A stretch of 53,529 bases of DNA, filler included, from Sluysia triapertura (Eukaryota): assembly GCA_046118255.1 (NCBI GenBank). It is 3 parts of 3 records of this genome, joined end to end, with 100 filler letters (N's around TTAATTAATTAA, not from the genome) between each part and the next. Parts side by side here need not be neighbours in the genome. Positions count along the whole stretch, not along the records: positions 24,781 to 37,187 come from JBJNIA010112533.1; positions 37,288 to 53,529 come from JBJNIA010202152.1; 1 more part is not named here. One strand, given 5' to 3'. Positions 1 through 53,529 of the stretch are shown one piece after another. The position numbers and the translations under genes are program-made. Every line of letters begins with the position of its first letter. Position 1 is the first letter of the stretch. Under the pieces are notes generated by a model. That model was not told the origin of the DNA, made no database searches, and was given only the letters and a program-made list of their open reading frames with translations.

Positions 1-112
1 AATGCATTTATTGTAATAAAATTATTGTAAATTTATAATTTAAGTAAGGATAAAATTAAAAACATTTTTAAATAGTATTGATTTTCAAAGTGCATTTTTT
101 GTACCAATTTAG

Positions 113-362
113 GTTCTGGAGTCGTTTCGCATTATGGATTATTCATTATTGTTGGCGATAGTTAATGTGGATCAATATCGAAAAGCTCTTAATTCGAATA
201 CAATAACTGGTTCAAATAATGCAGTAGATAGTAAGTGTGATTCTTGTCCTAGTGCAATTTGTTCTGGTGCTGCTAGTAATAATGCTTCTGCTATTATTGG
301 TGCTGCTGTTACTTTCGCAGACGAACAACATGTCATTAGTAACATATCTACGGACACTTCAG
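113..362 (+). CDS. PIP5K1: Type I phosphatidylinositol-4-phosphate 5-kinase, internal exon (upstream exons outside window)
   Basis: tttag| acceptor, then VLESFRIMDYSLLLAIVNVDQ (PIP5K catalytic MDYSLL motif). Donor CAG|GTGTAT at 363, phase 1. Confidence 0.93.
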
Positions 363-2532
363 GTGTATTTTTATCGTAGAATTTTTTCAACATAAATGAT
401 TATTTGTATTTGAATGGGATTGTAGTATAAGAACAATTAGTCAAATGAAGTAATTTAATAATTACTAATTGAAATAATTTAAAAAATAATAGTTATATTA
501 GCTTTATGTATAAAAATCAATAAGCTTCTATATATACTGAATATTATATCTTTTCTGATTCGGCTAATATTTGAAGTTTAGTTTTTATCATTTTAACATT
601 TATTTTATAGTCATGCATTAATTGAATTTTTTCATACTTTCAAAACATATTGTGAATGTACTTTCTAATAATTTAAATATTTATTTTTCGTTTGTACTTA
701 GTGATATTTTTAGTTTATTTTGTTTAACGCTGAATAATACAATTCAAATTAATCTAATTTCTGTTTGGTACTAATTTTTATTTTGTTTCTCAGAGAAATT
801 TTATAGCATTTGACCGAACAGTCAAAATATTTAATTTTTTTTAATCAGTTTCAATGTTTTCTGTTTAATAGTAATTATTACAATGCATAATTTCTTGCTT
901 ATTTTTAAATTGTTTTCAAATTATTTAATGAATTGAATGCTAATCAAATAATACTTAAATTATATTAACACATTACCTGCCATGTCATTCAAAATTATAG
1001 AAATTAATTAAAAAATACCTTCGACATATCGCCACGTGGCAATTTTTTCATGTCATCGAACAATGCATGGCACGCAATGTGTTAGAGATTCCTACCAAGT
1101 TGCTGTTCAATTATTTAACTTTATATGTAAATTAAACAGCAGTTAAATATTAGATTAATTCAATTGATTTCGATTGCTTTTTGTTTATTAGTTGATGCTT
1201 CATTGTTTTAAAAAAGAAATATTTATTAATAAATATTAATTATTTTATTAATTAATTATTAATTAATAAATATTAATTATTTTATTTTAATACAAGCTTA
1301 AAATATAAGAATATAAAAGATAAGATCGAATGATGTTTGAATCAAAATTTATTTTAATCATATAAATCTATTATGTAAAAATATAGACCTGTATTTTCAA
1401 TCGTATAACTAATATTAAAAGAAGATGTATTCCAGATTATACAGATAAGGTATTTTTTGAAATAAATAGAACGATTTAAAAAGATATGTAATTCTAATAA
1501 TGCGTTTAATAGCACTTCCCAAGCTATTTTGATTAATGATTCGTTTTTGTCAGTTATATTTTTTCGCCACTTCATATATTAAATATAAAATATTTTCTCA
1601 TAAATAATTTATTTCTTTGTAAACAATATACATTATAAAGAGAAGTAGTTTTAAGTATACAAAAAAGAAGAAAGTAACTATAAAGATTTGTTGCAGTTGT
1701 TAAACGCGTGTGTGAATAGTTAAAAATAGTTATCAAGTAAAACATGTGTAAAATTTTATATAATTTAAAATTTTTGATTTTGTGTTTATTTTTTGCCAGT
1801 AAGATCCAAATGGATTTATATTTGAAATTATTTATCAAATAAAATAAAAATAAAAAGCTTCGATTTTGTTATTGCTTTGTGTTTATTTATTTTTTTTTAT
1901 CGAAACCAATAATTGTTTCATAATTTAGTATTTTACAAAACACTGAATCGGCGTATCAAAAAATGGATATTTTACGAATTCATACTTAATTAGCTTTAAA
2001 TTAAGAAACAATTAAAAAATCACAATTTTATCTTTATTCGTGTTATTTCTAAAAATATTTTATAATTGTTACTGTTATTTTGTATGTCATTTTATATATT
2101 CAAACGCATTTCCAGTCTTTTGTAAAATTTATTTTTCTTTTCTTTGAAGAGTCCAATTATGAATAATAGTTTTTTTTACATACAATAATGTTACTGGAAA
2201 ATTTTATTAAAGTGTAAGAATTAAAATAAAAATACACCATCTTAAATCAACGAACTCAAAAGGCTCACACACGTGATAATAAGTTATGATGAGTTTACTT
2301 CTGAGCGCATATTTGCACTCATAATACTCAAAGGGTTAAGTGTCGCATAATACGATATTATTTATTTTATATCTATAAATACAAATTTGCTTGATACGTT
2401 TTTATGTAGAATATAAGCTTTGACATTTGTTATATCTAAAATGTGGCAAGTTTAATATTTTGCATAGCTTTATTTATTTGGTACAATGTAGTAACTATTT
2501 ATATTACTTGTAATTAAAACTATCCTAGTTAT

Positions 2533-2562
2533 TACTAACACTTGCTTCCTTTTTAGGTAAGT
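2533..2562 (+). promoter_or_regulatory. Candidate recursive splice site (zero-length exon) in PIP5K1 intron
   Basis: TACTAAC branch point, pyrimidine tract, then TTTTAG|GTAAGT with no exon between acceptor and donor. Confidence 0.5.
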
Positions 2563-3943
2563 TTTATTAAGTGGTTGATTTTATATGTTGCCTTAGTTAA
2601 CTGCTTAATTTATTTGATCTTTAAATTGAAAGTTTACTTTATTTGTCATTGATCGGAGAGATATGGTTGTGATTTTAGTCGTTTAAATTTAATTAGAGTC
2701 TTCGATCTTTACACAAGGAAACCTTCGATTAATTAATCAGTTAAGATATACAAGAATTTACATCAAAGAAAAATGTAACCAAACGTGATTAGGATTTTTT
2801 GATATTATCGATATCAATTTATTGATTAAAATTTTAATTAGAGTTAACTTGATATTAAATATTGTTTTCCGAATTAATGTCCGATTAAATATTATTCAGT
2901 CCTAGATGTGGATGCTCAAATATTGAATCAATTTAACTGTAAATAAAATTAATGTCTCAATTAAATATTATATAAATCTAGATTAGTGTATTCAAATATT
3001 GAATTCATAAAAGTAATATTATTTCCATCAAATATTACACAAATCCAGCTAAATATGCCAAGAATATCTGTCTTTTGTAGTTATATTCTATAGTTCATTT
3101 CTCCATATAGTTTATAAGGCCACTTTTCAGGAGTTAATTTCATTCTACATATCGTGATATTATGACTACTTCTGTTAAAATATTTGCTTGATCATTTTAA
3201 CTGTCACGATTCCTATTTGGGGATATGGAATTTTATGTGTACCTCTTAGCACGAAGAATATATCAGGTGTGTTTCACACTAGTGTCATTTTATACGTATC
3301 AATCAATATTATTTTTATCAGACGATTTACATTCTTTTACATAATTTGAAAAGAACTAAACATTATAGATTAAAATGACATTATTTATACCTAATACCTT
3401 AATGGGTATCCATTTGTATTATCAAATTATTGTTTCATTTTATTTTTAAATGTGCCAAATTTATGTTACTTATTTAAGATATAAATAAAAATTAAAAACA
3501 ATATCAAACTGAAGCGGTGAGAGCATTAATGGAATTCGACACAGTTAGCAAGTAAAGAAAGCTATGGATTAAACGCAAGTGACAAAACATAATGCGATTT
3601 GGCCGTATACTTGAAATTAATCATGGGAGTCCCCTTAACTATAGAAAAGTTAAAATGAAATTTAAAATATTGGCCGCAAAACAAACATCACTTAGTATTA
3701 TATAAGTAATTTACAAAATTTAGTTCATACTATTTATTTAAATAATACACAGTTTATAGTGAATTAATATACTTGCATTTGGTGAACAAACAATAACTGT
3801 TCCAGGAGACATAATTTCGACGAAAAATTTTAATACAAAAAAATTAATTACTTAATTATTGAAATAATACTGAACCATGTTCATAGTCATGCTTAACATA
3901 TTAAAGTTGTAGAAAATAATAATTATTTAACCTCATATTTAAG

Positions 3944-4112
3944 GAGAAGGTGATCATGAAGGCGGTGAGTCAGGTTTATTTGGTAATCAAGTTACGCGCA
4001 ATGCAAGTCACGCCAAATCATTAAAAAGAATAGCGGCATATACAACTCCAATAGAAGCAATTCGGCATGACGGAACAATTGATACAGAAGATAGTGATTA
4101 TAATGAATTACC
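3944..4112 (+). CDS. PIP5K1: PIP5K1 exon (insert region)
   Basis: taag| acceptor, phase-compatible with the previous exon. Encodes ...KRIAAYTTPIEAIRHDG..., resembling the YSTAMESI motif. Donor CC|GTTAGA, phase 2. Confidence 0.85.
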
Positions 4113-6965
4113 GTTAGATTTCCTGTTGTGTTAACATAAAATATTTGTTTTATGTTAATCAATTTATGTAAAATTATAATCTTCTTAAATCGTAACTAGA
4201 TAAATTTAAAATGACATTAAATTATGAATCGAATAAATTTTAATTTTGGTTTTACTTAATTATTTTGCGATGGTTTTGTGCTAAAATATAATTATAACTT
4301 CACAAAATAGAATTAATGGGTTCGCATATAGTTGGGGTCTATATTTTAGACTTACAATACAAATTAACAAATTATATAGATTCTAAATGGGTTTCTAGTT
4401 ACGTTACACCAACAGCAGAGTGTCTATTATAAAATTTAACTCGGTACTAATTTTAAATACTTTATAAATCTAAAGGCCTAATATGAATTTTTATTTGTTT
4501 TTCTATATTTTATTGCCAAGCTTTTAGCTACCTTTTTGACAAATAAATGCAATTGTTTAAGAATGATTTGATTTCGAGTGCAATTTAGTATAGGATACTA
4601 AATTATAACATGTCAAGTTAATTAATCCTAGATTCAACGCGACTAATACAATTAATCCAGATGTTACGTCAGTGTCTTTGCGTTTCTTATGCTATGAACG
4701 TCCTTCATATAATGCTTGACACGAATTTGAGGTTTAATTAACTCAAGAGAATGAAACTTTTTATGGTAGGACATGTAACAAAGTTTGTACAATTTGTGGC
4801 TAGGAGAAGTAATAACCTAACAATTTCAATTATAAGTGATTGGTCTATTTTTAGTTAAATATTAATAAAATTCACAAATGTTACACTAAATTAATTTCAT
4901 TTTGTGATTGGAACCTTTATCGATTTAAGAAAGTATATAAGTAAGTATATAAGTAATGTTTTGAAAATCTATGTAGATCTTTTATTGGTATTATTAATTC
5001 ATATATAAATTAGTATATAAAAATTTTAGTTATGATTTACGAATTTGTTAGATCAACGTTTCTGATAAATATTTATTGCTTTATTTATTCAGAATTTTAA
5101 TATTTTATGGTATATTTCAAATTTATAATGAGTTTAAGATGCTTTTATAGTCAATTTGTGTATATGTAAATCCAATTTAAGTTTCGGGGAAATACAATTT
5201 CTAAGATATACAACCTAAATTATGGTTTAAATTATTGTCTCTATAGCATCAAGTGAAACAAATAAGAGTTTGATATATAACTATATTGACTTTAAAGTGT
5301 CACATGTATCTCACGAATACTGATCTAGAAGTTATTTTGATGTAATTCACCAAGTCGTGCATTAGTTTAATATCTTTATATTGACTATTTAAATTGAAAC
5401 AAATAAACAAAATTTTCTCTATTTTTCCTTAAGGTTCAAAACAGGATTTAAAGTCCATTGTAAAATACATAATTAATAAAAACAAAAACAATAAATAGTA
5501 ATAAAGAAAATAATATAAATAACTAGAAATTATGACAATTTCAAAATCAACAATAAACTTAGAATAAAAATTGATAGGATAATTTAATAATAAAAATATA
5601 ATAATAATGATAATAATAAAATATTGACCGAAATATTCAATAATTAAATAAAGTGTTTTAAAATAGTTAATATTTAAAAGAATTCAGTCTTAATGATTAA
5701 TTTAAATTTAGGATTTTCGATGTAGGGAAAGTTCTTGAAAACGGTGAAATGTAAAGATGAAGATAAAACCATGAATTAATATTTTTTGTGTAAATGTTCA
5801 AAAATGTGTAATTGTATTTTTATGTGTATTATTAAATGCAAGAAATAATGCTTTATTTTTTAAACAATGTTTACGATAAATTTATATAACAGCAAGATAA
5901 TTCAAGGCCACATGCAACAAACAAGATAATTCATTACTTTAAAAATAACTATATCAAAGTCCGCCGATATTAATCTAGTGGAAAATATTTCGAAGATTTT
6001 TAAATGCAAACATATATGAAAAAAATATTTTTTAACCTTACAATCAAAAAATGTAAACATGGTGAAGTTCGCCTGCGATCAACATCTTATAACTTTTTCT
6101 ACAGTGGTTTTTCTAAAGTATTTTTTACTAAAGTCTCAGCTAAATACATATAATTACTTAACTGTTTTAATAAAATGATTAATTCACTTAGTAAACACAA
6201 AAATAGGCTAATATTTTTATCAAACGACGATTTACAATATATAAGTAGTATTAAGATACACTGTGATAATAAAAAAGGAACTTCAAATGTTAATATACAA
6301 TTTTTTAATAAAAAAGAATACTTTAATTTTTTAAAATGTCATTGTCTCTTGGAAGTATTGTTTGGAATTTATATATTTTAACGGTTCTTTTTTATTAGAT
6401 TGTGTCCATAAGCAATTTTTTATTTTATTTTTACTATTGTGTCTTTATTCTGAATATACTGCGCATTTTTGTGCGTTTGTGTAGCAATTTTTTAATTAGA
6501 AGTACTTACCCATGACTTTAATTTTTTTAAGTTAAAAGGCCTCATACTTGATTTTTATTCTCTTCATAGTTAAAAACTTTTAAATGATTTTAATAAAATA
6601 GAAATGAAAACCGAATAATAGCAACCAAAAATAAATAAATTAATCACGATGAATGTATTTTCACAATAATGCGGTCAATTTCTTCTATATATTAGTTAAT
6701 TTTTTCTATGTATTATTGGTTTGGTTATATCTTATGTATTTATTTTTGTTTGCTATTTTTTTCATTCATGTGATCCCTCTGTTTAATTTATAGCTTTCTA
6801 AACTCCTTAGTAAGTGTTTTTATTTTTAAGTTAGATTTTTTGAGGTATTTTGTTAATTTAAGTTTTTTAAGCTTTTTCTTTAGAATGCTTTATGGAGTTA
6901 TAAAACTTTATTAAATTAGTTAATTCATTAATTTGAATAATATAACTATAATAATTGAATTTTAG

Positions 6966-7098
6966 TGCCGGTGGTATCCCAGCTAAGTCAGAAAGTGATG
7001 AAAAATTATATCTTTATTTGGGTATTATTGATATTTTACAATCGTATCAAATAAATAAAAAATTGGAACATTCTTTTAAATCTATTATTCAAGATCCG
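6966..7098 (+). CDS. PIP5K1: PIP5K1 exon (GIIDILQ motif and activation loop)
   Basis: tttag|T GCC... gives AGGIPAKSESDEKLYLYLGIIDILQSYQINKKLEHSFKSIIQDP. KKLEH is the type I (PI4P-specific) activation loop. Donor |GTTAGT, phase 0. Confidence 0.95.
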
Positions 7099-7705
7099 GT
7101 TAGTACTATTTAATTGTTTTTGATTTTATAATGGAATAATTATGATTATATTATTAATAATGACAAAGGAATGATTTTAATTAACTGTTTAAAGATGTTT
7201 TTCTATTCAAAAATAAAATACGGAATTATTTGCAGAGATTAAAGTTATATTTCGAAATATTCTAAATATTCTTTTCGAGTATGCACCAAAATGCACATAA
7301 AATTGTTCGTGTCTCAGAGACTAAAGATGATAAATATAGGTTCTTATTTTTCCACTTTGTTAATCTTTTCAAATCATGCTATTTATTCTGAGAAATACAT
7401 TTTTATTGAATGCTCGGCATTAGTCACTTTGAATATGTTGATAAGCAATAATTAAAATAAGTTTCACTGGATTCTAATTTAAGACATGGAAGCAAACATT
7501 TTCCAAAAAGCGAGAATTAAAAGGTATAGAATAGAGATATTGCAAACGTTGATAATTGTGCATTGATTATTAATAATAATATTCATCATACGCGCGCACC
7601 TAATAACATGTTTTAAAGTTTTTTCCTTTTGTTTTATCAAATTTAAATTTTTATTTAAATCATATTTTTATTTAATTTCACTTAAATACTTAATACTTAA
7701 ATATT

Positions 7706-7706
<1 letters not shown>

Positions 7707-7766
<60 letters not shown>

Positions 7767-7790
7767 TTATGATAATAATAATAAAAATAA
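7707..7790. repeat. (TAA)n microsatellite
   Basis: Visible run of taa units. Confidence 0.95.
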
Positions 7791-8950
7791 TTTATATTGC
7801 GCTCATATCTACTGCAAAGTGAGTACTCAAAAGCGCTCAAAATATATCATTCACTATAATATTTCTGAAACAGAAAGAACTTTGCTATCTTCCAGTAATT
7901 TGACATTCTTTGGTAACTGAAAGATAAACGCTATACAACGTATCAGCTAGCTTATAATCACTGTGGATTCTGAATAGATTATTATTTAGAGAAAATTTAA
8001 AATCCCAATTAGTAGCAACGATATTTCTTTATATTTTGCATTGCTTAAATGTTAACATTAATATTTGTTATTTGCAGGTTTTAAAAATATATTTGTTTTG
8101 TCTAATTTTTTGTGATTTTCTAACATATGTTATAATCAATAAATGCAAAAGTGAAGTATGTATTTGTAATAAGTAATTGCTTATATTGTATTTTTATTTT
8201 ACATGCAAAATTTATTACAGTTTTTACACTAATTAAAATAAGCATACAAATGGACATAAATATCACTGAAAATAGTTTATTTTACGATGTCACTATAGTT
8301 ATTGGGAAATGATTGTTTTATTACTAGTCAATATGTACATAATTTTCTATATTTTTCAATTACTGATAAATAGCTTTAAAGGTTTAAAAGTATTATTCAA
8401 ATATGCACATATAAATTAAAATAAAAAAATTAAATGTGCATTTATCCAAAAAGGAATTATTGAATAACTGAAGAAAACATTTTCTGATCAACTTGGGATA
8501 TCAAATTTATTCATTTGATATAAATTTTATTAAAATTACTGTTTGACTATGATGTTTGAGTGACAAAATGGATTACATTGAAATTCCATAAATATTGTGA
8601 CAATATTTTATTAACGCATTTTGTAAAGAAAAAAGATTTTCATGAAAACTTCATATGCTAACAGTTAATTAATAAGGAAATTATCATTAAACTGTTTCAA
8701 TTCAAAAAATTATTTAATGTTTGATCAAACATTATTTTAACAAAATAATTGTGATAGAAATGAATATACCAACAAAATTTTTCTATAAATTATCAATAAT
8801 ATTTATATATAAAATAAACGCATTATGAACATTAAATAGTGAGGTTGCTAATTCAAGAAAACTAAGTAATTATTTTTTATGGAAGTTGCGTAATATCTGG
8901 GTTAACAAAATATTTGTTTTTATTTAGGGAAAATTCTCAGTAATATAAAT

Positions 8951-9235
8951 CAATATCGATCACAGATAAAGTTCTTTTTATTAAAGGGAAAAAGGAACAG
9001 AAATATTCAAAGAATTAAATATTGTGTATAAAAATGAATGTCCATCGTACGTAATGATTAAACAATGGACTAAGGAGTACTTTCGATTTTTAATGAAGAA
9101 AAGGTTGGGTTGTCTGATTGACAGTGGAGATCAAAATGAGAAAAAATATATTAAATGCGTCGGATGTTCATAAGTTACACCAGTCATTGGGTTTCAGAAA
9201 ATTGTGTTCCACATTTGCTACGCGTATATTTACTG
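8951..9235 (+). mobile_element. Mariner transposase remnant (N-terminal HTH) inside PIP5K1 intron
   Basis: Frameshifted YRSQIKFFLLKGK/GTEIFKELNIVYKNECPSYVMIKQW, plus LHQSLGFRKLCSTFATRIFT resembling LGMRKLCARWVPRLLT. Confidence 0.75.
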
Positions 9236-10036
9236 CAAAATTAGCTGAAAGCGTCTCGGATCACGTAGTGTCATGACTGAGTTGCGAGTGATTTTTAGTT
9301 CTTGAAAAGAAAGAAATTTTAATCTAAAATTTCGAAAAAACGATCGAAAGAAAATGCGCGAAGAGAAATGTTTCGCATTGAAAAATGATGTTTGCAAGTG
9401 TTTTGTTAAATATCTATGAAATCTTGTGTTGATATTTATTTTCTTTCTGCTTAATGGATGTATCATACATAAGCTCAGTTAATTTGGATACTCCATACAT
9501 TGGAAAATTATTGGTTGAAATCATTATCGGAATGTAAAGAAATCAGAATTAAAAGCCTATTAGTTTATTTTTACCATATTTAGTTATATGGTACGTGTAA
9601 ACGTGTTTTATTGTTATTGATAAATCAAACCTAAAGTCAAGAAAAATTTTTTTCACGGAATGATTAACCTTTCGTTGACCAATAAAGTACATATGCATTT
9701 AAGTAATGTATATAATATATTTCAAAAAAATTTTGACAAAAAACCAACCATATAAATAAACACATTGTTCTACTATATAAAAATTTAAGATGTTAAGACA
9801 GCTTTCATGTAACATATTACGAGAAAATAATTAATGAAATTTAACACTCGTGTTTAAAGGACTAGGTTGGTAGGCGGAAGGTTAATTTAGACAATTGTTT
9901 ACAAAATATTTTTATCTTCAATAGAACAATAGATAAACTAAATATAGAAATAAATATAAATGAAATATTTTAGAAATGAAGTTGATGATGATGACAATAA
10001 TAATAATAATTATGATAATTGTAATAATAATTTCAG

Positions 10037-10348
10037 AACACAATATCGGTCACTAGTCCTTCTTTTTACCGGAATCGATTCGAGCATATGTTCAGCGATA
10101 TTGTATTCAAGAAAAGTGAGTTGATAGTAGATGCAATTTCACTGCCTATATTGTCTCGTTCATTGAGTGCATGTAATTTAACACCAGTACCATTAATTAA
10201 TTATAATACATATGGTATTGGTGTTGATAATTATACAAAACCTACTTTACTTACTTCAAATAATTTCAATTGTAAAAATTTGTCCAATTTTAAACGATCA
10301 AAATCACATAATTTCAGAAAAAGTATTAGGAAAATGTTAAAACTGTAA
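10037..10348 (+). CDS. PIP5K1: PIP5K1 last visible exon (end of kinase domain plus C-terminal tail; alternative donor at 10116)
   Basis: tttcag| then NTISVTSPSFYRNRFEHMFSDIVFKK, matching the DTVSVHRPSFYAERF...VFKK motif. Frame stays open to TAA at 10348. Confidence 0.88.
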   Translation, partial: NTISVTSPSFYRNRFEHMFSDIVFKKSELIVDAISLPILSRSLSACNLTPVPLINYNTYGIGVDNYTKPTLLTSNNFNCKNLSNFKRSKSHNFRKSIRKMLKL

Positions 10349-11992
10349 TTTTAAATGTAATAATATATTTTGCTTGTTTTGACGACATAGCAAGTTATTT
10401 ATGCTTTTTTTAATTAACGAAATTAATCATTACGCAATCAAGGTTAATCAATTTAAATATTGTTTATGATAGGTATTATAAATATATTTATATTTATATT
10501 TATATACATACTGCGCTGCAAAAATATTAATGACATCTAAAATAATTATCTTCAATGTTGCTGTTATTTGATTTTAATATTGATGTTGTTTTTGCTTCTT
10601 AATAAATCGAAGTTGATGTACATATACAACAATGCGCACTGTATGGTTAGATCACATCACAACGAATTCTTCACTGGTAGTATTAGTCTATATTTTAGAA
10701 AAATTCTATATATTTATGCCAGGTTATAAATTCTCATTATACTTCTCATTTTAAGTGTAAAGTAGAGTAAACGATGCAAAATTGACTGATTCATCAGTAT
10801 ATTTATTTAGAAAATGTTATAATTCAAAGAAATTGATAAATATAGCTATTCGGTGTCTGATGATTTGTATTTCAAATCCTCTCAAATGGATGTAATTGGC
10901 TGAATTTTTATTTTTAAAATTCTACTTTTATCATATTCTGATTAATTTAATTTTTGATTATTAATTGGAGCTAATCAATATAATTGTTATAAATTTTATA
11001 GTACCATTATTTCAACTACTTCTATGTGTATTGTGATTTTTCTTTGTATGATTTTAGTTAATGTGGAATAATATTTTATAATAGAATCATAAAAACATAA
11101 TGTATTAAGCTGCTAAAGTAATACGGCTTAAATTAGATTTATTACTTATTAAAGAATCATATACATTCTGAAAAATATTTCAATTTTTATTATTATTATT
11201 ATTAAATGCGTTGTTTCTTATTTCCATTATGATTTCTATATTTGTTTATTCTTAGTTAAAACAATATGTGGAAACTAATTGTAAATCATTTAAATTTTTT
11301 CATATCGATTTTTAGCATTTCTCATACAGTGTTTTGATAATGATTTATCGGCTTAATTTATTGAATAGTTTTAAATAATTGCCCATTCTTAAGGAAATTC
11401 CAAAAAAATTGTATTACAGGAAATATTTTTTCATCCATGTTTAAAATAAATAAATGAAAAAATTCATTGCATGAAGTAATTAAAAGCAATCTCTGAGTTT
11501 AGAATAGGGAGGTATACTTTATGATCAAAAAGAAATATTAATTGAAAATGTAGGATAAATGAATGTGTATCATTAAACGTTTAATTTTATATTAACAAAT
11601 TGTTTTGTTTCGTGAACTGATTAAATGGTTATTTGAAATGCTTTTAAATGACATTATAACATCTATAAAAATTTATAATATCGATAAATCAGCCATATTT
11701 ACAGAAAAGTTGGGAACGAGAAAAAAACAATATTTAGAATAACAACTATATATAACGTGTTTTTGTAACATATGGAGTTCTAAGATTTTCATTTTCAAAT
11801 TCAATTTTTTAAATTAAATGATGTGTATAGTAAACGGATTTTGTACTAGCGGATTTCATTTACTAATAGAATTGGTTTTTTTGTGTGAATAAATTATGAA
11901 ATATTATAAATGAACGATTTTTTACGTAGACAAATATATATGTATAGATAGTAAAAAAGAAACGTTTTTGTTAATAAACTACAAAGGTCTAG

Positions 11993-12050
<58 letters not shown>
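11993..12050. repeat. (TAA)n microsatellite
   Basis: Visible run. Confidence 0.95.
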
Positions 12051-15000
12051 TGGTGAAAAAAATAGAATTTTTAATATGACTCAGTGTTATAAGAAAACAA
12101 TTAAATGCATGCTGTCATTTTTTAGGAATTTGTGAGATGATGAATAAAGTTCAAATATGGCATTAATTACTCTTCGGAAATATTAAAAACCTTTGCTTGG
12201 ATATTTGTTTGACATAAAGTAAAAATAATTTAATTTGTGAATAACTATTTTTATAGCTATTTGCAAATACTTAAATGGAAAAAAATTTTATGCGGGAATA
12301 TAAATTGTATTTTATATCGTCATGTTTTTGTTTACTTAAATACTTTTGTTTAAATGCGTGCAATTTGTTAAGATCTAGAATTGTCGTTAGGATGTTTTAA
12401 TAAATTGCATTAGCGTGTTTAATGAGTCTTATAGTAAATTTTACTATTAGGTTGGAAGAAGAGTTGCATTTAATTTTCTTTTCATATATATTTGGAAAGA
12501 TTTATTGGTATCGAAATTAAATATGAGAATATTCTTTTATATTTCTCAAAAAGACGTGTATTCATATTAGTGATATTCATTGTTTTGAGTAATACATTGA
12601 TTTATTTGCTGTTAGTTGCTTTGTCATCAATATTTTACAAGAAAATGAATTTTAACAGTTATAAAATCTTGTTATGTAAGACAAAAAAGGAATAAAATCA
12701 GAGAATGATATTTTGTAACTTAGACCTTTGTGGGATTATTTGCTTTATTTTATGCATAATAAACGATATAAGTCGATTTTGGAATTTCTATTAATATGTT
12801 ACTATATTACAAAATTTGCTTTTCAGTTTCATTAATAACGATATAAGAAATACCACATTATTTCTCGAATATTGTTTTACAATAAATAAATCAAAACAAA
12901 TATTTTGTTATGTCGTTAAAACGCTTCTTAACCATCAATAATGTTTCGTTTCGTATACATTAAACCAATAAGAATAATTTCAAATATATTGTTATATAAA
13001 ATTATGTTACTAAATAAATATTTCATATTTTTAAAATTTATAAAAACAAACAAATGAGAAAATACTTTCATATCCATTAATCACAGGTGACTGTATTCAA
13101 AGATTGTGCAATACTGCAAGTATGTGATAATTTATCTTTAAATTTTACTTTTTCTGTATTAATACATGATGATTTTTGTACTGTTTTGTGAGTTTTGAAA
13201 GGAAGTTAACGATTATATCTGAGTTTTATTTTATATTGATTTTCGTGGAAATTTTAACACATTAACTAGAATGCGTAATGAGCAAAAATGGGAAGAAATT
13301 CAAAATAATATTAGTATTTATTTAAGTAGCGCGTATGATAGCCAACAGTATATTATCATAATTTTAAAAAACATACATTTCAAATCGTATAAACACTCTT
13401 AAGTGACAGTCCACGAAACGGGTACTAATACCCGCACTGCTCATAATTGGTAATATATTTTCGATATTGTACAGTAAATTTATATATATATGACAATATT
13501 TAACTTGAATATCTTTGATGTTTATATTATTGACTGTTTTGTTATTAAATGTCTATTATTTATTCAAAATTACTGAAATAATAGTATTAAAAATGCACTC
13601 ATTGTATCATGATTTTATTCAAAATAATAATCATATAATATTTGTGCGATGATGTTTCATATAAAGTATATTTATTTATTATTTAAGAAATTAATTATGA
13701 AAGATAAACCAAAATGATAAATACAAATTGTTTATCACTTTTATATATTAAGTACAATTACAACATGAATATGCTCTAATTATTAGAGCTTAAAATCTAT
13801 ATCTTAAACTATTTATTAAATCCCTTGAAACATGCATCATGTTCAGTTATCATTTTCAATACAACGAGTTCTAGTGGATGTTTATTATTATGCGAAAGAG
13901 CTGAATATTTGGCGAATCACTTATGGCAATTGTAACTCATGGCATAATTTTCTATAAAATATCTTCAAGATAAAGCATTATTTCTATATGATAAATTAGA
14001 AATAGAACTTTATTGGATGATAAATCTGAAGTATTTGTCATGTATTTAAATATAACATGACTCATTAACTTTTCAAAGTGCAACATTTTATTAAAAGTAA
14101 TAAAAATAATTAATAGGAATTTTTACAAATTAATATTGTATAAGTATAATAAAGAGTTTCACAAGCCTTTTTAAGTATCTCTTTAAAATTAAAATATTCT
14201 GTATGAATTAAAATATGAATTTGCCCCTTAATATCTATTGTATATATTGACTATAGATGCTTTATGGTATTTTAGGGAATGATTTTTCCATAGAATAACA
14301 CTTTGATTATGTCTCATTCTATTTTTAATGCGATAATCGGTCGGAGGTTCACACTAAAATTGTATGTAAAATTTTATTAGTTTAGTAAATGGAAAAAAGC
14401 TACATACTGCGGGGATATGTAAGTCTCAGAGAGTGTATATGTATCCCATAATTAAACTACTGCAAGGACATATGTGGCCCAAGGCATTTTTTCAAAAACC
14501 ATATTTTCTAAAAATCTGAAATTATGTAAACATGTTCATTTACTTATTTACACCATATGCAGCTCAATTACATAGAAATATCGTATTGAAAGGGTTAAGA
14601 AAGTAAAAAGTTAAATTAATGAAGCCGCTTTAGTAAGTAAAATTCAAGTTATCACGGCATTATTAACGTTTTATTATGATCATGGATAATATTATAAGTC
14701 AAATCAATCCATTTGAATTTGATTAAATTATCAAATATTATTATCAAAGAATTTTGGTTGTAGAAGGATTAACAAAAATTTTCTATTCATATTTGCATTG
14801 CAAAATAATGGAAAGTTTTTTAAACAAAGAGAAGCATTAAGGGATAAATATACTCTACATTAACATACAAGTATCAGGAAGCAAGGAATTATTAAATATA
14901 ATTCAATGGAATTTTTTGTTATTTAAATCTGTGCTCTGTGCTTATGCCCTATTATGATAATCTATGTGGCATGGATTTATTGTGAAATTAGTCTTCGGGA

Positions 15001-18000
15001 ATCCTAATTTCTACTGAAAGTATATGTATTTTTGCGCTGCAACGATATAATTTCTGAAAAATCTAACCTAAATGTTAAAATAATATGCAGTATCTATAAA
15101 TAATAGTTGTAAAATTAAAATGTAAAATAATAGTAGCATAATAATAATATAGTAGTATGGAAATAATAATAATAAAACGCAGTATCTATTATTATAAAAA
15201 GAAGTAATAATAATGCGAGGTATCTATAAGTACTATTATGTAAAATTATAAATAATAATCATAGCAGTATCGATATATGTAATGTTGCATGTATAGATTA
15301 ATATATTGGAATTAATTATAGAAAGTAATTAACAATGGAAGTCAATATGGAATTAAATTATTGGTAATAAAAATAAAAGGTGTTTTTCAGTGTTCAAAAA
15401 AGATAGAAATATAGGATTGTTTCATACAGATATTTGGAATGAATTTGTTTGATATGGATAGTTGTAATTTTAGAAATCTGTGATATAATTATTTCAGGTA
15501 AAATTTTTTTATATAAATATTTGGAATAACAGTATTAATAACATTAACTATGATATTCGGAATAATAGTCTGACTAACAATTCAAATAACACACGGGTAA
15601 CTTGTATAATATCTTAATAATTTCAATAAATAGCATAGTTTAAGTTTCATTGGTTAAATTACGAATAGGCTATTAAATTTAAATTGAATGTTTTGTTTTG
15701 TTTACTATTATAATTATAATTTTGATATTTCACTTTGTCAACGATAAATTTTAGTTTTGCCTTGTGAGACTAAGGGGAGAAATTATATTGAAGTAATAAA
15801 TCTAAAAATTTAAAGTTTTAATAAAGCACTTGCATCTCCTACATAAGACAAAAGTAGAATTCTGATTTCCAGATACAATTAATAAATAAAGTTAAATTAA
15901 AAAATTAATATTTTAACGTAAGAGTTGATAAACTAAAGTGATTTCATTAAAGAATAATTTCTAATTTACAACGATTTTTGAATCGCTGTAAATAAAGGTT
16001 TAATGAGTTGACACATAACACAAATAAAAGTAACAAGAAAAATATTACACAACTGTAAAGTTAAATATTGATAACTCTTACGCAGTCGAATTTTATTTTC
16101 AGCATAAATATTATGATCGATAAAAGTAAGAAAACAAAACATAATTTGAAAAATTCAAGGAAACTATCAAATAAAACGATGATAAATATTGATTTTTAAT
16201 GTTGCTAATTAATATTTAATTTAAATAACATTTTATTTAATAATGTGCTTTTTTAAACGAATTGATTTATATAAGAATGAATTTATATTTCCGAAATATT
16301 TAATGAAAATAAAGTTGCCAGAATTGAACAAATGTGATTAGATTTTTGCGTTAATTTTATTGAATGTGATTTCGAATTTTTATGAAGAAAATAACGAAGT
16401 GGTGGTATATTTTTATTATCTCAAATGAAATTTGTCAGGAAACGTTAATAAATTGTAATTAATGTAAATTTTATACCCAATTTAAACTATTCTGTTATAA
16501 AATTCATAAATTTGTTTATTAAGATGTGAAAAATAAATTCAAACAAATCGGGAGAATGGGTATGTATTATTTAAAAAAATATGGCTTGCGTATTTATTGT
16601 TATCATTTTAAAAATAGTGATTTAGAATATTATTAATTTTTTTATTAAATTGATTTTACATTAATGATGATTCTTTGATTAAAATGTTTATTGACAATTC
16701 CAACTAATTGAATGTACAATGCATATTTATGAAACGTTAGATTTTTGGTGGTGATAAATTAATGCATATGAGAATATTAAAATACTCTAAACACATAACT
16801 AATCAAAAATCGGACAATATATTAATCAAGTGATTTAGGGCATTAAAAATATTATATTTCTATTTAGAAATTGTGTGATTAGACTGAAATATTAAATTTA
16901 CAAGTTTCAAAATAAATTCTTATGCCTTAGTATATTTTACAAACAATAGTTGAATATTCTATACTATTGCAATATATTCATCAATATTGGCAAAATGGTC
17001 AACCACAACGTAATTATTAACAATTAAAAAGATTTAGGCAAAATTAATAAAATTATCAATTTATTAAATTAGTACTAAGTTAACTTAGGAAAATAAAAAA
17101 TTAAAACCATCTTAGATAACTAAAATGTAGAAAGAAATTGTCCACTGCAAAGTTAATATTATTTTCTTATCGCTTTTTCGTTACTTTTTTGATTTAGCAT
17201 TTTTCATTAGTTTATGACTTGATTCAGATGGGCTCGAATTAATTCGATTACATTAAGTAGCTAATATGAGACAAAATTATCTGTATTTTTATTTGAACTT
17301 AATGATCAATAAAAAAGTAAACAAATGTATTTATTTTTCGATGTTTTGATATTGATATAAAATAAAAAATTAAAATTTTAATTATTTAAATTTTTTATTG
17401 TTAAATTAATTCATAAAATAAAAATGTAGAAGTATAATTATTACATGATTTTAAAGATTTTTTTATTAATTTGGTCATTACAATTTTATGTTTTAATTAT
17501 GTAACCTTATTTAAAGAAAATAATTCTCATTTATATAATATAAACCTATTGATTTAATTTTAAGTTAATCTGTGAACAAATTTATTAAAGATTAAAATAT
17601 TTTTTAATTAATAAAGTGACTTTTCTAAATTAAGTTAATAATGATTACTAAAAGTAAATTTAATATAAAAATTTTATTAATTTGTGGTGCATATTTTAAT
17701 TTATGCTAAACATTAAACATTGGAATAAGTATTTATTGAAACATAAGTTTAATTAATATTTAAAAATAATAATAGGCTTTTGATAATAGAAGACGAAAAA
17801 ATATTACTCAAAATGCTAATCTATGGTTTTCTATCATTTCATTGTCAAATTAAACATAAGCGAATTTAATTTATATCTTATTTTTATATTAAGTTTGATA
17901 TAGGTGTTATTTATAAGTAAAATTATACTTCTAATTATGTTTAGAATATAAAGTGACTTTACTTAATCACAAATTTTGTTTGGTTTTTAAGCAATTGAAA

Positions 18001-19274
18001 TAATTTTCAATAAATTTTCAGAAGAAAGAGTTTCCAGCGAAACTGAAATATTACCATATTAAATTCAATTTTCAAAGTAATTAAATCGACGTTCGATTAT
18101 TATTTTGTATTTACAACAAAAACTTACATAAGTGAGTCATTTAGGTTATTAGATTTTAATGAATTACGAATATTTAATGTGTGCCTATATGTTCTGCGTC
18201 TCGATAGTTGTTTCTGGTGACCGTTACTGGCCAATCAGAATTATCACTTTTTAATTATGTGCTATGCAAATTACATAATTACATGCTACATTACCAATTA
18301 TTAAAAAATTGTTTATATGCAAATTTAAAATTAGCTTATGAATCAAACTATTAAACTAAGTTAGCCATATAAATTTTAGTGAAAAATAATTTTATATAAT
18401 GCTGTGTATAACATTATATATATGCTAAAGGAGTTCTATCAGATGCCTTTTGTACTTATTTATCCTTAATTTCTATATTTGCAAGCTCCTTTATTTAAAA
18501 CTAACTCACGAAATTATCTCTAGTATCCAATTTTCACTCTATTGAGTGACGTTTCTCAGGGATTGTGATTTAAATCTTTGTAACTCAAATGCTTATTCAG
18601 TTTATGATTCTCTGAAGGTTTGATTAAATTTTTTATGAGTTTTCTACTTTTTCATTAACTACTTAAAGGTAAATATACTTATATTTACACCTACCTACAT
18701 ATCACATAAATCATAACATCCAAATACACAAATTTCATCACAAAAAATTATATGGCAAGTTTTGTCCATATCATTAACAACATCCCATCACACAGATGCA
18801 TAATAAAACCCTTTTTACTAACATTTTCGATCAAAACAAAACACTCGTTATCATCCTATCATCATTACTACACAACACTTTCCTCGTGTCTTGCAGTTTT
18901 CATTTTTTATTTTTCTTGTAATTTTAGAAGTGTATAATTGTAGTATTTTATATTTACGCATAGCCATATAAAATTATGTCCTTATGTATAATATTTAATT
19001 TTTCGGCCGACATGTCCATCTATTATCCTGGAATTCACTATAAAAAAATTAACAATCATAGTAATCGATTTCAACGCATTTATATTACTTATAAATTGGT
19101 TTAACTGTTCCTTTTAGCGTTTAAAGCCTTGTTAGTTACGCGAAGTCCACTATTTCTTATTCACAATACTCCTTTCCAGGTTTCTTTTTTTCAACAACGT
19201 GAAACTTTTAGCAGAATTACTGAAAATATTTCGGAGAACTAAAAGAGAGTTTAGAAAAGTTTAAGAAACCAAGA

Positions 19275-20215
19275 AAAGACGTTACATATTTAAATAAAAT
19301 TAGAGAAACGTATGAATAAATGGAAAAGCAAATTCCACCAGATACTGTTCATAAAGTTTTTAAATATTTAGTCATTAGTATGAATGGAAAAGTCTAATAC
19401 GGAACATGATTTGCGATATTCGATGTGGCAGCTAACTTGTATACAAATGATAACGATATGAATTGTGATGCGGATTCATTTTCAAGTATTCTTAAATCAC
19501 AACGTTATTCTTATCGTAGTCTCAATTTCGGGTCTGAACACTTAAAATTAAAAATTATCCAATGGTTATCAAACCCAACGCATTATTTACTGGGTAATAA
19601 AAATAATTTTGAAGTTAAATTACAAAAATTAAATAGCTACGAACCAAATCAAATTGAGAAAAATGAATTAGAATCTTTAACTGAAACATTTATATCAAAA
19701 AATTATCCATTGTGTATCGATTATATAATATTAGCAATATTCAGTTAAAAATAATTATAAATAATGAATTTTAAAATTTAGCAAAATATTTGAACTGAAT
19801 TTAAACGGCTAATGGAAATTATATAAAGTTTGACAGCATTTTCAATTAAAATCATTTGTTTGAAAATTACTATTTTTCAAAAATTAATGACCAAATTATG
19901 TACCTGAAGAAATCAAGCAAGAGTTAATTATGGTAAACAGATTTCGCAACAACAGTTAGTTTTTCAAAAATTAATGATGAAAACAAGCAAATTAAGGAGA
20001 AATCAAGCAAAAATTTCATGACTGCAGGCGATGAGGAAATGTATGATAACTGGCCAAGTCACGTTGGGCGACTCACTTTGAGTCTTGATGTAAACGATGT
20101 GTCTAAAACTTTACAAACAATTTATTGTCAATGTATCGATAAAGCAAAGTGTTTCTTAGTCAACAATGTTATATGTCATGTCGAAGACTTAGAATTCGAA
20201 TTTTATGAAATTTAA
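19275..20215 (+). pseudogene. Decayed intronless ORF of unknown function
   Basis: One frame runs from about 19275 through ORF 19425-19748 with a few point stops, and further fragments extend to 20215. A C/A-rich tract at about 18690-18900 precedes it. Confidence 0.35.
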
Positions 20216-20725
20216 AGATTGGATTAAGGTAATTGTATGAAAATTTTACATTTTATCCTTTTATTTAATTTATACAGTGCACAATGTGTCTAAAACTTTA
20301 AAAACAAATTATTGTCAATGTATCCATAAAGCAAAGTGTTTCTTATTCAACGATGTTATATGTCATGTCGAAGACATAGAATTTGAATTTTACGTTTTTA
20401 TGAAATTTAAAGATTTGATTAAAGTAACTGTAAGAAAATTTTATTTTTATCCTTTTATATGTTTTATACAGTAAACGATGTGTCCAAAACTCTAAAACAA
20501 ATTATTGTCAATGTATCCATAAAGTAAAGTGTTACTTAGTCAACAATGTTACGTGTGACGTCGAAGACATAGAATTTGAATTTTATGTTTCTATGAAATT
20601 TAAAGATTTGATTAAATTAATTACACGAAAATTATTTTATCTCTTTATGTATTTTACACAATAACCGATGTATTTAAAAGTCGAAAGACAAGTTATTGTC
20701 AATACATTCATAATATAAAGTACCT
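20090..20725 (+). repeat. Tandem repeat, about 3.3 copies of a 187-194 bp unit
   Basis: Units start at 20090, 20277, 20471 and 20661 (GTAAACGATGTGTCTAAAACT...ATTGTCAATGTATC...GTCGAAGAC...). Confidence 0.93.
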
Positions 20726-20764
20726 GTATGAATTTTATAATTATTTCTATTTTTATAATGCCTA

Positions 20765-22030
20765 TCGCGTAAAAGATTGTTCTGTCTCCCATCTTACAAA
20801 GATTTGCTTTGTCATAACAGGCTTTTTCCTAAAGAAACCGAACACTAGGTCCATCCTGGGTAGAATCTGCAAGAATGTAATTTGGGTCCGCCGCCTAGGC
20901 CTACGTGTCACTCTACAATAATTGTTTGCAAATAGCCGGTTGATTTATTCGGGCAATTTTTATTCTTGAGTTTGGACATTTAACAAGGACTAAAAATGGT
21001 ATAATTATTAAAGATAATTTTACAGATTCCGATGTGGTTGAAATTGTAGGTAATTTGTAATTTTTTAATAGTTTCATCTGCTTCTGGATGTTCGTTTGTT
21101 TTCAAGGTAAAGGTGAAGTTTTGAACGGTTAGTTGGTGTTTTTTATAAATTGGGTTTAAGTTGGTTATAGATATATTATACATTCGATTAGGTCGTTACT
21201 GTTTAAAATTAACCAGTATTTTTGAATAAGGTATATTATTTGTTGTATATGTATAATATTCTCTTGAAATACTTATTCTCAAGGATAGGATTGATTGAAG
21301 ATCCGCATATATTGTTATTTTATGTGTTTGCAAGGAAAATGATAAATCCGAAATCCAATTTTGTGAATAAACATGTTATCATGGCTAATAACACGAATGT
21401 TTGTAAATGCAATCTTCTCATGTTACTATAAGTGAGTGACGGATTGTTTGCATATGGTGGGGGTATTATATTATTCATTGATTCTTCATAAGGCGGTGGC
21501 CTTTGTCTTTGTAAATTGTAGAATTTCCAAATCTTTCGTAAGATTAACAAAAGAATTAATGCAAGTGTCATTAAAAAAGAAATGGGATTATTAGCATTAA
21601 GGTAAATAATGATTCGTGTAATACTACTGAGGTAATGGTTGTATTTAAGTCTTCATTTGGGAACTGTAATATCCACGTATGGGAGTTTCTTACCACATTA
21701 GAATAACAAGTTCTAGCCTTATAATCCGAACATTTCCTTGAAAAATGCAATTAAATGAATTATATTGGTAATAAATGAACAATGGTGTCGGTCGCAAGAT
21801 GGTTTGCAATAAAGTAATACACTATAAGTGTTATTTTTAAGGTATACTGAAAGTGTATAATTATTTCTTTCGAATTTTACAGGAAATTTCTCATAATTTT
21901 CTGTCTTAACTAGATTGCTCCAAATTATACTAAATAATAAAATTATTAAGATGTTCCTTAATCCGTTTACATTAAAGTAGCTTATTGTTTTTCTTGATTG
22001 AATTAGACATATTTTATTCTTTGTCTTAGA
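20765..22030 (-). pseudogene. env-like membrane glycoprotein region fused downstream of gypsy integrase
   Basis: Signal-like segment, Cys/N-glycan ectodomain, TM helix, tail with two PPPY motifs, second signal-like segment, second Cys/N-glycan-rich ectodomain. Broken by frameshifts and stops. Confidence 0.6.
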
Positions 22031-24680
22031 ACGAAGATTGTATGGCGATTCTTTCACTGCTATTTTATATCAATTTTCATGAACAATTTTTGTTTTCTTT
22101 GAACTTTTATTCGTGACTTCTAAATTAGTATGAGTTACATTAATAACTTCATATGATCCTTTAAATGGTCTATTTAATTTGGATGTTTGTCCATTTGAAA
22201 TTGCTGAATCATAAATTAAAACTTGACTACCAACTCTAAATTTATGAGGTTTAGCCTTTTGTCATAGTATTCTTTCATATTCTCTTGGTTGTGTTTAATA
22301 TTTAAACCAGCTCTATTCCAAGCATCATTTAATCTGGCTTTTACAGTTGACATATAATCTGGTGTATCCATATATTGTGATTGGGATCCTGACCAATCTA
22401 AATCAATTGGAATATTGGTATGTCTGCCATACATTAGATAACAAGGTGTTTATTTTGTTGTTGTATGAATAGTATTTCTGTAAGCAAATAGACATGGTTT
22501 AATATATAAGTCCCAATCTGTTTGTTTAGAATTTACATAATATTGTAGCATATTTACTAGTGTTTTATTAAATCTTTCTACTAATCCATCCGTTTGTGGA
22601 TGATATGGTGAAGTGTATATTCTAATAATTCCAAAGAAATTTGTAACAGCCGCTAGTGTTTTACTTACAAAATTTTTACCTCGATCGATATATTATTTCT
22701 TCTACAAATAATTGCGCTACCGTTTCTGCTTTCTGATCTTGCATCGGAAAAGCTTCTGGCCATCTTGTTTGGTAATCTGCGAATACAAGTATATATTTAT
22801 TTCCTCTAGATGTGACTGGTAATGGTCCTAGTATGTCCATCGCTGTACTTTCCATAGGACTTGTTGGTATTGGCATTGGTTGTAATGGTGTTTTTTTTTG
22901 ATCCTGTATTTTTTCTTGTTGTGCATATCTGACATGTATTGCACCATCCTTTTACATCTTTACATAAGGTTTTCCAATAATATTTTTAATGTTTTACCAG
23001 AAGATAAATGTCCTCCTAGATGTCCATCATAGTATTGTATCATTAAAGCAACTTTTCTTTTTCTGGTACTACGATTCGTAATCCATCTTTAGTTACATAT
23101 TTTAATAAACTGTTTTCCAATTTCCATTAAGCAGCTAATTCGTTTGTTATTTCGTTACCTATGATAAGATCGATTATAAGTTTTAATTCAGGGTCCTCTC
23201 TTTGGGCTTGTGCCATTGATTTTTCGTTTTTACTAAGATCTATCATCATTGCACTTATTTCACCTTTTTCATTAACGTTTTCTAATTTTGACATAAAATC
23301 TGCATTTTTATTATAAACTCCTTTTCTATAAGTTATTTCAATACCATATTCGGCTAATGTTAGACTCCATCTAGCTAATCTTACTGTTACGTTTCGAATA
23401 TCTCTCAAATACATTAGTCGTTTGTGATCAGTATATAAATATACTTTGTGTCCTAATAAATATTGTCTGAATTGTTTTAGTGCATAAATAATTGCTAAAC
23501 ATTCCTTCTCTATAACTGAATATCGTGTTTCACATGAATTTAATCTTCGACTTCCATCTTTATCCTTTTGTCTTAATATTGCTCCTATTGCAAAATCGCT
23601 CGCATCTGTCATAAGTATGAATGGTTTCTCCATGTTTGGAAATAGGTGCTGTTATAAGTGCTGTTTTTAATGTTTGAAAAGCATTTTCTTGAGTCTCTGT
23701 CCAAATAAAATTTTTTATTAGTTTACCTTTTTCTTTTACATCCTTATATTCCTTTTTTGTAAGTTCTGTTAATGGTTTAGCTATTGTCGCAAAATTCTTT
23801 ATAAATTTTCTTTAATAATTTGCCAATCCTAAAAAAGCTTTATCTTCTACTTGTTTTATAGGAGTTGGAAATAATTTAACCTTTTCTATCTTTTTTGGAT
23901 CTGGTGATATTCCATGTTATGACACTACATGTCCTAAAAATATAACTTCTTCTTTAGCCCATCGCATTTATTTTTAATTTGGCATTTTCTAAACGAATAA
24001 ATACTTCTTCTATATCTCATAAATGACTTTCAAAATCTATAGAATATATAATTATATCATCTATATATACCATTGTATGTTAACATCCTGCTAATACAAA
24101 ATTCATAGATCGTTGAAATGTAGCAGGGGCTCCTGTTAATCCAAAAGGCATCTTTTCACATTCAAATAATCCTTCTTCTGCAGAAAATGCATTTTTATGT
24201 TTATCTTCTGATATTGCTATTTGCCAGTATCCACTTTGTAAATCCAATGTTGTGAAATATTTCGATTTTCCAAGTTTATTAAGCATATCATGTATTCTTG
24301 GTAAAGGATATTCATCTTTTATTGTCACTTCATTTAATTTTCGAAAGTCAATACAAAATCTCATTGATCCATCCTTTTTTTAACTAATAATACTGGAGCC
24401 GAATACGGTGAAAAACTAGGACGTATTACTCCAGCCTTTTTCATTGTTTCGATTTGTTCTTTCATTATTTCTGTATGATGAAACGGTATTGGATATGGTC
24501 TTAATTTAACAGGTTTATCTGTAGTTAATGGAATTTTGTGTTTAATGACTGTAGCACTACCTATGTCATATGGATTTTTTGATAATACTTGCGGATATTT
24601 ATGTAAAAGCTGTTTCAATTGTATTTTTTCTGTTGCAGATAAATTATCATTATCAATTATAACTTCTTTATAGTCTTCTG
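22031..24680 (-). mobile_element. pol: Degenerate Ty3/Gypsy LTR retrotransposon pol (RT-RNase H-integrase)
   Basis: RT: SPYSAPVLLVKK, RFCIDFRKLN, LDLQSGYWQI, MPFGLTGAPATFQR, YIDD. RNase H: TDAS, YSVIEKECLAI, TDHK, NKNAD. Integrase: H2C2 finger, DILGP, SPYHPQTDGLVERFNKTL, GPY/F-like FKGSYEV. Many frameshifts. The 5' part is lost in the gap and no LTR is seen. Confidence 0.96.
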
Positions 24681-24780
24681 NNNNNNNNNNNNNNNNNNNN
24701 NNNNNNNNNNNNNNNNNNNNNNNNTTAATTAATTAANNNNNNNNNNNNNNNNNNNNNNNNNNNNNNNNNNNNNNNNNNNN
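24681..24780. other. Artificial assembly join (N44 + six-frame-stop linker TTAATTAATTAA + N44)
   Basis: Exact symmetric 100-bp spacer, identical to the one at 37188. Confidence 0.95.
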
Positions 24781-24833
<53 letters not shown>

Positions 24834-24856
24834 TACTACTACTACTACTACTACTA
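24781..24856. repeat. (ATT)n(ACT)n compound microsatellite
   Basis: Visible run at the contig edge. Confidence 0.95.
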
Positions 24857-25806
24857 TATTCAAATGTGAATATTCAGAATGGTTCAAATTAAGTAAAAGC
24901 AGTGTCAAAAGACCATCATTATAGATTGGGTGAAACAAGAAACAAAAATGATAAAACAAGAGTAGGTCTATTAGATAAGGGGTATAAATATAAAGATAAG
25001 AAGTAAATTCCTTTACCAGGCCTTCATTTATACATTCATTCTACAATATCAGAATGTGTAATTTTAAAATAAATTGTACTACGTCAATGAAACAGATTAC
25101 AAATGAGAAATGAAGAAAGAAATATACAGAAAAAGATATTTATATGAAGAATGAAATAAAATAAATCGATATTATAAATGGCAAATAAATAATTACACAC
25201 GGATTCTTATTTTTATTGGTATTTGTAAGTGTCTCATAATAAACTTTAATAAATTTGAGTCTTCTCATTTGAGTCTTCTTCTTCAAATTAATTCATCTAT
25301 TTACATTTGCAGCTGTACCATAAGATACGAGTCACAATCAAAATTAATTACTGTTAATGTGACAAAAACAATTACAACTGTGTTAAACGCTCGCAGAATT
25401 GTGAAAATTCACATTAGATGAATATGCCCGCTCTAATTCCGTAAATAATTGTGATAAAAATTTATTATTTATTACTATAAAATAAAAATACTTTATAATA
25501 TTATATAATTTGTGTTTATATCTATATTCAATAACTTATTAATATCAAAATTATTCGAAAATTTCATAAAAATCTCAAACTACAATCCCTTTTAATTTTT
25601 ATCTTCATATTTGATATTGTCAGTACTTTAACTCGTCTCTGTGTGTTGAGGCGGAAATGAAAATTATTCAAGCTCAATAACACTTTAAACTAGATTTGAT
25701 GTTGTTAAGGTAAGAACAGTTGCAGCAACCACACGTAACAGTTTACAATTGTGCTTGATTAACTTATTTTATTGGATGTATGAAAATTGAAGTTAAAGAA
25801 GTGATA

Positions 25807-25883
25807 GAATAAAAACTAAAGCTGTGATATCGTTAGTTCACCAACGTACTGGACTTACCAGCAAGGGCCAGCCGTTGGAATTT
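25807..25883. repeat. Conserved dispersed motif, copy 1 (GAATAAA...GTTAGTTCACCAAC...GACTTACCAG...CAGCCGTTGGA)
   Basis: Similar to copies at 27011-27081 and 37309-37376. Confidence 0.7.
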
Positions 25884-27010
25884 ACAAAATGAGAAAGGTA
25901 GTTAAAGTCTTGAACGTTCAATAATTTTAGAACTATATATCTTAAATGCCTGGATGTTATTCTTACTGTGTCTTGTCTTATCAATTTAAAAGTTATTTTG
26001 CACAATCATATAGCCAGGATTCTTTATAATCTAAATTATCTTTCAATTATTGATTTTTTCTTTTTAATTATATCAATAATCAATGCTGTTTTTTAAGAAA
26101 AATTTATTATACACAAAAGAAAAAACTGAAATACAATGGATAGGATAAAATAATAATATATTTTACACGAATTACTGACTGTAATTCTGATTTATTGAGA
26201 TTTTAAAAGTGAATTTTCAGTGATCTATTGCAAGATCACAAAAGTTGATTAATAAAAGAATTTAAGTATATTTTTCACCGATATTTTAAAAAATCCTACC
26301 TTAGATAAAACAAACTAACATTTACAAATGAAAATTATTCGAGTCAATATGCGAAAAATTGTTTATCCAACGATTGCGTGAGGATTGAATTTAAAATTGT
26401 GAAACAAATGAATTTGAAAATTGTGTCAAATGTGTTAATATTTATATTTTTTCGCATATTAACCTAGAAGGTTAATTTAAACAAATTAAAATTCAATTAT
26501 TTAAAAAAAATTATTTATTAAAATAAAAGTTTAATTTAAATAAATTAAAATTAAAACTCACTATTGATATAAATAAATTTCCAAATTAATAGATCATAAA
26601 ATAAATCCAAATATTAATAAAATAACTATAATCAATATTAATAAAATTAATAAGATTCAAGGTGTTTACAATAAAATCAATAATATTGTTATCGACGCGC
26701 ATATAGGCAATGACAATGCAGTCGCTGTCCATTAACGTGTTAATAGATGATCAATTTATTTGTATTATTTGATTATTCTATATTTTAATTTATATCTTGT
26801 AATTGTTTAACAGCTTATTTATTTTAATTAATTTTGTTGTATTTCACCCTGATAAAATAATTACAGATACCACGACAAGGCTCAAATGATAATACCTTGT
26901 AATATCCCGAAATCAAATATAGCAGTGTAGTTAAAAACAATACAATGCATACCATGTTGCAAATCTGCTGATAATAATTATTGCGAATAATTTTTTTTCT
27001 CTTGTCTTAT

Positions 27011-27081
27011 GAATAAAGAACATATATAGTGAGTTCACCAACCTATCTAGACTTACCAGTTATGGCTAGCTTTTGGATTTT
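27011..27081. repeat. Conserved dispersed motif, copy 2
   Basis: GAATAAA...GTGAGTTCACCAACCTATCTAGACTTACCAGTTATGGCTAGC...TTGGATTT. Confidence 0.7.
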
Positions 27082-28378
27082 AAAACTATAAATTTTATTA
27101 TGATTAATAATAAGACAAATTTTATCACTTAAATGTATTATTAACAGAATTATGCTACAACGGAATTAATATAATAGATAATAAATTACAAAATTAACTG
27201 TTCTGAGTTAATGTAATAAACAGTGATTTGAACAAATATTTTGCGTTAAAACTTTTGAATAGTTCTACAATTATCAAAATTAACGATTTTAAGTCAAACA
27301 TTATGTTGTACCTATTAAGTACGGCCTTAATTAAAAATAAATTAATTGTTCAAGAGTCGGTTCCTTCGGATTATAATATCAATCCACCAAATTTTGCACC
27401 AAGAGTAATTGTCAAAATTGTCGTAAAAACGTATTGTATTATGAAAATTATTGTAAATGTTACGTTATTTTATAATAGTTCTAGAAATGACCTTGACATT
27501 AATTTTAATAATTTAAACCAAGTAAAAATAACAAAAAATGTTAACAAAATTTTTTTTAATCCAAATAAATTACTTTAAAACTTCTAAAAATGAGTGAGTT
27601 CGCATGTGATCAGATATTTACGCAATTAAGGGTTCGTCCACAGGATTTAGGTACCATTAACTACGTAAAAATTTATTGCTTAATCAGTGTATAATTTCTA
27701 CATAACAACCTTGGTGAATAACTCAATTGAATAACTTTATGTCCTCGTAATAATGAGGTTTGGTTTATGATTTTATAATCCTGTATTAAAAAGGATCTGA
27801 AAATGATAAGTTTATTACCGTAACTAAACCGGTGTTGAAAAAACAATTAACTAGTGATTAAGACTACATACATTATTTGCCTTCTGTAGATTTGTCTTCA
27901 TAAATTATAGAATTATATATTGTAAAATTATTGTTATTTCTTTTATTGTTATAGTGTTTATTACTTGACTTATAAAAGTTTTTATTCATATGTAAATAAA
28001 CTTTATTACAAAACTAGTGCTTAAGGTACTCGAACATTTTGTTACGAAAGAAAATTTTAATGCAAAAATAATACGAAAGTTCTTTATTCAATATAAGTAA
28101 CATAAATTTTACAATAATTGATGACACATATGTATAACAGACGAATCTAAATATATAATACTTACATTTATTAAGGATAATAACTATATAACCAGAACTC
28201 AGATGGTTATGTGAACTCATCCCATATTTTTCAATAATATAAGTTCCATAATAAGATTTTGAACATAAAAGTAGTTGAAATAATGGAATTTACAAACATA
28301 CTTGATACTGTAAAAAATCTTATAGCACAAAAGATATTTTGAAACAACATAAACCCCTCCACAAAACCTTGAAACAAA

Positions 28379-29782
28379 TTATAACTGTTGTGGTTTAGTA
28401 TAATTAATAAATTTCAAATTATGCTTTAAATTTTTTTGATTAAAAAATATGTAAAATCGATTAATAAAGAAATTAATAAGTTCTAAGAAATTCTTTTTTT
28501 TAATTAAAATTTGAAAACAATCCTCAACTTTTTGTTCAATAAAGAATAAACAAAATTCACATGAAAATTTATTTATTATAATTTTGAATTTTATGTACAG
28601 TCTTCTGTGTGTGCTCCTGATGCGTTTCCACATTTCACTACCTGAATAACAAATAAAAATTACAATATTATCAACGTAAATAAAACAATTATTTACTCCT
28701 TGCTCGTTAATGATTAAGTTGTTGACAGTCAAATTCATAGTCAATGAACTAAGACTCATGACTAGTTCTGTTATTCTAGAAGAATGATAGTTATAATTTG
28801 AATCGTTTCTCTTGATAGAACCCAATTCACAGACTGTATGAGCATAGAAGCAGTAAATTCCACTCTTTATACATATACCATTGTTGTCAGTACTGAATGG
28901 GCAAAAAGGAATCTCGTTAAATTGGTTTGAATCTGACCTGCTTAACTGACTTATATGTTTTCTTGATTGTTTTGTAACGCTTCCTTTAAATTTTAATACA
29001 TAATCAAACTCTTCATCAATAGCATCATCTTCATAATTGTTTACTGGTGGCTCATTTAAGAAAAACTCTTTCGATTTAAATTGGTGCTCATAGTGCGATT
29101 TTCTATTTGTATGAATTAACATGTAAACAGATTTTTCGAAAATCATTGTGTATATATAAGATATATCTTGTTTAATTTGTACATCAACATTATTAGTGAG
29201 AGTATTAAGCAATAATTTCTTTATTAGTTCAAATTCTTATGTTACCTTTAAATCATCTTTAGGTGTATATTTAGTTGGATCTCTTTTATAGATTACAATA
29301 TTCACATAAATCAACGGCATGCCATCATGAAGCCAAGTAACGGTTGATTTAATCAAAGCTCTAATCATATTCACTTTGTCAGCTTTCTGGGTTCCAGTTG
29401 CTAAAATAGGTGTAAGTAAAGACCAGTCTTTGTCATTAAGTGTTGTAAACCAGGCTCAGAAAACATCACTAATTAGAGAAGTATGGTTGTGAAAACTAAA
29501 TTTGCTATGTCCTGCCTGTAACACAATAAACGTTTATAAGGTAAATGACATTGTGAATCTTTCTATGACCCTTCGTAGAACTTCATGTTTTGACTCGCAA
29601 AATTCAACAATCAGGCATGAATTAATTTCTAATATACCAATTACGGTTCTTGGTATAGGCATATACTTATTTGGAAAAACGAGGTCCAAAATTAAATTGA
29701 TTTTATATTTTAGAGGCAAATTAATTGTCTCTCTCAGTAACACTTCTAGCTTGTCATTTTTGCCACAAATTTTAATATTCAT
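28379..29782 (-). pseudogene. Intronless Roquin-like (ROQ + CCCH zinc finger) ORF of 468 codons with three premature stops
   Basis: ORFs 29534-29782 and 28379-29212 share one frame. CCCH finger: CPFSTDNNGICIKSGIYCFYAHTVCEL. The N-terminal part aligns by eye with the Roquin ROQ domain. Confidence 0.55.
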
Positions 29783-29799
29783 AATGCCATAAATTTCTA

Positions 29800-31321
29800 T
29801 TCTTTTATTTATTAAAAAAATTTTAGAGACAAAACTTTTTGATCAAAATAAAATTTCGGAGAAAAGATTTTTTGATCACGCTTTTTGTTGACTATAAACT
29901 TTTTGTTATTAATTATAAAAATAATTTTTATTTTTCAATATGTATTCTATTTTTAGCTACATATAACCGGATTGGCCATTGTATAAAATTCGTCTTTTTT
30001 AATCTCTTTGATACATTTTTATGAAAACTCAACTTGATTGGCTGTCCAACCAGATGTGTTGAAATGATACAAACTGTAATGCTAGCTCTAGTTGGATGGC
30101 CAATGGAAACAAGCAAAACATTAATATCAATCATAGCTGATTAAATTACACTGTGATGACAACATCACAACAGTGATGTTAAACTATAACTGCAAATCGA
30201 AATGTCATTGCTGATGATGGCAGCTACCCAGTTAATTGTCTATACGGTTGATAAAATAAATTAACAAATAATAATGAAAAATAAAATGATTATATTAATA
30301 ATAGTAACAATAATGTTATTATTATTACTATTATTACTAAATACATAAATTCTTTATCTTCTAAAAACACAAGCTTTCTTTTATATTCTTTACTTTTCGA
30401 CATTTGAAATTTAAAAAAATGATGGAATTAAGAATGATAACAATAATAACAAGAACGAAAATGTTATCGTTATTATTGTTATTAAAATGCATAAAGTCCT
30501 TGTTTCTGAGTTTAACATGATCTTACATTTGATTCCGTTCTTTCTTAACATATTAAAACAGATGAACCTTAAAGAATTGAGAGTCTGCCATGTTACAGCT
30601 TAATGTTATGTAATTTGGATAAGGTTTTAAGGTGTAATAGTGATGTTAATGTTTTAAGAAAATGCGTAAGGAGTTTTAATATAAATTTTAACTGCTGTTT
30701 TCTAGTTTTACGTGAATTTTAGATCTTTCTTACTGAAGAGATATTAGAGTGTAGAAGGTTATAATTTAAGTACTTTGAAATAGTATAAATATTAAAAATG
30801 GATGATAAATCTGCATTGGTGTTTTGAAAGAAAGTAATGTTTAGCTGTTAGGATTTAAATGATAACGAATGATGAATTTAAAATGTTCGAGTTAATTTGA
30901 AGGTGTCAGGTAGATAATTTCGAATGTGGTTGTAGTTTGCTTGTTATGAAATGTCGAGTAAAATATTTTTGATGAATATCTTAATGTAAATTGATGGTAA
31001 TGAATGTCACTGTGTTTCGAATGTTATAAGGTTGTAGATTTGAAATGTGGGAGTTTATCTCGGTGGATCTGAAAAGGAATAAGATATAAAAACGGTTGTG
31101 ACGAATTTTACAAGGTTGTTATGTGATGTTGAAAAGAATATTTTAATTATTTTTGTATTAATTGTGAATTTGAAAGTGTGAGCTGTAGATTTTGGAGGTG
31201 AATGTTATATTGGCAAAGACTTACGTAAAAAAAATTTTTTTAATGAATTTTTTTGGAAATGTGAAATATAATTAAATAAATTTTTAATAAAATTTGTTAA
31301 GGTAATATGTTGGCCACCACA
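29800..31321 (-). mobile_element. LTR-like leader (unit A)
   Basis: Starts TGTGGTGGCCAACA on the minus strand, then about 1 kb of C/A-skewed sequence, a TTA-rich tract, an AACTGGGTAGCTGCCATCA motif and paired CCAAT hairpins. Homologous to 51076-52327 and 32940-33350. Confidence 0.65.
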
Positions 31322-31329
31322 ATAACATC

Positions 31330-32900
31330 AACGTTATGATATCTTGCAGAACATTAAATTCAAAGTAAACAATCGTGTTGATATGATAAAATTTAGAAGC
31401 ATTTAAAATATCACATTCAGAATAAACAATAATATTGATGTAAATTTTAGAAACATTTAAGACGTTGTATTGCTTTTCATGAATATATTCAATTGCATTA
31501 TGAGTATCAACTTTAGCTATTCTTATACTTTTAAAATTATTTAAAATGTTAAACTTTAAGTAAACAATCATATCGATATAAGATTTAGAAATAATATCAT
31601 CATGGTTAATATCACTATATGCTTTAATATTGAAATTTTTATCTTTGTTCCAAATTTTAGTATTTCTGTTAAGAAGTGGTGGAGTTAAAGTTTCAACACA
31701 ATCTCCATCAATTTATTTACTTTTTAATTCTTTAAGTTTTGGAGGAATCCTTTTGGTTTCAGGTACTTTGTTTGAATTTTCTGTTACTCTATGATTTGAT
31801 AACGAATCGGTGCTTTTATTGTGATGCTCTTCTGGGAATATTTGCTCTTTTATAATGCCATTTTCCATTATTACATAGATCACAAGGTTAGTCCACGTAT
31901 CTTCTTTTGATAATTTTCTTAAAACTTGAACAACAGTATTGGTCCAAACCATCTATCTACTAACTTTCCTTCTACTTGACCAAAAGAACATATGATTGGG
32001 ACGGAATACGGTGATTTTTTGGATCAGAAAAAAGTTTTACAATTTTTTCATAAGTTTCATCTATCTTCATTGCCTTCTCAGATGGATCAACATTAAGACT
32101 TGTACTAACATCATTTGATGACATTATACATAAAAACCCAAGCAGTTGTTAAACTATTTAATTTGTTTATAGAGACAAGCTGTTTATGAACGTAAGAAAA
32201 AATGTCTTTTCGAATTTATTTTCTGTTGTATAAAGTACTATACTGTTTCTATTCGTATTGAAACAAAGTCTGAAATTCCCGATTCATATCCATTATTTAT
32301 TACTTCGATCTTAATATTTTAACAACATTTTTCGTCATTTTCAAAAAATTTTAAAATTAAATCTACAATTTTTGCATTATTTAAACAATTGAAGAAAATA
32401 TTTGAAATTAAAATTTCAACACATATTATTTTTATAGATACATATTATTTTTATGGATACTAAGGATATTAACGTTTAAGTTTATGAAATTTGTCTTTAA
32501 GGTAGCTAAAGAAAAAATCGTGTTCTTCTTCGTTGTTGGCCTTACCATCAATATATTCTCTTCTGCTTATTTGCATAAATTCACATCCAGCATTGTTATC
32601 TTTATCATCATTAGGATTACAATTGTAAGAATCATAATGCTCGAATTCGACATTAATAACTTTATTATTACACATTTGGTAATCGTCATACACAACTTCA
32701 TCGGCTTTATCCTGATTATCTCTAGTAATCATAGCTGGAGTATTGTTATCTTTACTATTGCAGATCAAATTAGACTTATATTCGTCGTTGCATATAATAT
32801 AATCGTTACATTTATCATCACGAATAATCATAACTTACGTCTTTACTATTGTTGATCATGTTAAACTCAACTTTGTAAATGCTGCCAAATTGTGTTAGAA
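31330..32900 (-). pseudogene. Decayed intronless ORF (D/N-rich N-terminus, about 19-aa repeats at 3' end), unknown function
   Basis: Collinear ORF fragments 32469-32831, 31713-31952 and 31284-31571 lie downstream of a leader copy. Confidence 0.4.
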
Positions 32901-32939
32901 AGTTTGTACAAATTTTAATTGTTGCTGAAAATTTTTAAC

Positions 32940-33350
32940 ATGTAACTTGATTGGTTTTCAAATTGTATTACGAGATACTTTGGAAAATAACAGGATAAAA
33001 TTTGATAATCAAATGGTAATTATTGACTGGTCATCCAACCAGAAATGTTTTTATGCAAATAGTAGCATTTCTTGTTTTGGTTGTATGACCAATACAAATT
33101 AACAGAAAAATAAAGAGTGGAATCATACTGTGATGACAAGCATCATCAACAGTGACATGAAATTATAAATGTAAACTAAAATGTCACTTGATTATGTACT
33201 TCGTTAATAAAATAAATTAAATTAAATTAAAAACGGTGATAATAATAACAAAAGTATTATTATTATTAACCTAAAGGCATAAATTATTTGTCTTTTTTAA
33301 AAACATTATCTGTCTTTAAACTCTTCACCTTCTAAACATAATAGACTTAA
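32940..33350 (-). repeat. Second diverged copy of the leader/promoter module (unit B)
   Basis: Aligns by eye to 30030-30420 (TCCAACCAGA, CTGTGATGACAA..CATCA..ACAGTGA, AAATGTCA). Confidence 0.7.
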
Positions 33351-33671
33351 AATGATGACGTCTACAGAACTGTGAACTTGTGATATCAATGCCTTAAAAA
33401 AATTCATACACGTTTTATTATAAATTTTAGTTAATTCAGACTAATGTTTTAAATGAATTAAATTCAATAAAATTACGCGATTCAATCCTAGAATATATTT
33501 TTTCAGAAGTAATTTCGATAACGATAGATTAAACAATAATTAATTGGAATGTGATTTCAATGTAACTCATAAGATTAATTTTCGACCACGATTTTACCGC
33601 AGAAAAATTGTTGGGACTACTATAGTCCATGTAGTATAATGGACTATAGTAATCTAAAAAAATGTTAGACG

Positions 33672-33740
33672 GGGCTGATAGATCAGTAGATCATCGAACT
33701 GCTTAGCGAGAAGTCCCGTGTTCGAGACCCCGTCAGTCCA
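33672..33740 (+). pseudogene. tRNA-Ala(AGC)-derived pseudogene or SINE head
   Basis: GGGCTGA/TCAGTCC acceptor stem, A box TAGATCAGTAG, CTTAGC anticodon-loop remnant and B box GTTCGAGACC. The anticodon arm is partly deleted. Confidence 0.65.
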
Positions 33741-34254
33741 TTTAGGTAACAAAATATCTAATCATAAGTTAGATATGGTTTTGAATTAATTCGTCATATG
33801 AAGACTATTAGAGATAACTTTAACCTACACCATAAACTTTCAGAAAATGATTCATAATAGTGATATACTTCTTATGAATGTTTCAAGCTACGTAAGCTAG
33901 ATTCTTTCAATTAATTCAATTAAATTCATCGACCTTATCATATCACTTTATCTTATCGGTCACATTTCTCGAATAATTAGTATCTTCTTGTAAATGCTAT
34001 TTCATTTGGTCTACGTATCCTTTTTATGCTTATTGCCATCGATGCGACACGCATTTACATTAATAACATAAATTAACAAAAAAACGAGTATCTCTTTTCA
34101 CAGAAAATTTATATTATAACTTCGCATAAAATTTGTAACAAATAAAACTAATTTTTGAATTGAACAAAACTTTAACATATTATATATAAGTAGTATATGT
34201 TGACCTAAAGTGCTATCTATTAAAATTGACTAAAATAATCTAAAATTGTTAGAA

Positions 34255-34275
34255 GGAGCTGATAGCTCAGTTGGT
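34255..34275 (+). pseudogene. Truncated second tRNA-like copy (5' half only)
   Basis: GGAGCTGATAGCTCAGTTGGT with the same upstream flank (TAATCTAAAA..TGTTAGA) as the copy at 33672. Confidence 0.55.
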
Positions 34276-34279
34276 GAAT

Positions 34280-35212
34280 GTTCAAGCCTTCCTGAACAAC
34301 TTCCCTCTACCTAAACTTGCAAGATGAACTTGCCTATAGTAGATTTTCAACTTAGAAAGGCACTGGATATTGATAATTATCAGCAAGAATGACAGTTTCT
34401 CCACCATGCGGACTCTCTAAATTCTCAACCTGACCACCTACTTGCACCTTACACCAGCAATGTCGTATCTACCCATACACCACTAATAATATACCCAGTA
34501 CCACATGATTGTAATGTGATGCTGCATTACAATATAAACGGAATTCTAACCTAAGAAACCTTATCAAGCCTGACATCCGAGCCACCCGACAGCTCATTAA
34601 CAATATCAATCAAACAGATCAACCTATCATCGAAAATCTAACCTAAAGAACCACCTACCTCAATCCAATCCCTGTACAACAAACTCCAAAACACTAGTAA
34701 CTCCCGATAGATGAAATATTCCAATCTATATGTGATGTCATCCAACAAATTAACCCACCTAAATTCCCAAACATTATGTCTCAACACAAAGAAGCTTGCA
34801 ACGCGAACCATAACAACCCAGCTTGGACAAGATCTTTGCTGAAAACCAAACCAAAGCATTCCATATAATTACTGGAATATCCACCTTTCCTACCAACCCC
34901 ACACCAGAGGAATTCTGATATTACTACAATAGTGGAGCAGTACCACTGTGTGACCCACTTAAAGTCACTCACCTGCCAAAATTCATGGACTATATGACTA
35001 CCGATCCCATCCTGGAGATTGAGATCCTCACTACTTTTAAATAATGCAAGCACTCTGCACCAGGTCACAACCAAATAACATTCGGTCAACTGCTAGCCCT
35101 ACTTCTGAACCGAATCCGATTGCTTGGAAGAACTAAATACTCTACTGATAATCAAACCCAATAAATAAGACTTGGCGCAAGACGTCGCTTCATGGAGACC
35201 TACATTTATTGT
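34280..35212 (+). mobile_element. Non-LTR retrotransposon fragment (R2/NeSL-like pre-RT and start of RT)
   Basis: GC-richer block. DPILEIEILTTFK*CKHSAPGHNQIT...TLLIIKPNK*DLAQDVASWRP matches the SAPGxDxI and T-LI-K...WRP motifs. Confidence 0.75.
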
Positions 35213-35331
35213 GGACTGTGTGGGCGCTTTTGAAATCTTATAATTAATAAATTAATTTTATTTAATTTTAAATTTGTTTAAAATGTTTAAAATCTCCGTT
35301 GAAAAAAAAGAATTAACAATTAACTTTAAAA

Positions 35332-35784
35332 CTACAATTTTTTAATTATAAAACTAGGCAAAAGGCCTTTTAAAAGTAACAATTTTAACGGAACAATGAC
35401 GCAATCTAACAATTTATTAATATTGATAAAAGTTAGAAATAAACAAAATAAATAAATAAATAAAAAATAGAATGCCAGTCTCCTAGTTAAAGTCAAGTCA
35501 TCATCTCGTTTGATTGAATAGTTTGCAAACGTTGATTCATAACAGTCTTTAGGTCTTATTAATTCACTCAAAGACGATGTAACGAAACTCATTATGTTGA
35601 GGATAAACAAAACATGATACATAAATATATGGGAATATAATTTACATTTTGACATTTGATTCCATTTCATTATATAAACTGTTGATGTGTAAGTACCAAA
35701 AAATGTTAAGCATAAAATACTCAAGTGAATAAATTTTAAAATACTAAACTTCATGAAATGTTTACCATATATTGAGTAATACAA
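35332..35784 (-). CDS. Possible multi-pass membrane protein ORF or exon, unknown
   Basis: 150 open codons with about three hydrophobic segments. A tttatttag acceptor-like site lies just upstream. Confidence 0.3.
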   Translation of the reverse strand: MYYSIYGKHFMKFSILKFIHLSILCLTFFGTYTSTVYIMKWNQMSKCKLYSHIFMYHVLFILNIMSFVTSSLSELIRPKDCYESTFANYSIKRDDDLTLTRRLAFYFLFIYLFCLFLTFININKLLDCVIVPLKLLLLKGLLPSFIIKKL

Positions 35785-36147
35785 ATTTCTAAATAAAACA
35801 ATAATTTTGTTAGCATATTACAAAATTAAATCATCGATTTTTTTAAAATCACAATTTTTTAAATATTATTAATTTTTTAATATTATTAGAAGTTATTTAC
35901 AAATAATGAAAGTTATCTGTTGCATTTTAAGCTCAAGTAGTTGCTATATATTTCAATTCCAGTAAAGTGATAATTTTATAAATCTTAAAAAAATAATTTC
36001 GCAACGTAACGTAGATATATACATAAATTATACATAATCAAAAATTACATTTAAAATTTTAGATAAAACAACTTTTTTATTCAATGATGTAATTTTTGAT
36101 TGCAAAATGATATATACAGTTCGTTAATACTAATTACTTTACCGTTG

Positions 36148-37008
36148 TTATGTCACAGAATTTTTATAAGTTGAATTTACATGCACATTTTCCAATTGAA
36201 TAAACTCGTCTATATAAATATTACAATTCGGTAGAAATTCATGTCGGATTTCGGGACCCGAACAGTTTAAATGAATACTAAATTTAATTGTATCAGTCCT
36301 GATCAAAGTAACAGCATACTTAGAATATTCAGTTTGAAATTCCATAATTTGAAGAACAATAAGTAGTACAACATATCAGATGTGAAAGTCAGTATTATTT
36401 GCACTCTTTTTAGTAATTAATACAAGATCGTTAAACAAAAATATGATTACCGAGTTGATATTTATCAACTCATTAAAACTTAATTGGCACACGAGTTTTC
36501 TGTGATTTTGAATTAAATCTTTAGGTAAATGTGGGCTATTAAGTTGCTTGGAAATATCTCTAACAATGTCAGTATGACCTTTATGAGGTTTCATTTGTTT
36601 ACTTTTAATATTATCATATGTTTCGTTTAAGTAATCTTCTTTAATGAAGGACTCATTATTTATATGTTTAAAAAGATTAATAAATTGTTCCTTGGTCATA
36701 TATCTTGTTTTCTAGCCGATGGATTAAATGAAATATTATGGAGCATCAGAGTTGTGAAGCACTATAGAATCAAGATTTTATAACATTTCTTAAAATTCGG
36801 GATTATGACATAAATATGCATCTCTGAAATCTTCTAATCTATTCAATATCTTTTGAGTTTCACCAATAGTTATGTAGTTTTCATTACTTGCATTATATTG
36901 GAATTCTGCAATTTGAGATTTAATGAGGTTTGCTGGCGTAATTATTACATAATTTAGAATGATGTTGCTGATGTTAATATGAAAGTTATTATGTGGCAAT
37001 CGTGGCAA
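36148..37008 (-). pseudogene. Intronless, frameshifted IQSEC/BRAG-type ArfGEF fragment (Sec7 C-half + PH)
   Basis: GETQKILNRLEDFRDAYLCHNP (Sec7 motif 1 with the Glu finger), ILIL*CFTTLMLH..FNPS (motif 2), MTKEQFI..YDNIK, then HRKLVC and IFLFNDLVLITK (IQSEC PH). Confidence 0.8.
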
Positions 37009-37187
37009 TTATAACATACGATTTTAATACTAATAATTATTATATATTTTAATACGATTGGATCTGTAATAACAATAGTTATAGTTCGTGATAGTTATGT
37101 ATAATGGTTATGTTTGTTTTTTGAATGAGTCTAGTAGTTTGTTTAATGATCTGTGTAAGTAAGTGATGTTTTTATGTGATGAAGTGT

Positions 37188-37287
37188 NNNNNNNNNNNNN
37201 NNNNNNNNNNNNNNNNNNNNNNNNNNNNNNNTTAATTAATTAANNNNNNNNNNNNNNNNNNNNNNNNNNNNNNNNNNNNNNNNNNNN
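37188..37287. other. Artificial assembly join (N44 + TTAATTAATTAA + N44)
   Basis: Same spacer as 24681-24780. Confidence 0.95.
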
Positions 37288-37308
37288 AAACTTAATTTAT
37301 GTTCTCAA

Positions 37309-37376
37309 GAATAAAATTATAAATGTGAGTTCACAAACGTATCTAGTCATACTGGTTAGAGCTAGCCGTTGGATTT
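37309..37376. repeat. Conserved dispersed motif, copy 3; downstream 37380-38100 has patchy similarity to 27180-27500
   Basis: GAATAAA...GTGAGTTCACAAACGTATCTAGTCATACTGG...GCTAGCCGTTGGATTT. Confidence 0.7.
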
Positions 37377-37544
37377 TTTAGAAGAAAATAACTACAGGAG
37401 TTCAATTAACTGTTCTAGTAGTGCTTACTTGACTTATCAAATATATTTAAATTTTCATAATTAAATCGATCTCTTACTTCTTTATTAATTGATTTTGTGA
37501 AAAAACTCTCTTTAGAATAGGATCTGTAAACAATGGATTTTGCG

Positions 37545-37676
37545 AATTCCGATGTATTTCTGAGTAACTAAATAGAAATGTCAACTATGCAATTACAATT
37601 ACAACTATACAATTCCGATGTATTTCTGAGTAACTAATTACAAATGTCAACTATGCAATTACAATTACAACTATAT
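37545..37676 (+). repeat. 66-bp tandem duplication
   Basis: AATTCCGATGTATTTCTGAGTAACTAA... at 37545 and 37611. Confidence 0.9.
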
Positions 37677-38323
37677 AATTTACAAACGATTCTCCTTTAA
37701 ACAGAATCGGTAATAAAATCTTAATTAATATCAAGAATTTTACAGGAATATATATATTTCAAAAATACAAGTAAAAATTCTTAGAAAAAATTAATAATTA
37801 GTAATAACAAGTTTACGCAATCAACTGTAATTAACTATAGTTAAAAGATAATTTTAATTAGAATTTTGCGAAGAACGATTAAATAGTTCTAATATGTGTT
37901 ATAATAATAATTTAAGTTTACTTTACGGAGGTACCAAAGTGTACAATAACTTAATGACGAATCCTTTTGATAAAAATTGTTTCTCCGGTATTTGAAATTT
38001 TTAAATAAGTTTTAAAAACAAAAGTCGTGTTTTTTTGTTACGTATTTAAACTGATATTATTTTGTGTCCTTGACCTTGAAGGACGTATGAAAATTAAAGC
38101 AAATAAATTGTTCAAATAATTTTATCAAAATAAGTTCACAAAAAAAATAAATTTTTTAAATTCGTTAGTTTATTAGTTTATAATTAATTTAAAATAAAAT
38201 GTAAAATTCGAAATTTATAATAATAATAATACTAACAAAAATTCAACATAAATTGTTCATCATAAAACCAAATTATATATCCAAATCATTAAATCACATA
38301 TTAAATCAATTAAAACATTATGC

Positions 38324-38730
38324 TGTGATGGTCAACCTTGTTATTCAAAATTAAAAATCATTATTTTACATAAAATATCATATTTGCTAACATTTTATTT
38401 TATATTTTACTTTCTGAGATCTATTAAAATCTTTTCACACTTCAAAACATTTTAAATTTCCAACCTTATAACATTAAAATCATATTTACATTCAAAACCA
38501 TTAATGTACATTTCAAATTCATTTAAAATATTTTTAATTCACAATTTACATCTCAAATTATCAAATATACATATCACAATTCTTCAACATTCAATCAGTA
38601 ACATTAGCAAGAAACATTAGAGTAAAATTATAATAGAGTAAAATTTTGTCACATCTTGAATTCTTTATAGCGATTCAAACACTCGTAAACATTCATCTTA
38701 GTAGAAATAAGTAATTTTTCTCTTTTTTAA
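38324..38730 (+). mobile_element. LTR-like start, short or deleted copy
   Basis: TGTGATGGTCAACC followed by a C/A-skewed tract. Confidence 0.5.
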
Positions 38731-38859
38731 ATCTAATTAGAACGTCTCCGACCAGGTAAAACGTATCTAATTAGTCGAACTGATCCTCACGGTCTTTTGG
38801 TAAGTATAAGTTGACTAAACACTTAATAATAATTAATTCCAAGTTTTTCGAGTACTTTT

Positions 38860-39210
38860 TCGAGTACTTTAATATAAACTCAGTTTGAAACTTTATTTGT
38901 TTGTCGTTTTTAATTAATGTCGATACTTCTGCACTTAAATCTTTACCACTCTTTGATTTAGCTGGTACAGTTCTTGAAAATCTTGAAAGCATATTTGTAA
39001 ATCTTGAAAATATATTTGTAATCAGTACAAATCTTTTCCATAATGTATGTGGTCCTCTTGTTTTACGTGTTCGAAATATTCGTCTCATTGGTTTATTGAG
39101 TCAGTATGCCAACTGATTTCTCAACCATTTATCGTCTCCTTCGTCTACTCTTGTGTAATCAACTGGGATTTTTTGGAATCGGACCATATATTCATCGATT
39201 TTGTCTTCAT
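38860..39210 (-). mobile_element. Polinton/Maverick-type integrase remnant (N-terminal half)
   Basis: IWSDSK(NPS)...KWLRNQLAY*LNKPMRRIFRTRK...LW...IFSRF..TVPAKSKSGKDL...FQT resembles YYDPKNP..WL..Q.AYTLHKP.RR.F..RK...FSK.AW..PLK.K.G...QTD. Confidence 0.7.
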
Positions 39211-39229
39211 CTTCTTTTTTTGATCCTCC

Positions 39230-39536
39230 ATTACAACAATATAATTACAACAATATAAAATTAGAAAATCCAAAATCTCTTCAACCAAGATACACCGGTC
39301 TCTACAAACCCATCCAATTCAATTCAAATAACAACACCACTTCCAAAACAGTTAATTTGTGTAAGCTTAAACCAGCTACAATTCTAGTTGAAGAACATTC
39401 ACAGACAATACCAAGAAATCGGTAACATTTAACAATACAACTACCCTATTAAATGAAACAGGTCTGCACAATATTGAACTAAACGTTACAGACTCATTTT
39501 AACCATCCGTCGCTCCGCGTCTTCAAGGGGGGCTGA
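39230..39536 (+). mobile_element. Gypsy integrase C-terminal remnant and polypurine tract
   Basis: KSLQPRYTGLYK...TVNLCKLKPA resembles PLQPPYxGPYK...VSIDRLKPA. IRRSA follows, then PPT AAGGGGGG (39525-39532) just before TGTGG. Confidence 0.7.
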
Positions 39537-39900
39537 TGTGGTGACCAACCCAATAATAATTGGAAATTTTATAACACAATATACACCAAAATCACCTTTC
39601 AACATTTCATAATTCATAATATTTTCAAACATTCCAAACATAAAATTATATAGCATTAAATTCACATTTAATACCGAAAATCATCAAAGATTTTCTTTAA
39701 AAAAATTAAATCAAAACAGTGCAAACTCAGTTCAACATACTTCACACAAAATCACATTCCATAACATTCTATAATAGTATTATGTGTTTAAGATAAATTA
39801 ACACACATTTGTATGTCGATGCTTAGCATTGGTCAGCTATATTTTTGTTGAATTAGATATCATTTCAATAATAGTAACTGGGATAACAATTTTAGATAAA
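39537..39900 (+). mobile_element. Start of 3' LTR (end not located)
   Basis: TGTGGTGACCAACC lies 4 nt after the PPT, followed by a C/A-skewed tract. Confidence 0.7.
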
Positions 39901-39970
39901 CACAAAAATTAAAAGAGTAAATCATAAAAAATTTTTATAGTACTGATAAAAGTATAATACTTTTTTAATA

Positions 39971-41181
39971 ATGATAACAATTGCAGCTAAATTATCCGGA
40001 ATATTAGATTACATTTCCAAATTAAAATGGTCAAAGCCGGCTCAAGTTCAACAACATGCTATACCATTTTACTGAAACGTAAAGATGTTATTGGTTTATC
40101 TAAAACCGGCAGTGGAAAAATTGTTCCCTATGGTATTCCATTTATTTAACAATGTCTGATCAACGATCAACCATTAATGTATGTAATGATTTTGATTCCT
40201 ACAGTTGAATTAACAAAACAAAAGTATGTTCTATTAATAAGAATGAGTAAAGGATTAAATCTTAAAACAATGTGTTCAACTAGAGGTATAGATATGACCG
40301 ATCAATTAACGGAACTTACTATTTTACATGTCCACATTGTAATAGCAACTCCGTGTCAAATTTTAATGATGTTCCACAATCCCAATCAAATTAAGGAAAT
40401 TTTTTATTCTATACAACATTTGGCAATTGAGGAGGCAGATAAAATTATGCGTTATCAATTAGATGAAGAGATCGAAAGAGTTTTACGAATGTTACCACCA
40501 AAGTTAAGTTATAAAAGAAAGGAGAGAAATAAAAAGATGTTCAAACGAATACAAATTCATTCAGCAACATGTTGTGGCGAAGTTGAAAAGAAGTATGATG
40601 TTCAACTTGTTGATGTCACATTTAAAAAATAATTTTCCAAGACGTTTGAAACTTTATGTTTGGGCTGTGTCAAATGATACTGAAGATAAAGTTACTTTTA
40701 AAGTAATATGTGAAACATTAATGCATTATACTGATAAAACATATCTAATCAAAGTTTTAGTCTTTGTTAATGATGGTCCTGATACATGAATCCAGTATAA
40801 GTAAAATGAATGTTAAAACATTTCGGCAATATGCTCGGATCCGAGAATGCTTCGACAAAAACGTGAACTAAATAGGAATCCCTTCAAATCGAGTGATACG
40901 TATGTATGTTTACTGCTGATTTTTCCATTAGAGCGTTAGATGTCAAAGATATCCTTTTAGTCGCCAATCTCAACGTTCTAGGAAATGTGGATCCTTATCG
41001 TTATAGAGTTAGTAGAACTGCAAGAAATGTTAAAACAGTTTCTGTTCCTACCTTCGTATTTCGTGAAATAAATGATATAAAAGTAAATTTTATTAATCTC
41101 CTAATTGATTTGAAATTAACTTTATTTTTTGTTTATTCAGTAGAATCTATACTTTTGCCATGTGGTATATTCAGAAAATGA
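39971..41181 (+). pseudogene. Intronless degenerate DEAD-box RNA helicase
   Basis: Q motif (WSKPAQVQQHAIP), I SKTGSGK, Ia PTVEL, Ib ATPCQI, II EEAD, III SAT, IV LVFVN, V IRALDV, VI YRVSRTAR. Frameshifts and stops present. Confidence 0.9.
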
Positions 41182-42719
41182 TATATTTAAGATTTTTAAA
41201 TTTTAATTTAGTTATCATAAATAAATTTAATCTATTTTATGAGTCTTCATTGTGTTGTTATAATTTTAAAACTATTATTTTAATAAAACATTAAAATTTT
41301 ATACCTTAATAACGATTTTCGAAAACATAAGTAAATTTCATCAATAAATGACCATAAGTAATATAATTTTCTTAATATTTCTTAAAAAAGTAAACCAGAT
41401 TAAACCATCATAATAATTTTATACTGAAATTCATATTAGGTTAACTAGATAATGCTGAACACATTTTTACTATTAATATTTAAATATTAGTTTATCTTAG
41501 TCTGCGACTTATTATTCCACAACAAGTGAATACAAGTATCATTAGTACAAAGGCGATGATAATTTAAAATAATATTACTACAAATATTTTTTACTTGTAA
41601 ATCCAGGATAAATTAAAAACGTTTTGCAACCTCAATGTATTTTGGAATAAAATAAAAATAAATGAATTATTTAAATAAAATAAATTATTTGTTTCTTTTG
41701 GACAGTATTTTGGATCTTCTGTAGCGTGTTATGTGTTTTTTTATATTCTATTTTACATATTATATTTTCTCTATCTAAAAAGAAAAATAAATTAAAATTT
41801 TAAATTTATTGAGGTTCTCCGGTGAGTCCGAAATATATTCGTCATCAAGTGTAAAGACATTTAATGATTGGTATTTTCTTTTTCGGAATCAAATTGTCCG
41901 ATTTCAGCCGAATTTCGGATAGCTACATGATGCTCATTATAACGCTGTAGCTGATCCATTTTGATTCACTATAATAATTTTTTAAAATTAATAAAATGAT
42001 TTTCTAAATACACTAATTTATATACTAATTGTGTTCTTGAAATTATCAAATTATAAATAAAACTAAATCATGTTTAATTTTCTTTACCAATTTAGCGAAT
42101 TATGATATCAAGCACAACTTTGGCACTAACAAAAATACTGACACACTAAGGATTGTATTTCAAATAACACAAGATAGGAAAAATTTTTAGGTTCAATCAG
42201 GCATTGATTACTAAATTAATTGATTCGTCGATTTTGAATGTGACTGAAACTAATCCTCCCTCTTAAAAATTTATATTTAATTCATTAACAGCAAATACAA
42301 ATTAATACTCACTCTAATCCAATAAACCAAATTCAATATTAATACCCACCCTAATCCACAACAAGCAAAACGATATATACAAATTCAAATTATGCGTGCG
42401 AGTAAACCAGTTAAACCCATCCCTTTCCCGAAGGAATAAAGTTTAGCGCGGACATTTCTATCTACTTAACAGAAGATATTTAATTATTAGTATGAATTCA
42501 TCAAGAAAAGTAATACAAATAGAAAAAATAAGAAAAAATCAAACATCATTTATGATAATATTCTAAAAATATCTTTATTTAAAATTTGTACAACTGCTTG
42601 TATTGAAAAGAATGCTGTAATAAATAACTGAAATAATGATAAAAATAGAAATTTATACCAGAAACTAGACAGTTTTAATTGGTTGTAAAATAAAATTATG
42701 TATCTATGATCGGTAATGT

Positions 42720-42915
42720 ACTTAGAAAACTATTGATGAATGTGGATTTACTCAGATACTACATCCTCCTTATGGTCCAGATACCGTCTATTATTTAAAG
42801 AAATATTCGAAAAGATAGCGATTTCAAGTTAAAAAAGCAAAAAAGGGAAATGTTAAATTTTAGTTAGATGATGAAAGAAATGTATTAATAAAATAGGGTA
42901 GTATGTTGAAAAATA
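42720..42915 (+). mobile_element. Mariner transposase C-terminal remnant
   Basis: GFTQILHPPYGPD resembles HPPYSPDL. KCI...YVEK* terminus. Confidence 0.7.
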
Positions 42916-43599
42916 AATTATTTTCGATAACTAATTTATAATATGCTTCATTTATAGATTTTAATTACAGATCTTAGAATATTTGAATATGTTTGTAAAT
43001 TCGACATGATTGCACACTATAACGAATACCGAAATAATACATTTTCAAAAAATATTTCTTTATAATAAAAATGTGATTAATTATGATATAAGTGTAAAGC
43101 ATTCTAAATGACAATATATTGTTTTAATTTTATTTACATATTTTAATAAAAAACTGTTTTCTTAAATTACGTTTAATTCTAATTATATTGAATTTTTAAA
43201 TTACATAGAATTTTTCCATCTGTTTAAATTATTCTTTCATACAATCATAATAAATTATAAAAACTATTCATTATTATTTTCATTCTCTTCTTCTTCTTCT
43301 TCTTCTTCTGTTTTATGTAAACATTGAAAAGAAAATTAAATCAATCAAATTTTTTGTAGTAGTTTACATATTGATAATTATAAATAAGATATTCTCGATT
43401 AGTAATTAATTTTTTTCTGTCAATTTCAGACCTTTGATATTGGTTATCAATTTGTCGGATTACTCAAGTGCCAATCATTTGTCTTTAGGTATAGTGGAGA
43501 ATATTTGGAAATGTGTCGAAAGAAAGTATTTTCCCTTACTCACACGATTACAAAGCTCCTGTAAAATTACAGGTTTTTAGATTATTTCATTGTTATTTT

Positions 43600-43623
43600 T
43601 TATTATTATTATTACCATTATTA

Positions 43624-43684
<61 letters not shown>
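43600..43684. repeat. (TTA)n microsatellite
   Basis: Visible run; it causes the poly-Leu ORF 43513-43737. Confidence 0.95.
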
Positions 43685-43687
<3 letters not shown>

Positions 43688-44178
43688 ATTTATGTTACAT
43701 TATCATGTTAGTTCAGTATGAGATTATTGAAATGTAATAACTTGGAAAAGTGTGAGAATGTAATAATGAATTATTGGATGTGGATTAAAAGTGTTGCGTG
43801 AATGTTTGAAAGTGCATTATTGCTTGTGGAATTATAGTAAGAACAGATGCGTTACTGTGTTTCAAAATATGAAAAACTACGCAGTGGTGTGCAGGGTCGT
43901 ATCCCACGGAGGGGAAAGACCTCGGCCTGTTAATACAATTGTTAAAACAAAACATGCATATATTGAATAAATGATCATAGAGTTAATTCCATCATTGACA
44001 ATATAGAGAATATTTCTAATTTTTGTTACGATATCCGAGAATTATCTCTTGATACATCTTATAAGAAATCTCATTCAGAAACAAATTGTCACCAACTAAA
44101 TAACAATGTACTACCACAGTCAACGATTAACGATAGTAAAACTAACCAAAAACAATTAGTGCGAAAGTAAAACTAATT

Positions 44179-45616
44179 ATGTGTCATTGGTATAAAAATC
44201 AATTAAAAACGAATTTCGTGTTGAGTTTCGAATTACTGGTGCACCTAAATATATTATATACTTTCACGAATTTGTTTTTATCGAAACACAATCAAAAATA
44301 TTTTTTGTTTACTTTTCAACATCAAGTAACCAATTTTTATGTAATGTTTGTAAAAGCCAGGAACCTTTAGTCTTCCAAATGTCAGAATTTCTTAGCATTA
44401 AAATCTATGAACCTGTTGAATTTATAGATAAAAATGTTAGTGTATTGAATGATGGAACTTTGAAATGGTTCTATATATCATCCTCTATTTCTACTAACTA
44501 ATTTTAATAAGTGTATCGAAATACGCATGGCTTGACCATCAATACTCATGCAAACTTTAATTTTAGACAACAATTACAATTGTATGTGTCGTTATCGTGA
44601 TCGAATACATGTGTTGTTAGACAATAATCCAACTTGTGCTTTAGTTGATACTTCAAGATTACAGTTAGTTCAAGCTTATTCACAGAATGAGAAATTCGAG
44701 TTAGCTTTAATGTTAGCCAAAACAACATACTTAGTTGTTGAAGACAAGATTGTAACTTCTAAAATTAATTGTCACTATGTAAGAATGCTGTCCAATGACA
44801 GACAATTTGAAAATTCATAGAAATGACAACAGATCCATTTGATATTCTCAATCTTTACCGAGTATTATGTCTAGAGAAGTCAAATAAAGAATTAACTAGA
44901 TGTTGAATGAAGTTTTTGGTAAAGAAGAAAACACTCAAGCTACGTACGCATTGATGGATCTTTTTGTGGATAGGCGAAATGATTTTCGGAAACGATCAAA
45001 TATAAATAATAATTCGAAACCACCAAATCAACCACAGCAATCTTTCAGTATTAAAATGTTGCTGTCAAGTCAAGAACAGTTAATCAAATATCATCCATTA
45101 ATCGATTCTATACCTCGGCACAACCCTCGACGACTACTACTCGCTATCAAGAACACATGTCTTCTCAGAGGTAATCTTATTATAACGACTCCTTCAATGT
45201 CATTCTCTGAAGTAGTTCCAGATTACGTCGTCTGCGGACACGACTCTAAAGTAATTATAATTTTTGATCTCACTAATATCATTATTATTATTATTGCTGC
45301 TGAATTACATTCTTTTATTTTCTTTAGGATCTTTGAAAGGTCGAAATCGAAACATGCTCGACAAAACATTAATGAAGAAAAAATTTTAAATTCAAATATT
45401 AAATCTTTTGACAATTCTAATAAAATTTTTGTTAAGTCCTTTGGCTTCTCGATTCATTATAATATTGAATTAAGTCTAATTGGAAGCATCAAAGAATTTT
45501 TAAACTTTCAATGTTTAATAGCAGTAAAAATAAATAAAACGAATAAGTTAATGTATCACCACAGATATAATTTTAAATTAGTTAATAAATATCATTCCCT
45601 ATCACAACAAGAATAA
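44179..45616 (+). pseudogene. Decayed intronless ORF ending in a restriction-like (PD-(D/E)XK) nuclease-like domain
   Basis: Collinear ORF pieces. RHNPRRLLLAI...VPDYVV...IIIFDL resembles the RHN and PD..D motifs of RLE endonucleases. Confidence 0.45.
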
Positions 45617-45754
45617 TGAAAATTCATGATTTTATGGACCATTATACTCTCATTTATTTATAGATCATGTTCATGAGATAAGTTGAGGTGCACCGGGAAC
45701 AGCCTACTTTAGACAACTATTTTATTTATTTTATTACAAATTATATATTATTAC

Positions 45755-46175
45755 ATATCTCGTAATACATTGCGAGCAGTTTCAATTGCTTCGAAATTGC
45801 ATGTTAATGTTTCTGGAAGTTTATTCTTTATTCGCAATGCTTCTTTCCGAATATGTCTCCTCCAGCTAATATTGAACTTTCGAAAACTTTTGAAGAATCA
45901 AAAAATTATTTTCTGCTTTTTCGATAGCAAGTTGAACAGCGTCAATGTTTTCAGAGAACTTTGATATTGAATGTACTGAAATATTGTTTGGTATTGAAAT
46001 ACCCTAAATCAAGTACATAAAAATATGGACCGTTATGAGGCCGACAAATTGAGTCAATATTCAATCCAGTTTTTATAATACTATTGTTAAATAGCACCAG
46101 GAGTGTTTGCAGGATATCACTTCTCTCCTCGTCAATTAAATTTCTGTTCTTTACTCCAGATTGTTTGATTTCCAT
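45755..46175 (-). pseudogene. Decayed ORF of unknown function, convergent with the previous one
   Basis: 74-codon ORF that continues after a frameshift (...WRRHIRKEALRIKNKLPETL...). Confidence 0.3.
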
Positions 46176-47700
46176 GATTCAAAGTTATTTGGACTGAAAA
46201 GAAAATAGTTATTTTGGCACACAGCTAAAAATTACAAATTTCAGGAATTGCTCTAGTTATTTATAAAATTATTATAAACTGAACAATTACTTCCCAAAAA
46301 TTATTTTATTATTTTATGATTCTCCATTGTTCATAATCAAATGTCATCGTATTGTCATCTTATATATAATGTTAGGTTAGCAACAAATGTCAAATGAGAC
46401 AGTCATTTTTGAACAGAGGCTAGTATTACTTAACTTATCGGTGGTACTATCGACACTGTATTGATGAATAAAAATAAAAGATCAAGTTTACAATAACAAT
46501 TACCGTTTTTTAAATATTTTAGTTCTATCAGCCCTTGAATCCACTGCTAGATCATCTTTATCTGACATCTTTCAAAATGTAATCCACTAAAATATTGACC
46601 AATGACCTTTAATAATTTAAATAATTTGACTAATCATTGATGACTGCACATTTCAAAATGTCGTTGCATAAATCTATATCTTCTGAACTTTCGGTATTCA
46701 TAAAACTTTTGAAGCCAGAAATATCATCGCTGTTTGTCAATTATCATTTCGAAATAATTATTTATTACAACTTTTAAATAATAATAATAATAGTAATAAT
46801 GTAAATAGAATATTAATTAATGAATTTAAAAGTACTTTAATAATTTATTTGAATAATTTTGACTGTAAATGTCACAATCATTACAAAAACAAAATGCCAA
46901 CTTACACACACACACTCACGTATTCAAATATGAATTTAAAGTACAAATAAAAATATTTCATTGGCACAGTAAATTCATAATCATAAAACAAATTGTAGAG
47001 GTTTTGCATACTTCTGATTACATATTGAATATAATTTAAATATTGTAATTTATTAATAATGAAATGATTATCATTAATTATGAATTCCTGAAAATAATAA
47101 TTATATATCAAAAATAATAATAATACACTTAATGTGAGTCTCTTACGATGTCAGACTTACTTCAAGTCGTGGTGATATTCTAATTTTCTTCGAATGGAAC
47201 AGTATTGAAATGGAAATTGAAAAAACTTTTACAATGTATAAATCAGCATTCACCATTGTGTGTTTTTCTGTTATTTTTTGTCTTTAAATAGTCTTTTCAT
47301 TTTAAATTTAAAAAATAATTTGCAAATAAATTGTTGATAAATTAATTTACAAATATTATTATTAATTTTTCTGATTAAATGTTCTTCTGTACAAATCAGT
47401 AAAACAACATCGTGGCAGATGTGAAAAAACTTAAATTTCTTTGCTAAATAATACATTTATAATGTGCCAATCACAGATAATGGGAATTCTTGTTTTGTTA
47501 GCTTTCAGTGTTTACTTGCGGTCAATTAAAAGTATACAATTACAAATAAATAACAACATACACACAAACACAAACTACATAAAAGTACTACGAAATACGA
47601 TAATAATCATAATGAGACAAAAACAAATTTCTTAAGAAAAATAAAAATTTAATATTTTCTATTTAATGTAATTACAAAATAGACAAATTCTGGAAAAATA

Positions 47701-48301
47701 NNNNNNNNNNNNNNNNNNNNNNNNNNNNNNNNNNNNNNNNNNNNNNNNNNNNNNNNNNNNNNNNNNNNNNNNNNNNNNNNNNNNNNNNNNNNNNNNNNNN
47801 NNNNNNNNNNNNNNNNNNNNNNNNNNNNNNNNNNNNNNNNNNNNNNNNNNNNNNNNNNNNNNNNNNNNNNNNNNNNNNNNNNNNNNNNNNNNNNNNNNNN
47901 NNNNNNNNNNNNNNNNNNNNNNNNNNNNNNNNNNNNNNNNNNNNNNNNNNNNNNNNNNNNNNNNNNNNNNNNNNNNNNNNNNNNNNNNNNNNNNNNNNNN
48001 NNNNNNNNNNNNNNNNNNNNNNNNNNNNNNNNNNNNNNNNNNNNNNNNNNNNNNNNNNNNNNNNNNNNNNNNNNNNNNNNNNNNNNNNNNNNNNNNNNNN
48101 NNNNNNNNNNNNNNNNNNNNNNNNNNNNNNNNNNNNNNNNNNNNNNNNNNNNNNNNNNNNNNNNNNNNNNNNNNNNNNNNNNNNNNNNNNNNNNNNNNNN
48201 NNNNNNNNNNNNNNNNNNNNNNNNNNNNNNNNNNNNNNNNNNNNNNNNNNNNNNNNNNNNNNNNNNNNNNNNNNNNNNNNNNNNNNNNNNNNNNNNNNNN
48301 N
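47701..48301. other. Assembly gap (601 N)
   Basis: Run of N. Confidence 0.99.
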
Positions 48302-48682
48302 TATCCCACCATGAAACTAGATGCAGCAAATGAAGACGGCAAATTATTTTATATTTAATGTTTGATTAGTAAAATTGAATTAGAAAAAGAAAGTAATATT
48401 GTATGAAATAATTATTGGGTAAAAATAATTTAATATATTATATTAATTGGATATTTAGCCATAGTGAAATGATTCTGGAGACGGTCATAATAGTATTAGT
48501 AGTTCAATATTAAAATGTGATATTTCTTATCGATTAGGAGTCACAGTATTTTGAAATAATTCGATTTTGCAATATTGATAAAATAACTAAGTATAATCGT
48601 TAAATGTGATTTATTTATTTTAATAAAGCATCGTCAGAAGAATAAGTTGCTACATGCAATAAGCGTTTGTCAAAGTCTAGAT

Positions 48683-48936
48683 CAGTGTTCTTCAAAGTTA
48701 TAGTGAAGTATCCATAAGAAAATTAGTACTGACATCAAACATCACCGAAATAGAGAGCCGAGATTTGATGTTTTATGTCAGAATCTGCAAATTCGTTGTT
48801 ATTATTAAATATATTTTAATTTTTTGGTGTTAAAATGTTTTCTTATTAAAAAATATTTACTTTATTATTTTTATTTTAGTCCCTGGGGATGGCGAAAGAA
48901 TTTGGACCCGTAGCACAATATGTGTGAAGATCCCTG
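48683..48936. mobile_element. hAT (Charlie-like) MITE
   Basis: Imperfect TIRs CAGTGTTCTTCA / TGAAGATCCCTG. Flanks GTCTAGAT / TCCTGGAT resemble an 8-bp NTCTAGAN target. Confidence 0.55.
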
Positions 48937-49124
48937 TCCTGGATTATACCCGCAGTGACTGATTAATTAGTTGTTATTAATAATGATAATTAAATTGTTT
49001 ATTTTATACAAAACAACAATATTATATTAATAATGAATAGAACAATGTACAATAAACAAAATACAAAATAATATGCAATTTTTAAAAAATAACTGCATGT
49101 CTACTATAAGAAAATATTTACAAC

Positions 49125-49533
49125 TTATGCCAGAAGCTGCCATACTGTATTTCCTTCTTGCTTCACGTGTTGTGATCTTTTAGATTTATCCAGAGCCGAT
49201 CGATGATTTTTCAAAAAAGATTTAACGTACGAGTTAGGGTTAAATTTCTTCCGTTTAAGAGATCGTCATAAAATCCGAAGCGTGTTTAACAGTGACAGAA
49301 GATCTTTTCATTGTAACGATATTATCCATCGAACTATAAGCTCGTTCATCTTCAGAGCTGCTAACTGCGATTGTTTCCATAATGACAGTGGCTTTCGATT
49401 TGGAATTTCCACTAAATCTCTAAAATCATTTATTTTAATTTCTTTTTTCCAAATAAAATTCAAAGTTCTTATTCTCTTCTCTCCTTCTGTTCATGGACAC
49501 GTAACTTCTTCCCTATTCCACGTTTCAGGATAA
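49125..49533 (-). mobile_element. hAT transposase C-terminal dimerisation domain remnant
   Basis: TIAVSSSEDERAYSSMDNIVTMKRSSVTVKHASDFMTIS resembles T.PVSSA.CER.FS.MN.I.T..R..L. Confidence 0.8.
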
Positions 49534-51075
49534 CATATATTAAATATGTTTTTCATGAACAAGGGGCTTGTGCGTGCCCCTATAGCTCACTACTGATTAT
49601 TGTGCAATTTCTTGTAAAAATGGTATCATATTTAAAATAATAATAATAATATTATTATTATTAATACCTTTATGTTAGATCTAAATCCCATTAAGGTATC
49701 TATGCATTTTATTCTACTTCGGATAAAGGAGCGAGGAAGCCGGGTGACTGTCCGATCATTTTTCAGAAGGCATCGATTTTTTTATTAATAATGTCAAATA
49801 AAGGTCACATCGCTAATTATTTTAATATTGTAAACTGTTTACAAACTGATTTTCAAAAAAATTAATTTAATTAACTATGTTTTGAATTTTTGACAAATAG
49901 AATTATAAAAAATCTTTTATGTAACAGAAATAGCATAATTTACTTTTCAAAGTTGTCGCTCCTTCGTTGCTCAAACTTCAAATGCGCTCGATTTGTTATT
50001 CCATATGTTGTAGCGCTTGTAAAAAATAACTATTGTATTATTTTTTTAAATAAATAAATTTTTTACACAGATATTTATTGTGTAATTTCGATTTTTTTTG
50101 CCTTTTTTAAATATTTTTTTTAATTCGCAGAAAGTTTGTTTATTCTTGTATGAGAAAGCGCCAAATTTTGTTGTGCCCGGGTGCGCAAAACCCTAATAAT
50201 AATAATAATATAATGAATTACGTAGTCATTATGAAAAATATTGACTAAAATAAGTATGACTTAAATAATCTGCAACAGAATTCCTAATTGTAAATGTTGA
50301 ATAAAAAAATTATTGACAAACTGACATTATTTATTTTGAATTGTATTTTATTATTTAAATATTATTTGTAGACAAATTGACACTATTTTTATTATTTATT
50401 TTATATCATTTATCTTATTAATTAAATATTATCTTTTTTATAAAATAATATAAATATTACTTAAAGCCTGAAAAAGATTTAAAAGTTAAAATAAAATATT
50501 TAAAATATAAATTTTATTAAACATCAAATTAAAATATTTAACAATTTTAAACTAAATCAATTTTCATTATTTACAATATGGCGACATATAATTCTCTATA
50601 AATAAGTGGAATTTTATTTCAACAAAGAAGCAATCTACAAAATTTTCAATTTTCAATTCCACATTCCATCAAGGGTAAAGTTTTTACATATAACTTTTCT
50701 AAAATCCTAACTGTAGCTGGTAGGATACATTTAAAATATTATTTAAACTTTAATGATTTGTCCTAGACCGTAACTGGCTAGGTTAATTTTAATCCAAAAT
50801 CTCATATTTTTTCACACCTAAGAGCTCATCTTAATGTGGTAAAATCTCTGTTATTATTGTTTTATTTTTATCTGTAAATAAATATATTTTTGTGTAGATA
50901 ATATATTTTGATAAAAATATTTTTGATTTAAGATAGTTTGTTTACGATACATTAAAATACTATATGTTTATCAGATCGTAACTGGCTGCTTTAATATCTA
51001 AATTCTTGATCGATCTGTCAGACTGTAACGTTTTCGATTATTTTAAAGTTGTTAAAGCAACTGCATAGTAATAAC

Positions 51076-52327
51076 TGTAGTGGCCAACACTCATAATTCA
51101 AAATTAATCAAAATTTCACATGTAATATTCACAAATTAAATTTCTCTAAAATTCAAATTTTAAAATAATCACACCTTCTTTATTATTGAACTTCACCAAC
51201 ACTAACATCACAAACAACATTCGATATTTACAACACCTCATCAACTCATATATATCAACAATTCAACTCACATTTCAACCATCCATAGCATAACAAACTT
51301 CGACATTTAATCTCGAATAATTCACAACATTCATTCATAAGATATTTTAACAAACAAATTACAGTCACAATATAAAATACACAAATCACTAATATAATAA
51401 GTTTCTACAACGCCAACAACTACCTTAGAAACAGACCAGTTCCACCTAAAACCTTAAGCAACAACACCAACTTAAAGCGACTTCATATACACATAATCAT
51501 CATTAACTATTACTTGTAATAACATTATAACATACCAAGACTCGTTTTGTAATCTCCATCCAAAATTAAGATAACTTCAACCTTTCATTAAACATTTCAA
51601 ACCATTCTATCCAATGCACAAATTTTGTTTTCAAATCATAAATTATTCTAACACTCTTTATTTCATTTACAACCTAAACCACGACACCTTTCGAGAACAA
51701 ATTTAAGATAACTTTAAAAACTTCATTATCATACTGCGAAGCAACAACCACAAATGATACATTATGCACTTAGTTACGGTTGTCCCTTCGCAACATAACA
51801 TTCGTTCTTTCCGTTACTTCATTCATATGTAAAGAGAAAGTTAAAAACACAAAGAAAAATGTCGTGTTCGATTCTCTATAAAGAGATTTATGTTTTTTTT
51901 TACATTTTTGCATTCATTAGTAGAAATAATGACAATATTTTTATTGTTATTGTTATTATTATTACTGTTGTTATTATTCTTATCAATACCTGAAAATAAA
52001 ATTAAAATAAATAGAATTCAATTATCGTCGTTTAAACTGGTTGCTGCCATCACCAACGATGACAGTCTGTGTACATTTTCATTAGACTGTCAACGTTGAT
52101 GACGGTCAGTAATCAGTCATCAACATTTTAATAATTTCAATTCTGACTAACACACCACCCAATCAGATTGATCACTTTTTATCTTATTATTACTAATCTG
52201 ATTGGGTGGATTAAAAATAGACTCAATTAAATAACCTACTATTCACAATTAAAAGTGTACAGAACAAAATTAAAAAATTCCAGACAAAACAAAGAATTTC
52301 AAATTTTCTTTTACTTGAATATCGAAA
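51076..52327 (+). mobile_element. LTR-like leader (unit D)
   Basis: TGTAGTGGCCAACA start, C/A-skewed tract, TTA-rich tract, AACTGGTTGCTGCCATCA motif and a 15-bp perfect inverted repeat of CCAAT boxes. Confidence 0.65.
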
Positions 52328-53529
52328 ATGAATGATGATTTAGTTACACCATATATTAATATCGATGTGAAATTAATGATGTTTTCAACACATGTCTTAA
52401 CCGGCTTTTTATGTCATTCTATTCACTATATGATGATAATTGGTAGGGAACAAAAGGATAAAGAATTTTCTTCGCTATTATGAGTTATCGATAGTGTAAA
52501 AGTTGTCAACGATCTTACTATTGTGTTAAGAACCAACCATTTTAAAATGTATAATTTGGATTTATCAAAGGAGTTATTTGAAGAATTAAACAATTTAATG
52601 TTATTTTTTATTAAGACTATTAACAACGAAAAGATAGATGATTTATATCCATTTGTAGTTGAACCAATTTTCAAGATTAATATAAATTGTTGGAATCGAG
52701 TTATATCAAACCATAAATTCCTAAAATCTTTAATATCAAGAAAGTGGGCCCACCTTCCGAATTCATTTTGTTCTAACAATTACAATTATGGTAAATATAT
52801 TGTGTTTCCTTTTTATAATAATCATGAAAATATTTTTATGCCTTTTAGAATGCATGTTAATAATCAAATTTCAGTTTTAGTATATTATCATGAAACAAAT
52901 GGTCGTAGTTTAATGAATTGTAGTCGATATTCAAATGTGGCATTAAAAATTAGTTTCGTCCATCCGATAATTAGATTATTGTTTCGTCATTATGAATTAG
53001 TACATTTAAGAATAAAATCCACGGTAGGAGTTAATCTATCAAAGAATGATAATTTAGTATTCTATAAAGTGCCAAATATACTGACAGATATTCTCAAGTT
53101 ATTCGAAATTAGACATGATAACCACCACATTAATGTTACCAACCAGAATGTAAGTCAATATTGGTCACGATTAGCTTTCAATAAATGGTCCTACCAAATA
53201 CCAAACTTATCTCGAGTTAGTCACATTTTAGTTCAATCAATTCTGAGTAATCTTGGTAGAACCTACTTATTTGTGAGCAAAAACAAATATGATTATGTAC
53301 TAATTTTGTCAAATACTGTACAATTGGTTTTACTACCAGAGATTACAACTATACAAGGTAGTCATCGATACATCTTGGCATTAACAAAAGGTACAAGTAC
53401 TATAACAAACAATTTTTATGAATGTTTAGGTAAATTCAATTTTGTTAGTTTTAAAGTAATTTGTATATCTAACTATTTTTTAGCTTATTTAGGAAAACGC
53501 GGAATCATAAAATGTTGGCGAGTGGGATG
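52328..53529 (+). CDS. Long intronless ORF of at least 400 codons with one TGA at codon 52; runs off the window; unknown product
   Basis: Hand translation from ATG 52328 shows a single stop at 52481-52483, then 348 open codons to the window end in very AT-rich DNA. Absent from the ORF track. Confidence 0.75.

Follow-up and report, generated by a model that had tools for sequence, protein, structure and literature searches.

Surveys of envelope-carrying Gypsy elements find fusogens of the F type or the gB type, and FAST-like proteins represent a separate route. The env-carrying Ty3/gypsy elements described as "ancient errantiviruses" by Chary and Hayashi (PMC13524379) bear an env of either F type or gB type. 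The FAST-like proteins, named sORF2 in insect LTR retrotransposons (bioRxiv 10.1101/2025.03.14.642691), present a myristoylated ectodomain of 10-50 aa from an ORF of their own. Additionally, the rotifer Vesta and Juno ORF3s (PMC5408684) and the planarian Burro polyproteins (PMC6431247) offer between them small TM ORFs lacking env homology, a DEDD exonuclease, ankyrins, an in-frame env and in-frame multi-domain polyproteins.

This report addresses a decayed Gypsy pol, the frame of which runs on past the integrase into a region with the layout of surface proteins. It lies in a stretch of 53,529 nucleotides, filler included, the whole of which is referred to here as the window. The pol-fused surface-protein module is real and coding, and the Gypsy lineage to which it belongs shows two or more architectures. 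The second of these is carried by an intact sister element, which makes our reading testable.

The decayed pol and the layout of its extension

The window is AT-rich, with a GC content of about 25%, and contains assembly gaps. It is likely animal DNA, judging from fragments that match PIP5K, an unkempt-type zinc finger, Sec7 with an IQSEC-type PH, and a DEAD helicase. The Pfam matches of the pol, all on the minus strand, follow the RT-RNase H-integrase order of Ty3/Gypsy (Metaviridae), with RVT_1 (E 1.4e-17, 24080-24379), RT_RNaseH (E 2.1e-32, 23127-23651), and rve together with rve_3 (E 2.8e-4 and 1.3e-4, 22450-22951). At least 15 breaks interrupt it. The 5' side, comprising gag, protease and any 5' LTR, is lost in the assembly gap 24681-24781, and 18000-27500 holds no LTR-like direct repeat.

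Past the integrase, the pol frame runs on for about 360 codons on the minus strand (Table 1). An earlier, sequence-only reading had described here a two-glycoprotein env-like polyprotein, and every peptide string that it quoted is present in the minus-strand translation. The order is a signal-like stretch, an ectodomain of about 95 aa, a predicted TM helix, a 39-aa tail, a second signal-like stretch, and a second ectodomain of at least 130 aa. The integrase-tail frame is open from 22260 to 21721 with one stop, carrying YNLRS, the hydrophobic stretch and CKPSCDRHHC, and it resumes unbroken with MTLALILLLIL, both PPxY motifs and LQTFVLLAMITCL. A second frame carries LFTLMLIIPFLF and the 130 codons of ectodomain 2, including RPNRMYNISIT. 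Sequons lie at 21862, 21835, 21645, 21177, 21120 and 21006. The path requires three inferred frameshifts, at about 21750, 21573 and 21376, of which the last would join the second signal-like stretch to ectodomain 2.

Membrane topology is predicted from hydropathy (Kyte-Doolittle), which would place the PPxY motifs, 13 and 25 residues past the helix and RKIWK, on the cytosolic side. Below about 21100 both of two frames are open, which makes the reading ambiguous; there, the hydrophobic stretch 21032-20976 is a possible membrane anchor of protein 2. Paralogy between ectodomains 1 and 2 is not detectable.

Table 1. Features of the element and its extension, in window coordinates
Feature	Position	Strand	Basis
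Decayed Gypsy pol (RT, RNase H, integrase)	22073..24680	-	Pfam; collinearity with L001
Integrase end: stop of the window copy 22072, YNLRS 22042-22028, KICLI 22015-22001	22001..22072	-	sequence
Signal-like hydrophobic stretch 1, internal, integrase frame	21908..21964	-	Kyte-Doolittle 1.79 over 19 aa
Ectodomain 1, about 95-100 aa, five Cys, three sequons, frameshift near 21750	21610..21907	-	translation; without family match
Predicted TM helix, ~24 residues, frameshift near 21573, then RKIWK	21539..21609	-	hydropathy 1.94 and 2.12 in two frames
Predicted cytoplasmic tail, 39 aa, with PPPYEE (21499) and PPPYAN (21463)	21422..21538	-	unbroken frame 21652-21322
Signal-like stretch 2, Met-led (MRRLHLQTFVLLAMIT), Met at 21421	21376..21421	-	frame stop at 21322
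Ectodomain 2, 130 codons, one stop (21198), three sequons, FN3-like E/F-strand motif 21195-21163	20985..21375	-	translation
Alternative third frame: Thr/Ser-rich stalk and hydrophobic stretch 21032-20976	20918..21101	-	61 open codons; hydropathy 1.65
End of the deeply covered part	20766..20971		summed depth 1,835 against 16,031 in the next bin; LTR not recognised

Coding status and repetition of the extension

The region 22069-20985 (1085 bases) is coding, because it can be read with 4 breaks where 12 to 15 are expected. Three null models gave means of 14.6, 13.9 and 11.9 breaks, with none of the 3000 simulations at 4 or fewer, and the opposite strand has 15. Over an equal length, the pol itself has 6.3. 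Among 180 background stretches of the window, with a mean of 13.8, three had fewer breaks than the extension, and these overlap the long ORFs 28379-29236 and 44900-45616. Six-frame translation of the window yields 107,054 residues, among which the PPxY motif occurs twice, both times in the tail; at least one PPxY arose in 610 of 5000 Markov simulations, and a pair within 25 aa in one frame in none.

Repetition was assessed from contig depth summed in one public run, a quantity that is not a copy number. It amounts to 10,113-23,285 over 20972-22207, 16,301-27,378 over the RNase H, up to 95,245 over the RT, and 116-1,712 in the flank 18500-20765. The extension therefore belongs to the repeated element, as its depth resembles that of the RNase H and lies far above the flank. 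The segment 20765-20950 cannot be assigned clearly to this repeated family. Since the depth falls within 20766-20971 and no LTR is seen there, the window copy may be 3'-truncated near 20950.

Only 195 of 3655 contigs are 99% alike to the window copy, which points to an old copy or a diverse family. Among the 12 indels listed of 32 in other copies, six are internal to the element: three coincide with frame changes inferred beforehand (21573, within the predicted TM helix, 22256 and 23057), two are multiples of three, and one (21064) is off the path. The frameshifts at 21750 and 21376 have no counterpart among these 12. Among the 40 listed of 609 difference sites, 16 lie on the inferred path, one of them in the stop at 21198. 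The public data sets matched to the stretch include no RNA data.

Relatives of the element and the nature of its ectodomains

A search with the RNase H found a protein, P0005, with 65% identity to the window, which ends inside the integrase. It also found, among 11 metagenome loci, L001 (JGI contig Ga0209893_1000108), the nearest long pol among those found, with 52.5% identity to the window over 810 columns; the next-best values were 48.0% over 429 columns and 44.7% over 798. The pol of the window aligns with that of L001 in eight collinear tblastn pieces. In a pol tree of 31 rows and 814 columns, P0005 is the first to join the window (100) and L001 the next (100), the clade of the three being supported by FastTree at 1.0 and by SH-aLRT at 100. 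The rows comprise 14 of 25 proteins from the RNase H search and 16 of 30 loci, leaving out near-duplicates and short loci, and every row was projected on L001. Named Gypsy clades are not among the rows, and the clade is thus unnamed.

L001 is a single intact frame of 2220 aa with a protease region, RT, RNase H, integrase, YPLRS and TVCMI. Past the integrase it contains a second DTG protease (E 2.2e-8) and ankyrin repeats (E 1.7e-11), followed by hydrophobic segments at 1743 and 2157 (helix), between which lies an ectodomain of about 390 aa with nine sequons, and then by a short tail. L001 also carries an ORF for an RNase_T-family exonuclease. Of three repeats picked by eye in the ectodomain, the third matches Fn3_Dep-1_1st over positions 2-91 of 100 aa (E 3.3e-4) at 21.1 bits, under the Pfam family cut-off of 26 bits, and the first two have no Pfam match. 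Nine of the ten best Atlas look-alikes of the ectodomain are fn3 clusters (0.83-0.86), which serve as a lead only. None of 8000 candidates of 30-1220 aa was homologous to it, and PDB sequences gave no match below E 1.6. As far as searched, L001 is undescribed.

The two elements share the sister pol, the integrase-end motif, an in-frame internal signal, a glycosylated beta-rich ectodomain, a TM segment and a short tail. In L001, unlike the window, the signal comes after a second DTG protease and ankyrin repeats, the ectodomain is much longer and belongs to one TM protein, and the long ORF lacks PPxY. Neither the downstream ORFs of L001 nor its domains past the integrase find a match in the window. 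The ectodomains of the two elements show no alignable similarity and may therefore be independent captures. L001 is the one extension-bearing relative found. Because its intact frame ends in a signal, an FN3-like ectodomain and a TM segment, in-frame non-fusogen surface proteins appear to recur in the lineage. The surface-protein part of the sequence-only reading, a retroelement that encodes such proteins in the pol frame, is thus supported: the region is coding, it is part of a repeated element, and L001 has a similar in-frame FN3-like extension.

At the integrase end, YNLRS..KICLI in the window corresponds to YPLRS..TVCMI in L001. Both KICLI and TVCMI resemble the pattern of retropepsin cleavage sites, which makes KICLI a putative protease site. 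This junction also bears on whether the two ectodomains could instead be small ORFs of their own, or pieces captured from the host, with an in-frame link to pol that arose by chance. The window copy does have a stop at 22072, two of the links are inferred frameshifts, protein 2 starts at a Met (21421) and might belong to a gene of its own, and an in-frame junction is expected one time in three. However, that stop falls inside the C-terminal motif of the integrase, where L001 is open at the aligned place and continues in frame. Translation yields no Met between 22069 and the first signal-like stretch, and the PPxY tail shares one unbroken frame with the second. We regard a chance link as very unlikely.

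Further loci provide a control. L012, an element of known type placed apart from the window in the pol tree, encodes gag-pol-env in one frame of 2387 aa with a Baculo_F match (E 6.3e-13), and it alone came from scans of viral contigs for relatives. None of 25 loci from a pattern search is related to the window element. In a hydropathy screen of 18 GTDB-contig loci, many of them short, L014 alone has a long TM-bearing ORF adjoining pol.

For the extension, Pfam gave no match to F, gB or other fusogen families in any of the three frames, nor in an X-containing reading of ectodomain 1, a search in which decay lowers sensitivity. For the part of the extension ahead of ectodomain 2, no homologue was found among 1487 candidates from proteins of 616-2000 aa, nor, for one frame of 21320-22069, among 1.84 billion representatives. 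Atlas look-alikes of the ORF 21722-22069 scored no higher than 0.82 (thioredoxin) and were rejected, and weak Pfam matches to NicO, DUF4923 and PH were set aside as chance.

The region could nevertheless be a true envelope, novel or 3'-truncated, made up of a small companion glycoprotein bearing a late domain (protein 1) and the beginning of a longer fusogen whose remainder the window copy has lost (protein 2). Two-glycoprotein viral polyproteins share the layout of signal, ectodomain, TM segment, tail, signal and ectodomain that is seen here. The stop of deep coverage near 20950 and the missing LTR would suit a truncated copy, and L012, with its Baculo_F ectodomain at the end, demonstrates that an in-frame env past the integrase exists in Gypsy. 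Against this stand the lack of any fusogen match and the absence from the inferred path of an RX[KR]R site with a fusion peptide behind it. The stalk and hydrophobic stretch at 21101-20976 suggest a short protein 2, and the sister L001 ends in an FN3-like type I protein without a fusogen match. We consider a true envelope unlikely. The "enveloped" part of the sequence-only reading, in the sense of a fusogenic env, is not borne out: the same kind of search recognised Baculo_F in the L012 control, and ectodomain 1 is far below the several hundred residues of an errantivirus-type ectodomain, to which the at least 130 aa of ectodomain 2 do not amount either.

The sequence-only reading had also pointed to an FN3-like segment. 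The RPNRMYNISIT motif is indeed present in ectodomain 2, but the likeness stays at the level of the motif, as Pfam finds no FN3 match there. Against a local FN3 profile of 38 domains, ectodomain 2 scores 4.3 bits, with profile positions 30-75 in register. This score was reached by 22 of 1000 shuffles and ranks fourth of 1608 window pieces, three unrelated pieces scoring higher. The profile is weak both ways, because the Pfam-recognised repeat of L001 receives 2.3 bits. With hhalign, ectodomain 2 has a probability of 0.4% for FN3, as high in 3 of 60 and 2 of 60 shuffles. For ectodomain 1, 393 of 1000 shuffles scored as high on the local profile; its Cys-to-Tyr motif aligns with the L001 repeats at an hhalign probability of 0.1%. 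AlphaFold single-sequence models, with pLDDT of 43.5 and 29.9, were too poor for use, and a fold search with these low-pLDDT models (VIA-align) returned generic beta-sandwiches (best Z 5.6), which are non-diagnostic. For an FN3 domain in ectodomain 2, the evidence is no more than suggestive.

Proposed function and comparison with known systems

We propose that the extension encodes two small membrane or surface proteins, cut from Pol by the protease of the element, of FN3 type (for adhesion or as receptor mimics) and sorted by ligases of the Nedd4 family, rather than a classical fusion envelope; we see the case for this reading as evenly balanced. A retropepsin cut at KICLI would free the integrase, and the first signal would bring ectodomain 1 into the ER. 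The TM helix with its basic flank would leave the PPxY tail in the cytosol, and the second signal would re-enter the ER and start a second lumenal domain, signal peptidase then freeing protein 2. As no Met precedes the first signal, protein 1 would be produced by read-through from pol or else translated from a spliced RNA. PPxY binds WW domains of the Nedd4 family, so protein 1 would probably be ubiquitinated and directed to endosomes or sites of budding. WW-domain ligases bound to the tail would carry the protein and associated particles to endosomes or to the cell surface, where beta-sandwich ectodomains could bind target cells or host receptors. Uptake would depend on host endocytosis or vesicle transfer, since no fusion machinery is visible.

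The same motifs could serve host manipulation and play no role when particles leave the cell: a membrane protein resembling Nedd4 adaptors would bind a host receptor and direct it to degradation, and a secreted or anchored protein would act as a decoy. The Nedd4 adaptors PMEPA1, Ndfip and Commissureless typically have two PY motifs just past a helix, as is the case here. Cargo is also found in the sister L001, with its second protease, ankyrin repeats and exonuclease ORF, and enzymatic and regulatory cargo is described for rotifer and planarian Gypsy elements in the accessible parts of PMC5408684 and PMC6431247. On the other side, fusion to pol couples synthesis to particle assembly, the position is that of env in L012, and no host partner was found. 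We hold this cargo role to be improbable.

Returning to surface proteins cut from Pol, a broader claim can be put forward tentatively, and we think it rather doubtful: a Gypsy lineage has swapped env for Pol-borne, receptor-like FN3 surface proteins and exits, through PPxY-driven Nedd4/ESCRT sorting, in vesicles that dock on target cells, as a third, non-fusogen kind of envelope beside F and gB. A lineage whose surface proteins are pol-fused and FN3-like, one member of which has late-domain motifs, would escape searches seeded with F, gB or FAST, and would point to another way in which retroelements leave cells, enter them, or reshape the surface of the host cell.

The literature on gypsy and LTR retrotransposons with FN3, PPxY or a late domain, covered by title and abstract start outside Repbase, subscription journals and supplements, does not describe this layout. 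In the accessible parts of the individual sources, the words fibronectin, FN3, ankyrin and PPxY do not occur in the main text of PMC13524379, PPxY does not occur in 10.1101/2025.03.14.642691, and "fibronectin" is not found in PMC5408684 or PMC6431247. Troyka (PMC12440569), for which part of the source was likewise available, was considered and dropped.

Compared with the known systems, as far as their accessible descriptions extend, the window element resembles each in part. Vesta4 (PMC5408684) differs in that its ORF3 is separate and has RXXR and a coiled coil, and Burro (PMC6431247) in that its env is F-type and stands before pol. The sORF2/FAST proteins (10.1101/2025.03.14.642691), which are tied to cell-to-cell spread, are likewise small single-pass membrane proteins of env-less Gypsy elements; the window ectodomain, in contrast, has about 95 aa, is signal-led and pol-fused, and lacks both the Met and MGxxxS/T. 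With the ancient errantiviruses (PMC13524379), the window shares a Gypsy pol followed by a protein with signal, ectodomain and TM segment in a non-model animal. Unlike theirs, its proteins are neither F nor gB, are far smaller, form a tandem pair, and carry PPxY motifs.

The 3' flank of the window element

The decayed Gypsy element on the minus strand is adjoined, on the far side of its 3' end, by an array in which a 193-bp unit occurs 3.2 times in tandem (84% matches); the array is repeated moderately in the public sequencing run X1. The purine run AAGATGGGAGA could represent a polypurine tract, but no TG follows it and no LTR was recognised. Elsewhere in the window lie pieces of four diverged host genes. 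The first gap includes the spacer TTAATTAATTAA, which a repeat scan of the window matched in the second, both gaps being filler between the joined records.

Features of the window and of related elements
Feature	Sequence	Position	Strand
PIP5K piece	window	113-379	
Tandem array	window	20090-20703	
Purine run	window	20786-20796	minus
Assembly gap	window	24681-24781	
Unkempt-like CCCH zinc finger piece	window	28379-29236	
Sec7-PH (IQSEC-like) piece	window	36376-36711	
Assembly gap	window	37188-37288	
DEAD-box helicase piece	window	40150-41181	
Intact Gypsy polyprotein (2220 aa)	L001	1-6663	
Downstream ORF 1	L001	6861-8249	
Downstream ORF 2	L001	8592-9923	
Gypsy element	L012	948-8111	
Gypsy element	L014	12926-15068	

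The nearest long pol found and its downstream frames

After its integrase, the polyprotein of L001, the contig with the nearest long pol found, continues through an additional DTG aspartyl protease and through ankyrin repeats to an FN3-like type I membrane protein; it merits separate study. Downstream, ORF 2 is an RNase_T-family exonuclease (E 6.5e-9) and ORF 1 its diverged paralogue (29% over 124 aa, E 1.7e-12), with a 43-nt direct repeat (8368, 8446) between them.

Gypsy elements on metagenomic contigs

The 16-Mb 'Nitrospirales' MAG G002 (loci L015, L017, L029 and L061-L075) carries Gypsy elements together with 50 FN3 matches, most within short open frames; both are likely contamination from an animal host. 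L014, within a contig of a cyanobacterial MAG, has a separate 714-aa signal/TM ORF 3' of pol, without any Pfam match. The known-type control L012, on an IMG/VR contig, encodes gag, pol and a Baculo_F env in one 2387-aa frame.

Follow-up and report, generated by a model that had tools for sequence, protein, structure and literature searches.

In a 53,529-nt window of the genome of Sluysia triapertura (GCA_046118255.1), which is the whole stretch of DNA analysed here and consists of three records joined with 100-bp spacer gaps, decayed copies of a mobile-element family share their starts and ends, and each has a different intron-free host gene lodged in between, probably within a terminal repeat of unusual length. 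Host mRNAs captured by LTR elements normally lie in the internal region, and genes within U3 are known from a few retroviruses, with one fixed gene in each. If true, the arrangement would be a new means by which jumping elements acquire host genes and disseminate them, with different host genes in one LTR slot as accessory genes acquired in series. Genes could also be duplicated en masse together with a promoter, as each solo LTR retains both, and the cargoes would point to host pathways that restrict these elements. Annotation would then be misled, since the cargoes resemble host gene families. A search of literature listings found no earlier report of such a cargo-bearing LTR family.

The host is an animal with an AT-rich genome, and repeat density in the window is very high. 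Copy abundance was measured as summed contig depth per bin, from contigs of one run at 80% likeness; this depth is not a copy number, and the lowest bins of the window have values of 83–118, so that background depth at this likeness is well above single copy.

Starts, leaders and the polypurine tract

The features at the 5′ side of the units, which are lettered A to F, are as follows.

30480..31321, minus strand: start and C-rich, G-poor leader of unit A (motif, leader alignment)
36990..37187, minus strand: C-rich leader of unit F, cut by a spacer gap; very high copy (bin depth 58,845)
38324..38760, plus strand: unit E, start and leader only, truncated (motif, leader alignment)
39228..39422, plus strand: putative integrase C-terminal tail, 65 residues (from sequence only)
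39519..39536, plus strand: polypurine tract (PPT), 4 bases ahead of start D
39537..39970, plus strand: unit D, start of a 3′ LTR with its leader; hairpin module lacking (motif, leader, PPT)
51076..51900, plus strand: unit C, start and C-rich leader (motif, leader alignment, composition)

An initial annotation had described four starts, each followed by C/A-skewed DNA, and both observations hold. The start motif is exact at 31321 (−), 38324 (+), 39537 (+), and 51076 (+), compared with a mean of 0.05 matches (maximum 1) in 200 Markov simulations, a significance that is overstated because the motif was taken from these same four starts. Independent support comes from the leaders, where four of six pairs align past the motif above all 40 block shuffles (z of 11.4 for A–E, 5.8 for A–D, 3.9 for C–E, and 3.1 for D–E); pairs A–C and C–D are not above the shuffles. 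Leader composition is C-rich and G-poor (C 15–22%, G 7–9%).

The sequence supports a reading of the four starts as gypsy-type LTR 5′ ends, since the start at 39537 sits after a G6 run, the only one in 53.5 kb, in the geometry of a gypsy PPT. Start D is the only one with a PPT directly ahead of a TG-starting 3′ LTR. A single PPT-TGT match is present in the window, and of 19 natural gypsy RNase H loci, 11 have the pattern, with two pairs of these looking duplicated; viral contigs gave 0 matches to the PPT-start pattern and no gypsy RNase H. A Helitron/Helentron identity was dropped, as the terminal TG/CA and the PPT do not fit the features of those elements.

The same start had also been placed after a gypsy integrase tail; the PPT is confirmed and the tail is putative. 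Searches of Pfam, of PDB, and by word-index gave no match to this tail, nor did a pairwise test or a profile built from one sequence, so that it is assigned to integrase by a resemblance to GPY/F. These tests also miss the tail of a true gypsy pol at 22.1–22.3 kb, which is without any of these starts; a single natural tail was obtained from 19 loci, and the profile built on it missed the true tail in the window.

Known LTR-mediated retroposition is the main alternative, though an unlikely one. It would involve short LTRs (0.3–0.75 kb, the C-rich leader) with host cDNA in place of gag-pol, hairpins that serve as packaging or dimerisation signals past the primer binding site (PBS), and later multiplication of the non-autonomous elements; start D would mark an LTR common to neighbours in a tandem array. 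PBS-like sites keep it alive: CA|TGGCAG lies at offset ~731–732 in leader A and CA-T-TGG at ~292–294 in leader D. Summed depth across leader A is 4,109–10,554, and it drops from 4,774 at 30686 to 661 at 30508, across the PBS-like site. In the available extracts, cargo replaces internal ORFs and multiplies afterwards (Tan et al. 2016, PMC5131818), and CsRn1-like LTRs are 146–368 bp with 3-bp inverted ends among the rows listed (PMC2582038). Against this, the PBS-like site is absent from leaders C (the least broken unit) and E, that is, from two of four leaders. There is no second LTR copy 3′ of any cargo, and none of the 3′ regions of units A, B, and D contains a repeat resembling a leader. Among the six listed of 2,314, no pile of loose ends lies near 30590, and one contig spans 30442–30541. 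ARAGORN found no tRNA.

The hairpin module and candidate 3′ ends

Downstream of the leaders, the following features are relevant.

25827..25890, minus strand: end X1, in which the last bases are degenerate; may close unit B
27028..27085, minus strand: end X2, a hairpin and then the start in imperfect inverted form
27028..31321, minus strand: unit A, candidate complete solo LTR, 4,294 bp
30034..30258, minus strand: twin-hairpin/CCAAT module, copy A
33021..33350, minus strand: twin-hairpin module, copy B, with the 5′ arm of hairpin 1 deleted; no start found for B
37324..37389, minus strand: end X3, terminal CA intact
52020..52213, plus strand: twin-hairpin module, copy C, inverted CCAAT boxes (z −8.0 and −5.5)

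The ‘promoter’ module that had been noticed at three places is confirmed; it consists of two conserved hairpins and carries CCAAT boxes. The copy at 30034–30422 matches 33023–33358 at 62% (E 3e-21), and the copy at 52 kb matches at 64% (E 6e-8). Hairpin 1 of A and B and the X-end hairpin fold no better than shuffles (z −0.2 to −0.9). The loops of hairpin 2 are long (23–30 nt), T runs break up the sense strand, and the 3 weak matches to Rfam miRNA models fall far short of the gathering scores. Unit B includes a tRNA-like repeat and a piece resembling a LINE.

Start, module, and cargo occur together only in A and C, two of the six units. Unit B lacks a start, D a module, and E a cargo, and the leader of F, which adjoins a spacer gap, aligns with none of the other leaders. 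This incomplete 5′ side is among the points in favour of chance nesting and assembly chimeras, in which short LTR pieces, processed pseudogenes, and segmental copies would have gathered in a repeat sink and been joined by short-read assembly across the high-copy leaders. The repeat density, the foreign pieces in unit B, and the two 100-bp spacer gaps fit such an origin, and no listed contig covers the entire stretch. We regard it as improbable, because one module precedes three different, unrelated cargoes in sense orientation, 115–250 bp from the frame, while divergent contigs cover the cargo bodies and reading of the sequence revealed no poly(A) tails after the cargoes. In 3 contigs, module B at 33182 is joined to module A at 30203.

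LTR 3′ ends had not been located previously, and three candidates are now available, of which that of unit A has support; no X end was found 3′ of unit D. They are copies of a high-copy 50-bp terminus at 25831, 27028, and 37324, all on the minus strand, with 78–79% identity over 62–77 bp, and the terminus closes with an imperfect inverted copy of the start. Starts and X ends thus form short inverted TG..CA ends of ~13–15 imperfectly matching bases; the last bases are CT in X2, CA in X3, and degenerate in X1. At X1, where bin depth is 62,751, 87 contigs break at 25835 and the following letters agree on TGTG. The end pattern had 0 matches in metagenome contigs. Reading X as a plus-strand start was rejected, as no C skew follows and a long frame follows in only one of three copies. 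Short-LTR retroposition would have to assign the X ends to other families, leaving ends that mirror the start without LTR bodies.

Unit A opens with the start and leader, continues through the hairpin module and cargo, and closes with a 3′ region of 1.35 kb and the end. It contains no direct repeat, and every bin across it has a summed depth of at least 183, compared with 12–23 for contigs of its own copy. The 1.2–1.35 kb upstream of X1 and X2 is free of start motifs, C skew, and leader homology, and no X end lies inside any leader; the unit is thus not LTR–cargo–LTR, and any LTR ending at X must be long. Sequence comparison therefore supports the placement of at least cargo A within one candidate 4.3-kb TG..CA unit. 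With three ends in 53 kb, the chance of one falling 4 kb downstream of A is roughly estimated at 1 in 8. The resumption of unit B past X2 would have fixed both ends of A; the 57-bp repeat test of this was not significant (rank 568 of 724), and the C-terminal half of ATG4, presumed from resemblance to follow X2 and sought there as a test of A nested in cargo B, had no match. Unit D, the sole proven 3′ LTR start, has neither module nor downstream X end, and the 53.5 kb of the window show neither an intact element nor a direct-repeat LTR pair around gag-pol; both points count against a giant LTR.

The inverted ends of unit A without a direct repeat would also suit non-autonomous Ginger-type DNA transposons, with TGT..ACA ends, a gypsy-like integrase, and host sequence packed between. 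Extracts on Ginger1 and Ginger2 describe similar TGTNR ends, sizes (2.6–7 kb), and host-like domains, although their terminal inverted repeats are long (~40–270 bp, compared with ~13–15 imperfect bases here), the integrase lies within the ends, and there is no PPT (PMC2836005). The PPT outside start D is retroelement geometry and the cargoes lack introns. The flanks of unit A (TTAT and ATAT) agree at 3 of 4 bases, with no clear target-site duplication, and neither a CCGG/CCGT nor a RTATAY target was seen there. A Ginger-type origin is thus highly unlikely.

Cargo genes and a proposed origin

The frames carried by the units are listed here.

28382..29842, minus strand: cargo A, broken frame, Unkempt-type CCCH finger at ~28832–28903
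31322..32870, minus strand: cargo B, N-terminal half of a cysteine protease resembling ATG4, frame broken (match 31839–32141)
35332..35817, minus strand: second hydrophobic open frame, 161 codons, downstream of cargo F (depth 351–676)
36166..37017, minus strand: cargo F, broken Arf-GEF of IQSEC/BRAG type with a PH domain and the C-terminal half of Sec7
39970..41180, plus strand: cargo D, broken intronless DEAD-box helicase, motif II EEAD
52328..53529, plus strand: cargo C, myotubularin-related frame, PH-GRAM and phosphatase-fold; runs off the window

Sequence evidence supports the cargoes as intronless, probably host-derived, mutually unrelated, and multi-copy. The proposed intronless ORFs are intronless, although every one is broken: stops number 3 in 487 codons in A, 1 in 400 in C, and 7 in 284 in F, and B and D have both stops and frameshifts. 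The copies in the window are dead. Intron-free, colinear matches are to foreign homologs only.

For cargo D, the DEAD-box assignment was correct (PF00270 E 2e-18; PDB E 4e-15), with DDX6/cgh-1 and DDX47 scoring alike. For cargo F, the Sec7-PH assignment (PF16453 E 5.9e-10; PF01369 E 5.7e-8; IQSEC1 E 1e-10) and a C-rich leader held. The two ORFs first called unknown have lost their intact frames and gained matches. Cargo B is ATG4-like (PDB ATG4B E 1.8e-6, adjacent frame E 0.74; PF03416 E 2.8e-4, below cut-off), is truncated by start A, and has another residue at the position of the catalytic cysteine. Cargo C is myotubularin-like and lacks CX5R. It begins at its own ATG, 115 bp past hairpin 2, and this Met aligns with the first Met of the homolog; colinearity extends over 230 residues, although identity is only 30%. 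An atlas search with cargo C gave no usable match, and word-index homolog searches with C and A gave nothing. For cargo A, the suggested likeness to Roquin was not confirmed, and the frame shows only the CCCH finger (Pfam E 1.4e-5, below cut-off; PDB E 0.22). Matches to P0002 and P0003 were discarded as low-complexity chance.

Single-copy cargoes, or short paired LTRs ending ahead of the ORFs, would have contradicted the family, and neither was seen within the data covered here. Contig depth points to multi-copy cargo, with termini far more abundant: cargo A has depths of 496–714 in three central bins and 183 and 267 at its edges. Contigs over the cargo bodies are many and divergent (11 at 29555; paralogous pieces with 21–55 differences), and for cargo F single contigs of depth 135–174 differ from the window copy. 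The listed Sec7-PH differences (6 synonymous and 14 non-synonymous; 25% expected) suggest no sign of selection; substitution sites in cargo A, at 4 to 3, are too few to judge.

Of the earlier idea of host-gene capture within the LTR, the LTR starts and the host-derived, intronless, multi-copy cargo are supported, and the end for A only. With moderate confidence, we suggest that cargo lies inside giant U3 regions and was spread as solo LTRs. The window would hold copies, decayed and nested in one another, from a diversified Ty3/gypsy (Metaviridae-type) group with LTRs of ~4–5 kb. Each LTR would open with a conserved integrase end (TGT..CAAC) and a C-rich leader, followed in some families by the twin-hairpin/CCAAT module as internal promoter or 5′ leader; one host-derived intronless gene would come next, then ~1.2–1.4 kb particular to the family and a conserved hairpin end that terminates in CA. 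Reverse transcriptase may have switched template to a co-packaged host mRNA during U3 copying, which would duplicate the cDNA into both LTRs, and LTR–LTR recombination would later have scattered the cargo as solo LTRs. The cargoes may have stayed open for some time as accessory genes, perhaps inactive decoys, with autophagy and endosomes (ATG4, myotubularin, IQSEC) and mRNA decay (DEAD-box, CCCH) as possible targets. A more extensive proposal is tentative: a gypsy radiation with a giant U3 gene slot, a shared twin-hairpin promoter that is possibly a small-RNA source, and thousands of solo-LTR cassettes with swappable host-derived decoys, several with altered catalytic motifs, directed at autophagy/endosomal and mRNA-decay defences.

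Comparison with known systems

The comparisons here draw on extracts of the cited papers. In animal LTR-mediated retrocopies, the host cDNA takes the place of internal ORFs and has an LTR on either side (Tan et al. 2016, PMC5131818). Shared features are an intronless host cDNA acquired via template switching, possible non-autonomous multiplication, and partial copies, such as the Sec7 half; the units described here differ in having no second LTR copy flanking the cargo, cargoes far diverged from known homologs, and a shared module ahead of different cargoes. If short-LTR retroposition is true, they represent a large yet known case of it. Burro/GYPSM1 elements of planarians carry AIR1, SMC, MATH, BIR, and BCL2 in internal polyprotein or accessory ORFs (review, PMC6431247), and are likewise gypsy elements: their animal genome is AT-rich, their copies number in the thousands, and many of their accessory domains are host-like. 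A six-frame scan of 12,001–53,529 gave no Pfam match of the kind expected from the giant Burro polyprotein, which has these five domains and env between gag and pol; the parent element may lie beyond the window.

Among retroviral U3 genes, such as MMTV sag, there is one fixed viral gene per virus, and the LTRs are far below 4 kb. The U3 of foamy virus contains ORF-2 and dumbbell miRNAs (PMC7104284). A long U3 with a coding frame and paired hairpins is common to these viruses and to the units here, which differ in their five unrelated host genes, long hairpin loops, and sense-strand T runs. Host-derived 5S rRNA and tRNA sequences occur within the LTRs of the TRIMs Cassandra, Helenus, and Ajax (PMC10886601), where the captured part is a small-RNA promoter, whereas here it is a protein gene. 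Long LTRs of 2–6.5 kb exist in the plant elements Ogre and Retrosat2 (PMC3485330); those of Ogre are regarded as non-coding, unlike the LTRs proposed here, which would contain a cargo frame.

Unit starts and candidate ends

The candidate LTR-like units (A to F) are delimited in the window by the following features, units B and F having no start that could be found.

31321 (−): start of unit A
38324 (+): start of unit E
39537 (+): start of unit D
51076 (+): start of unit C
25831, 27028 and 37324 (read on the minus strand): candidate 3′ ends X1, X2 and X3

The four starts proposed in the initial annotation were confirmed as exact copies of one motif, compared with 0.05 on average over 200 simulations for a motif chosen post hoc. 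The leaders, the DNA that follows each start, are related beyond the motif in four of six pairs and, as had been described, are skewed in composition, being rich in C and poor in G. Start D had also been placed after a polypurine tract (PPT) and an integrase tail. The PPT stands, since the only G6 run in the window lies 4 bases ahead of this start; the single PPT-TGT pattern in the window is also here. Among 19 natural gypsy RNase H loci this pattern is seen at 11, with two pairs that look like duplicates. The tail, which we take to resemble a GPY/F module, gained no match in five tool tests; the genuine gypsy pol at 22 kb has a tail that these tests also miss. From the sequence, we take start D to be that of a 3′ LTR, and A, C and E to be starts of sister families. 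Membership of Ty3/gypsy is likely, with paired LTRs, target-site duplications (TSDs) and a confirmed pol link missing.

Other gypsy-related sequences were seen. In metagenome gypsy loci L001, L003-L006 and L019 the PPT directly follows RNase H, an integrase-before-RT order that is presumably that of Gmr1-like elements. At 21320-24680 (−), a distinct, decayed gypsy pol with RT, RNase H and integrase precedes a broken frame in the env position, which has a hydrophobic helix and two PPxY motifs similar to viral late domains.

The 3′ ends had not been located previously, and the candidates are three related stretches of 50-60 bp, in each of which a weak hairpin leads into an inverted, imperfect version of the start. 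As a rule, according to a review (PMC3601003), LTRs have short inverted ends, and their U3 (the 5′ part of the LTR) is variable. Contig depths and breaks were taken from one public run containing the stretch, which may itself be the source of the assembly, over 25300-37187 only, the part with units A, B and F. The bin with X1 has a summed depth of 62,751; 87 contigs break at 25835, with TGTG as the consensus of their following letters, which corresponds to a terminal CA on the element strand, and 143 break on the inner side, at the point from which the sequence is family-specific. Downstream of X1, X2 and X3 on the element strand (25810-25834, 27012-27027 and 37306-37323), the DNA is rich in T and contains TTTATTC in its first 20 bases, and the loose-end consensus is A-rich on the plus strand. 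This may be a target preference or an artefact. Directly upstream of start C, 50695-51000 (+) holds two or three degenerate X-end-like hairpins, which may be left over from the distal part of a further plus-strand unit.

The start closest upstream of X2 is that of A, 4,294 bp away, and between them are the leader, the twin-hairpin module, the host-derived cargo gene and then 1.35 kb of other sequence. The main rival explanation, which we consider unlikely, is that short LTRs flank an internal cargo. Sites resembling a primer-binding site follow starts A and D, and depth in the public run drops across that of A, but such sites are absent after C and E. As read from its sequence, unit A is not LTR-cargo-LTR, because the leader and 3′ region share no direct repeat (also absent in B and D), neither start motif nor C skew stands immediately upstream of X1 and X2, and no leader contains an X end. 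Counting against unit A as an LTR are its flanks, identical at only three of four bases when checked for a TSD, the lack of an X end for unit D within the window, and two failed tests for resumption of cargo B after X2. Chance nesting with chimeric joins fits less well and is rather improbable. In both gaps (24681-24780 and 37188-37287), 44 N stand on either side of a 12-base spacer with stops in all frames, and the order across them is therefore unproven.

The twin-hairpin module

The shared promoter-like module proposed initially exists in three copies, each of two inverted repeats. Folding z scores are −8.0 and −5.5 for the two hairpins of module C, and −3.0 (A) and −3.3 (B) for hairpin 2; hairpin 1 in A and B folds no better than shuffles. 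The hairpin 2 stem keeps 17 pairs in the three copies with four changed on both sides, and the hairpin 1 alignment has 17 predicted pairs including two changed on both sides. The comparison covers three sequences, and homogenisation of the arms in DNA would give the same picture. CCAAT boxes number 3, 2 and 2 per 300 bp, compared with 0.63 expected, which makes a promoter of palindromic form and an RNA structure equally likely. Rfam gave three weak miRNA-model matches to the module, all below cut-off. In the public run, three contigs link module B to module A across the deletion in B, confirming a single family of modules. From hairpin 2 to the beginning of the cargo frame, the distance is 115 bp in C, about 150 bp in B and, counted to the first Met, 250 bp in A.

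Cargo genes and their copies

Homologs of the cargoes.
Cargo A: Unkempt-type CCCH finger (E 1.4e-5, below cut-off); Roquin unconfirmed
Cargo B: ATG4-like (residues 75-182 of a solved ATG4B chain, E 1.8e-6)
Cargo C: myotubularin-related (30% identity to homolog protein P0001 over 230 residues from Met 1)
Cargo D: DEAD-box (DDX6/cgh-1 and DDX47 tied)
Cargo F: IQSEC type (half Sec7 + PH)

The DEAD-box and Sec7-PH assignments were borne out, the Roquin-like gene at 28.4-29.8 kb was not, and two frames described as unknown are cargoes B and C. Homolog matches in A, B, C, D and F are intron-free, as had been claimed, and every frame is broken. P0001 itself matches MTMR6 (E 1e-13), and the CX5R motif is absent across 400 codons of cargo C. 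This cargo is distant from every known protein, yet its own frame has one stop where the other two frames have 42 and 48. The contrast points to a long existence as an open frame, unless fast evolution is a property of the host gene itself. No synonymous excess was found for Sec7-PH (6/20, 25% expected) among the differences listed, which are 40 of 1,283. Catalytic motifs are altered in three cargoes; the changes in B and D could be explained by decay after insertion. The five genes, too few for an enrichment test, belong to autophagy/endosome and mRNA-decay pathways, which restrict or host retroelement particles, and the cargoes might hypothetically act as decoys.

The window has about 25% G+C and dense repeats, and its host is an animal, judging from the IQSEC, myotubularin-related and ATG4 genes. 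In the public run, own-copy contigs have a depth of 12-23, and summed depths, which by the tool's own warning are not copy numbers, reach 4,109-58,845 in leaders, 496-714 in three central bins of cargo A, 118-184 in cargo F (single contigs 135-174) and 100-169 in the ATG4 region of cargo B, the last therefore near background, the lowest bin being 83. The multi-copy state of cargoes A and F is better shown by many distinct divergent contigs than by depth.

Several other stretches were observed. A broken frame at 38771-39238 (−), possibly a sixth cargo, lies 1.45 kb upstream of X3, which is also the cargo-to-end spacing in unit A. Open or broken frames at 27207-27578 (+), antisense within the 3′ region of unit A, and 44196-45616 (+) have no Pfam match above noise. 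A possible further unit at 18200-20900 (+) has a C-rich stretch (18600-18900), a broken frame (19200-19745) and a 190-bp tandem repeat of 3.5 copies (20050-20720); its short motif at 18218 is similar to others at 50760 and 50975. The high-copy repeat at 33610-34271 (depth 11,500-15,400 in the public run) contains a pair of direct repeats spaced by about 585 bp, both beginning TGTTG and entering a tRNA-like A/B-box stretch, the second interrupted by a LINE-like piece. It could be a Helenus-like TRIM or a tandem SINE; ARAGORN found no tRNA there.

Proposed cargo capture and known systems

We lean towards an origin in which reverse transcriptase, while copying a long U3, would have switched template to co-packaged host mRNAs. 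Both LTRs would then have received the product, which the module would have expressed and which would have been dispersed in the form of solo LTRs. For internal regions, capture by template switching is established (PMC5131818); its placement in U3 is what we infer. Ginger-type transposons (accessible text of PMC2836005) fit less well and are very improbable.

The initial annotation holds in part; the candidate ends and two cargo identities (ATG4-like and myotubularin-related) are new. Among known systems, Burro elements are described as carrying extra domains in the internal region (PMC6431247; one mention in PMC11410931), the U3 of foamy viruses holds an ORF and dumbbell miRNAs (PMC7104284), Cassandra, Helenus and Ajax hold small-RNA sequence inside LTRs (PMC10886601), and LTRs longer than 3 kb are described as infrequent (PMC3485330). 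Searches of an open-access library listed no paper in which different host protein genes occupy a single LTR slot. The feature is real; its mode of working resembles that of accessory genes in the U3 of retroviruses, with LTR-mediated retroposition as the probable means of acquisition.
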